From Candidatus Bathyarchaeota archaeon (GTDB taxonomy: Archaea; Thermoproteota; Bathyarchaeia; Bathyarchaeales; Bathycorpusculaceae): 64,000 nucleotides of DNA. The stretch is from assembly GCA_963772455.1 (NCBI GenBank), contig CAVYXJ010000012.1:176652-240651 (forward strand), read 5' to 3'. Position 1 is the stretch's first letter; each line of letters begins with the position of its first letter. Shown here one piece after another: positions 1 to 64,000 of this stretch. The notes beneath the pieces were generated by a model. That model worked only from the letters and a program-made list of their open reading frames with translations, was not told the origin of the DNA and did not search any database. The position numbers and the translations under genes were made by a program.

Positions 1-227
1 CCAAACAACAGATAAATCTGGCGTGTAGTTGTGAACCATTTTAGGTTAATTGAAACAAAAACAAGCAGTATACCAAAAGAAAAGGCAGTCACTATGAATG
101 CTATCAGTCTGAATTTGCCTAAGGGATAACCAATTTTTGCGAATTTTGGAAGCATAAATAAATCACGTTGGTGTGATTCAACATAGGATATTAAAAAGTT
201 ATAATTCTTTGCTTAATGTTTTAGAAC

Positions 228-455
228 TTACCTTTGTTCGCTTCCAAATCTTCTATAAATGAGAAAGCCTATAAAACCTCCAACAAATGGGCCTATACTA
301 AAACTGAAGAATATCCAATCGTTAAAAGTTCCAAAGAAATGTAGTTTCAACCAAACAAGTAATAATCCTCCTCCAAAGAAAAGAATAACCCCTCCAAGCC
401 AAGCGCAAAACATAACAGTAACTAAAGCTGAGGCGAAACCTGATTTCAATTTCAT
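228..455 (-). CDS. small two-helix membrane protein, unknown function
   Basis: 75-aa ORF with ATG start and two hydrophobic Gly-rich segments. Confidence 0.55.
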   Translation of the reverse strand: MKLKSGFASALVTVMFCAWLGGVILFFGGGLLLVWLKLHFFGTFNDWIFFSFSIGPFVGGFIGFLIYRRFGSEQR

Positions 456-569
456 AGTATTATTACCCTTTATTCAATAATATAAAATAAATGCGTAATT
501 TACAAACTACACTAACCAGCCAAAAGTTATAAGCTCTAAACAGCATATCGACAAACAGAGGACAAACTA

Positions 570-1359
570 ATGGAAAACAAAAATCTCCAACGCGAACTCT
601 CTATAGGCGAAATTATAACAGAAACATTCAGTTTATATTCGCGAAATTTTGCACATTATCCAGTTCCCTTCTTAATTGCAGCCATATTAACCGGATTAGT
701 AACTATAATTGTGAATTTAGTCATAGTTATTCCTGAAGCGCCCTCTAATCCTACATCCTCATTACTAGTAGCGTGGTTTCCTACCTTCATAACAGCAAGC
801 ATAACGTCCCTATTTTTATCAGGAATCGTTAGTTGGATTACCAGCAGCTTCACATCAGGAATAACAATAAAATTCACTTCAGACATTTTGGAGAGTGGAC
901 AAGCAAACTTGCAAAAATCTTTCCAGTTCACCTTAACGAAGGTACTTTATCTGTTGGCAGCAAGCATTGTCACAGTTACTCTTATGCTTCTTGGATTTAT
1001 TGCATTAATTATTCCCGGAATAATCATCGCACTAATGTTTACACTTGTTAACCCAGCTATAATGCTTGAAGGAACAGGCATTGTTGGAGGCTTCTAGAAG
1101 TCGCGTTCTCGTAAGCAACAGATGGCTTAAAACCTTCGGATTATTTCTCGTGGTCAGCATTATTGTTGCCGTAGTAAATGGGGTAGCTGTATTAATCGCT
1201 GGTCTATTTGGATTTGTCAGCCCTCTAATAGCAGGCATCCTGACGGCGTTTATAACACCAATCATCCCCATAGCCACAACACTCTACTATTATTCGATGA
1301 AAGCAAGAACACTGCAAACCCCGCCATTCCCACCTCCACCACCTCCTCAAACCTTCTGA
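570..1359 (+). CDS. multi-pass membrane protein (YciC/GDPD-membrane-domain-like), one frameshift near 1085
   Basis: ORFs 570..1097 and 1066..1359 join into one hydrophobic protein (…PAIMLEGTGI/…SRVLVSNRW); Pro-rich tail. Confidence 0.6.
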
Positions 1360-1932
1360 AAAGCAAGTTTTTAGTATTGACTACATGAATAATTTTAGCA
1401 GGGTTAGTTATCAAAAAATGCTCATACACCAACAATTAAACCGTTGAGTTGGTCGACTCATAATTGTTATGTTGATATTGCAGTGTCAGTTTGTTGGCTA
1501 AGAAGTTGGCTACAATCAAGCCATCTCTTCCTCCAAGCTGCTCGAATAAAAAACGCAATAAAGTTTTTATTTTTCCACGAAATATATTATCACAGCCATG
1601 AAAAATCAAAAGAAGAACCGCAAAGAGCGACGCAAAGAAATCTTGGCTGACATTCTATTTCAACAAAGTCCTTAGCGGTTAAAAAAAGCAAATTCTTCAG
1701 AGAAAAGCAGCCTTTGAAGTTCTGGTGAAGGCTGAGTTAGTTAGCAAGAGCTATTGAATGAAATTTAATTATTGGCTGCAATATAGTCGAAAGACCTTTT
1801 ACTTAACAAGAAATAATCGAATGGAGTTTTGCTCTAGTTTTCAAAGCAAAAAATCATAGCTCCAACAGAAATCTTGAAGTTTATAAGTCTGCAATCAAAA
1901 TATTTTTTGTATAAATAATTATTTTTTCTAAT

Positions 1933-2151
1933 TTATGGCTTAAAGACAAGAATATATTTTTTATCTTTGTCCTCTTCAGCCTCCAAGTTTTTTGCCTGCA
2001 CAAAAGTGTAGATTGCCAAAAAATCATAGTCACCCTTAATTTTCAATTGATGTTTATCAGATTTTTTTTGTTCGATAGAAACAAAACTAGGATTAATCAA
2101 CCCTCTAGCTACTAATTCTGTGAATATTGAAATTGCTTCTTTCCTATCCAC
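1933..2151 (-). CDS. small hypothetical protein
   Basis: 72-aa ORF with protein-like composition. Confidence 0.5.
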   Translation of the reverse strand: MDRKEAISIFTELVARGLINPSFVSIEQKKSDKHQLKIKGDYDFLAIYTFVQAKNLEAEEDKDKKYILVFKP

Positions 2152-2363
2152 TAAGGTTCTCTCTCTGATTGTTTGGGGACGTACTATCCTAATAACACTT
2201 TGGTTAAATTGCTATTCCACTTCACTTTTAAGGAGCCGACCATTCTTGTTAAGACTAAATCACAATCAGCATACAACAAATGCAAAGTAGTAGTCTCATG
2301 ATACCCGCAAGTCTTTAAAAACAGCAATAAACCAAGTACTTTAATTGAAATGGGTTTCAGTAA

Positions 2364-2618
2364 ATGAATTTTATTGATGCAGTAGATTTTATTAAGAAAT
2401 TTCCATCTTGCCACCCCAAAATATTCAAAAGTTTTTTTGAATGGGGAATCTGTGACATTGAAACAGAAGGCTACGTAATTTTAACTGATATTACTTTAAC
2501 TAAAGATCCAGTGTTCCCCCAACTGGAAGCTTACGCTAAGAACCATGATTTGAGGGTAGATAAAGGTCAAGACTACTTGGTAATTAGCACAGCCTGTTAT
2601 GCTCATATTAACGGATGA
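2364..2618 (+). CDS. small hypothetical protein
   Basis: 84-aa ATG ORF divergent from the previous gene. Confidence 0.5.
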   Translation: MNFIDAVDFIKKFPSCHPKIFKSFFEWGICDIETEGYVILTDITLTKDPVFPQLEAYAKNHDLRVDKGQDYLVISTACYAHING

Positions 2619-2690
2619 ATAATCACGTACTTTATCGAAGAGATTGAACCCGTAGTAATCTTGTTAAGAAAGGATCTTATAGTCAATTAG

Positions 2691-3482
2691 TTGATTAACC
2701 AACAGATAGAAATCATGAAGGGAATTTATTCATCCGTAATTGTTTCAATTCTTTTTCTAACATTTATCTCAGTTTCTGGTTTGGGTTGTGCAAATGGTGA
2801 AAATAATTATTATCCAAGATTTGAAATAATTTCTCCAAAAGCAACAATTTATCACAACAGTACTGTAGAGATTTTTGCGGTTGTTACTAAGCTAACAGAC
2901 GAAGCATATCCAATGATAGACGGTATTCGCTATACACTCAATGATTCAAATATCTTTTCATATGAATTTACAAATTTTACATATAATGGATTGGTTAACC
3001 TTCCAAATAACAAGACAGGGCATGAATATGTTGGCAGAGCTACTTTAGAAGGCTTGAAAGAAGGCAATTATACTCTTAATTTAAGCTATGGGCATGGTAA
3101 TAATACAATTGGAAGTTGGTGGGGGTCATCAGTTAATTTTAGGGTAGTTTACGGAGATTATGAACCTTCAGCATTACTGTCTCCCATCAATCAAACATAT
3201 TATAGTTCAGAAGTACCAATAGATTTTTCGACTAACGAGGACTACGTTTATGCTTATTATTCTTTGAATGGTGGAAAACCTGTTTTTATTAAACCAAATA
3301 CTATGATGACTAACCTTCAAGAAGGCTCCAACAACCTTTTGGTATTCATAAAATTCAGAGATATCCATTCTGATTTCAAGATCAACTTTACAGTAGATTC
3401 AAATCCTGAGAACTTACAAAACACATGTAAAGAGTTTATTCTCATAGGAGTAGCTGCAATATCATTAGTTCTAATTGATTAA
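2691..3482 (+). CDS. secreted/surface protein with Ig-like repeats and C-terminal membrane anchor
   Basis: Signal-like N-terminus, two 'ISP..xY…YSL/YTLN…L..L.EG.Y/N.L' Ig-like units, many NxS/T sequons, hydrophobic C-terminus. Confidence 0.65.
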   Translation: MINQQIEIMKGIYSSVIVSILFLTFISVSGLGCANGENNYYPRFEIISPKATIYHNSTVEIFAVVTKLTDEAYPMIDGIRYTLNDSNIFSYEFTNFTYNGLVNLPNNKTGHEYVGRATLEGLKEGNYTLNLSYGHGNNTIGSWWGSSVNFRVVYGDYEPSALLSPINQTYYSSEVPIDFSTNEDYVYAYYSLNGGKPVFIKPNTMMTNLQEGSNNLLVFIKFRDIHSDFKINFTVDSNPENLQNTCKEFILIGVAAISLVLID

Positions 3483-3770
3483 CTATTTTTAGAGAAATCC
3501 AGCGGAGAAAAACTAAAAATAGCAACCGAAGACTATTTCCCGACAACATTAATCATAATTTTGATAGCTTCAGTTGCAATTATGGTCATAAGTCTAATTG
3601 TAATCTTCAATTAGCCTAGTGGAGGCGCAATAATGTGAAGAAAACGTGGTTGACATTAGTTCTTTTTGTGTTTCTCCTCTTCATATTGAGCCTTCAAGCA
3701 GTCAATTCTGTGAAGGATACCCCTCGGTTAAAATCCCGCCAAAAGTCAATGAGCCAGAAACTAATGTAAT

Positions 3771-4241
3771 TCAATTGTGCCTTTCCGAAACTTGCTTTAA
3801 TTTCTCAAGTGCCTTGGGCCACATTTCTTTAAACATATCGTAAAACTCGTCATCAGCATCAGCATCTACTTCAAACTTCGTTGAATCGCCTTGTTGTGTG
3901 ATAGTATAGTTCTCGTATGCAGGAACCCACTTCTTAGCTGCCTCGCTTGTTGAATCTTCTTTGCTGCCCAAAACGATGCCGAGATGCCTAATCGAGATAA
4001 AGGAAGGCTTTCTACTTTCAGCTATTTCAGAGAACATTCCTTCTTTCTCCCCTTTTTCGTTTACTGCTAAAAACTGTATTTTATCGCCTTTGTTCCAACC
4101 GCCTTCGAAGTAGGATCCTTCATGGAAGGCACTTGTCCATTCTCGATATTTCTTGTCGTCGACAATTGCGTTCCAAACTTCTTCGGGTTTTGCTTTGACG
4201 AGTATTTCAAAATGCATTTTCCGCATAATATTCACGGGCAA
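3771..4241 (-). CDS. SRPBCC/START-like (AHSA1-like) domain protein
   Basis: 'I.VKAKPEEVWNAI.D…YREWT…' and C-terminal 'WPKALEKLK' typical of SRPBCC. Confidence 0.8.
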   Translation of the reverse strand: MPVNIMRKMHFEILVKAKPEEVWNAIVDDKKYREWTSAFHEGSYFEGGWNKGDKIQFLAVNEKGEKEGMFSEIAESRKPSFISIRHLGIVLGSKEDSTSEAAKKWVPAYENYTITQQGDSTKFEVDADADDEFYDMFKEMWPKALEKLKQVSERHN

Positions 4242-4503
4242 ACTGTGGGATTGAAAAATATTAGTGTTTGTGATTGAGGTTTAACAGCAACAAAAATTCC
4301 TATCCAATGTTAACTAAAGAAATTGAAAATGCGCTTCAAAAGACGATTAAAAATAAGAGAACAAAATTAAGAATCACCTCAAAGATGAATTCATTAAACA
4401 TAAAAAACGCTACTCTTGAAAAAAGATTCTATGATGCATCTTCAAATTGGGATAAAAATTAATTTGATTGTTTGCTTTAGAATTGAAGAAAATATTTTAA
4501 AAG

Positions 4504-4522
4504 ACTAAAAAAGGGGAAAGAT
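4504..4522 (-). terminator. conserved 3' element ATCTTTCCCCTTTTTTAGT, probable oligo-T terminator
   Basis: Identical 19-mer about 20 bp after the stops of paralogues 1, 3 (29442-29460) and 4 (37059-37077). Confidence 0.55.
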
Positions 4523-4541
4523 AGTTTTTTTGTTTGTGTGT

Positions 4542-7211
4542 TTATGCTCGTTTTCTAAGCATCATGAGCACTAGCAGACTAGTACTATGATGATTAAAAC
4601 GAATAGACCCGCGATTGCTGGTACAAAGTACATGTCAGCTGATGATTGAGGTGGTGTTTCTGTTGGTGCTGCTGTTGGATGCGTTGGATCAACTGCAAAT
4701 GAGGTTACTGAATGTGATGGCCAGTATGATTCAGATCCTGCGAAAGAAGCGTAGACTGTATATTGTCCTGTAATGTCTGGTTTCCAGTTGAAAGCGAAGA
4801 ATCCATCAGTATTGCTTGTTGTTGTGCCAATTTCTCTATAGTTTCCGTTAGCGTCAAGAACGCTAAGAGTAACTAGGACACCTGTTGCATTGGTTGGAAT
4901 TGGTTTTTGCATATAGATGTATTCCATCCATGGGGCCATGCTATCGTCTGATACGGCTGGAACTCCCTGTGGGAAGCGTGTTGCTATTTCATTGTCTTTG
5001 GTGCCTGCTGAAGTATCGATAACTGTTCCTTCAATAACAATATTGTCACCTAAGGCTGTTGTTTTGGGTGAAACAGAAATCGTTGTTGAACTAGGTCCTT
5101 TGCCAACTGAATAGACAGAGTTGTCGTAGTAATTGTAGTATGCGAGGTAACCGTCGGCTAATACAGCTGTTGAGCCTCCTTGTCCACCTGTTTGACCTGA
5201 CCAGCTGAACATTGACCAAATTTCTTCACCTGTGAAGGCATCTAGGCAGTAGACTTTGGAGCCTCTGAATAGTGGTGCGTTTGGTGAGTGTTCATTGTTG
5301 AATGCATAGACTTTTCCATCTGCGACTGACGATATGAAGATTGGTCGAAGACCCCAGTTTGTTTCAAGGCCGCCGTTTGTATTGTTGAAGCGCCATACTA
5401 TAGATTTCCGTTGTCGGCATTATAGCAGAAGATTTCTCCACCAAATCCTTGAACGTAAATGTTGCCATATGCGGTTACGCCTCTGGGTCTCTCCTCCTTC
5501 TCCGCTGCCGAAGAATTGGAGGCTTCTGAAATCAGTTGTTGTTGGACCCCATGCTTCAGCTCCTGTGTCAAGGTTATATCCTCTCCATTGCATGTCTTCA
5601 ACGTCGTTCATTGTCCATATGCGGTTTATTGGGTCAACTGGTCTTAGTCTAACTGTTAGGTTTCCTGATTCTGGTGCTACATAGCTCTTTACCCATTTAA
5701 TGGATGCTAATGTTCCTTGGGAAGCGTTTAGGTTTAGTGCCCACATTGTGTAGGGATTGTCTGTGAATCGAGCGCCTACTCCGGGTGCAAGGTTGCTGCT
5801 TCTGCCAAGTAAAATGTCATCAGGTAATACGGCAAATATTGCTGGAGCTGTGGATCCTGTTATGTCTCCGGTGAATGTTCTGTTCCAAGAATATGATGTG
5901 CTTGCGTTAATAACGTTGCCAACTGGTCTCCAACTGTTAATGTTGTATCCTGTGCCTATTGAAAGAAGTGCTTGGGTGCTATTCCAAAGAGCTATCCAAC
6001 CTGCCTTAGCAGTAGTATTGTATCCTAGGACATAGCGGAGTATTTCGCCCTTAGCGTTGTAAACATCGGTTCCGGCTGGAACACTGGTTAAATTATACAT
6101 CCATTTTCCAGTGTATGCATCGATTGCTTGCCAGACAGTGTAAGCTGCTGCACCTGTTCCCACGTTTGAAGTTTGCCACAGTACTCCTCCGACTACACCG
6201 TGTTGATTGGGTGATTCAAAATCAAGTAGTTGACCAAAGCTTGGCGCAGGAATTAATGTTGAAGTTGTAGCTGAGTTGTTGACATATGCGTTGAGATCTG
6301 CACGATACCAAATTTGCTGTCCAGTTCGAAGGTCATAACATGCGTATCCTCCACCGTTGCCTGAGTGTCCAAGTGGGTGCTGTACGTAAATGTAGCCGTT
6401 CATTATGATGGTATTTTGGAATCTGCCTTCGTATGATCCACCTGAATATTCAGTGACGTCAGAGATCTCGGATGTTCCTCCTACGACTCCTCCGAATTCA
6501 ATTGGCTTTGTCCATGCAATGTGTGGGGTGTTTGGTGCGATTCCATCCCTCTGCCAGAGATTGTAGTTAATTGACATCTGGAAGGTTCCGAAAGAGTTTC
6601 CTCGCAACCAATGAGATTTCTAGGCTTGACCATGCTAAGTTCTGTCCCTCAACAGGTCTAGACCAATATTCGGTCGGGAGCGGATACCATGGAACGGATG
6701 ATATTGGTTCTTGTTGGACATCTAGCGTAATTGTTTTTGATGCTGGTGCGTAGGTGTCGTTTTCGTATACTGCATTTGTTGCTAGATCAGAAACGTAATT
6801 TGCAGCTCCCAATCTATTGGTCCATTTGTAGACTTGTCCACCATAGTCAAATTTGATTGTGTATGTACCGACTTGATCGGGTACATAAGAAATCGATTGC
6901 ACATTTGTGGTGTCATCAATTACGTCCCAATGTTTGGTTTCAATTGTGCCGTCAGGCTTTGTGATGGTTAATGTGTAGTTTTCGCGTCTAATGTTGTTTG
7001 TAATCATTGATCCTGGTAAAGACACATCGATCCACATAGAGATGTAAGTATTTTGTCCAACACCTATTGGGTCAGGTGCGGCAAATAGATATGCATAACT
7101 GTTAATTTTCCATGCGGGTGTATGAGCTTCCGTGCTGGGTACCAGTAAAAGCGATCCGGTCATTGCAAACAATAGAAATAAAGTATATACGAATGTTTTG
7201 AAATGTTTCAT
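4542..7211 (-). CDS. secreted PQQ-like beta-propeller surface protein (paralogue 1), split by several frameshifts
   Basis: ORF pieces 6567..7211, 5420..6607, 5398..5601 and 4571..5212 are colinear with the intact paralogues (APDPIGVGQ, PLPTEYW.RP, HIAWTKPI..GGVVGG, RFPQGVPAVSD); shifted tail reads MMLRKRA*. Confidence 0.85.
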
Positions 7212-7638
7212 TGTTTTTTCTCCTTAAATCTGTGCTTTTATTTAATGTAAGCATTATATATAATTTTAAGGTCTGTGACTTAGGACAAAAAATATTATTT
7301 AATTAATTGAGTCATGAAGGTTCTAGTACATTATTAATACTTCATGCAATAAGACCGAGTTGATAACTGTGAGAGCAAAAATTTAGCTGTAATTTTATAA
7401 ACGCGGCAGTAATTCCAACTTTATTTGTGTTTTTTTCGAATCCTTACTAAAACTACTGCCAAAACAACTAAGGTGATAGCTAAAGCAGGCAGTCTTTGAT
7501 AGTTCGCAATAAAAGGCTTGCAGTAAAGATTTCTTTATTAAACTTGATATAAGAATCTTGACTACTCAAATGTTCTTTATCGATTTTGAAAAAAAAATGC
7601 ATCTATTTTATCTACCTTAGAACCTTTTTACTTACCAT

Positions 7639-10019
7639 CTAACTTTTATTGTTAGTTGAATTCTGAGAAGGTAAACGTATTGTAAAAGTAGTTCCTTGGT
7701 TTAATTTTGATTTCACTTTAATAGTTCCCCCATGTGCCTCAATTATCCGTTTACATATTGCTAAGCCAAAACCCATTCCTTGTGCTTTCGTGGTGAACAG
7801 TGGAGTGAAGAGTTTTTGCATAGTTTCTTCAGGTATTCCAGTGCCTGTGTCAGCAAAAACAATGTCCACCCAATCATTTCTATGGCAACTGCTTATCTCG
7901 ATTGTACCTTTCTCAGGCATAGCGTCAATGGCGTTGTTAACAAGATTAATAAAAACTCGCAGCATCTTGTCTGTATTGACCCAAATCAAATCCTCTTGTT
8001 GAACTCTGTTCACAATTTCTATTCGATCTGGAACCTTAATCACTTTTATAGTCTCATCTACGAGAGCACGTGCAGAGTATCTTATTAGTTCCAAATGCAT
8101 CTCTCGTGAATAATCAAGTAGATCGTTGATAATTTTGTCTGAGTGATCAATTGCGTTATCGATGATTTCAAACATTTCTTTTGTTTGAGCTTCAGAAATT
8201 GTTGTACCTTTCCTTTTTAGGAAGTAGACAGCGTTTTTGATTCCTGCCAATGGATTGCGCAAGTCATGGCCTATCATGCCTGATAGTTCACCTATAGCTG
8301 CAAAGCGTTCAGCCTTAACAAGGCGTTCATTTGCATCTTTCAACTGTTCGGTTCTTAGGTCGACCATGCATTTTAGGTGGTCTGAATAATTCTTTACTTT
8401 TCTTTCTAAAATTTTGCGATGTTCTTCAGCTTTCTTTCGTTCAGTAATATCGATTGCAATCTCTACTGCTGAGGTAATATTTCCTTGATCATCCGTAATT
8501 GGAGTGGCGACTATTTGAACCCAGTAAGGATCGCCGTTAACGGTCGTGGAACAGTATTCGTGGGAGTCAAGAGTTGTTCTTCCTGCAAAAATCTTTACTA
8601 TTCCGCAATCTGAGCAAGGTCCATTTAAATCGTTAAGTGAAGCATAGCACAATTTTCCTACTGTATCACCTTTGTAGCGTTTAATGAAATCGTTTGCCCA
8701 AATTACGTGGTAGTCTTTATCGATAATTACCAAACCTGCCCCGATTGCTTTGGCAACGGATTCAAATTTGTTGCGTTTCAAGGAGAGCTATTTCACTTTT
8801 TTTGCGATCTGTAACGTCTCTTGCTGCGGCAAAAATTCCTTGTATCTCGCCTTGGGGGTTGCGGTAAATTGATGCGTTGTATAAAACATCTGTTACTATC
8901 CCCGATTTGTGTCGTATTGCCAATGGGTAATCTCTAACCAACCCTTCAGTGAAGACTTTCTGGTATCCTGCTCGGGCTTTTTCTGGTTCGGTAAAATAGC
9001 TTGAAAAATCACTTCCAACTAGGTCCATACGAGAGCAACCAGTTACTTTTTCGGTAGCCACATTGACGTCTGTAATTTTTCCTTCTTTACTAATTGTAAC
9101 CAACGGATCTAAGCTTGCTTCAATTAGACTTCTTGAATATGACGAAGCGGCAAATAACTGCTTTTCAACATTTTTGCGCTCTGTGATATCAGTGACTATT
9201 CCCAGTATTGCTTTGTCGCCATTGTATTCTATTAGAGATGTGTTGATTATTGCGTTAATTCTCTTGCCATCTCTTGTGATAAGTTCATATTCGTATGGAA
9301 GAACCTCTTCCAAATTCAAATGCTTCTCAAAAGCAGTCTTTACATCCTTAACATATTCTGGTGGATTAAGAGAAAGAAAATCAAAGTTAGGAGAATAGAA
9401 TTCTTCCTTACTGTAACCAGTAATTTCTTCACATTTCTTGTTTGCGTAAACCACCCTGCCCCGTTTGTTGATAAAAATCATGTTTGGTGATTGTTCAGCT
9501 AAATTTCTGAATTTTTCCTCGCTTTCATTTAATGCTGCTTCAGTTTTTTTGTTAATTGTGACGTCTCTGAAAATATTTATGATACTAACGATTTTTCCTT
9601 TCTTATTTTTTATAAATTTAGTTCCAACTTCGACAAAACTATGTTGCCTTTTTTGTGTTTTAAGTTTAATGTAACTATTTTCTTTTCTTCACCTTTTTGG
9701 ATTGCCTCCAAGAAAAGATTCAACAATTTTGACGTATCAAAAAATTTTAATGCGTCAAGTTTGATAAAATTCTTGCCAATTACCTCCTCTCGAGTATAAC
9801 CAAGAAGCTCTTCAACCCGATTATTTACATTGCTAGGATTTTTCCATGATTGTCTGAATAAGTAATTACATCTTGGACGTTTTCAAATAGTATTCTAAAT
9901 TTCTCATCATCAGTAGTAAACAGGGTGTCTTTAGAGTCTGCAATATCTTCACCAGTGGATAATATCCCGACTGGAAGATTTTCCACTGTTAACTTAGAAG
10001 CAGAACTATCTTCATCCAT
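7639..10019 (-). CDS. multi-PAS sensor histidine kinase (PAS x4, HisKA, HATPase_c), frameshifted
   Basis: H-box GHDLRNPL, N-box NLVNNAIDAM, G-boxes DTGTGI and GMGFGL; PAS ends DITERK and DVTDRK; ORFs 7639..8781, 8762..9481 and 9825..10181 are colinear. Confidence 0.85.
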
Positions 10020-10227
10020 AGACAAGAATGTTGATGGTAAATTAAAAACAATTATGAATTCTACTTTCATATCCAGAATTCCAGAATCAAAGAAAGAGAC
10101 GAATTGTCTGAGGTCATAAAAAGAATCCAGTTTCTTTACATCAGATAACCGCTTTGTTACTGTATCGCCACAGTTACACAAGTTTAATAGCCATTTACAT
10201 TATAGAGTTTGATTGGAGATGTAGGCT

Positions 10228-10554
10228 TTGGCCATTTTAGATGACATTTTTGGATTCATTACTTCTGGAAACATAGGCGGAATACCAACATTTGTTATAA
10301 TGATTATTCCGTTTGTAGTCGGATTAATAATAGGTTACTTACTTCACAAATTCTTAAAGATCGCAATAATAGCTGCAATCATTATTGTTATAGTTGCTTA
10401 CCTTGGATTTTTTGGCTTAAGTCTTGGTGCATTGAAGAATCTAGCAGATATTTATGGTCCTGTAGCAATTCAGTACGGAGTACTTCTAATAGGAATATTA
10501 CCGCTCGGCCTTGGATTCATCGTTGGGGCAATAATAGGCTTCATATTCTCATAA
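10228..10554 (+). CDS. small membrane protein (FUN14-like)
   Basis: 108 aa, three Gly-rich hydrophobic segments, 'GLIIGY.L.KFLK…GLGFIVG'. Confidence 0.6.
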   Translation: MAILDDIFGFITSGNIGGIPTFVIMIIPFVVGLIIGYLLHKFLKIAIIAAIIIVIVAYLGFFGLSLGALKNLADIYGPVAIQYGVLLIGILPLGLGFIVGAIIGFIFS

Positions 10555-10621
10555 ACTCAATCTCTCTTTGAGTCATTTACCGCATAATAGGTATAGCATG
10601 TATTTTTAATACCTTACTTCT

Positions 10622-11190
10622 ATTCAATTATGTTTTTTGCCGTAATCATTTTGAATTCACTGATCGCTTTTTATTCCGAGTTTTATTTAAAAGGTTTTGC
10701 AGGGCGAATTCATAGAAAAACTGAGAAAGAGAATAAATGATTTTGTAATTTAATTGCTTCTTCTTTGATCAACTGTGAAAGATCAATGAATTAATTGACT
10801 TTCTTCTCATTTTCAGGAGCTTTGTTATTCTTGAAATCTTTTTTGTTTTTGTCCATTTTTTCTTTAAAGACTCTCTTGCGAATTCCTTTTCGTTTCGTTT
10901 TTCTTTTTCGATTAATTCAATTATGTTTTTTGCCGTTATCATTTTGAATTCACTTTACGCTTTCTATTGCGAGTTTTATTTAAAAGGTTTTGCAGGACTA
11001 TTTTAATAAGAAAAACTGAGAAAGAGAATAAATGATTTTGTTATTTGTTTGCTTCTTCTTTAGTCAGCTATGAATGATCAATGAATTAATTGACTTTCTT
11101 CTCATTTTCAGGAGCTTTGTTATTCTTGAAATCTTTTTTGTCTTTGTCCATTTTTTCTTTAAAAATTTTCTTGCGCATTCCTTTTCGTTT
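10622..11190. repeat. imperfect tandem duplication (about 275-bp unit)
   Basis: 10622-10895 aligns with 10915-11190 and includes the 3' end of the flippase-like gene plus its downstream region. Confidence 0.9.
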
Positions 11191-12657
11191 TATATGTTTA
11201 TTTTTATCACTTTCGGTCTTTGCTTCAAAATCTTTTTCGGTACTATCTCTTTCTTCTTTGTATTCGCTTCGATCAGTGCCGGATTTTTCCTCAAAATCTT
11301 TTTTGTCACTATCCCTTTTTTCTTCGTAAGCTTTTTCTTTATTATCTCTTAGTTCTTCGAAGTCTTTTTTGTCAGTGTCAGTCTTTTCATCAAAAGCTTT
11401 TTCACGAATATCTCTTTGCTCTTTGTAGTCTCTTTCATTGGTATCTCTTATTTTTTCGAAATCCTGCTTTTCGCTGTCAGTTTTTTCTTCAAAAGCTTTT
11501 TCGGTTACATCTCTTTGTTCTTTATACTCGGCCCTATCACTGCCAGATTTTTCGTCAAAATCTTTTTGTTTAATGTCAGTTTGTTTATCGAAATCTTTTC
11601 TTTCTCTTTTTTCTTTTTGTTTATAGGCTTTGTTCAATATTTTTTCCTCAATAGTTCCTAATCCATAAACTTGGAAAAATACGAAAGAAGTTACAAATAC
11701 AAACCAGAAACCCGCAAAACCTGCTAGCAAACTTGAAGCTTGGGCCAATGAAATATTGATTCCCAGAACTTGATAAAGACCACTGGAAATTATTTGTGAG
11801 AAGCCCGAAAGTGCTATTCCTTGATTGCTAATCGTACTAACAATTGTATTTGTAATTACGACTTTATCTAATCCAGTGACTATTCCTAGCGCAACGAAAA
11901 CAAGATATAACGCTGCAATGCTGCAAACCCAGGCCATGGTTTGATGAAACAAGGGCTTAACCATGCTTTTTGGTTTTTTCTTAATAATCATTATTACGTC
12001 ATGGAAATTAGCGATTTGAGTAGTGATGTTTTCTTCAAAATCCCCGCTGGGTTTTTTACGCTTTATTTTTGCCATTATTCTAACGAGAAATTTAAGAAGC
12101 CTTTTTGTTACAGAAACATTTGTACTCAAATAAACTATTAACACAAGTGGCAGTGCAAAGAACAACATGGTTATTCCAATAGCTGTTAAAACCAGAGCAT
12201 TGACTGAATAAAACACAACCAAAAGAACCATCCCAATTATCAAGGATAATATGGTAACTAAGAGTTCAAGAATGTCTTTAACTATTACAGAAGCTGCTAC
12301 TTTTACTATATCTACGCCTTCATCTTTCCCCAGAAGATAAGTCATGAAGATATCTCCCGACCATCCTCCAACTATAATGCAGTCAAGAAAAGCACCGACT
12401 CGACCAAGACAAAATACTCTTTTGAATGTGGTTTTTACTGAAACGTTATCAAGGGTAGCCTTCCAAGCTAACGAATTGAATAATGCTTCACCTATGATAC
12501 ATAAGAAAACCAGAAAATAGATTGGAATACTTATACCGCTAATTATTACAGCAACTTTTGTAATATCTGTAAAGAAAAAAAGGTAGACAACAAAAATTAT
12601 GAAACCAATTATGGCTAGTAAACTAACCCATTTCTTAATTTCTGGTCTATTTGACAT
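11086..12657 (-). CDS. UPF0104/lysylphosphatidylglycerol-synthase TM-domain (flippase-like) protein with a C-terminal 12x11-aa charged repeat tail
   Basis: About 340 aa of TM helices with 'W…L….G.FL…..G..GD' pattern, followed by KDFEEKxDxxK-type 11-mers. Confidence 0.75.
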   Translation of the reverse strand: MSNRPEIKKWVSLLAIIGFIIFVVYLFFFTDITKVAVIISGISIPIYFLVFLCIIGEALFNSLAWKATLDNVSVKTTFKRVFCLGRVGAFLDCIIVGGWSGDIFMTYLLGKDEGVDIVKVAASVIVKDILELLVTILSLIIGMVLLVVFYSVNALVLTAIGITMLFFALPLVLIVYLSTNVSVTKRLLKFLVRIMAKIKRKKPSGDFEENITTQIANFHDVIMIIKKKPKSMVKPLFHQTMAWVCSIAALYLVFVALGIVTGLDKVVITNTIVSTISNQGIALSGFSQIISSGLYQVLGINISLAQASSLLAGFAGFWFVFVTSFVFFQVYGLGTIEEKILNKAYKQKEKRERKDFDKQTDIKQKDFDEKSGSDRAEYKEQRDVTEKAFEEKTDSEKQDFEKIRDTNERDYKEQRDIREKAFDEKTDTDKKDFEELRDNKEKAYEEKRDSDKKDFEEKSGTDRSEYKEERDSTEKDFEAKTESDKNKHIKRKGMRKKIFKEKMDKDKKDFKNNKAPENEKKVN

Positions 12658-12791
12658 TATTTAACAAATACCTAATTGTCTGTCCTATTAACTTACTGAT
12701 TTTGCATTATATTCACTTTAAGTTTACGTTTTGATTAAACGCTTCAGCTCATGTGAGTTTACAGTTTCTTAGGACAGATTTCATTGGTTGT

Positions 12792-13001
12792 TTAGGCTTT
12801 CTTTGGTTTTATACATAGTTTAACGTTGATTTCAACGGTGTATTCTTTGTCCACGTTTCCAACTGCAAAGTTCCAGTTCTTTACTTCAACATCCATGTCC
12901 TGAAAATGATTCATTAAAGTATCCTTATATTCGCTTACGGTCTGGCCTATTTTCTGCAACCGCTCAGTTATATCTATATTTTTATCAGTCATCAAAAACA
13001 C
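12792..13001 (-). CDS. small hypothetical protein
   Basis: 69-aa ORF, protein-like composition. Confidence 0.6.
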   Translation of the reverse strand: MFLMTDKNIDITERLQKIGQTVSEYKDTLMNHFQDMDVEVKNWNFAVGNVDKEYTVEINVKLCIKPKKA

Positions 13002-13235
13002 CTAAAATTATTATTCAACATAACAAATAACCTTCTTTATGCTTCTTAAGTTTATGTTGCTGGGAACTAACACCAACGTCTTAATTCAACCTTCCAGGTG
13101 CATGCACATTTTCTTTGAGAGCGCTTATCTCCTTTATTATCAATCCATGATTCTTTTTCAATGAAGTTGAAAGCATCCTCAGTAAAAGAAATCTTTAAAT
13201 TTAAATTGAAAAATAAGAATTTAAAAAAACATTAA

Positions 13236-13742
13236 TCAGAAATATTTCATAATGAAATCTCTAGCAGTCTTATGACTTGCCATGATTTCAACGATCTTTC
13301 TTGTAGCTTGAGTTAATTGCGTATCAAACAGTCTTGTTATAACCAGCGAAATCCCAAACACAAATACACCAAAGATAATTCCTGTGATAGCGTTTATTGT
13401 ACCTACTGAAAATATGAAAAGGAATGTAACTGCTGATCCAATAATTCCCATGATGAATGATCTTATAATGAAGTAGAGTCGATGCAACCACGTAGAAAAC
13501 AAAAGAACCTTTATCACAGCTCTTTTCTCAATCTCACTTTCAGTTCCATTGATATGCTTTGCTCCTATTTGTTGTAGAACGCTTCTTGCATAATGAATAT
13601 CTGCTAAATGCAATATTCTTTTTGCGTAACGAACGTCGGATAAATCCGTTGAACTTGCACATTCAAGCTCTGACAAAATCCTTTGCGCAATTTCATCTAT
13701 TATGGAATCTACTCTGTCTACTTTAGTAATTCTTGCAACCAT
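13236..13742 (-). CDS. hypothetical membrane protein (two C-terminal TM helices)
   Basis: 168-aa ATG ORF. Confidence 0.65.
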   Translation of the reverse strand: MVARITKVDRVDSIIDEIAQRILSELECASSTDLSDVRYAKRILHLADIHYARSVLQQIGAKHINGTESEIEKRAVIKVLLFSTWLHRLYFIIRSFIMGIIGSAVTFLFIFSVGTINAITGIIFGVFVFGISLVITRLFDTQLTQATRKIVEIMASHKTARDFIMKYF

Positions 13743-13972
13743 TGTCCCACCAGAGAAGAACCTGTGGATTTAAAGTGAAAAAGCAATTTCTCATAAACTA
13801 ATTCAACGTCTTTCTTATGTTAGAAGCTTCAAGTTCTCTTTTAAGTGTTCGTGACTGAGGACCCACAGCAACAAGTACCTAGTTAACTTTTTCATCTAAA
13901 AATGGTGGAAAAATGGGTAGGCTTCTAAAAATAAGTCAATCTCAATTTAGAAGGATCAAATTCAAAGTTCAT

Positions 13973-14305
13973 TTATGCTTTTCTGGTTAAAGCTACGATG
14001 AGTCCAAGTAATCCTCCTAAAATAACTAGTGTTCCTCCTAGTCCGCCGCCGATTATGCCCACTATTATGAGTACGATTGCCCAGACAAGAGTACTTGCAC
14101 TTCTAGCACCGATTATTGCAATGACACCGCAGATGATGCTGATGATACCACCCCCGAAGGCGAGGCTAGCGAAGCCCCAGCCCCAATAAAGGAACGAAGG
14201 TCCAAAAGAAGATCCAATTAGTGATATCAAACCAAAGAGTACCAGCAATATTCCTCCTATAAGGGCTAAGATGTAAGCTATTTGAGAAATTGATGTATCT
14301 GCCAT
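13973..14305 (-). CDS. Gly-rich small membrane protein
   Basis: Probable start MADTS preceded by a GGAGGTGA ribosome-binding site; hydrophobic throughout. Confidence 0.7.
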   Translation of the reverse strand: MADTSISQIAYILALIGGILLVLFGLISLIGSSFGPSFLYWGWGFASLAFGGGIISIICGVIAIIGARSASTLVWAIVLIIVGIIGGGLGGTLVILGGLLGLIVALTRKA

Positions 14306-14648
14306 ATACGAATTCACCTCCCTTACATAGTAAATAAGGGATTTAGAACTGTTCGAAAGCAACTTGCCGCCTGCATAACGTGAGTTCAGTTATTTTGACA
14401 AGAACTGAATTCTGTTATACAATCAGGACTTAGTTTGTGCCGCAAACAAAAATTCTATTGTTATTCTTTAGTTGAGCGCGAATAAAAAGGTTAGCCCTAA
14501 GTTAAATATTAAACAAGTATTAGGATCTAAATCTTTAGCTCTCAATGAATGGCTGATGTTTTGACTAATTCTTGGGAAGGTTGGAAAGAATTAATTTAGT
14601 TGAGAATAATATTATTTGGACAATGTTGCCTTGAGTTGGTAAAAGATA

Positions 14649-14816
14649 ATGAATACTCTCTCTATACTTCTGGTTGGTTTAGGTCTTTGGCTAATCATAG
14701 ACGGCGTTTTGAGTATAATTAAATATTCCGAGCAGAGTTTTCCTGAACAACTAATTAGAGCAATAAGGTTTACAATTGGAATTATAATAATCGTTGTGAG
14801 CATAGTTCAAAATTAA
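14649..14816 (+). CDS. 55-aa two-TM microprotein (not in the ORF track)
   Basis: Read manually: MNTLSILLVGLGLWLIIDGVLSIIKYSEQSFPEQLIRAIRFTIGIIIIVVSIVQN*. Confidence 0.55.
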   Translation: MNTLSILLVGLGLWLIIDGVLSIIKYSEQSFPEQLIRAIRFTIGIIIIVVSIVQN

Positions 14817-14961
14817 ATAAATCGTGTCGAAAATGTTTCAGTGCCTTGTTGGATTTTGGACTGAATTGGCTTGGAAAAAGTGATGTTCTAAAGCCAATTA
14901 TCTTTATATTCTTAAAATTACCCAATAATTATTGATCAGTTAGAAGTCGACGGTTGTTCTC

Positions 14962-15882
14962 ATGAATCTTTCTACCCATATAGTATTTGGTATAATTGTT
15001 GGAGCCCTATTGTTTGGCAAACCAGAAATAGCACTAATGGTTGGAATCGGCTCTGCAATTAATGACCTCGATCGAGAATACGGTTTCTTTAGCAAAGAAT
15101 CCTTTCGACGTCGACAAATTCACCGTGCACTATTTCATAATTTCTTGTTCATAGGTATAGTATATTTGATAAACCCTTTTTTTGGAATTGGAGCTTTTCT
15201 TCATTCATTTCTAGATTCATTCACAACAACAAGAGACAGAGGTGTTGAATGGCTATACCCTTTTTCAAGATTGGTGTCTAAAGCAGTTTATGATTCAGAC
15301 GGCAAAAAATTGCCTCTTGATCCAAAACATAAAATTTATTTTCTTTCCAATGACTTGCCCGGACTGACTCAAAGAACTACAAAAGATATCAAACCAGGCC
15401 AAACACCCGTTCCCAATAGACGAGTTTATGGTCCGGCTCTTTCGGGAAAGTTTCTTGACAGAAGTATTTTTTTTGGGTCTATTGCTCTTTTTTTCCTTTT
15501 GGTTCTTTTTTCTGTTCTTGGCTTGCGGCAGTTTATCGATTTAAGCTTTCAAAATATAACGCTTTCATTTACCCTTCCATTGCTTATAGTTTCGATAGGA
15601 ATCATTTTGAATTTTCTTGTCGGGGAACTTGACCGAAAAAACCAAGTTAAGACCAAGACAGATAGGCCATTCAAATTTTCGTTTGTCTTGACGATTGGAA
15701 TAATCATTTTTGGAATAGTTCTTGGAGGAATAATGAATCTCGCAGCTGTATCTAATGCGTTAAGTCTTTTGCCATATATTGCTATTGGAATAGTCGTTGT
15801 TGTTTTAGTCTCCTTAGGAGTATGGATCTTTTCTACGAGAGGTTTTTCTTTAGACAGCAAAAAAGAGCCACTCATCGTATAA
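14962..15882 (+). CDS. membrane-bound metal-dependent hydrolase (YdjM/DUF457-like)
   Basis: Motifs TH, GS..NDLD, HRALFHN, HSFLDSFT…G..W.YPF. Confidence 0.8.
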   Translation: MNLSTHIVFGIIVGALLFGKPEIALMVGIGSAINDLDREYGFFSKESFRRRQIHRALFHNFLFIGIVYLINPFFGIGAFLHSFLDSFTTTRDRGVEWLYPFSRLVSKAVYDSDGKKLPLDPKHKIYFLSNDLPGLTQRTTKDIKPGQTPVPNRRVYGPALSGKFLDRSIFFGSIALFFLLVLFSVLGLRQFIDLSFQNITLSFTLPLLIVSIGIILNFLVGELDRKNQVKTKTDRPFKFSFVLTIGIIIFGIVLGGIMNLAAVSNALSLLPYIAIGIVVVVLVSLGVWIFSTRGFSLDSKKEPLIV

Positions 15883-15967
15883 CAATAAAAATTTCTATAT
15901 TTTTTTATTAGCTTACAGCTTTGTTGCTGTTATCGCAAATTAGGAATTTTATTGAGTTGTCACCTTG

Positions 15968-16861
15968 TTATTTCTTCGGTAAAAGTTCAGCAAGTTCAAA
16001 AGTTGCTACGCTTATTGAGGTGTCTGCGCCTCCATAATAGATTAGAACTTTGTCATCCATTACAGCTTGTCCGCAACTGAAAACGACGTTGGGAACTTTT
16101 CCATAGCGTTCATAATCTTCTGTAGGGGTCAGAATTGGTTCTTCGGAGCGATAAAGAACTTGTTCAGGATTATTTTTGTCAAGTAATGCAACGCCCAGAG
16201 AGTAAACTCTGTCCACACTCACGCCATGATAGATTAGAAGCCAACCCTCGTTAACTAAAAAAGGTGGCCCGCCAGCACCCACTTTCCAGGAATCCCAGCC
16301 TTTTTCACGTGGACCCAAGATGTATTTTAATCCATGCCAAGTACTCAAGTCGCTAGACCGTGCGATGCAGAGATCAGGTTCCAATCTGTGAAACATTACG
16401 TAGTCGCCATTGAACTTTTGTGGAAATAGAACAGCATCTTTATTGTGGATTCCAGGGAAAGCCAAGATCCTTTCGCCCCAATTCCATTTTCGTTCTATAA
16501 AATCTTGGACGTTTATGGATGTTAACCCAATTTGATAGACTTGATGTTGAAAATGATTTCCAAAAGCAGTATAAGCCATGATTAGGGAATTGCCAAATAA
16601 ACTTAGCCGTGGATCCTCGCAACCTTGATTTTCTGTTTCATTCGAAGGGCTAAAAACAGGTAGGGGTAAGCGTTCATCAATAGTATAGCCATCTGAAGAA
16701 GCTGCTAATCCTATGCGTGAAATATTGTCAGTACCCATTGCTCTATAGAGAAGGTGGATACGGTTGTTAGCGGCAAAGACTGCAGCATTGAAGACTAAGC
16801 TTGATTCCCAAGCATGTGAACCTATGGGCTCAAGAATAGGATTATGCGAGTACCTGTTCAA
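15968..16861 (-). CDS. GH130-family glycoside phosphorylase/hydrolase (DUF377)
   Basis: NPIL.P, VFNAAV, LLYRA, GCEDPR, NKDAVLFP, YHGV, NVVFSCG, YYGGADT. Confidence 0.9.
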   Translation of the reverse strand: MNRYSHNPILEPIGSHAWESSLVFNAAVFAANNRIHLLYRAMGTDNISRIGLAASSDGYTIDERLPLPVFSPSNETENQGCEDPRLSLFGNSLIMAYTAFGNHFQHQVYQIGLTSINVQDFIERKWNWGERILAFPGIHNKDAVLFPQKFNGDYVMFHRLEPDLCIARSSDLSTWHGLKYILGPREKGWDSWKVGAGGPPFLVNEGWLLIYHGVSVDRVYSLGVALLDKNNPEQVLYRSEEPILTPTEDYERYGKVPNVVFSCGQAVMDDKVLIYYGGADTSISVATFELAELLPKK

Positions 16862-16895
16862 TCGTTATCTCTCCAATCGTGCCCTTGCTTTGAAG

Positions 16896-17270
16896 TTACA
16901 GTCCACTAAGCTCATCTAATATATGTCTAACGGATATCAGCCCAACTAGTTTTCCTTCTTTGTCAATCACTGGAAGATGCCGAATCTTAGCAGATACGAT
17001 TATGCTTTTTGCTTCTTGAAAAATCGAATCTACGTCAACTGTAAAAGGATTTTTAGTCATAACTTTTTCTACCGGTGCATCTAAAGGCATATTTTGCGCC
17101 ACAATCCTAATTGCGTCTCGTTCAGTGAAAATACCTATGCATTGCTCCTCATCATTGATAATCACTACGGATCCTACGTGCCTTTTGAAAAGAAGCTCAA
17201 TTGCATCTCTAGCAGGAAGGGTTCCATTTGCAGTAACTACATCTCTTAACATTAAATCTCGGGTATTCAT
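16896..17270 (-). CDS. CBS-domain pair protein
   Basis: GIFTERD and HLPVID..GKLVGLIS motifs. Confidence 0.9.
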   Translation of the reverse strand: MNTRDLMLRDVVTANGTLPARDAIELLFKRHVGSVVIINDEEQCIGIFTERDAIRIVAQNMPLDAPVEKVMTKNPFTVDVDSIFQEAKSIIVSAKIRHLPVIDKEGKLVGLISVRHILDELSGL

Positions 17271-17364
17271 ACCGACTAATCTCCTTCTTTAAAATGGATC
17301 TACGAATTAATAAATGAAATAAGAAATATTATTTAACTTGAAGAGTAATCGCTCAATTTTTGGA

Positions 17365-18438
17365 TTATTTTTGCATTATTCTTAACAGATTCTTTTGTTG
17401 ATTTAACTCTTCTAAGTTTAGGCGGGCTTGGAGATAAGATAGGGTTGCTTCAGCGCCTTTGTTTTGATTTAATCCCTGAGGTGTTATGCCGTCGCAGCAA
17501 CTCCCGTTTTCTTGATTGTACAATGTTAGACCCTGCAAATTTCCACCGAAATACCATTCAAATGCTTGGTGGGCTGCTTCCAGGTAAGTTTCCTTGTTGG
17601 TGTTTCTAAAAGCTGCAATTGCCGCTTCTGTTGTACATGCTGCTTCCACGGATTGTTGGTCGTAGATGGCTCGTTCAGATCCTTTCTTATACCAACCACG
17701 ATTTCCTATTGGAACGAATACTTTGTCTATCGTTTGGGTTTTTATTAGAAATTTTATGGATTTTGATGCTACTTGTAAGTAGGTATCTTTTCCTGTTGCT
17801 TCGTAGGCTAAGAAAAGCGAATGTGGTAATCGTGCATTACAGTATGTAAGATATGATTCAAACCAATCCCATCCTTCTGAAGATTCGAGTTCAAATTGTT
17901 CAGTTAGCTCTTTTGCGAAAATATTGATGTTTACTTTGACATTTTGGTCTTCTGGATAAGCTTTCAGGTAATGAAATAATCCCATAATTGAATATGCTTT
18001 TGCTCTTGGTGATGTGAAGTTTGAAGTCCAGCAAAAAAGTTTGTCAAAAACCTCTTTGGAGAGAAGTTTTGTTTCTTCAGGCAATTTTGAGTTTAAACAG
18101 TATCCACATGCCCAGAGTGTTCGACCCATACAATCCTCTGAACCTATTTCATCTAAAAGCTGGCGATCATAACTGAGGAAGTTGTGCATTTTGCCGTCAG
18201 ATCTTTGCATGTAGAGCAATAAGCTCAGATAAGTGTCAATTAGTTTCTTAACACTTAGATCGTTAAACAACATAAAGTAATTTGTAGATGCAATAAGAGC
18301 TCGTGCGTTGTCATCTGTTGCGTATCCTTCTTTTTTATTGGGTGTTGCATATTTCGAATGCTGGAGCATTCCAACATCGTCAGTTAATGTTCTGACAAAA
18401 TCTAGGTTTATTGGAAGAATTGGCAAAATTGAGCTCAC
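17365..18438 (-). CDS. six-hairpin glycosidase-like protein of the type usually fused to GT4
   Basis: LTDDVGMLQH, GYATDDNARAL, WFE..LTY.NARLP, DQQ.VEA, NQNKGAEATL. Confidence 0.8.
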   Translation of the reverse strand: MSSILPILPINLDFVRTLTDDVGMLQHSKYATPNKKEGYATDDNARALIASTNYFMLFNDLSVKKLIDTYLSLLLYMQRSDGKMHNFLSYDRQLLDEIGSEDCMGRTLWACGYCLNSKLPEETKLLSKEVFDKLFCWTSNFTSPRAKAYSIMGLFHYLKAYPEDQNVKVNINIFAKELTEQFELESSEGWDWFESYLTYCNARLPHSLFLAYEATGKDTYLQVASKSIKFLIKTQTIDKVFVPIGNRGWYKKGSERAIYDQQSVEAACTTEAAIAAFRNTNKETYLEAAHQAFEWYFGGNLQGLTLYNQENGSCCDGITPQGLNQNKGAEATLSYLQARLNLEELNQQKNLLRIMQK

Positions 18439-19603
18439 TCGTTCTTCTCAGTTATTGCATTAATGAGGTCTATGTATTTTCTAGCCACATTTTTCCAGAG
18501 GAAGCGTCGACTATATTTGTAAGCTCTTTTTTGAACCTCACTTCGGAAGTTCTCGTCCAAAAGTCTGTTTATGCCTTCAGCAATCGAAGCTGAATCCTCA
18601 AATTTGCACAATATCCCTCTTTCCTTGTCCAAGACCTCTATTGCGTGATAATATGGAGTAGACACTACAGCTTTTCCAGCACCAAGAGCATAGATAAGAG
18701 TGCCACTGCTGATTTGGTTGGGGGAAATGTAAGGCGTTATGTAAATGTCGGTTGCTTGAAGGAACTTGATTAATTCACGTTTTGTAATGAATCTATTCGT
18801 GAATCTGACGTGCTCTTCCAATCCAAGTTCACTAACAAGCTTCGTTAGTTCATTTCGGTATTTTTCACCCTCATTTTTTCTAACTTCAGGGTGAGTTTCT
18901 CCGATTATGAGATAAATTATTCGCGGTTCTTTTTTAATAACCTCGGGGAGAGCTCGAATAGCATATTCAATTCCTTTGCCGCTGCTTATTAGAGCCGAAA
19001 GTGGAAGCAACCAGACGATGCTCAAGACCGAGTGATTCCTTGATTGATTTGTTGTTTGTGCAATCAATGCTTGGGCAACCGTGTGGAATGACAATGCATT
19101 TCTTGTAAGGTATTCCTTGGCGTTTTAGCATGTCGATTGCGGCGTGCGCTATCACAATAATTGCTTCGCTTCTTTCAACTAAGTATTTTAGGACTTCAAT
19201 TGCTTTTTCGTCAAAATTAGGTTGCACGGTGTGAAGGGTTGTTATTACTGGTTTTTTGACATTGTCTAAGAAAAGTTTAATGTGTTTACCATAGTCGCCT
19301 CCGTAGAGGCCGAACTCATGTTGAACAACTAATATCTGGATGTTTGATGAGTTTACGTATTCGGCTGCCTTAACGTAGTCTTCGGCGTCGTCTCGATCAA
19401 TGTTCCATTTGACTCGCCTGTCGTAATCGTAAAGTGCGCCTTTTTCATTTATGGCAATTACAGAATGCTTAAACCCATTCAAGTCACAATATGGCATCAA
19501 TTAGGTCTTTTGTAAAGTTTGCAATGCCGCATTCTCTTGGTGGGTAAGTGCTAAAATACCCAATTCGCTTTGTGCTACTATTCAAAACAGTTTTCTGAAG
19601 CAT
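18435..19603 (-). CDS. GT4 glycosyltransferase, frameshifted twice
   Basis: STYPPRECGIANFT, QHEFGLYGG, TTLHTV, IPHG, KGIEYAI.ALP, QISSGTL. Confidence 0.85.
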
Positions 19604-20008
19604 TTAAATTAACTCACTTTTTCTAATGTTAAATCACCCAAAAACTCCCGTTTTGCAATTCAGGAGAGTTGAAGATTTCTCAAGATCAACCAATTTTCAG
19701 TTTCAACAGGGATGGTATGACGGAATTTCTAGTTGAAGCTCTGAATAATTGCTTGTCTGTTTCAATACTTACCAATCTGACCTTTATGTCTGTTGCGTCT
19801 GCTCTCAAGCTATTTTTATAAAGAAAAAGCGCTACAAGTTTTCTTATGATTTTCTATATTTTCTATATTTTTTAAAAGAGTCAACAGAAGATTTGCATTA
19901 ATTTTGCTTGAAAAATCTCGAGTTTGTGACTGTAGACTACCAGTCACTACAATTAATATTCTATTGAAAGCTATGTACACACATTCAATTCTGCCAGAGT
20001 GATTATAT

Positions 20009-20263
20009 TTGAAAAAGAAATTAAGTGGACAATGCATTTGCGGCTATTTTTTTGGCACTTTTGATAATGTTAAAGAAGCAATAGTCAAGGTCAAATTACA
20101 TTTCAAAAGCTATCATGAAGACTTTCTTCCTTTTGGAATTACTGACGCTGAAGCCTTGGCTTTGTTAAAGAAAGGAATGTCTCATGGAAAGAAAATAGTT
20201 TGTTCAAACAATTCTTGTCATTTCAAGCAAAATCGTCGAATTGTTCAACAAATTACTAATTAG
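20009..20263 (+). CDS. small putative zinc-binding protein (CxC…Hx4H)
   Basis: QCICGY…LHFKSYH. Confidence 0.55.
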   Translation: MKKKLSGQCICGYFFGTFDNVKEAIVKVKLHFKSYHEDFLPFGITDAEALALLKKGMSHGKKIVCSNNSCHFKQNRRIVQQITN

Positions 20264-20854
20264 TTTAAGCGAAAAAGACATTCAAATTTAGGCAGTTAGT
20301 TTCGCTTTGTTTTTCTGGTCCCAATGCTCAGGTATTCTCGACCAAAACAAGAGACTCTTTACTTTAGTCTATCTGGATGTTGGCAAACGTTGTCAGGAGA
20401 ATTCTTCGGAATCCTCATGCGCTTCAATTTGAAGAAGGATTACAACGATTACATTTCTCGAGACATCATGAAAAAAATTAGTAGCAGCTAATGTGTAACT
20501 ATTAGAGTTTTGTTGCCCCATTCGAGCATTCCACCTTTTTCATAAGAATTTTCTTAACTGAATCAATGTTGACTTAGAAGTTTTTTGAGCGGACCTACAT
20601 ACGCTATTAAAACGCGAACATCCGAAAAGATACGTTGCTTACATACCGTTCGCGTCCAGTTTAGCGCTGATCCGCCAAAAGCTAATTGACATTAGCTATA
20701 TTTTGGATAAATAACTTTGTGACTGGAAACCAACAGCTACAAGATTTTTTTTCTTAGTCCCTTTTGTTGGTGGAGACTTACACAAACAAGACAATTAATG
20801 TTAGAAATTAAATATGTTCTTCTATTGAAGAATGAGAGGAGGTTTTAGGGTTTA

Positions 20855-21079
20855 ATGGTTGAGAAGAGAGTTGAGAAAATCCAGAAACTAATATCTGAGT
20901 CGGATGAAATCCCACGAACTTTGGAAAACAAAAATGTTCTTTTAGATAAGCAGTTGAAGGGACATTTGCCAGTTGTTTGTTGTGAATGTGGAGCTGAAAT
21001 ATTATTAGTTCCAGATTTAAAGGCAATGGATCTCGCTATCGAAGCTCATGTTTCTGAACATAGAGGAAAAGAAAGATAA
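20855..21079 (+). CDS. small putative zinc-binding protein (CxC…Hx3H)
   Basis: CECGAEILLVPDLKAM..AIEAHVSEH; paralogue at 42356. Confidence 0.65.
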   Translation: MVEKRVEKIQKLISESDEIPRTLENKNVLLDKQLKGHLPVVCCECGAEILLVPDLKAMDLAIEAHVSEHRGKER

Positions 21080-21168
21080 AGTTGAGGGAAAAGAAAGTGC
21101 TTCTGGAAGAATTAGTCTATTGCTTGGTCAACTTACGCTTAAAAAAGTGGGTGAAATGAGTGATTCCG

Positions 21169-21401
21169 AGTTTTCTGGTAGCATTAATAATGTTGAAAGT
21201 GACCAAGAATTTTAAATACGCTTGCACATAATAATATTATTGAATAACGGATGACGAACGATAAAACACGAACTGTGCTTTTTGAAAGTTTTCTGGTAAG
21301 CATTAATAATTTTGAAAGTGACCAAGAATTTTAAATACACTTGCACAAATTATATTATTGAATAACGGATGACGAACGATGAAAACACTGAACTGTTGCT
21401 T
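21169..21401 (+). repeat. tandem duplication (about 115 bp) of the trmB promoter and first codons
   Basis: 21169-21281 aligns with 21287-21401; each unit has TTTAAATA and GGATGACGAACGAT. Confidence 0.85.
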
Positions 21402-22157
21402 GGCTTAGGCTTAACTCTTAATCAAGCAAAAGTTTACTTAGCTGTAATTAAACTTGAGAAAACTACTGTGGTGCAGGTAGCAAATTTTTCCAAAGTACGC
21501 AGAGAAGATGTTTACAGAATTCTGCCCTCACTTGAAAAAATGGGTCTTGTTGAAAGATTACTCGGAAAACCAACCGAGATTCGCGCTACACGCATTTCGG
21601 ATGCTTTGAGCCTCTTGGTCGAGGCGGAAAAAGGCAAAGCTGACGAGCGACTCGTAGGCATGAGAGGTATAGTTCAGAAGCTATCTCTTAAAGACTGGAA
21701 ACAGGAACTTCCCAAAGAAGAAAGCATATATATTCTCATAGCAGAAAAAAAATCTATTTTTGCTAAAACCTCAGATTTGATTAATGGCTCTAAAAAAGAA
21801 TTAGCGTTGATTGCGGATAAAGGAAGAATTATGCCAATTTTGTTTCAATTTTCAGATGAATTCAAATCTGCTACAAAGAATGGTACAGTAATTCGATTGC
21901 TTTTTGAAAACGAAAGACCAGATAGTTCACTTAAAGAAAAAGTAAAAAAACTAATTGGCAAAGAGTCTTCGATTCGCATAAAGTTCCATCATGAACCTTT
22001 GAATCATTTTTTGATGTCTGATGACAAAGAAGCCATGATAACGACTTCTAAACAAACAGGACTTGGCGAAAGCCCTTGTCTTTGGACAAACAACTGTAAT
22101 CTGATCGGCGTTTTAAGAAATAGTTTTGAATCTGATTGGGAAAAAGCAGAAGCTTAA
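21369..22157 (+). CDS. TrmB-family transcriptional regulator
   Basis: LGLTLNQAKVYLA…S.V.REDVYRIL..LEKMGLVE wHTH plus C-terminal effector domain. Confidence 0.9.
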   Translation: MTNDENTELLLGLGLTLNQAKVYLAVIKLEKTTVVQVANFSKVRREDVYRILPSLEKMGLVERLLGKPTEIRATRISDALSLLVEAEKGKADERLVGMRGIVQKLSLKDWKQELPKEESIYILIAEKKSIFAKTSDLINGSKKELALIADKGRIMPILFQFSDEFKSATKNGTVIRLLFENERPDSSLKEKVKKLIGKESSIRIKFHHEPLNHFLMSDDKEAMITTSKQTGLGESPCLWTNNCNLIGVLRNSFESDWEKAEA

Positions 22158-22299
22158 TAAAAACCTAATTTTCCTGACTAATTTCTTTTTGCACTGCAGC
22201 ATTTGTTGGTGTATGCTCACAGTCACTAGCGCTTAATTATTTCAAAGACCTTCTTTAAGATAGTTCAAATTTTGAGATTGTTTTGGAGATAGATAAGTT

Positions 22300-22458
22300 A
22301 TGAATACTTGGTTAACGATTGCAATTGTTATTTTAATACTTTGGTTAGTTGGGTTCTTTGCTTTGCCAGGCGTAGGCGCACTGATACATATACTGCTTGT
22401 GATTGCCGTAATCTTTGTAGTTGTTTGGTTATTAACTGGCAAAAAACTGTGGAAGTAA
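22300..22458 (+). CDS. lmo0937/DUF5670-family membrane microprotein (not in the ORF track)
   Basis: Read manually: MNTWLTIAIVILILWLVGFFALPGVGALIHILLVIAVIFVVVWLLTGKKLWK*; LWL.G…G.LIHILLV.A is the family pattern. Confidence 0.75.
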   Translation: MNTWLTIAIVILILWLVGFFALPGVGALIHILLVIAVIFVVVWLLTGKKLWK

Positions 22459-22948
22459 CCACATTCTTTTTATTATTTTTTTTTCAGTCACCAATTTTTC
22501 CTCAAGACGCAAATATTTTTGTCAACTAACTCGTATGAACCCAAATCCTGTGTACGCTAAAAAAAGAAAGAATTAGATTATTTCGTTAGCTATTTGGTGT
22601 CACTTGAACTTGGTTCGAATGCATATTCGATTAAGGTTACTCCTGTGTGACAGCGATAACTATATCCATTGACTTTTACGAACTTTTTGTTTGTTCTCTA
22701 ATATCTTTCCATGATTCTCACGAATATTTGTGACAAGCCCAATTCTTTGGCTGTTAAGGGCGTTTTGGGGGCTGGTGGTGGCGCTTTTTCTTAGAAAGTT
22801 TTTTTGAAATTAATTACAAAATTTATACTTAATTGTTGATAAAGTTAAAAAAAGTGAATGTTGAGGATAGAAAAAGCTTAAATTGTAAACGGTTGAGCAT
22901 AGAAACATACGCAAATATCTTGCGTATAATAATTCAGGAGAAATAAAA

Positions 22949-25462
22949 GTGTCAAAAACAAATAAAAAATTGACAACAATTTTTGCAATGTTTCTAATAG
23001 CGGCATTCGTAGTATCAATGTTTGCTATACTGCCTTCTAACGCACAAAGTTCCACCTACAGAACCAAAAAAACTTATGCTGTATGCGGTCTACTGCCTAA
23101 TCCTGTTGGGGTTGGACAAGAAGTATTAATCTGGGTTGGTATAACGGACTATGTTCAGAACCCAACTGATGGCTGGAAAGGTCTCTCAGTAACAATAGAA
23201 AGACCAGATGGAAAAACTGATACAATAAGCAACATAGCAACTGATTCAACAGGCGCAACAGGCAAAATATATGTGCCAGACATTATAGGAAACTATACAA
23301 TTCAAACACACTTCCCAGCACAATGGTTCAACTGGACTGCCGCACCTATGTTTGACCCTGAAGTTTATGGTAACATCTGGTACGAAGCAAGTGACAGCGA
23401 AAAACTGACATTGGTTGTTCAACAAGAACAAGTACCATCTTATCCTACTACACCGCTTCCAACTGAGTACTGGACACGCCCAATAAACGCGCAACATTAC
23501 ACTTGGAATACAATTTCTGCGAATTGGGTCTCAAGGCCTGATAATTCGTACGCTCCAAACAATGACGATGCGCCAGAGTCTGGTCACATTCTGTGGGCTA
23601 AACCATTATCAACTGGAGGAAATGCTGGAGGATTTACCGGTGAACACAATTATGAGACTGGAGATGCTTACGAGGGCAAGTTTGTGAATTCAGTTATTAT
23701 CAATGGTGTACTCTACTACAATAGATACGCTCAAGGTTTCGGCGGAGGCTGGAGTCAACAAGGAATCATCGCAGCGGATCTTCGTACAGGAGAAGAATTA
23801 TGGTTCAAGAATAACAGCAGGCTAGCGTTTGGTCAAACAATGTACTTTGACGGCTTCAATACGCATGGTGTCTTCGCATATATTTACGAAGCTGTTTCCG
23901 TATTTGACATGACAACCTTCGCGTCAGTTACTACATGGAAAGCATATGATCCCTTAACTGGAGAATACCAGTTCAGTATATCGAACATACCTGCAAGCGG
24001 TGCTCAATTCGGTGCAAGCTACACTGTTAATGGTGTAAATGGCGAAATTATAATATACAACATCAACTTGGCAGCTGGCTGGATGGCTAAATGGAACTCT
24101 ACTACGGCTGTTCTTGGGAAAGCAGTTGCTGGCACTATGGGTGCGGGAAGTTGGGGTTCTGCAGCTAACACGCAAAGGACTTTCAACGGCAATCAAGGTT
24201 ATGACTGGAACCAGACTATACCTAAAGACTTACCCGGAAGTGTGTCGAAGGTCCTCTCAGACAGAATACTTGGCTGCAATGCTTCAGGTTGGACTAGCAT
24301 GGGAGAAAACGGTGTTGCAAATTGGGCTTTTAGCATTCCAAAAACTGACACAGAAACAGTACGATTGCTCTATAATACAGTTTGGACACCACCGACTGGC
24401 ATGTTAAGCATGAGTTTCGGGGATGCTTCAGACGATTTAGTCTTCACCCTTGAATCAAAAGAGACGAGGCAAATCTGGGGCTTTAGTGCTGAATCAGGAC
24501 AGGTGATTTGGGGTCCAACTGAACCTCAAGCAATGCTGCAGATTTACGGTATGACTGGCGGAATAGCTTATGGCAAACTCTTCTCTACTGGCTATGGCGG
24601 AATACTCTATTGTTACGATGTTAAGACTGGCGATCTACTTTGGGAATACAAAGCTGCTGATTCATACAACGAAGTTCTATGGAGTAATGAGTGGCCTATA
24701 TTTGTTGCATTCATAACCGACGGAAAAATCTACCTGCAATCCAACGAGCACTCACCCACCAATCCTTTAGCACGTGGCTCACCATTCTTATGCGTCGATG
24801 TAGAGACTGGAGAAAGAGTTTGGGAACTTCCGATTTGGGGAACCTCCTGGGGAGGTGCTCCGTTAATTGGAGACAGCATAATAGTGCAGTTCAACTCTTA
24901 TGACAACCGCATCTATGCTATTGGTAAAGGTCCAAGCTCAATGACAGTTACAGCACCAGACATAGGCGTACCCGCAGGTTCATCTGTAGTGATAAAAGGC
25001 ACTGTTACTGATCAATCAGTGGGCGCAAAAGGTACACCAGCAATATCCGATGAGTCAATGACTGAATGGATGAAATACATCTACATGCAATTCGCTCGCC
25101 CAGCAAACGCCACAGGTGTGGCAATATCATTAGACACGATTGATCCTAACGGCAACTTCATGCACATAGGCGACACGACTAGTGACCAAAGCGGCACATA
25201 CAGTTACAGATGGGTTCCACCCTCAGAAGTCCCGGGCAAATACACTATTATCGCAACATTCGCAGGATCTAAATCATACTGGCCTTCATACGCCGAAACA
25301 GCATTATCTCTTGATTCGGCAGTATCTACGCCAGCACCAATCGAGGCACCAATACAATCTGCAGCTGACATGTACTTCGTTCCCGCAATCGCAGGCTTGT
25401 TCGTTTTAATCATCGTAGTAGCCATCGTACTGGCGCTATTGATGCTAAGAAAACGACCATAA
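22949..25462 (+). CDS. secreted PQQ-like beta-propeller surface protein (paralogue 2, intact)
   Basis: Signal peptide, PNPVGVGQ, repeated 'D..TG...W' PQQ-like blades, C-terminal TM plus RKRP. Confidence 0.9.
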   Translation: MSKTNKKLTTIFAMFLIAAFVVSMFAILPSNAQSSTYRTKKTYAVCGLLPNPVGVGQEVLIWVGITDYVQNPTDGWKGLSVTIERPDGKTDTISNIATDSTGATGKIYVPDIIGNYTIQTHFPAQWFNWTAAPMFDPEVYGNIWYEASDSEKLTLVVQQEQVPSYPTTPLPTEYWTRPINAQHYTWNTISANWVSRPDNSYAPNNDDAPESGHILWAKPLSTGGNAGGFTGEHNYETGDAYEGKFVNSVIINGVLYYNRYAQGFGGGWSQQGIIAADLRTGEELWFKNNSRLAFGQTMYFDGFNTHGVFAYIYEAVSVFDMTTFASVTTWKAYDPLTGEYQFSISNIPASGAQFGASYTVNGVNGEIIIYNINLAAGWMAKWNSTTAVLGKAVAGTMGAGSWGSAANTQRTFNGNQGYDWNQTIPKDLPGSVSKVLSDRILGCNASGWTSMGENGVANWAFSIPKTDTETVRLLYNTVWTPPTGMLSMSFGDASDDLVFTLESKETRQIWGFSAESGQVIWGPTEPQAMLQIYGMTGGIAYGKLFSTGYGGILYCYDVKTGDLLWEYKAADSYNEVLWSNEWPIFVAFITDGKIYLQSNEHSPTNPLARGSPFLCVDVETGERVWELPIWGTSWGGAPLIGDSIIVQFNSYDNRIYAIGKGPSSMTVTAPDIGVPAGSSVVIKGTVTDQSVGAKGTPAISDESMTEWMKYIYMQFARPANATGVAISLDTIDPNGNFMHIGDTTSDQSGTYSYRWVPPSEVPGKYTIIATFAGSKSYWPSYAETALSLDSAVSTPAPIEAPIQSAADMYFVPAIAGLFVLIIVVAIVLALLMLRKRP

Positions 25463-25610
25463 AAAAACAAAATCAAAAATATCTTTCTTTTTTTGTATGA
25501 AGAAATTTTATAATGGCACTTCAATGAACGCTTGAGTTATAAACTTAGTTTAGAATATTGCATTGGAGAAAAATAGAGCTTAGTTTACTCTGGATAAAAC
25601 TCAAAAACAA

Positions 25611-26459
25611 TTAGGCACTGTTTTTGTTGTGGTTATTTTTTATTTTGATTATTATGATTAGAGCAGCGGCTACAATCACTATTATAATAATTAGAATTAG
25701 AGGTGTTGTTTCTTTCAGGTTGATGTTGACTTGCGTTAGATTCTTTGGTTCTGTTATGGGTGATTGTGTGGTTGAATTTGGATTTGAAGTATTAGTCAGA
25801 GTAGATGTGGGTTTGGGTGTTTCTTTTGGTGAAGCTGTAGGGGTTGCAGTGGGTGTAGTTAGAACTGGTGCTGAAGGGTAAGGATGTGTTTGTCTTTGAC
25901 TGGACGGGGTTATTATTCCATCGTCTGAGTAACCTACGCTTTCCCATTTTCCTTGGAAGTCATAGTCAACAAGTTCTATTTTTACAACTTGAGATATCCA
26001 CTTGTAGCCCCAATGGCCAGGGACCACTAGTCGTAGCACTTCACTTAGAGGTGCTCCATCTTTTGCGTATGCCAATATTATGTTATCGCTTTTTGCTGTT
26101 GCGATTTTTAGGTCTGTTGAGTAGCCATCGTTTGCGTAGAAAGCAACTTTGATTGCTTCAGGTAAAACTCCTGTTTCGTTTAGAAGTGTCCAGAGATTGA
26201 CTCCTGTCCAGTTGCCTTGGGCTACTATTGTTGTGGGAAAATCTACGCAGATTAGTGCTGTTGAAATTGTTGTTTGAGGCATAGTTTGCAAATCTGATAA
26301 AGTTAAGGTAATTGGGTGATTGACAAGTCCGCTTATGTTTATTTTCCATGTTGAATCGTTTGTTTCTGCATATGCTGAAGGTAATGTAGAGCTAAAAGAG
26401 GTGAGAATTAGGCTTATTGCAAGTATAGTTAGTAGTGTTGAGAGAATGGTTTTTTTCAT
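25611..26459 (-). CDS. sulfite-oxidase-family molybdopterin-binding oxidoreductase, secreted and C-terminally anchored
   Basis: LICV (Mo-ligand Cys), WTGV.L..LL, DGYST, LRLVVPGHWGYKW, G.WE..GY; Thr/Pro linker and TM tail. Confidence 0.85.
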   Translation of the reverse strand: MKKTILSTLLTILAISLILTSFSSTLPSAYAETNDSTWKINISGLVNHPITLTLSDLQTMPQTTISTALICVDFPTTIVAQGNWTGVNLWTLLNETGVLPEAIKVAFYANDGYSTDLKIATAKSDNIILAYAKDGAPLSEVLRLVVPGHWGYKWISQVVKIELVDYDFQGKWESVGYSDDGIITPSSQRQTHPYPSAPVLTTPTATPTASPKETPKPTSTLTNTSNPNSTTQSPITEPKNLTQVNINLKETTPLILIIIIVIVAAALIIIIKIKNNHNKNSA

Positions 26460-26745
26460 TTTGTAGTCAACTTGGTTTTCTTGAGATGTTAATGTATGAC
26501 ATGCGTCATATTTTAAGATTCTTTTATTCAAAACTAAAAACCACCATTTAATTTCGCCATATAACATTTTCCAGATATATTTTATATCTTTTTGAACTGA
26601 AAATATCACAAATTTCACATAAACATTAAGAAAAATGTTAAATTGAGTATGAGTTGATAACCTGAAGCTATGCGTTGAGTTGAATTCTCAATTTAACGCA
26701 TTAAACTAAAAGAAAAAAGAAAAATGCATAGGAGAAAATAGAAGA

Positions 26746-29422
26746 ATGAAAGGACTGAAAAATAAAACCGCAACTATTCTGATTGTAACAATGTTTCTAA
26801 CATCCATGGCAATGACAGTAAATGTAATTCCCGTAGCTTCTGCTGCAGGAACAAAACAGACCTATCCAGTAATTGGAGCTACACCCAACCCAGTAGGAGT
26901 TGGTCAAGAAACACTGATTCTGATAGGAATCACAGATGCAACATCATCCGATTTGTATGGATGGACAGGACTAACAGTAAAAGTAACAAAACCCGACGGC
27001 ACGATTGAAAATCTTAACAATGGAGGCGCTGGTTATAGAACAGATTCGACAGGATTGACAGGAGTTGTATACACACCTAATACAGTTGGCAACTATACTC
27101 TGCAATTGCACTTCCCTGAACAGATTACAGCTGTTGGCAGCGGCGGATTCTTTGGCGTCACCATACCTCCAGGAACCACAATGTTAGCCAGCGACAGCAT
27201 AATTATAACGCTTGTCGTGCAACAAGAAAGAACTCCAACTCAACCAGGTTACCCTCTTCCCACTGAATATTGGGCGCGTCCAATTGATGATCAGTTAAGA
27301 GAATGGTCATCAATCGACGGAAACTGGCTGCAGACACCGCCTAATTTCTTAGCTTTTGGCAATGCTCTAGCACCAGACTCTGCTCACATACTTTGGACAA
27401 CTCCACTGACTTCAGGAGGACAAGTAGGTGGAACATTAGATCCATCGCAGGAAATTCTGACTCAGGAAAGCCAATCGGGAGCATCAGGACAAGTAGGATA
27501 TGACACAGGAGACGCTTACGAGGGCAAATGGGGCAGTTCCTTTGGAGGAGGAGCCCCGATAATAATGGGCGGAAAACTCTACTATCAGAAATACGCAGGT
27601 GCAGACCCAATCAAGGAAACTGTCTGTGTAGATCTGCATACGGGCAAACAACTATGGTCCAGAGTCTTAGGAGCTAACCAATCACTAACAAGAGGACAAC
27701 TAATGTATTGGCAAACATATGACTTCTACGGCGTTTACGACTATCTATGGGTTGCTACAGGTGGAAGTTTCTTTGGTCCCCCAACTCCTGGAACATGGAC
27801 GGCATATGATCCATACACTGGAGACTATGTCTATACATTAACAGGAGTACCTGGAGGCACAACTATCTACGGTAAGCACGGTGAACTGTTGATATTCACT
27901 CTTGACCAGACCGGAGGCTTTATGACCATGTGGAATTCAAGCAACATCCCCTCATTGTATGCCTAGCCCACAAGTAGGTAGTATGGGCTTTGGACAATGG
28001 GAACCCATGGGAAAAACCAGAAACGCGACGGGTCCAGCAGGAACAACAATAGACTACAGTGATGGCAGAGGTGTTCTTCCTTATAACAGTCCGCTTACGC
28101 CAACAGGATATAGCGGCTACACTTGGAACGCAACTATACCTAAAGGATTGCTTGGAAGCGTTCGAATGGCTGTTGCAGAAGATAGAATTGTCGGTGGAAT
28201 GGTAAACACAACGGACGTCATTAATTGGGCAATTGATCTGCGTCCAGGTCATCAGGGAACCTTGCTATACAATACTGATTGGAAAGCACCAAGTGACTGG
28301 TTAGCAGGAAACCAAACCATAAGCACTGGAACTGTAAGCATTATCGATAAAGTAATGACCGTAAACGCAAAAGAAAGCAGAATGCGCTATGGCTTTAGCA
28401 CCGAAACAGGACAGTACCTGTGGACAATATCTGAACCTATCGCAATGTTAGGGCACCTTACTGGCGGACCATCTGGCGAAAACGGCTACATAGCTTATGG
28501 AATGCTCTTCTGTGGAACCATGAGCGGTATAATTCAAGCCTACGATGTCACAAACGGTAGACTAGCATGGACATACCAAGTAAACGACCCCTACATGCAA
28601 ACACTGTGGAGCAATAACTGGCCAGTAGGTCACTTAATCGCAGCCGACGGAAAAATCTATTTTGCAAACTTGGAACACTCAGCTAACCAACCACTACCAC
28701 GCGGCGGACCATTTGTTTGTCTTAATGCTACAACTGGAGAAGTAATATTCAGAGCAAACGGTTTATTCCGTCAAACTGTCTGGGGCGGACGCGCAATCAT
28801 TGGCGACAGCATAATAGCAACAATGGATACCTACGACCAACGAGTATATGCTATTGGCAAAGGTCCAAGCGCTGTAACAGTGGAAGCACCAATGGCTGCA
28901 ATTACACAGGGTTCAAGCATTGTGATACGAGGTTCCGTTACAGATGTATCTCCTGGAACAAATAGCGACGAGCTGAATCTTCGTTTTCCAAACGGCGTTC
29001 CAGCTGTTTCCGATGCAAGCATGAGCGACTGGATGTTATATGTCTATAAGCAATTTCCACGTCCAACAGACGCTACAGGCGTCGATGTCACATTGAACGT
29101 TGTAGACGGCAACGGCAACTTTAGAGAAATCGGTAAAACCACCTCTGATTCTTCAGGATTCTTCAGCTACCAATGGACCCCTGATATCGAAGGCAAATAC
29201 ACAGTGATAGCCTCGTTTGGAGGATCAAATTCGTACTATGGCTCTTTCTCTGAAACAGCTTTCGCAGTTGACCCAGCCGCACCAACACACGCACCATCTG
29301 CAACACCTCAAAGCGACATTGCAACAAATACAAGCCTAATGACCGCCATGGCAGCCGGAGTAGTAGCAATAATTATTGCTATAGCAATAGTTGGACTGCT
29401 TATTCTTCGAAAACGACCATAA
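26746..29422 (+). CDS. secreted PQQ-like beta-propeller surface protein (paralogue 3), one frameshift near 27960
   Basis: ORFs 26746..27966 and 27959..29422 are colinear with paralogue 2. Confidence 0.88.
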
Positions 29423-29749
29423 AACGCTAAAACCAAAAATCATCTTTCCCCTTTTTTAGTTTTAAATTCATGCATTGGAGATAAAAAAAAGGCTGAGTAG
29501 GCTCTGGTTAAAAACCATGATAACTTCCCAAGTTATCGTGAAAAAGTAATTGCAAGTGTTCTTCCCCCCAAAAAATGCCAGAGCCTCAGCAAACCCAAAA
29601 TTTTGTGAAAACAAATATTAATTATTAATTTTTTTGGAAGTCTTTTCTTGTCTTAGAATCTAACTATTTTGAATTATGAAACTGACTTATTTTCATGTCA
29701 AGAATTTATAACTGGCTTTTCATTTTAACATACTGGAGCACTAGTGACA

Positions 29750-29910
29750 TGAATGGCCCTCAATTGCCTATAACACCCAAGGTGTGTGAAAACGTTTCTT
29801 CGCCGTGTTCAAAATGTGACAATGCAGGAGAAGAGGGACCAAACGACCCAATGCTTTGCGAGAATTGTGAGAAATTCAAGGCATGGGAAGAAAAAGAATG
29901 TTCTCCATAG
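29750..29910 (+). CDS. small Cys-rich hypothetical protein
   Basis: CSKC and CENC motifs; start uncertain. Confidence 0.4.
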
Positions 29911-30022
29911 AATTAGTTGGTTGAAATTTCCGCATTTGACTTTTTATTGAAAAAAGTTTTCATAAGGAATTTGTTTGATTTTATCTAAGTTTTAATAACG
30001 AATAATTGGTAAAATAGTTGGA

Positions 30023-30214
30023 TTATGTACCGCAATTGCAGTTGTTGGTGTTGAGCCATTTTTTATGCCACTTAAAGTTTTCGCAGCCTTCTTTGGATTC
30101 GCAGCACATGCATTGATCTTCGCCTGTTGCTTTATTTATCATATCAATTAATTCTTTCTCGGCTTTAGGGTCAAGGCATAGCTTTTTGATTTGTTTTTCA
30201 AATTCGCCTGTCAA
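30023..30214 (-). CDS. small Cys-rich hypothetical protein
   Basis: CMCCESKEGCENFKW. Confidence 0.5.
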   Translation of the reverse strand: MTGEFEKQIKKLCLDPKAEKELIDMINKATGEDQCMCCESKEGCENFKWHKKWLNTNNCNCGT

Positions 30215-30264
30215 TGTATAAACTCCTCACTAATTGATATTTCAAGTAGATATTCTTTAACATA

Positions 30265-30388
30265 ATGGTTATTGATGGACGTTAATGAGAAAACGGCAAA
30301 GCTAAAATCTGACTATAATGGCAAGACCTATTATTTCTGTAACTTTGCTAGTTGCAAAACAAATTTTGACGAGAATTCCTCTAAATAA
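30265..30388 (+). pseudogene. YHS-domain protein remnant
   Basis: MVID/MDVNEKTAKLKSDYNGKTYYFCNFASCKTNFDEN; the DPVC Cys is missing and the frame shifts. Confidence 0.65.
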
Positions 30389-30615
30389 GTTAAGTGTTAC
30401 GATAACTAAATAGTGCATATCCTTCTTTTCTTTATTATAGCAATTTTTTGGATGTGCTAGCCTAATTTAGTGTGAGAAAATCAATAGATTTTTTTCGTTG
30501 AAAGATTTCTGTTTATTAGTTTAAGGAAAATCAAGCAGATGTGTTGCTGAAAAAAGACATGTTGATCAAGGTATGACTTCTCTCATTTTTTATCTGTTCT
30601 TTTATGACTCCTGGA

Positions 30616-32894
30616 CTATAATTTGGCTCTCCTTAGCAAGAGTGCATTAATGAGTACGCTGATCGAACTCAGTGACATCGTGATTGCCGCAAACTCTGGA
30701 GGAATAACTATCCCAAAAGGAACAACTGTTCCCCCTGCAGCAGCAGGGATAGCAATAACATTATATCCTGTAGCCCAAACCAAATTTTCATTCATTTTTC
30801 CCATCGTCTTTTTACTCAAAGTGATGAGTTTGGTAACGTCACGCGGATCGTTTTTAATTAAAACAACATCCGCAGACTCAACTGCAACATCAGTACCCGC
30901 ACCAATAGCAATCCCGACATCAGCCTGGACCAAAGCAGGTGCATCGTTTATACCATCACCCACCATGGCAACACGTTTTCCCTCGTTCTGAACTCATTTA
31001 ATAGTACTTGCTTTCTGTTACGGAAGAACCTCAGCAAAAAAAGTAGCCAAACCCAATTCTTTAGCAACGTAAGCTGCAGTTTGCTTATTATCTCCAGTTA
31101 TCATGGCTACTTCCAAACCCAACTCTTTCAGGCTTCTTATGGCTTCACGCGATTCATCTCTAATCAAATCTGCCATAGCTATCAGGCCAAGAAGTCTGTT
31201 TTCGGTCAAAAAATATACCACCGTCTTGCCTTGAGAAGAAAGTGACAATACTTTTTCAGACTCTGGGATTATGTTTGAATTCAATTGTCTAACCAAGTTT
31301 GCATTCCCTAAATAGACATCCTCGTTATCTATCGAGGCTTTTGCGCCTTTTCCAGGTATTGCAGTAAACTGGGTGGCTACCTCTTGCTTTCCAATCCTCC
31401 TCATGAGCTTTTTTAACAATTGCTTTTCCAATGACATGTTCAGAATTTACTAACTGCGAGTCCCGCGACTTGAAGAAGCCGTTTCTCATCCCAGTCGCCT
31501 AGCACCACTATGTCAGTGACTCCGAATTCTCCTTTTGTCAAAGTTCCTGTCTTGTCAAACAACACGATATCGAATCTTCTTTCCAATTCTCTAACGCTTC
31601 AGCATTACTGACTAGCATACCTCTTTGGCGGCCAGTGACTGTGGCAATAAGAAGTCACTGCAGGAGTAGCTAAACCAAGTGATGGGGACAGGTAATAACG
31701 AGATAACCGTTATGGCTCTGGATGGGCAAATAGACTCCAGCTCCGATTCCAAACCAGAAGATGAAGGATCCTCCCCAACGGAATCAGCGATTAACGTAAG
31801 GTAAATGCAGCTTTATCAGCAAGCTTTTGCACGCTACGGTTTTGAAGTGATAGCCTGTTCAACTGGTTTGTCATTTGAGCAATATAGTTGTGTCTTCGCC
31901 GTTTTTGTTACACGAAAACGGATTGCCCCTTCAGCGTTTATTGTTCCACCAAGAATCGAATCTCTTTTTCTTCAGCGACAGGATTTGACTCTCCAGTAAC
32001 CATGGCTTCGTTAACGGAGGTTACACCTTCTAAAACTACGCCGTCAATTGGGACTTTTCTCGCCAGGTCTAACTAAGAACAATATCATCGACTTTCAGCT
32101 CAGATGTCGGAACTTTAGTGACCTCTCCATCTTTAATCAAATTGGCTGTCGGGGGGATCAGTTTCACAAGTTCTTTTAATGCGCCTGAAGCATTTCTTTG
32201 AGCTCTCATTTCCATCCAATGTCCAAAAAGGATGAACGTTGCTAATGTGCTAATTTCCCAGTAGAAGTCTGGTGCTTTGAATAGGAAGGTAGCCGCTAAA
32301 CTGTATAGGTATCCTGACAGTAGCGCAATACTTACTTAGAACATTCATGTCGAGGGTGTGCATTTTGAAGGACTGGATTGATCCTTTATAGAATACCTTA
32401 CCGCCGTAGAGAATTACTATAGATGCTGCAATAGCAAGAACCACACTTAAGGCTAAGGATGATTGCAGAGTATAGCCTATCCATGATTGAATCGAGGGTG
32501 ACAAAATAAGAACGGGAATAGTGAAAATCGCAGCAACAATAAAATTCCTTTTCAATTCAGCTTCCATCATAACATGGTGATCATGCATTGCTGGTTTTTG
32601 CGTTCCCATCTTCATTGTCATATTCATAGCTTTATGGTTCATGCCCTCCATGGAACTTTTGGGCATGTTATGAGGCTGTTCACAATGAATTGGGCACTTC
32701 TGTAATTCAGCTATTATTTTTCTGGCGGAGGTCATGCCTTTGTGTACCTTGACTTTGAGTAGTCCATTTATTGGGTCGAAGGATGATTCAACAACATGGG
32801 GTAAGTCATTTACAATGTCTTCAACCTTGCATGTACACTCAGGAGAAATGTAATCATTAACCTGAAGTGTTATGGTCTCAAAGTCCATCTCCAC
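30616..32894 (-). pseudogene. copB: P1B-3 (CopB-type) heavy-metal ATPase with many frameshifts (decay or sequencing error)
   Basis: His/Met-rich N-terminus, [38 protein letters not shown] and MSLSS found across frames. Confidence 0.8.
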
Positions 32895-33037
32895 TACAAA
32901 AAACCTCTAGTGCTCTATTGATTGAAATCGGATAAATACTTATACCTAATTTGAATGCAACCAGAGAAAAATCGTGACCTTATTCTAAGAATAAACTGTC
33001 AAGAAATTATTCTTGCTTAAAGAAAGGTTTAAGTTGG

Positions 33038-33059
33038 CTGTAAACAGTATTGTTTACAG
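33038..33059. promoter_or_regulatory. inverted-repeat operator candidate for the RHH-RelE operon
   Basis: CTGTAAACA-GTAT-TGTTTACAG just downstream of a TTTAAG TATA-like box. Confidence 0.55.
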
Positions 33060-33286
33060 TGGTTAATTTGACTCAAGTGCAATTACGTCTTCCACAAAAA
33101 ACAATCGAAGAAATAGACAATTGGATAGCAGAAGGGCGCTTTAAAAATCGAAGCGACGCCATAAAATCAATTATCTCACACTATCAAGAACGCGAAAAAA
33201 CATGTGTTTTCTTTAATATGCTCATTAACAGAAGCGAAGAAGCAAAAAAACACCCAGAATCCCTAATTCCCATAGAGGAACTATAG
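33050..33286 (+). CDS. ribbon-helix-helix antitoxin (CopG/ParD-like); true start probably 33068
   Basis: VQLRLP…EEID..I.EGRFKNRSDAI. Confidence 0.8.
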   Translation: MFTVVNLTQVQLRLPQKTIEEIDNWIAEGRFKNRSDAIKSIISHYQEREKTCVFFNMLINRSEEAKKHPESLIPIEEL

Positions 33287-33555
33287 TGAGCTATAAAGTA
33301 CTCCTGCACCCTAAGGCAGCAAAAGAACTTCAAAAAACTGAAAAACACATCTGCACCAGAATACTCGAAAATGCAAAACAACTGCGTGAAAACCCCGAGA
33401 AAGTCGGAAAAGCTCTAAAGCAATCAGAGTTCTGGAGCCTAAGAGTAGGTGACTATCGAGTCGTCTATGAGATTGACCTAAACAAAAATCAAGTAGTCAT
33501 TCTTTTTGTTGGCCATAGAAGCAAAGTGTACGAAGACTTATCGAAAATGCTTTAA
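33286..33555 (+). CDS. relE: RelE/ParE-family toxin
   Basis: YKVLLHPKA.KEL…SLRVGDYRVVYEID…VGHRSKVY. Confidence 0.9.
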   Translation: MSYKVLLHPKAAKELQKTEKHICTRILENAKQLRENPEKVGKALKQSEFWSLRVGDYRVVYEIDLNKNQVVILFVGHRSKVYEDLSKML

Positions 33556-33583
33556 CAACAAAAAATATCTGGAAAAAAATTTA

Positions 33584-34229
33584 TCATTTGTGTTTTTTGT
33601 GGTAGACCAACAAACCAGCAACCAAAATCACTGCAATTAAAACAATGGAAGCAATTACAATTGGCAACGTAAGAAAAGAATCTGGCGTTGGTGGTTCTGC
33701 ACCAGTATTAATGGTTGGAAGATGTGTTAAAGAAGGTGCGGGTGTAGGGCTTGGTGTTGGCAAAACGGTAACTTCTGTTTTGAAATAGACTGTTTGGACA
33801 TCAAGATATGTGTGAATGTGACTTCCTGTTTTGTCCCATGTTTCTTGGGTAAGTGTTAAGAAGACTCTGAGGTTGTGAGAGCCGTTGGAGAGTGCTGGTA
33901 AAGTTGCTGAGCCATCTATGTAGCTTTCAGCTTGATTAAACATGCCAAAATAATGTTGGGTTAAAGGCAGAGCTGTTTTTTTTTGTCCATCTAAACTGTA
34001 TGTCATGGAGTATTTGTAATTGTCCCATATGTCAGCGTGAAAACTTACATTCAGAGATGAGATTTCAAACTTGTAGGTTAGGTTGGATGGAAAAACAATG
34101 TAGGGCCTGTGTAGCGTAGGGTATTCCATATTGTATTAGATTTGCTTCTGAGTTGACAGCTGGAATAATAAATAATAGGCAAGAAAAAAGCAGCAATGAC
34201 AATAGGATTTCTGTTATGATTATTTTCAT
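33584..34229 (-). CDS. surface protein with Ig-like domain and TM anchor; 5' part frameshifted
   Basis: YSLDGQ…L..LSNGSHNL, PT-rich linker, LLVYHKKHK tail. Confidence 0.65.
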
Positions 34230-34492
34230 TGTTTCCCTATAATATTACTACATCAAACTGCTCATAACTCTCCCCAAGGAACAGCTTGTTCCGCTAAAAG
34301 AACGGTCTACAAGACTCTTGACTAAAAGTAGTTAAGAATTCTGGACTAACCCTTTTGCAGTTTTTTACGATACCTTGGAATTGAAGCTTGACAGTTCATA
34401 ATCCCGATATTTCGCAAAGTTTTAAATGTTCACGAGTTCGGTTAGAATGTTATACACCTATTTGGTGTACTAAAATTTTGGAGAAAAGAGAA

Positions 34493-37039
34493 ATGACAAA
34501 AAATAAAACAGCAATAACTATGGCTACCCTACTAATTCTAACCTTCACTATTTCATTAATCGCTCTGCCATCTTCTAACGCTCATACCCCTTCTTGGAAG
34601 ATAGAGACTTGGGCATACATTGCGGCAGCTCCAAACCCTGTGGGCGTTGGCCAAAAAGTGTTTATCAACATGTGGGTTGATAAACCAATGCCAGAAGCTA
34701 CAGTGTTTAATGACATTAGACGACACAATTACCAACTTAACATAACAAAACCTGATGGACAAATACTTAAGCAGACTTTTGACCTCTCAGACACTACGGG
34801 AGTGCAATTCTACACTTATGTGCCTGATCAAGTTGGAGAATACTCTTGCGTTTTCTACTATCCTGGACAAGTTTACACTTGGAATTCTACATCAGCAGAG
34901 AGAGTCTTTACAAACGATGTTTTTCTACCCGCTACTAGCAAAACAGTTACCTTCACTGTACAACAAGACCCGATACCTAATGTTTTATCTAGTTATCCAT
35001 TGCCAACTGAATACTGGACTCGTCCCATTGAAGGAGAAAACACGGACTGGGCTTCAATTTCATCGAATTATCTTCGCGGCGCCCAGATTATTGATGGTGC
35101 ATATCAAAAAGACGGTTTAGCCCCTAACAGCGCACACGTTATGTGGACAAAGCCACTTGATGACGGAGGAGTTGTTGGAGGAACTAACACTGGCATAGAT
35201 GGAATGACTTACTACTCAGGGCTTTCATACGAAACGAAATTCATGGGCACTATAATTATGAATGGCAGACTCTATTATCCGCTATCTCGAAGCAATAATG
35301 GTGCAGGCAACGGATATGCTGTTGTGGATTTGCGAACTGGCGAAGAAATTTACAGGTCAGATATGGCTATGCCTTCTTTTGGTCAGCTTGAATGGTTTGA
35401 TTCAGAAAACCAACATGGCGTAATTCCCAATGGCTATTTATGGTATAGTTCAGGCACTACAAGAATGATACATGACTCACTTGATGGGAAAAATCTATTC
35501 AACATAACTGGTGTTCCTTCAGGCACAATGGCATATGGACCCAATGGTGAAATACTGATCTATGTGCTTAACGTTGCTGGTAAATCGTTGGCTTTATGGA
35601 ATTACACTGCTTGTTTTCCGCCATTAACTGGAACGAGCTCTTCAATGTCTCAGTATAGACCTGTTGGGCAGACGATTAATGGAAGCAATGCATATTCTTG
35701 GAACGTGACAACTTCAGCTTTACGCACGGGTTCAACTATTCGATACACTATCACTGATGATATATTGCTTTTCAGCAACATAGCCACCACATACGCTGGC
35801 AGATACGGAACAAATGATCCCTACACGATGGGTGCAATAAGCTTGAAACCAGCGACCCGAGGTCAAGTGCTATGGATGACCGAGTATGCTGCGCCACAAC
35901 CACAAAATAGCACATTAGGCACAACCAGAGTCTATCTAACAACTGATCCAATTAACCGTGTGATACTGCTGCGAGACAAAGAGACATTGATTAACTATGG
36001 CTACAGCTTAGACAATGGAAACCTTCTATGGACTACAACTCCGCTTCCGCAAGTTCCTGACTGGGAGTATTTTAGCACAAGTGGCTTCACTGCTTACGGC
36101 AAATTCTACTATTCTGGTTACGGTGGAATAGTTTACGCTTTTGATACAAAAGACGGATCAATATTGTGGACTTATGGTAACGGTGGCGAAGGCAACAGCA
36201 CTAACACTGGGCTTCAAACTCCTTGGGGTTTGTACCCAATCAACGTTGGAGCTATTGCGGATGGAAAACTCTACTTGTTCGGTTCTGAGCACTCTCCCAA
36301 CGAGCCAATGTACAAAAACACGTATGTAACATGCATTAATGCCAACACTGGCGAAGAAATATGGCGAATAAAATCGTATGCTAATCCAGGCTCATTTATG
36401 GCACCGGGCTTTGCAATTGCTGACGGCTACATGGCATATCTGAATCTTTACGATAAACAAATATACGTCATGGGTAAAGGTCCAAGCGATACCTCTGTTT
36501 CTGTATCACCGAAGGTTTCAACATTTGGCAGCAGCATAATAATTGAAGGAACAGTCATCGATATTTCTGCGGGAACAAAGCAAAAAGAGCAAGCTGCAAG
36601 ATTCCCACAAGGAGTCCCAGCAGTTTCAAATGCAAGCCAAAGTGCATGGATGGAATACATCTACATGCAAAAACCACGACCAACAGACACAACCGGCGTA
36701 CCAGTTACATTGAGTGTTGTTGACGCTAATGGCAACTACAGAGACATCGGAACAACCACAAGCGACGCTGACGGATTCTTTGCATTCAACTGGAAACCAG
36801 ACATAGAAGGACAATACACAGTTTGGGCTTCATTTGGCGGCTCTGAATCTTATTGGCCATCACACGCAGTAACATCATTTGCAGTCGATCCCGCAGCACC
36901 AACACACGCACCATCTGCAACACCTCAAACAAACCTTGCAACCACAGCCGATCTAATGACGTACTTAGCCGTTGGAGTAGTAGCAATAATTATTGCAATA
37001 GCACTAGTCGGATTGCTTATACTTCGAAAAAAGCCATAA
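34493..37039 (+). CDS. secreted PQQ-like beta-propeller surface protein (paralogue 4, intact)
   Basis: Probable start MTKNK after GGAG; same motifs as paralogues 1-3; RKKP tail. Confidence 0.9.
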   Translation: MTKNKTAITMATLLILTFTISLIALPSSNAHTPSWKIETWAYIAAAPNPVGVGQKVFINMWVDKPMPEATVFNDIRRHNYQLNITKPDGQILKQTFDLSDTTGVQFYTYVPDQVGEYSCVFYYPGQVYTWNSTSAERVFTNDVFLPATSKTVTFTVQQDPIPNVLSSYPLPTEYWTRPIEGENTDWASISSNYLRGAQIIDGAYQKDGLAPNSAHVMWTKPLDDGGVVGGTNTGIDGMTYYSGLSYETKFMGTIIMNGRLYYPLSRSNNGAGNGYAVVDLRTGEEIYRSDMAMPSFGQLEWFDSENQHGVIPNGYLWYSSGTTRMIHDSLDGKNLFNITGVPSGTMAYGPNGEILIYVLNVAGKSLALWNYTACFPPLTGTSSSMSQYRPVGQTINGSNAYSWNVTTSALRTGSTIRYTITDDILLFSNIATTYAGRYGTNDPYTMGAISLKPATRGQVLWMTEYAAPQPQNSTLGTTRVYLTTDPINRVILLRDKETLINYGYSLDNGNLLWTTTPLPQVPDWEYFSTSGFTAYGKFYYSGYGGIVYAFDTKDGSILWTYGNGGEGNSTNTGLQTPWGLYPINVGAIADGKLYLFGSEHSPNEPMYKNTYVTCINANTGEEIWRIKSYANPGSFMAPGFAIADGYMAYLNLYDKQIYVMGKGPSDTSVSVSPKVSTFGSSIIIEGTVIDISAGTKQKEQAARFPQGVPAVSNASQSAWMEYIYMQKPRPTDTTGVPVTLSVVDANGNYRDIGTTTSDADGFFAFNWKPDIEGQYTVWASFGGSESYWPSHAVTSFAVDPAAPTHAPSATPQTNLATTADLMTYLAVGVVAIIIAIALVGLLILRKKP

Positions 37040-37254
37040 AACAAAAAACCCTAAAACAATCTTTCCCCTTTTTTAGTTTAGATTAATGCCCGTTATATGA
37101 TTATTTAATGTTAATAATTTTTTATTCCAAAATTTGAATGTAGAATTTAGGTATCTTGTTTGATATTTTTCCAATAAGTGAGTAGGCTGAATGATAACCA
37201 CACAGTTGCTTTTGACTTAGACAATTAATTTGTCAAATTTCTTTTGCAACAATT

Positions 37255-37755
37255 TCAGGTATCCGAATCATTGTTCTCTATTAGGGCTTTTAGTTCCCTC
37301 TCATCACTTGGCATAAGGATCGTCTTTATGCCAGCCTCTTTACTTTTTTGGGCAAGTCTTTTGTCGCTGGTAATTAGGGCTTTACTGCCATTGTAGTTGT
37401 AGGCTGTTATTTGGAGTGCGTCAGCTTCGTAAATGTGGTAACTCATAATGAGGTCCCATGTGCTGGTGATGATTGATGAATTTGTAGGAGTTATTTCCAG
37501 CGTATTAATGCGCATAAGTTTTAACAGTTCATCAGCAAAAAGGGTTAGAGTTTGCTCAAATTCTGCTTCTGTTAGCCAGCCTCGTCTTCGTTTCTCATCA
37601 AGAACACCCAAAGCTTCCCCTATGTTCCATAGGGAAGTGGCTATCGTTAGTTCGCCCGTTTCTGCTTTGTCGAAGATAACATCAATTGTTTCAGTTTCTG
37701 ATTCGTAAATATATCGCTTGAGAAGCGCGTTGGTGTCAAGATAGAGTTTGAGCAA
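37255..37755 (-). CDS. vapC: PIN-domain toxin
   Basis: YLDTNALLKRY..E, E.LGVL, YEADALQI, TSDKRL. Confidence 0.9.
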   Translation of the reverse strand: MLKLYLDTNALLKRYIYESETETIDVIFDKAETGELTIATSLWNIGEALGVLDEKRRRGWLTEAEFEQTLTLFADELLKLMRINTLEITPTNSSIITSTWDLIMSYHIYEADALQITAYNYNGSKALITSDKRLAQKSKEAGIKTILMPSDERELKALIENNDSDT

Positions 37756-38026
37756 CTCGTCTGTGCCTCATGTCCTTCACTATTTCTTCAGACGCGGGAC
37801 CTCTGAGTTTGGGGCGCAGAGCTTTAATTTCTTGGGAGGATGCAGTTCCTTTTGCCTTGACGCCCATTTTTTTGAATTCTGAAATTATTAGGTTTTGTAC
37901 AATTTCAGCTCGCAGTATCGCTTCAACTTCACTGCTTATTTTACGCATATTTCCGTGCTTTTGAAATACTTGTGCTTTGAAGCTTTCCCATACAGCATCG
38001 TCTATGTATATGCTGACTTTAGTCAA
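37736..38026 (-). CDS. antitoxin (RHH-like N-terminus)
   Basis: Overlaps the PIN gene start; KVSIYIDDAVWESFK. Confidence 0.75.
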   Translation of the reverse strand: MTKVSIYIDDAVWESFKAQVFQKHGNMRKISSEVEAILRAEIVQNLIISEFKKMGVKAKGTASSQEIKALRPKLRGPASEEIVKDMRHRRVAQTLS

Positions 38027-38032
38027 TCCTCA

Positions 38033-38050
38033 ATACCTCTTAAGAGGTAT
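38033..38050. promoter_or_regulatory. perfect 18-bp palindrome, operator candidate
   Basis: ATACCTCTTAAGAGGTAT immediately upstream of the antitoxin start. Confidence 0.55.
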
Positions 38051-38142
38051 ACTGGTAAAGTCTCTTATAATAATGTCGCAAAAAGAGAAAGCTAAACGTT
38101 AGACCTTTCAAGCGATGTTTTAGTTTGCCGGGTTGATTGCTG

Positions 38143-38542
38143 TTAGTATTTTTGAACTTTAAGTCCGGGGATTCTGGCGAAGTCTTTTTCGTTTCTGGTA
38201 ACTATGGTTTCCTCCCCTTTCGATAAAGAAATAGCGCCGATGAGGATGTCTCTGTCAGGAATTATTTGACCTTTCTTTTCTAGAATGCTTAGGATTTCTC
38301 CGAATATTTTTGCGCCTTCTTGGTTCATTTCCAAGATTAGAAAACTGTTGAGAACTGCTGCCACATTTTTCATTTCTTCAGTTATATTTTTGGATTTGTA
38401 GGCACCATAATAGAGTTCGGCAATTGTCATGACAGTTGTCGAAACAATTTCAGTATCGTTTGCGAGTTCGTAGAGTTTCTTTTCTGCATGCTGGGTCTTT
38501 GCGAAATAGATCTGCGAAAAAAGTTGTGTCTAAACAAACTAT
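38143..38542 (-). pseudogene. vapC: PIN-domain toxin with frameshifted 5' end; partner antitoxin reduced to a stub
   Basis: IVCLDTTFFADL (no ATG) joins TIAELYYGA…DRDILIGA…TRNEKDF. Confidence 0.75.
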
Positions 38543-38608
38543 TAGTGAAGTTTCAGCTCCCGCATTCTACCGACTGTTTGGTGAAATATTATGAGAGCTC
38601 AAGAAGCA

Positions 38609-39139
38609 TTATTTTTTTAGATGATAATTGTCTATTTCTATAATTAGTCGTGCAAGTAGAGTTGGTTCTAAACGAAAGCCTTTAGTAACCAAATTTAACA
38701 CCGTTTCTTTGGCCTCAACATCACTGATAATGCCTTTTCTAAGGGCTGATATGATCACGTAAATTGTTCCCTTTACTTTTAGCCCCCAAGCCTGTGCGAA
38801 TGCTCGTCCAGTTGAATCATCCATCAGCAGCAGTAGTTTTGTTTCACGTGATAAGACTATTGCTTGAGCTTCCCCTGAGTGGATTTCAAAGGCGTTTTCA
38901 GAGATCTTTTGAAGTATACTTTGGTCTTTGGAGTTTAGTTTAGAGAGTTTTATCCAACCCTCATTTATTGATTCTTTTATGGTCTGGGCATCTGGGAATC
39001 CATATTGTAATCCTTTTTCTACGGTTTCCTTGTATACTTCTTCAGGTATAATGACTTGCTCAAAAAGTTCTTTTAAGAGATTTATTTTACCTACTTTTGC
39101 TAGCCATATAAGGGGGCTGGCGTCTGAGATTACGGGCAA
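38609..39139 (-). CDS. DUF3368-family PIN toxin
   Basis: ISDASPLI.LAK, IIPEEVY.E, HSGEAQAI, LLMDD. Confidence 0.88.
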   Translation of the reverse strand: MPVISDASPLIWLAKVGKINLLKELFEQVIIPEEVYKETVEKGLQYGFPDAQTIKESINEGWIKLSKLNSKDQSILQKISENAFEIHSGEAQAIVLSRETKLLLLMDDSTGRAFAQAWGLKVKGTIYVIISALRKGIISDVEAKETVLNLVTKGFRLEPTLLARLIIEIDNYHLKK

Positions 39140-39151
39140 GTTCTTTTCCTT

Positions 39152-39451
39152 TTAGGGTTTGAGGTCTTCTTCTAGGTCTTGTTGGGAATATTGCAGTAGG
39201 ATGCCTTTTTCAGTTAAGAGTTTATAGAAGTTCCACAGCGAGGTATTTGCAAGCTGAGCTGCTTTCCAGCCTGTTATTTGCCCTTTTTGATATAGTTCTA
39301 TGGCATTTTCTGTGTTTTTTTCTTCAATGCCTTCTTCTAAAATTTCGCGTATCAAAGTTGATCGGTCTTTTTCTTCTTTTTTGGCTATTTCACGTAGTTT
39401 TTTTGCTGTTTCTTTGGATAGTCTTAGACAGATTGTTTCGGATTCAGACAT
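39152..39451 (-). CDS. UPF0175-family antitoxin with RHH N-terminus
   Basis: DRSTLIRE.L, AIELYQKGQIT.WKAAQLA. Confidence 0.85.
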   Translation of the reverse strand: MSESETICLRLSKETAKKLREIAKKEEKDRSTLIREILEEGIEEKNTENAIELYQKGQITGWKAAQLANTSLWNFYKLLTEKGILLQYSQQDLEEDLKP

Positions 39452-39551
39452 AACCTACACGTAATACATTATATATCAAATGTAATTATTTATGTTTGCC
39501 GCCTTAATGATGGGAAAAAAGATGATAACTCAATATTGAGGCGAAGTTAGG

Positions 39552-39596
39552 TTTAGGTGCTCGCCAACTCCAAGTGTAGGAGAACGTTGAGGGCAC
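39552..39596 (+). repeat. hairpin site H1
   Basis: TTTAGGTGCTCGC-CAACTCCAAGTGTAG-GAGAA-CGTTGAG-GGCAC. Confidence 0.85.
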
Positions 39597-39616
39597 AATT
39601 ATTCGATTAGAACATT

Positions 39617-41209
39617 TTAGAGTTTGAGGGTTTGCATAATTTTTTGATAAACATTCAGGGCACGGCCAAATATTTTGCCAATTATTCCTAATCCACTTGC
39701 CATCGCGGATAGGTTTTCGATATCGGATTTATTCAATGTTTTAGTCAACAGTGTCGCAGCCACAAACGCTATTGCAAAGAATAATGTTCCAATTATTAAT
39801 CGTATGATGCTTGAGAAACCCAACTCATTAACAAATAGATATGTTACGGTGGCTGCTGCTAAGCAGGATATTACAATTTTTGCGGATGACTTCAAATCTA
39901 CAGTTAACCCATAGTTTTTTCTTACCCAAACAACTGGAATGATTGTAGTTACGATTCCTGTTACTAATGAGGTTGTTATGAGTCCTAAAACTCCAAACTG
40001 CATGATTAAAATGTAGCCCAATGGTACACCGATGGAAACTGAGATCAATGTGAGGTATAAGATGAAGGTGGTTTTTCCTTGGCTGCTAAGAAAATTGCTA
40101 ACGCTTAAGCTTCCAAATGCTGGAAAGAAATAGGAAAGCGCAAGCAACGCTAAAAACAGTGGTGCTGAAGAGTAAGATTGTCCAAAAAGGGTTGAAACGG
40201 CTGGTTCAGCTAGGCACATAACAAGTGCAGCTACTGGAATAACAAATAGTGCGCCGTATTTGACTGAGTACTGGAAAACATTTTGCAGGGTTGTTTTGTC
40301 TTTTTGTGGATTGAGTTTGCTAAATGCTGGAAAGAGCATCATGGTGATTGGGGTTGCAAAAAACCCAATTAATACTACAAATGTTGATGCTACTCCAAAG
40401 TTGCCGATTGCAATGTTGTCTGTGACGTAGAAGATTGGAAGTAAAAAAGCGAAGTATTGACCCAGAAAGCCGGCGAGGATTACTGAAATTGATAGGGGTG
40501 CGCCATATGTTAGCATTGATTTTAGGTAGGCTTTGATTTCAAGTTTGAATTCGCCAAGTTTTGGCAAGTGTTTGTATTGGGTCCATACAAGAACTATTCC
40601 CATTAAGCCGCCAAGCATCAAGGAGACTGTGTAGCCAATTATTGCTCCGGATGTGCCAAATCCTAAAACTACTAGTCCTACCATGAGGCCTGTTTTTAGG
40701 AAGGAGTGGAAAATTAGCATAAGGCCGTTGAGTTCGAGTTTTTCTATGCCTGTGAAGGTTGCTGTGGCGGAGTTGATGAATCCGCTGGCTAAGATGGTTA
40801 TGGAGGCGATTTGGATTAATGATGTTAATTCTGGGCGGTGAAAAATGTTCACGGCAAGGTACCCTGAAAGTGAGAAACAAACAGCCGATAATGCAATGCC
40901 AAGGACTACTTCAAAGATTATTCCTGAAACAAGTATGCTTCGAACTTCAGCTGCTCGACCCTCGGATAAGTATTGGGCGGTGTCTCTAACCATTGCAGAG
41001 TTTATGCCCCAATCCCGAAACACTCCAATCAGGGTGGGGGCAACTAACACGATTCCGTAGAGGCCATAAAGGTCTGATCCTAAAAGTCTGGCTACAAAAA
41101 TTGTTGCAACGGATGAAATAACAGTTGAAATCACCAGACCCCAAAGTAAATGAAAACTACCTCTTGCTGAAACCTTCGCCATTTCCGAAGCTTTACTCAT
41201 CCTTGCCAA
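39617..41209 (-). CDS. Wzx/RfbX-type oligosaccharide flippase
   Basis: 530 aa, many TM helices, ARLLG…YGLY, D.GI..AMVR, LFPAFSKL. Confidence 0.88.
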   Translation of the reverse strand: MARMSKASEMAKVSARGSFHLLWGLVISTVISSVATIFVARLLGSDLYGLYGIVLVAPTLIGVFRDWGINSAMVRDTAQYLSEGRAAEVRSILVSGIIFEVVLGIALSAVCFSLSGYLAVNIFHRPELTSLIQIASITILASGFINSATATFTGIEKLELNGLMLIFHSFLKTGLMVGLVVLGFGTSGAIIGYTVSLMLGGLMGIVLVWTQYKHLPKLGEFKLEIKAYLKSMLTYGAPLSISVILAGFLGQYFAFLLPIFYVTDNIAIGNFGVASTFVVLIGFFATPITMMLFPAFSKLNPQKDKTTLQNVFQYSVKYGALFVIPVAALVMCLAEPAVSTLFGQSYSSAPLFLALLALSYFFPAFGSLSVSNFLSSQGKTTFILYLTLISVSIGVPLGYILIMQFGVLGLITTSLVTGIVTTIIPVVWVRKNYGLTVDLKSSAKIVISCLAAATVTYLFVNELGFSSIIRLIIGTLFFAIAFVAATLLTKTLNKSDIENLSAMASGLGIIGKIFGRALNVYQKIMQTLKL

Positions 41210-41347
41210 CTTAACCTAACTTACAAACCACAATTTTTTAAGGTTATGCTGTACACAAAAATAAGTGAAATGCAACACGTACAATTTTGGCGAATATTGG
41301 CAATAAATTTTTATTTGTCGTTTATTAGATAATTTGTCGGTGTTTGA

Positions 41348-41599
41348 GTGTCTGTTGAGGTAGGTAAGTATGGGCGTATAGTTTTGCCAAAGCGGCTCCG
41401 ACAAAAATACAGCATAAATGAAGGCAACAGACTTATCATAACCGAGTACATGGGGCGTATCTGTTTAGTCTCTGTGCAAACCCACAAGAAACCAACTCAA
41501 GCATTATATGGCTCTGTGGATCCATCCAAACCTATCGATGAACCAAAACAGTTGGCGCGAGAATACATCCGAAAAAAACTTGTTGAGGATTATCAGTGA
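41348..41599 (+). CDS. AbrB/MazE/SpoVT antitoxin
   Basis: VGKYGRIVLPKRLRQKY.I.EG. Confidence 0.88.
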   Translation: MSVEVGKYGRIVLPKRLRQKYSINEGNRLIITEYMGRICLVSVQTHKKPTQALYGSVDPSKPIDEPKQLAREYIRKKLVEDYQ

Positions 41600-41997
41600 A
41601 ACGGTTTATAGATACAAACGTTTTCATCTACACCATAACAGCGCATCCACGTTTTGGTAAAATCGCAAAAAATATTCTTGAACGCATCGAAGAGGGCGAA
41701 GCAGCTCTAACCTCCACATTAGTACTGTGTGAAGTAGCTTGGGTGCTAGAAGCAATGGGCAGACAAGGAGATATTAAAACTATACTTGAAAAAATAATGT
41801 CTTACCCGACTCTTGAAATCGTTGAAATCAGTGCAGATGATTTATTGATTGGAGCCAACAACATGACTGCCGAACAAATTGACTTCGACGATGGCGTAAA
41901 CCTTGCATTAATGATGCGACTTGGCATTTTAGAAGTCTACTCAAACGACCAGAAACATTTGGGTAAACTTGACTTTCTGAAATTGATTTTCGAGTAA
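41596..41997 (+). CDS. vapC: PIN-domain toxin
   Basis: FIDTNVFIY, LCEV, DFDD, YSND. Confidence 0.9.
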   Translation: MKRFIDTNVFIYTITAHPRFGKIAKNILERIEEGEAALTSTLVLCEVAWVLEAMGRQGDIKTILEKIMSYPTLEIVEISADDLLIGANNMTAEQIDFDDGVNLALMMRLGILEVYSNDQKHLGKLDFLKLIFE

Positions 41998-42005
41998 ATA
42001 GATTT

Positions 42006-42156
42006 CACCCTGCGATAAATATGGGTGTGCGCGAGAAGCTAAATACAAACTTGGAAACAGCTACTTCTGCGACGACAAGGCAGTGAGTCATTCAAAGAAG
42101 TCGCCAATAAATGCCGTGCAGGAAGGGTTGCAATGATTGAGGATCTAACATTGTAA
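42006..42156 (+). pseudogene. 3' remnant 1 of a primase-helicase gene
   Basis: HPCDKYGCAREAKYKLGNSYFCDDKAVSH matches the C-terminus of 53235-55828. Confidence 0.8.
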
Positions 42157-42355
42157 GATCACAGATAAGAAAAAAGTCTTGAAAATATTCTTAAAAGAGA
42201 ATAATAATTGGCGATAGATTTTTTTGTTAGACAAAAGAGTACCCAAAAAGATGAGCGCTGAATTTTTGATTCTACATTATTCTCTTTTGTGATATGTTGT
42301 TATTTTTTGAACTTACCTTTAATATTTAATATTTAATCATGGTATTTGATTTAAA

Positions 42356-42595
42356 ATGAGCAAAACAAAAGCTCGAAAGCATTCGCCCAAGAGGAATTTG
42401 CCAATTATAAAGTGTGAATGTGGTCACAAGATTCTTTTGATTCCTGATTTGAAAACTATGGGAAGAGCAATTGAAGACCATGCCTTAGAACACAAAAACA
42501 AATATGTTTTAACCAAAGAAGAAACTGAGGATTTCGAAAATGCTTTGATCATTCAGGCTTTAGAGTTGATTTTTTCTAATCAAAAAGAATTCTGA
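42356..42595 (+). CDS. small putative zinc-binding protein, paralogue of 20855..21079
   Basis: LPIIKCECGHKILLIPDLKTMGRAIEDHALEH. Confidence 0.7.
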   Translation: MSKTKARKHSPKRNLPIIKCECGHKILLIPDLKTMGRAIEDHALEHKNKYVLTKEETEDFENALIIQALELIFSNQKEF

Positions 42596-42639
42596 TTTGA
42601 GATTGATATATAGTTAGAATTCATCAGGCTGCTGGAAAA

Positions 42640-42999
42640 ACTGTTCACAAAAATCTAAGCTTCGCTAACGAAAATATTTGCGATGAGAAAAAACCTGCGG
42701 TACCTGCGGTGATTGCGGTGCCCAACAAAAATAGTAATGAAAACAATGGCAAATCTGCTGAGTGGCTAATACCTCATGAACCAATACACTACCACAAACT
42801 GCCGCCAAATGAACCGCATCCATGCGACAAATATGGGTGCCCAAGAGAAGCCAAATACAAACTCGGCAACGACTACTACTGCGACGACAAAGCAGTCAGT
42901 CATTTTAGAGAAATAGCAAAAAAATGCCAGGAAGATGGCTTTGAGCTATTCGAGGACACACAATTTTATGATGAATTCAAACTTCGAGAACACGACTAA
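42640..42999 (+). pseudogene. 3' remnant 2 of a primase-helicase gene, retaining three iterons
   Basis: EPIHYHKLPPNEPHPCDKYGCPREAKYKLG..YCDDKAVSHFREIA; CTGCGGTA/CTGCGGTG/TTGCGGTG at 42695-42720. Confidence 0.85.
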
Positions 43000-43012
43000 C
43001 CATAACAAAATC

Positions 43013-43360
43013 TCATTTAACCACATCTACCTTTTCTTCCAAAATAAATCGGCGATAGTCCTTAAATGAACGTTGAATAGAATTGATGCTTACTTTGAAA
43101 AAACGGCTCACAACGCGTCTTGATACATTGTCGGGAGCACCAAGAATAACAGCACCATTGCATGCAAGACAAGCCTTGATTAAACTGACCTTTTTCCCCG
43201 AAAAGAAAAACCTATCCTTCTTATGAATTAAGTCAATCCAAGAAATAATTTTCACTGCAATTTCTGATGTGAAACCTTAATTTGTTAATTCATCATAAAA
43301 TTCTAGTGGATTAATCCTTTCAAAAGATTTCGTTCGTATGATTTGCATATCTTTCTCCAT
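43013..43360 (-). pseudogene. hypothetical gene with an internal stop; weak resemblance to a cyclin/TFB repeat
   Basis: ATG at 43360 is in frame with ORF 43013..43255 across one TAA. Confidence 0.35.
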
Positions 43361-43592
43361 CAACCCTTAAAGATGCAACCCACAAAAACAAAATATAAGG
43401 TTAAAACCAAAAACACAATATATCTAGAAAAACAACCCCAACTTTCTATTTTGTTGTTAATAATATCAGGTTGTCTTATTGAGATGGCTTAATTCTTTAA
43501 AAAAATATATTGCAATTTAGATGATTGTTGCAGACCCAAAATATTTAAGTAGTACTTTTAATCAAGGTTGTACCTAAAGCTGAGGTTGTACT

Positions 43593-43820
43593 ATGGATGC
43601 TCTAGTTACCCGCAAAGGTCAAGTCACCATCCCAGTTGAATTAAGACGTCAATACAAAATAGTAGAGGGCATGAAATTAACCGTCGAAGATTCCCCTTCA
43701 GGCATAGTTTTCAAAGTTATTCCAAAAATCGAGGACCTAGCTGGCGTTGACGCACAAAAAATCACTATACAAAAAGCTTATGAAATCATAGATAAAATGC
43801 GCTCCCAAGACAGATACTAA
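43593..43820 (+). CDS. AbrB/MazE/SpoVT antitoxin
   Basis: VTRKGQVTIPVELRRQYKI.EG. Confidence 0.9.
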   Translation: MDALVTRKGQVTIPVELRRQYKIVEGMKLTVEDSPSGIVFKVIPKIEDLAGVDAQKITIQKAYEIIDKMRSQDRY

Positions 43821-43821
43821 C

Positions 43822-44226
43822 ATGCAAGCCATAATAGACACCAGATTTTTAGTTACACATTTTCTTGCCCCCGATGAAGAAACAAAAAAGTGGACCAAAA
43901 CAACACTTGAAAATCTTCAAAGAGAACCTAACTTGGGAATCATACCCTCCATAGTAATTCATGAGTTCTACAAGTTTGAAATGCAAACCCTTGGAGTAGA
44001 CATTGCTAACATTAGAATCAACATTGTATTAAAATCAAAATTAGCTGTTTCTAACTTGGATCCAGATATTGCCATTGAAGCTGCAAAATTAAGATGCAGA
44101 TATGCAGACTTACCCACAGCAGACGCCATAATTGCGGCTACCGCCATCAAATCATCATCTAATTTTGTTCTAACAGACGACAAACACATTAAACAAATCA
44201 AAGAAACCAAAACCAAGTGGATATGA
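43822..44226 (+). CDS. vapC: PIN-domain toxin
   Basis: IIDTRFL, IHEF, TADAIIAATA, TDDKH. Confidence 0.9.
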   Translation: MQAIIDTRFLVTHFLAPDEETKKWTKTTLENLQREPNLGIIPSIVIHEFYKFEMQTLGVDIANIRINIVLKSKLAVSNLDPDIAIEAAKLRCRYADLPTADAIIAATAIKSSSNFVLTDDKHIKQIKETKTKWI

Positions 44227-44622
44227 ATGGTAAGCAAAAAACTAAGTAGATGACCTAGCTGAAAAACTAGAAGCTCAAGCTCTTAAACAGAATTTAGATG
44301 TTGAAAAAATCATCGATGAGACCGCAGAAGGAGAACTTTGATTTTTTTTTGAAGCTATAATTATCCTGGGGATTATGTTGGAGAAAAAAGGTTAATCTAC
44401 CGCTATTATTGTTTTATTCACTGGGTTTCTTGATAAAATGTAATTAAATCTGTGTCATACCCTGTTGTTGGATAGCTCTTTTTTGGAGGTTCTCATATTC
44501 GAGCTGTCGGACTAAATTAAGCATTCTTTTTCTGTAACTATTTTTCAACGTTACCTTTGCCGAATCCTGAACCGTTTCAACCATCGACATCATTGTAAAA
44601 AAAGGCAAGAAACGGCGGAAAC

Positions 44623-44663
44623 TTTAGGTGCTCGCAATATCGTTATGAGAATTATTGCGGCAC
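44623..44663 (+). repeat. hairpin site H2 (divergent, with compensatory stem changes)
   Basis: TTTAGGTGCTCGC-AATATCGTTAT-GAGAA-TTATTGC-GGCAC. Confidence 0.75.
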
Positions 44664-44732
44664 AGCTCTAAAAAAAATTTTTTAAGGAAAGAAAAAAAAG
44701 AATATTTCCCAAAATATTTGAGTTTTTTTAGG

Positions 44733-45029
44733 TTATTGTGTTGGCTTTGGTGGTTCGTCTTTGTTTTGTTCGGTTGTTATTTCTTCGATTGGTTTTGGAG
44801 GAGGCGTTGTTGCCATTGTATAACCTATCCATGCGCCTATGAACAAGATAGCTACGAAGGCTATGAATACTGGTGTAGCAATGAGCCAGAATCCAACATC
44901 AACGCTTGAGCCAATGTTTAGCCAAGGTTGAATTAACTGCGGATAACCAAATAGTGCAACTAGGTAAACTACGGCGACGACTACGCAGACTGTTAGTATT
45001 GCTCCGCCTATTGCTTGATCTTTACTCAT
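44733..45029 (-). CDS. conserved-type archaeal two-TM protein
   Basis: MSKDQAIGG…AWIGYTMATTPPPKPIEEI; GGTG ribosome-binding site upstream. Confidence 0.8.
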   Translation of the reverse strand: MSKDQAIGGAILTVCVVVAVVYLVALFGYPQLIQPWLNIGSSVDVGFWLIATPVFIAFVAILFIGAWIGYTMATTPPPKPIEEITTEQNKDEPPKPTQ

Positions 45030-45303
45030 ACTTTTTCACCACCTAAAGCTATAGAATTAATTGTTATCGAATCATTACTAGCATATTAACTCTATTCTTT
45101 TTTCAATAGTATGTCGTTTTGGTTTGAGATTTTTTTTCTTTGTTCATCAGAGGTGGCCTCTATTTAATTTTTATTAATTTGGCGGTTTTTGGCTTTTGTT
45201 TTTTGGTTGTGTATTTCTGTTCTTCTTGTGGATGGATTTGACTATCATTACTCAATGTTTATTAATACTTACGACACATGATATAAAATTAGGGAATAAC
45301 ATA

Positions 45304-45753
45304 ATGAAAATCACAAAACCACCAAGCATAGCAATAATCGCCCTAGTAATAACTGCTCTCGCCCTAACCCTAACAACAGCAGCAGTCCTAAGCAATAATC
45401 AAACCGTTCCATTAAACGGAACAATAAACGCCGTAAACCTTGGCGTATACACCGACAGCGCATGCACCATACCCGCCACAGCCCTAAACGTTGGAACCCT
45501 CAACCCAAGCAGCACAGCAACCCAAACAGTCTATATCAAAAACACAGGCAACATAGCAGAAACACTAACCATGACAACAGGCAATTGGAACCCATCCAAC
45601 GCCAACACATACCTAACTCTAACCTGGAACCGACAAAACACAGTCCTAAACGCAGGAGCATCAATCCAAGCAACCCTAACCCTAACAGCAGCAGCAAACA
45701 CCGGAAGCCTCACAACGTTTGGCTGCGATGTAACACTAACAGGCACGCAATAG
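45304..45753 (+). CDS. small secreted Thr/Asn-rich beta-sandwich protein
   Basis: Hydrophobic N-terminal helix, VYIKNTGN motif, two Cys. Confidence 0.7.
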   Translation: MKITKPPSIAIIALVITALALTLTTAAVLSNNQTVPLNGTINAVNLGVYTDSACTIPATALNVGTLNPSSTATQTVYIKNTGNIAETLTMTTGNWNPSNANTYLTLTWNRQNTVLNAGASIQATLTLTAAANTGSLTTFGCDVTLTGTQ

Positions 45754-45876
45754 ACTTATTTTCATTTTGCAAAACTCAAAAAATTAGTTTCCGCTTGAGT
45801 AGCTGTGGGAGGGTGTTTTTTTATGTTGTTTGGGGAATTTGTTGTCGCGCGCTAAGTTTATATTTTACCCAATTAT

Positions 45877-46140
45877 TTGGGTAATATGGTGGTTTGGATG
45901 GTTGAAACTACTTACTATGAAGATAAAGTGTATCTTCCAAGGCAGGTTCGAGAAAAGCTTGGGTTAGTTGATGGAGACGTTTTGCACATTGAAGTCCTCG
46001 AAAGAGGAGTTGCCAAAATGAGCGTAATACGCCGATGCGGTGCCTCTAAACGCGCCCTTGAAAAGTTAGATAACCCACCCGATCTGGGAACCCTTAAAGG
46101 AAAACTTTCAAGAGAAGAAATCTATGAAGACATTACTTGA
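45877..46140 (+). CDS. AbrB/MazE/SpoVT antitoxin (start probably 45898)
   Basis: KVYLPRQVREKLGLVDGD. Confidence 0.85.
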   Translation: MGNMVVWMVETTYYEDKVYLPRQVREKLGLVDGDVLHIEVLERGVAKMSVIRRCGASKRALEKLDNPPDLGTLKGKLSREEIYEDIT

Positions 46141-46561
46141 CACAAACATACTGGTTCATGCCTACAACAAGTCTTCGCCAAACCAAGAAAAAGCTAGCAA
46201 AATCCTCAAACAAGCCATGCAGGGCCAAATCCAGGCATTCCTATGTCCTCAAGTGCTCTACGAATTTTTCGCCGTCGTCACCAGCGCCAAAAGAGTTGAA
46301 CACCCACTTTCATCAGCTGAAGCTGCAAATCTTTGCATCGACCTGTGGGAATGCAACGAGATTAAGAAATACAATCCATCAGAAATAACACCTATCGAAG
46401 TTTTCAAGTTTGTAGAAGAACTTAATTTGTCTAAGGCACAGATTTTCGATTGCGTCTTGGCTGTAACCGCCAAAGAGAACAACATAGACAGCATATATAC
46501 TGAGAACACTGCAGATTTCAAACCTTACAAATTCATAAAAGTAGTAAATCCATTCGTATAA
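46124..46561 (+). CDS. vapC: PIN-domain toxin
   Basis: LLDTNILV.A, QVLYEF, IFD, YTENTADF. Confidence 0.9.
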   Translation: MKTLLDTNILVHAYNKSSPNQEKASKILKQAMQGQIQAFLCPQVLYEFFAVVTSAKRVEHPLSSAEAANLCIDLWECNEIKKYNPSEITPIEVFKFVEELNLSKAQIFDCVLAVTAKENNIDSIYTENTADFKPYKFIKVVNPFV

Positions 46562-46600
46562 CAACTAATTTTTCCATTAAAGTTTCTTTTTTGAAGTGCG

Positions 46601-46850
46601 TTGTCTGTTAGAAGAAGAACAGGTGTTTTTGCACTTTGCAATCAGGTTTGGATTAGCTTGGTTTTGTTAAACGGGCTTTGGAGGGCGTTTTGGTTGCGTC
46701 TGCAAACGTCACCTTCCGCCTCGTTTCGGCTACCCGAGGCAAGAAGCAATTGGATGTTCCCAGATACTGCCAAAAAAAGTAAGCGCAGACAAGTTTAGGT
46801 GCTCGCCTACCCCCAGAATAGTGGAGAATGATGACGGCACAATTACTTTC
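46601..46850 (+). repeat. leader repeat A plus hairpin H3 (46794-46840)
   Basis: Core TTGGTTGCGTCTGCAAACGTCA; aligns with copies B-F. Confidence 0.9.
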
Positions 46851-46964
46851 GAATTACTTACCTTTTTTGAGAAATTGCGAACTCTCCGACTGCTTTTTGA
46901 ATATACAAAAACTACAAAAAGATCATCAGCAAAACATATGCTCCCGAGTCAAGAAAGAATGAAA

Positions 46965-47442
46965 ATGCCTAAACGAGTTTATTTAGATACAAACGTTTAC
47001 TGCAGACCCCTAGACGACCGAAGGGAAAGTCGCATTAGCACGCGAAAACGAAGCCTTCTTAAAAATCGCAGAAGGCGCTGAAAGAGGAACAATAGAGATA
47101 GTAAGCTCTGACTATGTAAAGTTAGAAATCGAACAAATCAAGGACCCCTTAAAAAAGAAAAACATAAGGGGATTCGAGAGAGTCCTATGCAAAACCAACG
47201 TAGCCAGCAGTAAACGATTAATCGCCATAGCCAAAGAAATCAATGTGAAATGCGCACTCAATTCTTTAGACGCCTTGCACTTGGCAGCAGCGTGTATAGG
47301 CAAAGCGAATTTCCTGCTAACCTGCGATGACGAAATTTTAGACAACGCTGCCTGTATTGAAACAATCGCGGCAAACAAAGGGTATAAGTTAAAAGTTAGG
47401 GACCCAATAAATTACATACAGGAAAACTGGAGAGTGAAATAA
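46965..47442 (+). CDS. PIN-domain toxin, one frameshift near 47040
   Basis: VYLDTNVYCRPLDD … LDALHLAAA…FLLTCDD. Confidence 0.8.
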
Positions 47443-47445
47443 AAA

Positions 47446-47652
47446 ATGGCGACCTCGCATATAGCTACAGTCGAAGTGCCCTTTGAAGCCTTAGTAAAAG
47501 AACTTGGAACAAAAAGAGCCGTAGAATTCGTAAGCGAAATCAAAGATTGCTATGGCGACTCCGTTGTTGAACTAAGAAAAGCCACTGAAACTCTCACAAT
47601 AGAACAAATTGAAGCAGAAGTCAAGAATCTGAAAAAACAAAGAAAAATCTGA
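47446..47652 (+). CDS. probable antitoxin downstream of the PIN toxin
   Basis: EALVKELG…AVEF…GD; 68 aa, starts 3 bp after the toxin stop. Confidence 0.65.
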   Translation: MATSHIATVEVPFEALVKELGTKRAVEFVSEIKDCYGDSVVELRKATETLTIEQIEAEVKNLKKQRKI

Positions 47653-47746
47653 AAAACATACATAGCTATGTTCTAATAAATAATTTGCCGTTTTTGTCTT
47701 CGAAAACTATAGATTCAATAAGAAACTCGCTATCCAACACTTGCTG

Positions 47747-48100
47747 TAGACAGCATATTTACTTAGAACAATGCTGATTTCAAAAAACCTTACAAATTCA
47801 TAAAAGCAATAAATCCATTCGTATAACAACTAATTTTTCCTTTCAAGTTTCTGTTTTGGAGTGTATTGTCTATTGGAAGAAGAACATGTGTTTTTGCATT
47901 TTGCAAAAAGGTTGGGTTTAGCTTGGTTTTGTTGAACAGGCTTAGGAGATCTCTTTGGTTGCGTCTGCAAATGTCACTGTTCGTCTGCCAAAGGCAAGAA
48001 AAGAGGGATGTTTTAGTTGCTGCCAAATCAGATAGGCGTAGTCAGGTTTAGGTGCTCGCCAAACCCAGATTATGGAGAATGATGACGGGACAACTAATTT
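47747..48100 (+). repeat. direct repeat of 46485-46850: vapC 3' remnant, leader B and hairpin H4 (48047-48091)
   Basis: Colinear alignment by eye; the vapC remnant has a GAG>TAG change. Confidence 0.9.
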
Positions 48101-48164
48101 CTAATGAGTCATCATTTTGTGAAAAAATTGTGGATCAAGAAAAATTTGCCTTGTGGTTGAACAT

Positions 48165-48539
48165 TTAAACTATCTTTATGTTTACGTCATCTATGTAAGC
48201 GAATTTTTGGTCACGTGTAAACAAGGTTTCATCGTTGGCAAGTGAAATTCCTGCGATAAGCAAATCGTTTTCGTTGATCATCTTTCCAGTTTTGCTAAGC
48301 TTTTCAAAAAGTAAAGCCGCCTTTCTGGCGGAGGCTCTGTCGAAAGGACAAACTATTATCGCCGACAAAAATTTTTCTGCGACCTGCCTTTTTAGTTCAG
48401 TCTTATGCTTGAGTAATTCATACTCTGTTATAGTTGTTGTTTTGATTTCTTGTTTCTCAGCTAGTTCCTTTATTATGGAAACAATCTTTTCATCGCCCGC
48501 TAAAAAGTCTATTATAACACTTGTATCGATGAAAGTCAT
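48165..48539 (-). CDS. vapC: PIN-domain toxin
   Basis: FIDTSVIIDFL, EYELL, ENDLLIAG, TRD. Confidence 0.9.
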   Translation of the reverse strand: MTFIDTSVIIDFLAGDEKIVSIIKELAEKQEIKTTTITEYELLKHKTELKRQVAEKFLSAIIVCPFDRASARKAALLFEKLSKTGKMINENDLLIAGISLANDETLFTRDQKFAYIDDVNIKIV

Positions 48540-48543
48540 ATAC

Positions 48544-48768
48544 TCACGTCAATGCTCTTCCGTTATTAGCCTCTCTTTCGGCTGTTATTTTAGATTTCAA
48601 TAGCTCAAGCTTCTGCTTGTCGCCTTTCATGACTCCTGCAAAGCTCATGATATCCACTTGTTCCTTTGAGCATAGATTCTCCTTTATTACCTGTGAAAAG
48701 CTCTTTTTACCTTTTCTTTTTGATAGAAGCTCATAAACTTCATTTGAGACTGAAATCTGTCTTGACAT
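48544..48768 (-). CDS. vapB: archaeal VapB-type antitoxin
   Basis: MSRQISVSNEVYELL..RKG.KSFSQVI. Confidence 0.85.
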   Translation of the reverse strand: MSRQISVSNEVYELLSKRKGKKSFSQVIKENLCSKEQVDIMSFAGVMKGDKQKLELLKSKITAEREANNGRALT

Positions 48769-48852
48769 CCTAAACCGTCCTACATACATAATGTATACAT
48801 GCCATTTATTTAAATTGCTTTGATGGAAAGGGTAAACAATCGCCCCATGCTC

Positions 48853-49051
48853 CTTTGCACTGTGCAGCGTCAGGTTTATTCTGGGTTGGTTTTGTTGAAC
48901 AAGCTTCGGAGATCATTTTGGTTGCGTCTGCAAATGTCATGTTTCGTCTACCAAAGGAAAAAAAGGAGAGATGGGTGCCTGCTAAATCAGATAAGCATAG
49001 TTATGTTTAGGTGCTCGCCAACCCCAGAATAATGGAGAATGATGACGGCAC
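48853..49051 (+). repeat. leader repeat C plus hairpin H5 (49006-49051)
   Basis: TTGGTTGCGTCTGCAAATGTCA … TTTAGGTGCTCGC…GAGAATGATGACGGCAC. Confidence 0.9.
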
Positions 49052-49111
49052 ATTTTCTTTAAGATAGAAAAATGAGTTAATTTACTAAGAATCGTTGGTT
49101 TTGAGCGTATG

Positions 49112-49244
49112 TCACTGGTTGTAGTGGGTCATCTTTGGTTGTTTGGTTGTGATTTCTTTGATTGGTTTTGGCGGTGGCGTTGTTGCCATTGTCCAGCCAA
49201 CCACGCGCCTATCAACAAAATAGCTACGAAAGCCACGAATACTG
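49112..49244 (-). pseudogene. 3' fragment of a diverged copy of gene 44733..45029
   Basis: VFVAFVAILLIGAW/GWTMATTPPPKPIKEITT. Confidence 0.85.
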
Positions 49245-49330
49245 ACTTGTAAAGAGTGTTGAGGTAATATTACCCCATTTGGCAGATAGGTTCTTATGCG
49301 CAGTCGAAGATAGGTGTTATTGGCGATTTC

Positions 49331-49564
49331 ATGGTAACTCGTAAGTTCACAGTTCTTCTTGAACCTGCCGAGGAAGGCGGTTTTGTCGTTAAATGTTTAG
49401 AGCTTCCAGTTGCCTCTCAGGGTGAAACAAAGCAAGAAGCCCTTAAAAACGTAAAGGAAGCTATAGAAGGCTATCTAGAAGTTAAAACTAAGCTTTTAGG
49501 TCGGAAAGTTAAGGGTGAAAAGGCTGAAGTAATTGTCGAAGCTCCCTCTGCTCTCTTGGCGTGA
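49331..49564 (+). CDS. hicB: HicB-family antitoxin
   Basis: EEGGFVVKC.ELP..SQGET..EAL.N..EAI. Confidence 0.9.
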   Translation: MVTRKFTVLLEPAEEGGFVVKCLELPVASQGETKQEALKNVKEAIEGYLEVKTKLLGRKVKGEKAEVIVEAPSALLA

Positions 49565-49752
49565 AGTTGTTAAAGCCCTTGCAAGGAGCTGGTTTTCGAG
49601 TGGCTCGGCAAAAAGGAAGTCACATAATTCTTTTAAAAGATGACATAGCTGTGCCTGTTCCAAAACATGACGAAATAAAAAGAGGATTACTTATTGAAAT
49701 TATTTCAGAAGCTGGTTTGACGAAAGAGGAATTTTTGGAGCTAACAAAATAA
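49533..49752 (+). CDS. hicA: HicA-family toxin, one frameshift near 49586
   Basis: MSKLPLLSWREVVKAL/GFRVARQKGSHIIL…VPKHDEIKRG. Confidence 0.85.
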
Positions 49753-50013
49753 AAAGGGAGAATAGCAGTTAACTGCTATCTTAACTGCTACTTATAGTCG
49801 CTTAAAATTAGGGAAGCTATTGTGTTTCTTGAAGACCTCAAAGCCTACAAAGTATGCTCTTAAAGCTGCTTATTCACCCAACGCATCTAATACTGCCACG
49901 ATAAAGCAATCAGCCACTTCGTTGAGATTGGAAAAAAATGCCCGAAAAGAAGACTTTAGGCTAATTGAGGGTGTGCAGATGCATGATGTTTAACTGCTCA
50001 ATTTGGAGTTATC

Positions 50014-50245
50014 TTGAAGAAGTAGAAGTTTTGTTGCAGCATTTTTTTGATTCAGCTTGTTTTAAGTTGCTTTTGTTGAATAGGCTTTTGAGGGCGTTTT
50101 AGTTGCGTTTGCAAACGTCCTGTTCCGTCTACCGAAGGCTAAAAACGGAGGGATGTTCTAGTAGCCGTTAAATATTATGAGCGTAGTCAAGTTTAGGTGC
50201 TCGCCAACCCCAGACCAGTGGAGAATGATGAGGTACAACTACTTT
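50014..50245 (+). repeat. leader repeat D plus hairpin H6 (50192-50236)
   Basis: TAGTTGCGTTTGCAAACGTC … TTTAGGTGCTCGC…GAGAATGATGAGGTAC. Confidence 0.88.
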
Positions 50246-50543
50246 TAAATTATTATTTTTCTTTTATTTGGAACCTCAGCATCAAAACTAAATTTAGGGG
50301 GATGATTGAATGCTTGATGTGAACGTTCATTTGTTTTTCTCCCGACAAAATTTAACGATAGACTACTCTGAATTCATAGTTGAATTAACAGAGCTGCCCA
50401 AACCGTAGCTTTCATAAAGCTTAGCTAAACGTTCCTGCTCGGATACCAAGGATTCAACCATCTTTTGTGCGTGTTCACAGTGTTAGTGGAAATGCTTGTA
50501 TTCCCTGTTAATTCTCTTGTCGAAATTAAACCGCTATTTGGTT

Positions 50544-51288
50544 TTAAAAAGTTGTTTCTAAAAACATGCGTTTTAAAATTTCTGCGGCGTGTCTAACTTT
50601 TAGTTTCTTTTCGCCAAGTCTTTCTCGGTATTCTATATCCAATTCAACAATGTCAAAGCCGCGTTTTTCTACATGATGGTTTAACTCTACTTCGATGTCA
50701 AAGCCTTTTGATTTTACTTTCCAGTTTCTAAGGATCTCAGCGCGGATTACTCTAAGTCCAGTTAAAGGATCTTTTAGTTGGAATATTAGCCATCATGTTA
50801 TATGTGAAAGCTATGAGTCGCTTGCCGATGTGGAATACGCGATGGAGGGCTTCTGGTTTTTTGTCGCCGGTAAGTCGGTTACCGCAAACCATGCCGACAT
50901 GGGGGTTCTCTTCTAGGAGTCTAATCATCTCTGGAACGCGTTGAGCTGGATAGGTGTAGTCTGCATCTGTGATAACAACATACTCTGTCTGTGGGTCTAA
51001 ATGTTCAAGGGCTTTTGCGAGTGCATCTCCTTTACCCTTGCCATCTTGGCAAACAACGGTTGCTCCCAGGTTCTGGGCCATCTCACGTGTTCTGTCTGTG
51101 CTCTTGCCATCCACAACAAGAACCTGAGCGTTGTCGACTGCATCCATCATTTCTGTAATGGTTAGACCTATGCCTTCTTGCTCGTTTAACGCTGCGATAA
51201 TAATTTGAGTAATCAAATTTTGGTGTTGCCTTATCTCTGTTTGTCGTTCTTCTTTGTTTGATTGGTTGAGCAACATTTGTTTAATCAC
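50544..51288 (-). CDS. GT2 glycosyltransferase (Dol-P-sugar-synthase-like), one frameshift
   Basis: ALNE..GI, VDGKSTDRT, GKGDA, DADYTYP; shifted tail GFDIEVE…RLGEKKL. Confidence 0.85.
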
Positions 51289-51371
51289 ACAAATAGATAT
51301 GTTAACTTAAGATTTAAGACGCTATGAAAAAAATCGCAGTATATCGAAAACCAAACTATTCCTGTACCAAC

Positions 51372-51487
51372 TCAGGCGTCTATGGAAAATGCGAGTAGGA
51401 AAGTACAGAATTATCTATGAAATTGATGAGCAAGAGAAAAGAGTTATTTTCCATGACGTTGAACTCAGGAAAAAAGTGTATGAATAA
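51372..51487 (+). pseudogene. RelE-family toxin 3' remnant
   Basis: LWKMRVGKYRIIYEIDEQEKRVIFHDVELRKKVYE*. Confidence 0.75.
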
Positions 51488-51564
51488 ATACACACCGCAA
51501 ATAAAATGAAAAAAAGTATTTTATCAAAGTTATTAGCCTTAGGTATCTATAGGATTTAGAGGGA

Positions 51565-51825
51565 ATGATATTGACGGTCGAAGTGAATTTAGAAAAGGTC
51601 TATGCTGAAATGAAGCGTGTGCGTTTGGAACTAAAGTTTATTGAACACACACTTAGTGATCTTGCAGATTCGATGCTTCCCTTAGAAAAAATGAGTTCAA
51701 AAGAGAAAAAGGAACTCCAAGGGATTGATAGGGAAATGGCACGAGGTGAATGCGTTTCACTGGAAGAGGTTAAGAGTAAGTACGGGGCTAAAACAAGTGC
51801 CAAAATACCGCGTAATGCTATCTAA
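51565..51825 (+). CDS. probable RelB-like antitoxin
   Basis: EM.RGECVSLEEV pattern; overlaps a RelE 5' stub. Confidence 0.65.
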   Translation: MILTVEVNLEKVYAEMKRVRLELKFIEHTLSDLADSMLPLEKMSSKEKKELQGIDREMARGECVSLEEVKSKYGAKTSAKIPRNAI

Positions 51826-51910
51826 TAAAGCGTTAAATTTTTAATCAGTTTAGATGAGAAAACTTGAAGTGTTAAAAGAAGAAGATTGAAAAATTTCCCA
51901 ATGATCTGCC
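51797..51910 (+). pseudogene. RelE-family toxin 5' remnant
   Basis: MPKYRVMLSNKALNFLISLDEKT*; ends against the convergent vapC. Confidence 0.6.
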
Positions 51911-52318
51911 TTAGTCTATCCAGATGGTTTCCGGTAGATTCTTGAAGTGCTCATCTCCTGTTAGGATTTGGCACTGATTTATTCTGCCGGTGGCTTGTAC
52001 GATTGCATCAAATAAGCTTGGAGTATTTTGCTTTTGGGCTTTCGCTTTTTTGACGAGTTCAAGATAACACTTTGCAGCTTCTAATGCTGTCGCCGAATCA
52101 ACATGAGTTATTACTGAAGCTGATGTGATAATTTCAAGCCACATAGAGATGGTTTTTTCATCAGTGCCCTCCCTGAGAAATTTTCGTGCAGTTTCAGCCA
52201 AAACAATGCTCGGAGTGTATGCTTCTTGGGCGTTTTCAATTAAGTCTTTTACTTTTTTGCCTTTTTCGCTGCCTATTAGCAGTTCAATCCATGCATAAGT
52301 ATCAATTACGATCTTCAC
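51911..52318 (-). CDS. vapC: PIN-domain toxin
   Basis: VIDTYAWIE, LAET, SLFDAIV, TGDEHF. Confidence 0.9.
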   Translation of the reverse strand: MKIVIDTYAWIELLIGSEKGKKVKDLIENAQEAYTPSIVLAETARKFLREGTDEKTISMWLEIITSASVITHVDSATALEAAKCYLELVKKAKAQKQNTPSLFDAIVQATGRINQCQILTGDEHFKNLPETIWID

Positions 52319-52510
52319 CGCGATCTTCCTCAGTGAATGGTTTTATTTGGTTTTTGGCTATGCCAAAGCCTTTGTCTAGGGCTGTTTTGCGTTGTTTTTT
52401 GACTAGTATTTGGATTGTTTCGTCTAGATTTTGTGCGTTTAGTTTTTCACGTAGGTTTTCAAGTGTTTGGGCAGTTTTTTTTGAAACCCGAATGGTGGTT
52501 GTGTCGTTCA
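52302..52510 (-). CDS. vapB: VapB-type antitoxin
   Basis: TTIRVSKKT…L..L; overlaps the vapC start. Confidence 0.8.
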
Positions 52511-53234
52511 TAAATATCTGCAATTTGTTTCTTGCATACAAGTAGATATGTATATCTGTTTTGTAAGTAGTCTACCCATTAAATAAATCCGAATTTGCAA
52601 AATAGTACGCCTTTGTTTATTTTACCACCTGGACAAGGTTTAGGATAAATCTTGTTTTATTAACAAGCAGCGCTATTGGCCAATCCTTATTGAGAACTCA
52701 ATTGAAAAAAGAAAATTGTTTTCTCAATTGTCTGCTCTTACTTCTAAAGATTAGTTTGGCGTTGTTTTGTGAGATTCTATGACTTTTCTCCCGCACGTGA
52801 CTACAAAGTCAAGCTCTACACTAGCGAAAACGACTTAAGAGAGCTAAATTCCGTTTGCTCTATCTAGCTAAACTGACTTTGAAATAAAGAGCTCATCGCA
52901 GCTCTTTCCCCGCCAAAAAAATAACCTGCTTAGACAAACACACTGCAATAAAAATGAGCGCAAACTGAGAATTTGACTTGAATTAGCAGGTTACATATGC
53001 TCAAATGGGTGATGTGTGTTTTTGACTCAGGAAAAGCGCAGTTTTTGAGAGGTAGTTAATAAAGTATTTTGTTGTTTTAAAGTTGTTTGTTTTTCATTGT
53101 TTTATTTAAACAGTTGTTTTCTAGCTACGTGATTCTAGCTATTAAATTCACGCAAAATAAGTTATAAGGATAGATAACAGTCTGGCAATCTATGGAGCTT
53201 TATCGTTTAGCGAAAATGGGTTGGATGCTTTGGG

Positions 53235-55828
53235 TTGACAATTGTTTTTGATGTAAAGGAGCTTTATTTTGTTTAAGCAGGCCCATCCAAGCTGGGTTCT
53301 CTTGCTGGGTGATAAAGCGAAGAATCCTTCTCGTCTTGTTGGCGCTTGGAAGGAGATGACAAGTCAATCGATGGAGGAGTTGCAAGCTCTTGTTGAAAGA
53401 GTGCAGAGAAGTGAGGTTGAGGCTTGGAATTTTGGTCCACGTTCAGGTCTTAATGGTTTAGCTTGTTTGGATTGGGATTGGGAATTTCTGGCTTACTGCT
53501 GGAGCAAACATTTTGGCGAACGAGCTAAGACCCTGACGTTTCGAACGCCCAATATGGGTTATCGTATGCTCTACACCACTAATGAGAAGGAGAATAGCAG
53601 CCCATTCAAGCGACATTTGCATATGGAGTTTGAGAACGGCGGCTACGTTGCTGTTGGGGGTTTTGCGGAAGATTGCGAAGGCAACAAACAACCCTACACA
53701 AAGATAGCTGATGTTCCAATAAAGCTCGATAATTCCATCATTGCGGATACAAAGAAATTTCTTAATGAACAGTTGGGACGGTATGATTTCTTGCGTTTCA
53801 ACTGCGTATCTGCTGTCGTGGACAAAAAACATATTCGGTTGGATCATTTTCAGCGGTTAGCGGTTGTGCAGTTTATGGTGTCTAAGGATTTTTTGGATGA
53901 AGAAATCCATGACTTCTTCAAAACAATATATCAAGGGGATGGTAAGCGGGTTTATGATTTTGGGATAACTCAGTCGCAGATTTCAAGTGCGAGAGGCTTT
54001 CGTGCAGGAGGCGGCAGACCTAACCCCTGTAGCAGCTAAGACTAATCCTGAAAATGGTCGAATTAGTACGCCGTTGTTTCAGATTTTTGGCTTCGATCAT
54101 GAGAAATGTAATGGTTGTCTTCGTAAGGAGAAGGTAAAAAATGAAGTTAAGCAAGGAAAAGACCGGTTATTGGAGCAGGTTTTGGAGCGGTTGCGTTCTG
54201 AATTTATTTTTAAGACGCCCACGGATTTGCGGGACTTATTCTATTATGAGGATGGGATTTACAAGCCGGCGCAATGCAAAATTGAGGGGTTGCTTGAAAA
54301 AGAGTTAGGCGCCCAGGCATCAGCTCATTTTGTTAGTGAGGTTTTGGAGCATTTAAAGCATGGGAGCTATGTTGAGCGCTGTGAATTTAATCGGTTTGCA
54401 GGTTTTGTTCCTGTGCTTAATGGGTTGTTGAATTTGACTTCTTTGAAGCTTAAGCCGTTTGATTCAAACGTGATCTTTACCTACAAACTCAATGTGTGCT
54501 TTAACGCTGAGGCTAAGTGTCCGCGGTGGCTGGGTTTTTTGGATCAGATTTTGCCCGTTGAGGATCAGCCGTTGCTTCAGGAGTATTTGGGTTATTGTAT
54601 CTTGCCTGCGATGCCAAAGCATAAGGTTATGTGGTTTTATGGGTTGGGCAGAAATGGCAAAGGGCAGAGTAATCGCCACGTTAGAGGCCATTGTTGGTGT
54701 TGAGAATTGTAGTTATCTTCAGTTAGAAGAGTTTGATGGTGATCACCGTTTTGCGGTTGCTGGGTTGTATGGCAAGATGGTCAATGTTAGCAGTGAACCC
54801 TCAACGGTGACTGCGCTTCAAACGCCGCTGCTAAAGAAAATAACTGGAGAGGATACTTTGGATGCTGAAGTTAAGGGTAAGCAGAAGCGGCTTAGTTTTC
54901 GAAATGTTGCCAAGCCTTTTGTGTTGGGCAATGAGTTTCCCAGGGTTAGTGATACAAGTTTGGCTTTTGAGGACCGCACCTTGATCTTAAAGTTTCCTAA
55001 TTCGTTTGTGGGTAAAAATCAAGTTGACAACATTGAACGTAGTTGGCTTGAGGATTCTTTGGAGGTTTCGGGGATCTTTAATTGGATGCTTGAGGGCTTG
55101 CATCGTTTATGTTCGAATGGCGATTTTACTTTGAGCCGAACTACGCAGGAGGTTATTTTGGAGTTTAAGCGAACTTCAGATCCTATCGGTGCCTGGATGG
55201 AAGACATGTGCGTTTTCGATGTCGCTGGGTTTGTTTCTCGGAAAGCTGCCTTTGAAGACTACAAGAATTATTGTGATGAGGAACTTGGAAAGGCGCCTGA
55301 GACCGAACGCCGATTCTACCAACGCCTGCGAGATACCCCCAAAGTCAAGGATTATGAAAGCAGCAAAGAAAGGGGCTTTAAAGGCATAAAACTAAAAAAC
55401 GCCGTCGATAACGATAAACTTGATGGAGCAGGGCAAACCCAGTTAGCAGCCACCCCAAGTACCACAGTTACCACAGATGTTTCTAACTGCCAAAAATTCG
55501 TAAGCTCCGCTGAAGATAAAAATTTTCATGTTGAAAAACCTGTGGTATCTGAGGTAGCTGTGGTAGCAGACAAAGAGAGTGAAACTCAGCAAATTGGTGG
55601 GCTTACAAAAACTGCTCTAATAAATAGCGAACCAATCCACTATCACATATTGCCGCCAAACGAGCCGCACCCTTGCGATATGTACGGTTGTTCTCGAGAG
55701 GCCAAATACCATTTGGGGAAAGCTACTATTGTGATGACAAAGCGGTGAGTCATTTTAGAGAAATTGCAAACAAATGCCATCAAGAAGGCTTTGTTTTAAT
55801 TGAGGATTTGATGCAGCTTGACGTCTAA
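53235..55828 (+). CDS. plasmid/phage-satellite replicase: bifunctional PrimPol, PriL-CTD-like domain, D5/P4-type SF3 helicase and C-terminal Zn finger; frameshifted
   Basis: NFG..SG…LDWD, RTPNMG, GGYV; Walker A GLGRNGKG; LLKKITGED, GNEFP, R.LILKFPN; ORFs 53269..54039, 53987..54703 and 54492..55748 are colinear. Confidence 0.85.
55451..55565. other. candidate replication origin (inverted iterons around an AT-rich spacer)
   Basis: CACCCCAA/TACCACAG/TACCACAG, 63-bp spacer, then CTGTGGTA/CTGAGGTA/CTGTGGTA, all at 9-bp period. Confidence 0.6.
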
Positions 55829-55839
55829 CATTTTGAACT

Positions 55840-56000
55840 GTTTCTTTAAAAGAAGAACAAGTGTTTTTGCACTTTTCAAAGAAGCTTGGTTTAAATTGGT
55901 TTTGTTGAACAGGCTTCTGGAAACCTTTTTGGTTGCGTCTGCAAACGTCAGCTTTAGGCTGCCAAAGGTTGACGGCGGAGGAGTGTTCTAGTTGCCGTTA
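55840..56000 (+). repeat. leader repeat E (no hairpin; runs directly into the double-AbrB gene)
   Basis: TTGGTTGCGTCTGCAAACGTCA…GTTCTAGTTGCCGTTAA. Confidence 0.85.
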
Positions 56001-56270
56001 ACTGATCGCGTCTTCTTTAAGACACGGCTGCAGAGGGGTAATCGGGTGCAAGTTCCAAAGTATGTCAGATGGCACTACAAACTAGAACCAACCCAAATCC
56101 TACAAGTAACAGTAACCATTCTTGGAGTGTGGTCTTCTCCGCAGAGTTTTCTCTCCAGAATAAGCAAGGACGGAAGAATAGTAATACCCAAACTTGCAAT
56201 TACGATATTGAAAAACGACAAACCCAATCTAAATAATCATGTAGCTGAAGTTAGGCTTGATCCACTCTAG
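55992..56270 (+). CDS. tandem AbrB/SpoVT-like DNA-binding protein
   Basis: Two units: RLQRGNRVQVPK.VR and RISKDGRIVIPK. Confidence 0.75.
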   Translation: MPLTDRVFFKTRLQRGNRVQVPKYVRWHYKLEPTQILQVTVTILGVWSSPQSFLSRISKDGRIVIPKLAITILKNDKPNLNNHVAEVRLDPL

Positions 56271-56534
56271 TTTAATGTGAGCTATCTTCCGTTGGGTATT
56301 CATTCCCAATTCTTTCTCCATAATACTTTCTACCTAATTAAAGAAGAAAAGTGTAGAGTGTTCAGTTATAAGTTCGGAAAGGTTTTTTAGAAGAATTGTC
56401 TCGATGCTTATTTTTCATATCTTATAAGTTGCCGAGTCTGAAGTCTAATAAAATGGTGTCAGTGGTGATAAAAACTTGCTAAAGCAGCAGGGAGCCTGAG
56501 GAGTGCAAACATCTAAATCTTAATTTCGTTTATT

Positions 56535-56768
56535 TTACAATAATTTAAGAAAATCTTCTTTTGTGATGTTTGCTTGTCTAAGTATAGATTTTAATGTTCC
56601 AGTTGCCAATTCACGGTGATCTGGAACAATAACTATCAAAACTTTTCCATTAAATTTCTTTTTGAGTTTGATATGGCTGCCTTTTTTACTGTTAACTTCA
56701 AAGCCTATTTTTACTAAGGCTTTAATCGCTTTTCGACCTGAGATTACCGGAAGAGCCACTAATATCAA
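56535..56768 (-). CDS. hicA: HicA-family toxin
   Basis: LPVISG…KAL.K.GF…KGSHIKL…VPDH.EL..GTLKSILRQA. Confidence 0.9.
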   Translation of the reverse strand: MILVALPVISGRKAIKALVKIGFEVNSKKGSHIKLKKKFNGKVLIVIVPDHRELATGTLKSILRQANITKEDFLKLL

Positions 56769-56982
56769 CCTTTACAATAGTTACCATCGGGGCTTCGGCT
56801 TTAGAGGGTTTTTCAACGTCTGGGTCTTCTAAATATAATTCTAGTGCTTCCTTGAGGTTTTTTATGGCTTCTTCAACATTTTTGCCTTGACTAGCAATAT
56901 CATACTCTGGGCATAAGGCCACGTAAAAGTTATTTTCTTTGCGAATAATAGCTGAAAGTTCTAAGGTATCAATTATCTGCAT
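56722..56982 (-). CDS. hicB: HicB-family antitoxin
   Basis: YVALCPE.DIASQG..VEEA..NLKEALELYLE. Confidence 0.9.
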   Translation of the reverse strand: MQIIDTLELSAIIRKENNFYVALCPEYDIASQGKNVEEAIKNLKEALELYLEDPDVEKPSKAEAPMVTIVKVDISGSSGNLRSKSD

Positions 56983-57045
56983 AAATTAACCTTAAATGTT
57001 TACGTTGTCTTTAAAATAAACCTTCGCTCTAAGGAATTATATTGT

Positions 57046-57623
57046 CTGCAGAATTTTCTTTCAGGAATAAGCAAAGATGGACGAATAGTAATACCCAAAC
57101 TTGCAATTACGATATTGAAAAACGACAAACCCAATTTGGATAATCATGTAGCTGAGGTTAGGCTTGATCCACTTTAGCTTGATGTGTGCTATCTTCCGTT
57201 TGGTATTCGTTCCCCATTCTTTTTCCATAATACTTCTAGTTGATTAAAGTAGTAAGGTATAGGAGTATTCAATTGATATAATTCCAATTAGTTTTTTGGG
57301 AGAACCTCCTGGATTGCCATTTCAGAGGAGGAGTAGGCACTTAAGCAAAATTAAGAATTCTTCTCTAGTCAGCCCTGCTTGTTGAATTATTGTTAAAAAG
57401 TGTCTGTTAAAAGAAGAACATGTGTTTTGCATTTTGCAAAAGGTTTGGTTTAGTTTGGTTTTGTTGAACAGGCTTTGGAGATCTCTTTGGTTGCGTCTGC
57501 AAACGTCACGTTCCGTCTGCCGAAGGCAAGAACACAGGGATGTTTTAGTTGCCGTTAAATGAGATACGCCTAGTCAGGTTTAGGTGCTCGCCAACCCCAC
57601 GTCGTGGAGAATGGTGACGGCAT
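57046..57623 (+). repeat. second copy of the double-AbrB 3' half and downstream DNA, hicA stub, leader F and hairpin H7 (57579-57623)
   Basis: Aligns with 56139-56395 and 58507-58905. Confidence 0.9.
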
Positions 57624-57719
57624 AAAAGAAGAAGAAGTCTATTCGTTTGGTTATCTTTGCATCTGCTGTGGTTATGCCGCTCTGGGAAAAGGAAATGTCG
57701 GAAAGTTTAAATGTAAAAC

Positions 57720-58037
57720 TTGGTAAATTGTTATAGGGTTCTAAAGTTGGAAAATCAGGCTGTCGTAAAAAATAAAAGTGAAACTATAGCGGAAGGGCGA
57801 GGCGAGGTTATCGTAAAGAATAAGGGGCAGGTCACTATCCCCGCGAAAGTTCGAAAGAAGTACAATATTGACGAAGGAACTCGCCTTGAAATGGTCGAAA
57901 CAGAAGAGGGCATAATACTTAAGCCTAAAAAGTCAATATGGGACATGATTGGAGCCTTCTCAGACTTAGCATCTGTAGAAGAGATGAGTGAGAACTGGTA
58001 CAAGCTCAGGCATGAAAAGGATGTTGACGATGAATAA
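57720..58037 (+). CDS. AbrB/MazE/SpoVT antitoxin (start uncertain)
   Basis: KGQVTIPAKVRKKYNIDEG. Confidence 0.88.
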   Translation: MVNCYRVLKLENQAVVKNKSETIAEGRGEVIVKNKGQVTIPAKVRKKYNIDEGTRLEMVETEEGIILKPKKSIWDMIGAFSDLASVEEMSENWYKLRHEKDVDDE

Positions 58038-58416
58038 AGCAGCAGTCTATGACACTAGATTTTTCATCGAACTTTATAATTCAAAAGATGAATTGACAAA
58101 GAAGAAAGCGAGCAAAGAGAAGCAAAGAAAAAAGAGATATGTTTCGGCAGTAGTTGTCCATGAATTGTACAACAACTCCCTATCCAAGGAAGGACGGGAA
58201 ACTGCGAGGTTAAAAGTGGCGTTTCTCAAGAAAGAATTTGAGATCATTCCTGTCGATGACCAAGTCGCAGAGGTTTCAGCTGAACTTCGGCATAAATATC
58301 ACTTGTCCATGGGCGACAGCATGATCGCTGCCACAGCATCCGTGCTAAAAGCAACCTGCATTACAGACGACCCGCACTTCAAACAAATCAAAGAAATCGA
58401 AACCAGCTGGATTTAA
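58030..58416 (+). CDS. vapC: PIN-domain toxin
   Basis: VYDTRFF, VHEL, SMGDSMIAATA, TDDPHF. Confidence 0.9.
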   Translation: MNKAAVYDTRFFIELYNSKDELTKKKASKEKQRKKRYVSAVVVHELYNNSLSKEGRETARLKVAFLKKEFEIIPVDDQVAEVSAELRHKYHLSMGDSMIAATASVLKATCITDDPHFKQIKEIETSWI

Positions 58417-58441
58417 TTGTAAATATCAATGCCTATTCAGC

Positions 58442-58905
58442 TTTAGGTGCTCGCCAACTCCATGTTAGTGGGGAGAATGATGACGGCACAACTACTTTCT
58501 AAATACTCTTTCAAGAATAAGTAAAGATGGAAGAATAGTAATACCCAAACTTGCAATCACGATATTGAAAAACGACAAACCCAATCTAGATAACCACGTA
58601 GCTGAAGTTATGCTTGATCCGCTCTAGTTTAATGTGAGCTATCTTCCGTTGGGTATACATTCCCATTCTTTTTCTATAACACTTCTAGTCGATTAAAGTA
58701 GTAAGGTATAGGAGTATTCAATAGAGATATTCCAGATAGTTTTTTAGAAGACATCCTTAATTGTCATTTCAGGCGAGAAGTAGTCACTTAAGTTAATTTA
58801 GAAATTCTACTCTAGTCAGCTTGGATTATTGCTAAAAAATGTCTGCTAAAAGAAGACAGGTGATTTTGCACTTCACAAAAGGTTTGGTTGAGTTTGGTTT
58901 TATTA
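58442..58905 (+). repeat. hairpin H8 (58442-58489), third copy of the double-AbrB 3' half and truncated leader G
   Basis: TTTAGGTGCTCGC…GAGAATGATGACGGCAC followed by AGAATAAGTAAAGATGG…. Confidence 0.9.
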
Positions 58906-59006
58906 AAAAATATGAACTAGGCTATTTTTCAGAAGTTGACTTTAATAAGTTCCTTTTGTATTTGCGATATACTTAAGAGGTTATTTGAACGTTTGCGATT
59001 GGCCAC

Positions 59007-59567
59007 TTGGCCTTAGGATACATATTTGGGAAAGGCACCTCAAAGCTTGCCAAAGTCAAAGTGAATCTGCCGCTTCTGCTTGCGGCTTCAGTTCTTCCAG
59101 ACTTTGATGTGTTCTTCTCTTTCCTTACGCACCGGGGACCTTCACATTCACTTATCACAATAACATTGATTATGATTCCATTTTTTATTGTTTATCGCAA
59201 ACAAGCTATCCCGTATTATGCGGCTTTGCTCTCACATATCTTCATAGATGATCTTTTCAACTTTGGAGGAAACCAGCTGTTCTGGCCTCTGTCTGACGGC
59301 TGGATCGGCGGTATGGAAATTGGTATCACTAGGACAATTGCAGAGCTTGCTCTTTTCTTTGTAACCTTACCGATGATGTACAAACTGGGCGATTTGCAGA
59401 CTCTCTTAAAACCTCACAATAAGAATTGGGCTCTGATATTCCCGTTAGTTACGATTCTTGGACCTTTCCTAGCGCTTGGACTAGGCACAGATATGGCTAT
59501 GCCAACCCTTCTTGTGATTCCAAGTTTGTTCTATGTGGGGCTGTTTACTTTATTCGATGATTGTTGA
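59007..59567 (+). CDS. membrane-bound metal-dependent hydrolase (YdjM-like); start probably slightly upstream
   Basis: SVLPDFD, HRGPSHS, SHIFID, LFWPL. Confidence 0.8.
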   Translation: MALGYIFGKGTSKLAKVKVNLPLLLAASVLPDFDVFFSFLTHRGPSHSLITITLIMIPFFIVYRKQAIPYYAALLSHIFIDDLFNFGGNQLFWPLSDGWIGGMEIGITRTIAELALFFVTLPMMYKLGDLQTLLKPHNKNWALIFPLVTILGPFLALGLGTDMAMPTLLVIPSLFYVGLFTLFDDC

Positions 59568-60176
59568 ACTTAGAGCTTGGCAAAAGCAGATCTCAGGAAA
59601 GCTGCAACCGGGCAACACTCCTCCAATGCGTATCCCAAGTTGCAAGTTAAAACTGCCAATGTAGTAATTTTTCCCCGTCTTTTAGAAGCGGGGCACAAGT
59701 GCCTGAAATTCTTTAACGATGCGGACAATGATTTTTCGGCAATGTTGGCTATAGATTATGCACGCTCTGAACGGTTTACAGCTGCTATGGAGACTTTTTG
59801 TTAAATATCTATAGGAACTCATGAAAAATTGTGGCGGAGCTTGATGTAACGACCACAACTACGCCTGGTTCAATGACTATAGTCTCCACATGACAATGAC
59901 AAACAGTTGGTTTTTGGACATGATAACCACTTTACATTAGCCCCCAAAGTTAATGCTATACGGGCTTAATTATTTCAAATATTACCTTGGTATAAACGTT
60001 GCTGCTTTAGCCATTTACCTATCACTTAAAAAAGTTTAGACGCAAGGCGCACTCTGCTATTGTCTAAGGAAGAATGGAATATAGATCGAATTGGGGAAAG
60101 TGTATTGTATTGAGGGTTTTTTGCAAAAGATTGTTATAGTAAAATATGTTATTTAGCTGATGAGTCACCGGATTGT

Positions 60177-61317
60177 ATGGCTATCGAAGAAAGTTCAGGG
60201 CAGATACCTCGTACCGTAGCGATTACCGGACAGTCTGGGTTCATCGGTTTTCACTTAACCAACTATTTATTACTAAAGGGTTTCAATGTCGTCCCCGTTA
60301 AAAAGATCGATTTCCTTAGTGAAGAAGCGCTTCAAACCGCCTTGAAAAACTGTTGCACAATCGTGCATTTGGCGGGGATGAACCGTGGTCCAGAGCAGGA
60401 AGTGTATGATTGCAATATTAGACTTGCTTCTCAGATTATCCATGCTCTGGAGCGAGATAATTTATCGCCTCAAGTTATATTTGCGTCTTCAAGTCAGGAA
60501 GATACCGGCAGTATTTATGGCCAGGCAAAGCGAAAAGCAACTGATCTATTTGTTGATTGGGCTACCAAAAAAAATTGCCGTTTTAGTTCTCTTATAATCC
60601 CAAATGTATTTGGGCCTTTCTGCAAGCCTTTCTATAATTCGGTTGTTGCCAACATTCAGTTTTCAATTAACTCATAATCAAAACCCTGCAATACTTGTAG
60701 ACAAGACCTTAAAATTGATTTACATCAATGATTTGGTCGAAGTAATCTGTTGTTTTTTTATTGAAGGTCAATCGGAGCAATATAGGATCTTTCTACAACA
60801 CGAAAAAGAACTATTAGTCAGTGAAATTTTATCAATGCTGGGAAACTATAAAACTCAATATTACGATAGCCATGTCATTCCTCGGTTGGTAGATTCTTTT
60901 GCGGTTAAACTGTTCAATACTTTCCGATCATATTTGGATGCCTCATATTTTCCTGTTAAGGTTCCGGTAAAGTCAGATGCGCGAGGAAATTTGGTTGAAA
61001 CGGTTCGAGAACGAACTGGCGGCCAGATGTTTTACTCTTTGACAAGACCTGGACAAACAAGGGGTAATCATTATCATCGTAGAAAAGTAGAGCGGTTCTT
61101 TGTCGTAAATGGAGAGGCGCTAATTAAAATGCGTAAAATTGCAACACAAGAATTACTCGAGTTTAAAGTAAGTGGAGCTGAGCCATCTTTTGTTGACATT
61201 CCGATATTCTTTACCCATAATATAACGAATGTCGGCGCAAAAGATTTAATTACTATTTTTTGGACAAATGAACTGTTCAATTCCGAAGATGCAGATACTT
61301 TCGCGATGGAAGTCTAG
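60177..61317 (+). CDS. CapF/WbjC/FnlB-like UDP-sugar reductase-epimerase (SDR plus cupin), one frameshift
   Basis: ITGQSGFIG, HLAGMNR, YGQAK, PNVFGPFCKPFYNSVVA, RGNHYH..K.ERF.V. Confidence 0.85.
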
Positions 61318-61330
61318 TGTAGTGTTACAA

Positions 61331-62466
61331 TTGGAGGAGAAAAAACTGAAGGTAGTTACTATTGTTGGAACCCGTCCTGAGATCATACGGTTATCAGGTA
61401 ATGGCAGCTTCTTGATGAGGTAACAGAGCATATTATAGTTCATACGGGGCAGAACTATGATTATGAGTTAAACGAGGTTTTTTTTAGCGAATTAAAGATA
61501 AGACGCCCTGATTACTTCTTAGCGGTCAATACCTCGTCATTGGGTACGGTTTTAGGTGAGACCCTGATAAAGACTGAGCAGGTTCTGCTCAAAGAGAAAC
61601 CTGATGCGGTTCTAATTCTGGGTGACACGAACAGTAGTATCGCTTGTATTATGGCTAAGCGGCTGAGGATTCCAATTTATCATATGGAAGCTGGCAATAG
61701 GTGTTTTGACTTCAACGTTCCAGAAGAAATTAACAGACGTGTTATTGATCATGTCGCCGATTTTAATTTGGTTTATACAGAAAACGCTAGACGGAATTTA
61801 CTTTCCGAAGGTTTGCCTCATAGAAAAATCTATTTGACTGGATCACCACTTTTTGAAGTAATAAATCACTATAAAGACCAAATTGAGAAATCAACTGTTT
61901 TGAAAAGTTTAAGTCTTGAAAAGGACGGGTATTTTTGGTTAGTTGCCACAGAGAAGAGAACGTTGATAACCGCGATAATCTCTTGTCAATATTGAAATTT
62001 CTTGATATGTTAGCGAAGAAGTATGGCAAACGGATCATTGTCTCTACGCATCCACGAACAAGGAAGAAACTTGTGGAAATTAACCAAAAAATTGACATTA
62101 ATGTGGAGTTTCTCAAGCCTTTTGGCTTCTTTGATTACGTTAATTTACAAATGAATGCTTGTTGCACTATATCTGATAGTGGTAGCATTAGCGAAGAATC
62201 TGCCATGTTAGATTTTCCGCTGTAACCATAAGAGAAGCTATTGAAAGACCAGAGCGTTAGATGCTGGCACGATTATTCTGACAGGTTTAGATCCTCTTAT
62301 TATGCTCGAATCCGTTGAATTGGTGATAGATGAGTTCAGAAAAAAGTCATTCGCAGAATCCCGGGTAGAGTACCAAATCAATAATACTTCTTGGAGGGTT
62401 GTTAAATTAATCCTCGGAACAACAGAACTCAATAGCAAATGGGAGCATTTACGTAAAAAATTCTAA
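61331..62466 (+). CDS. wecB: non-hydrolysing UDP-HexNAc 2-epimerase (WecB/CapG/FnlC-like), frameshifted
   Basis: VGTRPE, HTGQNYDYEL, LGDTNS, HMEAGNRCFD.NVPEEINR, HREENVD, SDSGSISEE. Confidence 0.88.
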
Positions 62467-62473
62467 AGGTGAT

Positions 62474-62869
62474 TTGTTGCATGTAGAAATCAGGATGCTA
62501 TCGACTATTAAAGACGATAGGGGGTGGTTCGCTGAAATTCTCAAGAATGACTCTCCTGATCATATTGGGCAGATCCATTTCTCTGTCTCTAAAGAGGGCG
62601 TCACTAGAGGAAACCATTATCATAAAAATCGAATAGAGTGGTTACTAGTAACAAATGGAATTGGCACTATATACTTGAAAGACAACTTTACCGGAAGAAG
62701 AAAAGAGTTGACCTTGTCAGAAAAAGAACCTGTTTTGGTAAAGATTTATCCAAATGTTACTCATGCAATTGTTAACTCGGGTCAAAAGCCGATGCATTTG
62801 ATTGTTATTGCCAACCTACCGCATAGCTCGGAGAATCCTGACACATATACACAACCTATTTTTCCTTGA
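62474..62869 (+). CDS. WxcM/CapF-C-terminal-like cupin
   Basis: DDRGWFAE…TRGNHYH…E…HAI.N. Confidence 0.8.
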   Translation: MLHVEIRMLSTIKDDRGWFAEILKNDSPDHIGQIHFSVSKEGVTRGNHYHKNRIEWLLVTNGIGTIYLKDNFTGRRKELTLSEKEPVLVKIYPNVTHAIVNSGQKPMHLIVIANLPHSSENPDTYTQPIFP

Positions 62870-62955
62870 AGGAATGCTTCGACCTGATCTATTGTTTAGG
62901 GTTTTGGATAATTAAGTTTAGATTGTTATTTTCTTGAAATCTTCAACTACACTTT

Positions 62956-63490
62956 TTAGGTAAGGGTGAAGGTTCTGAGGCATTGCATTGGATTCTCAAT
63001 ATCAAGCATTATATTTGCAGAGTTCAACTTAAACCGTTCAAATGCATCTATCAATTTTTTCAAGTAATCCATATCTTTTGATATTATGCAGCTATCCCCA
63101 GCGTGAACCAAACAACATTGATTCTGGACAGACTGTTGAGCCATTAATACAGCATTTCTTAACCCTTCTGGTTCAGGTTGATTAACCCACATAGTTGTTG
63201 ACGTCTCAAGTTTCTTATAGAAAATCTACTAGGTCTGAAGCATGTCCATTTTTTACCCATAACTTCAAGCGAACTTATATAATTCAAATCAGGCGTAAAA
63301 TAATCCAATATCCCGCGTTTCCTCCTACCCACAACATAATAAAATTCACGAAGACCCGCATCATATAATTGTTCAAAAACAACCTGAACCATAGGTTTTA
63401 CCATAAGGCTCCTATTGGAGATTTTGGAAAATATGGGAAGCATTTCTTTTGGCTGTTCTTTAGTTGCTGGAAACAGACGTGTTCCTTGGG
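62956..63490 (-). pseudogene. sugar-phosphate nucleotidyltransferase (GalU-like) fragment
   Basis: GTRLFPATKEQPKEMLP, Q.EP.GL..AV, HAGD; truncated at both ends. Confidence 0.75.
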
Positions 63491-63732
63491 AACAGGAACA
63501 ATAAGTAGAAACAATTTAGACTTAAACTGAGAAAAACCCGCTTAATTATTGAAATTCTATACGAATAAAGACTAGTGCTTTACCTTTCCAAGATAGTCAT
63601 TTAAGAAAAACAATGCTGTTTTTAATAGAACCCGCCTCTGTCCCTTAATATTTATTAGAAACTCAAAACTTAATTATTAATAAATTCACAGTTAATCGCT
63701 TCTGGGAAATTGTGGTGATTTATCGCTCAAGA

Positions 63733-64000
63733 ATGGCGTATGGTATATTCGCATACAAGAATCCTGAAATGGTTGCCAGGATAGTTAACAGACTTCAAAC
63801 GGACTCAGATTTTACATATATTCATTTTGATACTGTAATAGGCGAACAAAAATTTCGCGATTGGAAGAGACTAATAGAGGAGAAATGCCCGAATAAGAAT
63901 ATGGAGATTGTATCTGTTTTTCGGTGCAAGTATCTGTCCTTCGGGATAGTTGATTCAATCTTAAGTTCAATGAAGTTTTTTGAAAACTTCAACTACGATT
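63733..64000 (+). CDS. GT14/core-2-I-branching-like glycosyltransferase (runs off the window)
   Basis: MAYGIFAYKNPEMVARIVNRL…FTYIHFD resembles the family's AY.I.AH…L…YIHVD N-terminus. Confidence 0.6.
   Translation, partial: MAYGIFAYKNPEMVARIVNRLQTDSDFTYIHFDTVIGEQKFRDWKRLIEEKCPNKNMEIVSVFRCKYLSFGIVDSILSSMKFFENFNYD

Follow-up and report, generated by a model that had tools for sequence, protein, structure and literature searches.

An intergenic hairpin repeat restricted to one Bathyarchaeota genus as a possible junction for the exchange of small, mostly toxin-antitoxin modules

Introduction

To our knowledge, no system for storing and reshuffling gene cassettes is well understood apart from integrons, and in Archaea we know only of reports of canonical attC arrays. 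In sedentary chromosomal integrons, such as the Vibrio cholerae repeats, the attC sites are homogeneous. The ends of IS200/IS605 elements and the REPs are imperfect hairpins in which a base is extrahelical, folding is strand-specific and the unpaired flanks are conserved. The pdif (Xer) sites of Acinetobacter plasmids have 28-bp cores with a 6-bp spacer and alternate in orientation. The nine archaeal attC sites printed in Ghaly et al. 2022 (PMC9668308) all have the RYYYAAC...GTTRRRY boxes.

Here, we analysed a 64,000-nt stretch of DNA, the window (contig C12 of a 24-contig, 2.45-Mb Bathyarchaeota assembly; coordinates are positions in the window), in which a repeated element, named H, lies between small gene modules. 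The H array is located in a variable chromosomal island beside glycan-synthesis genes. It resembles integron attC/CALIN arrays, those of Archaea included (Ghaly et al. 2022, PMC9668308), in that its sites, which are co-oriented, able to form hairpins and spaced at about 1 kb, delimit small modules with many toxin-antitoxin (TA) genes without an adjacent integrase, and mark array differences between genomes. As is required of attC/CALIN arrays, at least two H copies with the same orientation lie within 4 kb of each other. Unlike attC, however, H has no RYYYAAC...GTTRRRY boxes pairing at its base and no IntI, no single crossover point is seen in it and its stem sequence is conserved across species. 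Integron cassettes are mostly co-oriented with the site at the 3' end of the gene, whereas gene direction at H is unbiased. As in the integrons of the Vibrio cholerae type, the array is chromosomal and lineage-restricted, with very similar sites and many TA cassettes, but it departs from them in the same respects as from attC sites. H shares with IS200/IS605 and REP/RAYT the hairpin with an extrahelical base, the conserved unpaired flanks and apparently the strand-specific folding; in contrast to these, it comes with no Y1 or TnpB, and its copies are clustered and co-oriented, not dispersed. In pdif modules too, short sites flank small modules, often TA; their enzyme is encoded elsewhere. However, the arms of H are about 10 bp long and 22-28 nt apart around a variable centre, and all copies are in direct orientation.

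Results

The 13-mer TTTAGGTGCTCGC occurs in exactly eight copies, all on the plus strand, starting at 39552, 44623, 46794, 48047, 49006, 50192, 57579 and 58442, and it is absent from the first 37 kb of the window, as the preliminary description of this DNA had reported. A ninth match, with two mismatches and without the remainder of the motif, is found on the minus strand at 42031; shuffled sequences gave a mean of 0.95 matches, and none of 100 shuffles reached nine. With zero or one mismatch, the same eight copies, all within 19 kb, were the only ones in the whole assembly (24 contigs, 2.45 Mb). A covariance model of H (R1) searched against the whole assembly did not reveal a genome-wide scatter, returning the same eight and one weak match (C1:44915-44983, 27.9 bits). 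The 13-mer forms the centre of H, an element of about 75-100 nt in which a 5' flank that is conserved leads into an imperfect hairpin of three stems and then an AT/T-rich tail. The core had been correctly recognised, but the repeat is longer than first stated, since conservation extends from about 14 nt 5' of the 13-mer to about 25 nt past the hairpin.

Table 1 Features of the H array in the window. Module A is the start module described in the text.
Feature	Position	Strand	Remarks
Module B: DUF3368 PIN-like + UPF0175/RHH pair	38609..39451	-	H after it in 8/8 genomes
H1	39538..39610	+	exact 13-mer; R1 63.7 bits; motif written on +, folds better on -
H2	44609..44677	+	exact 13-mer; R1 48.3 bits; fold z -3.8; alternative perfect stem
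Module A fused to H3	46586..46779	+	non-coding start module of 92-codon gene family
H3	46780..46854	+	exact 13-mer; R1 77.9 bits
Frameshifted PIN gene + small ORF, H3-H4	46966..47652	+	
Module A fused to H4	47851..48032	+	sequence conservation
H4	48033..48105	+	exact 13-mer; R1 84.1 bits
VapC (PIN)/VapB pair, H4-H5	48165..48789	-	
Module A, partial, fused to H5	48845..48991	+	sequence conservation
H5	48992..49065	+	exact 13-mer; R1 83.0 bits
HicB-like/HicA pair, H5-H6	49331..49752	+	
Module A fused to H6	50012..50177	+	sequence conservation
H6	50178..50250	+	exact 13-mer; R1 77.9 bits
D5-type primase-helicase region, overlapping ORFs, within H6-H7	53269..55748	+	
Module A, gene-bearing form without H	55846..56004	+	
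92-codon gene abrX, downstream of module A	55992..56270	+	weak match PDB 2glw
3' fragment of 92-codon gene + flank, upstream of module A/H7	57045..57400	+	
Module A fused to H7	57399..57564	+	sequence conservation
H7	57565..57637	+	exact 13-mer; R1 64.7 bits
MazE/PIN pair, H7-H8	57720..58416	+	
H8	58428..58503	+	exact 13-mer; R1 79.6 bits
Second 3' fragment of 92-codon gene, flank, initial 68 nt of module A; immediately follows H8	58507..58907	+	

The alignment of the H copies agrees with the fold originally proposed, in which three stems and one extrahelical base surround a loop variable in length and sequence, while the 13-mer is invariant. The minus strand pairs better, as had been claimed, with 86.9% of stem cells paired versus 76.8% on the plus strand, mostly because two fixed positions are T.G on the minus strand and C.A on the plus strand. 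The alternative perfect stem of H2 (CGCAATA/TATTGCG) and one outer-stem change apiece in H4, H6 and H7 were likewise found. Stems are kept through two-sided changes in H2, in a partial copy whose 5' arm is non-standard and in a sister-genus copy. Covariation, which the preliminary description had put forward as a check, does not exceed that of shuffled alignments, 106 of 500 of which attain the observed value, and the stem sequences themselves, beyond the pairings, are at least 90% conserved. Folded as single-stranded DNA, three of four copies have z-scores of about 0 and H2 has -3.8. As RNA, the minus strand folds into the exact proposed hairpin (-15 to -18 kcal/mol, z -1.5 to -2.4), and the plus strand, with z about 0, does not form it. 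The RNAalifold consensus is near nil (-4.3 and -5.2 kcal/mol), with none on a short alignment. A run of at least five T follows H within 57 nt in 76 of 131 copies, compared with 20% of random windows.

Most H intervals are about 1 kb long and contain a TA pair only. One such pair had been proposed for each short interval. This holds for H4-H5, H5-H6 and H7-H8, which have Pfam-supported VapBC, HicBA and MazE/PIN pairs, respectively, but not for H3-H4, where a frameshifted PIN gene is accompanied by a small ORF without a family. The proposed link to TA modules extends to 26 metagenome loci with H, in which TA toxins make up 18 of the 37 ORFs of at least 110 aa and recombinases none. A related genome matches the D5-type primase-helicase region with 86% identity across 3.2 kb. 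No tRNA gene is present in the window, and neither a tRNA nor another intact gene could be identified as a target of which H is a piece.

The preliminary description missed that most H copies of the window are joined to a module with which the genes of one family begin. H3 to H7 are each preceded by module A, a conserved non-coding segment of about 180 nt that corresponds, in a family of 92-codon genes, to the sequence upstream of the gene together with its first codons. The 92-codon gene abrX belongs to no Pfam family. The repeat units are of nested length, consisting of H alone, A+H, or longer segments, and the A+H unit has no match among plasmid or phage records.

The window encodes no recombinase, as had been noted, and PF00589 has no match on contig C12; this genome has one intact weak PF00589 match, on contig C6, and two fragments. 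Serine recombinases and TnpB were not found in this genome (PF07282 gave one sub-threshold match), and the Y1 transposase (PF01797) has no match in it or in four of five H-rich genomes. Three arrays are internal to large contigs; the flanks of two have no recombinase, and near the third (in genome G103) an integrase-like gene is located at the island edge, with 5.6 kb between it and the last H. H is present in 23 of the 43 genomes with a homologue of the one tyrosine-recombinase-like ORF, versus 22 of the 77 without; in G012 and G029, where H is most numerous, this ORF has no match at E<=1e-5.

Rfam gave no match in the window at the gathering threshold, and at E<=5 over 39000-59500 it gave four chance-level matches only, all away from H. 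When the whole genome was scanned in a crude way for complementary R boxes plus L boxes, none turned up, and across 120 genomes an attC-like pattern scored at the level of the reversed control. The 5' GTTTAGG and 3' GCACAAC of H are in the reverse order of a canonical attC and unpaired with each other; the earlier view of a non-canonical motif lacking attC boxes is upheld. H was also rejected as a MITE, its copies being clustered and co-oriented as opposed to dispersed insertion in both directions, and as an Xer/dif-type site, in which two arms of about 11 bp enclose a fixed spacer of 6-8 bp, given the distance between the arms of H and a centre that varies in length and sequence.

Of the 120 genomes analysed from this Bathyarchaeota genus, 45 contain H, a patchy distribution, and so does one of 138 other genomes of the order. 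The 19 stretches examined contain 146 H copies, in a single orientation in 18 of them, with a median spacing of 1,479 nt. Gene direction is unrelated to H direction. By crude ORF calls, 236 of the 570 ORFs of at least 70 aa inside the arrays run along H and 334 run opposite. The ORFs flanking H are 60 plus and 67 minus upstream and 44 plus and 81 minus downstream, and their 5' and 3' ends face H about equally. The full element is present in none of 25 virus-contig loci with the 15-mer, and RNA contigs aligned to the stretch do not single out H.

Homology boundaries and insertion/deletion differences between genomes fall on H. In 7,896 between-genome pairs of 131 near-complete H copies, the neighbour is shared upstream only in 44, downstream only in 27, on both sides in none and ambiguously in six. 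H lies at the junction of the short form in 12 of 32 insertion/deletion differences of arrays, while H +/-40 nt accounts for about 3.5% of the sequence by an arithmetic estimate; breakpoints between related genomes thus map to the motif, as was anticipated. The other 20 differences lie away from H and count against exchange through H homology. In three clean cases, one H stands opposite 3, 3 and 5 H copies. H is on the same side of module B, after it, in eight of eight genomes, yet the neighbours differ. The crossovers that could be placed do not coincide at one point in the 13-mer, within which they had been suggested to lie, but vary by case (TTTAGG..CAAC, the loop or the 3' arm), and modules 98.4% identical (upstream) or 99.86% identical (downstream) still carry non-identical H. 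All of these comparisons are between species at 80-99% identity, with no recombination event observed directly, and a crossover point that was originally fixed may therefore have been obscured by subsequent mutation or conversion.

Discussion

We tentatively interpret H as a genus-restricted intergenic junction where small modules exchange, more probably by homologous than by site-specific recombination (a probability of roughly 0.4). Small modules, mostly TA pairs, would be gained, lost and re-ordered at H junctions, with the H copies, including the longer composites of module A and H, serving as portable homology. Within an array, recombination between direct H repeats would delete or duplicate modules, and recombination of a resident H with H-flanked DNA from relatives would insert or replace them. 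Such a process is probably driven by homology (RadA-type) and not by a dedicated site-specific enzyme, and the hairpin with its oligo-T tail may additionally insulate modules transcriptionally. This interpretation is the most likely one in view of the exact, co-oriented and confined copies, the one-sided sharing of neighbours, the varying crossovers and the lack of an adjoining recombinase at two of three internal arrays. Homologous recombination alone leaves unexplained the strand-biased hairpin, the extrahelical base and the strict co-orientation, as well as how unrelated TA families each acquired an H. Furthermore, H identity is 0.730 within and 0.708 between genomes, a near-equality that means weak homogenisation if intra-array exchange is frequent, and this argues against homologous exchange. 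The integrase-like gene near the array of G103 was counted on the same side.

H could instead be the folded single-stranded DNA site of an archaeal system that is analogous to the integron but arose independently, whose putative enzyme, encoded away from the array, would act on the minus strand and excise or insert units of module plus H, capturing and reshuffling TA and other small modules. The three-stem hairpin with its extrahelical base and conserved unpaired flanks, the better pairing of the minus strand and the survival of the stems through two-sided changes point to such a site, and so do the strict orientation, the constant side of module B, the clean differences of one H versus several, the patchy presence within one genus and a tyrosine-recombinase-like homologue that is somewhat commoner in genomes with H. 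This reading is possible, if rather doubtful, because the window and the flanks of two of three internal arrays contain no recombinase, the genomes with the most H copies have no tyrosine-recombinase match, and Y1 is absent from this genome and from most H-rich ones. Moreover, crossovers vary, near-identical modules lack identical H, covariation does not exceed that of shuffles, single-stranded DNA folds no better than shuffles except in H2, and gene direction is unbiased. From the original proposal of a site that builds TA cassette arrays and is served in trans, a non-canonical, TA-linked site to which differences map is retained; a dedicated system in trans is unsupported, given the missing Y1, TnpB and serine recombinase and the varied crossovers. 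We consider it extremely improbable that H is a miniature transposable element or an end of the IS200/IS605 or REP type: it has the imperfect hairpin, extrahelical base and conserved flanks of such ends, but eight of nine matches lie in one 19-kb stretch in the same direction and the transposase genes are lacking as above, so that this idea is largely refuted.

An unlikely explanation is that H, carried by self-contained modules, acts chiefly in transcription or as RNA, either as a terminator/insulator hairpin with oligo-T or as a minus-strand RNA hairpin. Module boundaries would then fall on H because it is the sole sequence common to unrelated neighbours. Consistent with this are the RNA fold of the minus strand only, the excess of T runs after H and module A, which, being a gene-start module, makes A+H look like a promoter-leader joined to a terminator. 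The inconsistent direction of the flanking ORFs, the near-nil RNAalifold consensus, the absence of an Rfam match, the conservation of stem sequences and not of pairings alone, and the RNA contigs, which do not single out H, all argue against it. Quite improbable is the possibility that mobile elements integrated one after another at a single chromosomal site, each leaving an H copy as a duplicated att site, and have since decayed to their TA genes. Although the D5-type primase-helicase region, the integrase-like gene at the island edge in G103 and the co-oriented repeats of nested length would fit, most intervals hold a TA pair only, two of three internal arrays have no integrase beside them, neither a tRNA gene nor an intact target gene was identified, and the virus-contig loci and the plasmid and phage records lack full H and A+H, respectively.

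An abundant archaeal genus of soil and peat has an integron-like layout and TA cargo, but its site is a different one, specific to the lineage, and there is no integrase. Should H be served by an enzyme, cassette capture would have been invented a second time, independently; should plain homologous recombination suffice, a short portable repeat alone would make a region a platform for modular exchange. Either way, a 75-nt site in 45 genomes with defined polymorphisms offers a concrete and testable way into the question of how uncultured archaea exchange defence and addiction modules.

Results

The preliminary description listed eight plus-strand copies of the 13-mer TTTAGGTGCTCGC, the core of H, a hairpin-capable repeat of about 75-100 nucleotides, and all eight (H1-H8) were found at the positions claimed. 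The single additional match in the window has two mismatches, lies on the opposite strand and lacks the remaining parts of the motif. In dinucleotide-preserving shuffles, the 13-mer gave a mean of 0.95 matches, and nine or more were seen in none of 100. The window is the terminal 64 kb of contig C12, in an assembly of 2,445,428 bases and 24 contigs (G000), and these eight are the only occurrences of the 13-mer with 0 or 1 mismatch in the whole assembly. Likewise, R1, a covariance model made from 52 copies of H, recovered the same eight at 48-84 bits in the genome scan that had been proposed, and the copies are not scattered genome-wide. Outside the array, R1 gave a single match, a weak one (27.9 bits) on contig C1 that lacks the outer stem. 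The array may continue past the contig end. Alignment of the eight copies with their flanks, and then of 52 copies from relatives, shows that conservation of H starts about 14 nt upstream of the 13-mer, with the consensus GCnTAGTCAGG, and extends past the hairpin through CAACTACTTTCTAAT to an AT-rich tail.

The proposed Rfam comparison, in gathering mode on the window and in E-value mode on the array, returned nothing relevant, and a tRNA/tmRNA scan gave no match. A 17-codon mini-ORF inside H was dropped, since the loop lengths vary by non-multiples of three. The AATGATGA loop was also considered by eye as a C/D box or K-turn, and both readings were dropped, the partner box being absent. Partial copies of H cluster with breaks around model position 30-33, which we regard as an artefact: local alignments end at the variable loop.

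Positions of H and of associated features (window coordinates unless a contig is named).
Feature	Position	Strand
H1-H8, start of 13-mer	39552, 44623, 46794, 48047, 49006, 50192, 57579, 58442	+
Weak R1 match	C1:44915-44983	
Module B	38609-39601	
Module A copy lacking H	55846-56004	
92-codon reading frame	55992-56270	
3' fragment of 92-codon gene	57045-57177	+
3' fragment of 92-codon gene, after H8	58507-58751	+
'Module B gene' repeats	42006-42144, 42778-42956, 49887-49970, 55629-55807	
PIN-type gene with frameshift	46966-47442	
Region covered by RNA-library contigs	47429-47743	
D5-type primase-helicase region	53269-55748	
Polysaccharide genes in pieces	60177-62869	
Split UDP-GlcNAc 2-epimerase	61540-61995, 61935-62225	
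YdjM recurrences	59007-59567, 14962-15879; metagenome loci L219, L220, L224; related array L186	
PQQ/beta-propeller genes, common 3' ends	4496-5035, 24866-25496, 28982-29473, 36542-37089	
Tandem repeats	10622-11190, 21169-21401	

A 380-nt query of H with module A, an upstream non-coding repeat, matched 8 of 61 genomes including G000 itself, with matches in 7 of 36 genomes of its genus and in none of 24 from eleven other families. Within the genus, R1 was positive in 45 of 120 genomes; in a draw spread evenly over the order, 1 of 138 genomes outside the genus was positive, and it belongs to a sister genus. Only genome records titled Candidatus Bathyarchaeota archaeon have an H 15-mer several times per contig; single matches to this 15-mer in many unrelated bacteria were attributed to chance. 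The 15-mer was present at 25 loci of virus contigs, none of which has the full element, and the A+H unit had no match in plasmid or phage collections. Using nhmmer, 146 copies of H were found in 19 stretches of about 628 kb, which are the window and 18 stretches from 13 other genomes. The orientation of H is uniform in 18 of the 19, while the remaining stretch has 3 copies opposed to 5. Neighbouring copies are spaced by a median of 1,479 nt (quartiles 964 and 3,920; 127 intervals).

A 21-mer of the 3' arm was found in 28 short metagenome contigs. From these, 26 loci were used, a second copy of one contig being left out. Their 37 ORFs of at least 110 aa comprise 14 PIN, 2 HepT, 2 DUF3368, 3 YdjM, 4 of other families and 12 without a family, and none is a recombinase. 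The identity of these loci to the window does not exceed 94%, so that same-strain polymorphism is not readable from them. The largest share of sampled words in any sequencing run was 0.17. Contigs of two RNA and two DNA runs cover the stretch patchily and come from relatives, and their joints only jump among module A copies.

The proposed fold can be written on either strand, with standard pairs in 76.8% of 983 cells on the plus strand and 86.9% of 977 cells on the minus strand, where the main and inner helices reach 94.2% and 88.9%, respectively. The claim that the minus strand pairs better through G-T was borne out: two positions are T.G on the minus strand and C.A on the plus strand (47 and 42 of 52 copies), and they make up most of this gap, the remaining wobble variants being near-equal between strands (56 versus 50 cells, summed over the pairing tables). 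The suggested covariation test gave no signal, with a score of 0.119 versus 0.113 for shuffles, 106 of 500 of which scored as high; the stem letters themselves are at least 90% conserved. RNAalifold found no structure in the short minus-strand alignment. For 33 full A+H units, it gave a weak consensus of -4.3 kcal/mol on the plus strand and -5.2 on the minus strand, the latter recovering two of the three stems. Folded as single-stranded DNA, the copies are no better than shuffles (z of -0.6 to +0.5), except for H2 (z of -3.8 and -3.4). As RNA, the minus strand takes exactly the proposed fold (-15.1 to -17.7 kcal/mol; z of -1.5 to -2.4), which the plus strand does not take (z of -0.2 to +0.2). 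The stems are preserved through two-sided changes in H2 (CGCAATA/TATTGCG), in a partial copy whose outer stem is GAGC/GCTC, and in the sister-genus copy. A minus-strand hairpin is plausible and has local support, but it is not statistically established.

Pfam scans show that the segments between H copies contain the toxin-antitoxin (TA) pairs MazE/PIN, VapBC, HicAB and DUF3368/UPF0175, and also polysaccharide gene fragments, a membrane flippase and a D5-type primase-helicase region. The arrays of other genomes likewise lie amid glycosyltransferase, epimerase, flippase and YdjM genes, and in a single-contig genome a lone H is located immediately after an epimerase gene. Among mechanically called ORFs of at least 70 aa within arrays, 236 have the direction of H and 334 the opposite one. 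By similarly crude calls, the nearest upstream ORF is on the plus strand in 60 cases and on the minus strand in 67, and the nearest downstream ORF in 44 and 81. Gene direction is unrelated to H. A run of at least 5 T begins within 57 nt after H in 76 of 131 copies, versus 20% of random windows.

The D5-type region, made of overlapping ORFs (D5_N; DUF5906 and Pox_D5) that are perhaps frameshifted, resembles what an integrated plasmid or virus would leave behind; across 3.2 kb it shares 86% identity with the array of a related genome. The polysaccharide genes, seemingly in pieces, include a short epimerase fragment, two Polysacc_synt_C ORFs and a UDP-GlcNAc 2-epimerase split into two ORFs. A PIN-type gene has a frameshift after about 35 codons and is followed by a 68-codon ORF without a family; two studies yielded RNA-library contigs that cover the adjoining region nearly free of differences. 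A YdjM-family membrane gene is found 0.7-1 kb downstream of H, and oriented like it, in several genomes and on metagenome contigs. Common 3' ends that are 67-83% identical occur among several large PQQ/beta-propeller surface-protein genes. Tandem repeats are present in the window as well.

Self-comparison of the window shows that H3 to H7 each have a copy of module A, of about 180 nt, directly upstream, and that a sixth copy lacks H. A coding role for module A was rejected: of the six frames, the best one is uninterrupted in 6 of 34 copies, the lengths differ by non-multiples of three, and column variability has no phase signal (period-3 power ratio 0.09; mean entropy by phase 0.69/0.76/0.74). 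Since module A is non-coding, ORFs that end at the TAG within the 13-mer are chance frames. Without H, module A leads into a conserved reading frame that starts with a TTG in its last bases and has exactly 92 codons in 7 of the 14 copies in which the start motif was found, including one in the window. The 92-codon protein has no Pfam family. Its one weak match in the PDB is the 92-residue chain 2glw_A (E 0.031), which we take to be an AbrB-like swapped-hairpin barrel, and two GRIVIPK/QVPKY-type motifs, as in AbrB-like proteins, can be recognized by eye. Module A corresponds to the upstream region of a small gene family together with its first codons; in A+H, this gene-start module is fused to H where the gene would stand. 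In one related genome, the gene family and its highly conserved 180-nt upstream module form tandem units of 1.54 kb. A second repeat family ('module B gene') covers the 3' portion of a small, cysteine-rich ORF without a Pfam family, ending in ...LIEDL.QLD(I/V) and a stop codon, and is found directly upstream of module A in many genomes.

Homology blocks between the arrays of different genomes often start or stop within H. Flank sharing was scored for 131 near-complete H copies, which form 7,896 pairs between genomes, a shared neighbour being defined by at least 80% identity over at least 350 nt, reaching H. Only the upstream neighbour is common in 44 pairs, only the downstream neighbour in 27, and both in 0. 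The 44 and 27 pairs, which draw on 36 and 37 different copies in 13 genomes, are not independent of one another. Ambiguous pairs were 6 with one homologous flank and the other ambiguous, mostly owing to module A upstream, and 761 without a homologous flank in which at least one side was ambiguous. Module B, a DUF3368/UPF0175 pair unit that precedes H1 here and lies mid-array in one related genome, has seven further occurrences at 83-88% identity. It is followed by H in 8 of 8 cases and preceded by H within 50 nt in 3 of 8, and its neighbours differ.

The preliminary description had named breakpoints that never fall on the motif as evidence against a recombination site. Chained alignments gave 32 insertion/deletion differences between arrays of different genomes, related, non-independent copies included, and the short-form junction is on H in 12 of them, while H with 40 nt on either side is about 3.5% of the sequence by our own arithmetic. 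In three clean cases, one H stands opposite 3, 3 and 5 copies of H with the modules between them. The remaining 20 differences are away from H; several coincide with the start of module A.

Switch points were read by pairwise inspection; all are between species, and the copies compared may not be the true parents. The H after the MazE/PIN module of H8 is identical in three genomes up to ...TTTAG and then diverges, in one copy immediately and in the other two past GCCAAC, the upstream modules of the closest pair being 98.4% identical. In another family of H, rare variants of the 5' arm (GGGAC, GCTAAC) are shared along with the upstream module. Four differences in H, between TTTAGG and GGCAC, separate a pair whose downstream modules are 99.86% identical; this pair is identical only from GGCAC, and several pairs with a common downstream module are alike only beyond the conserved tail. 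In the three clean cases, the left-to-right switch differs in place: one falls within TTTAGG..CAAC, another between the arms and the third in the 3' arm. These putative switch points do not fit a single fixed crossover point in H.

The reported absence of a recombinase from the window held: none is present in the first 37 kb (27 ORFs of at least 100 aa, 13 without a family), and PF00589 has no match on C12. In G000, PF00589 has one intact weak match, a 369-residue ORF on contig C6 (26-27 bits), and two fragments. Homologues of this ORF are found in 43 of 120 genomes; by our own count, H is present in 23 of these 43 and in 22 of the 77 that lack one. No match to the ORF at E<=1e-5 was obtained in G012 or G029, the genomes richest in H. 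Only in the related genome G103 does a 61%-identical copy of the C6 ORF lie near the array, 5.6 kb past the last H and at a core-gene border; the flanks of the two other large-contig arrays gave no recombinase. No H-like site is present beside the copy of G103 or that of G000. A Y1 gene, which the preliminary description had also suggested looking for, is absent from 4 of 5 H-rich genomes, and Y1 transposase, TnpB and serine recombinase families have no match in G000, a 92% complete assembly in which such genes may have been missed.

Discussion

Archaeal integrons use canonical attC sites, nine of which are printed in Data S9 (PMC9668308). All nine start with ..TAACAA and end with GTTAGGC-like boxes, whereas H has no such boxes, as the preliminary description had stated. 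A crude scan of the genome for complementary R and L boxes gave 0 matches, and an attC-like pattern scored across the genus at the level of a reversed control. The same source lists 14 attCs on six contigs, without IntI, in a permafrost assembly of the Bathyarchaeia PALSA-986 (PMC9668308); these may or may not be copies of H, and we do not equate the present genus with PALSA-986. No description of H was found in the literature, which was surveyed at overview level apart from this source.

H could be explained in several ways. That it is a MITE or the end of an IS is very improbable and fits poorly. Copies left as att-site duplicates by serial integrations are also a poor fit, and improbable. 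A mainly transcriptional or RNA role, to which the minus-strand RNA fold and the T runs after H point, is doubtful; gene orientation gives it no support. Somewhat less doubtful, and still on the unlikely side, is a site-specific system in which a putative enzyme acts at H. It would better account for the strand-biased hairpin, for the strict orientation of H and for the fact that unrelated TA families each have an H. Recombination between H copies is favoured over these, because crossover points vary, no enzyme is linked to H and the direction of genes does not matter.

The comparisons show that arrays differ at H, which is conserved, co-oriented and genus-restricted. We tentatively infer, with a probability of about 0.4, that its copies serve as portable homology, in which case recombination between them would exchange modules among the arrays.
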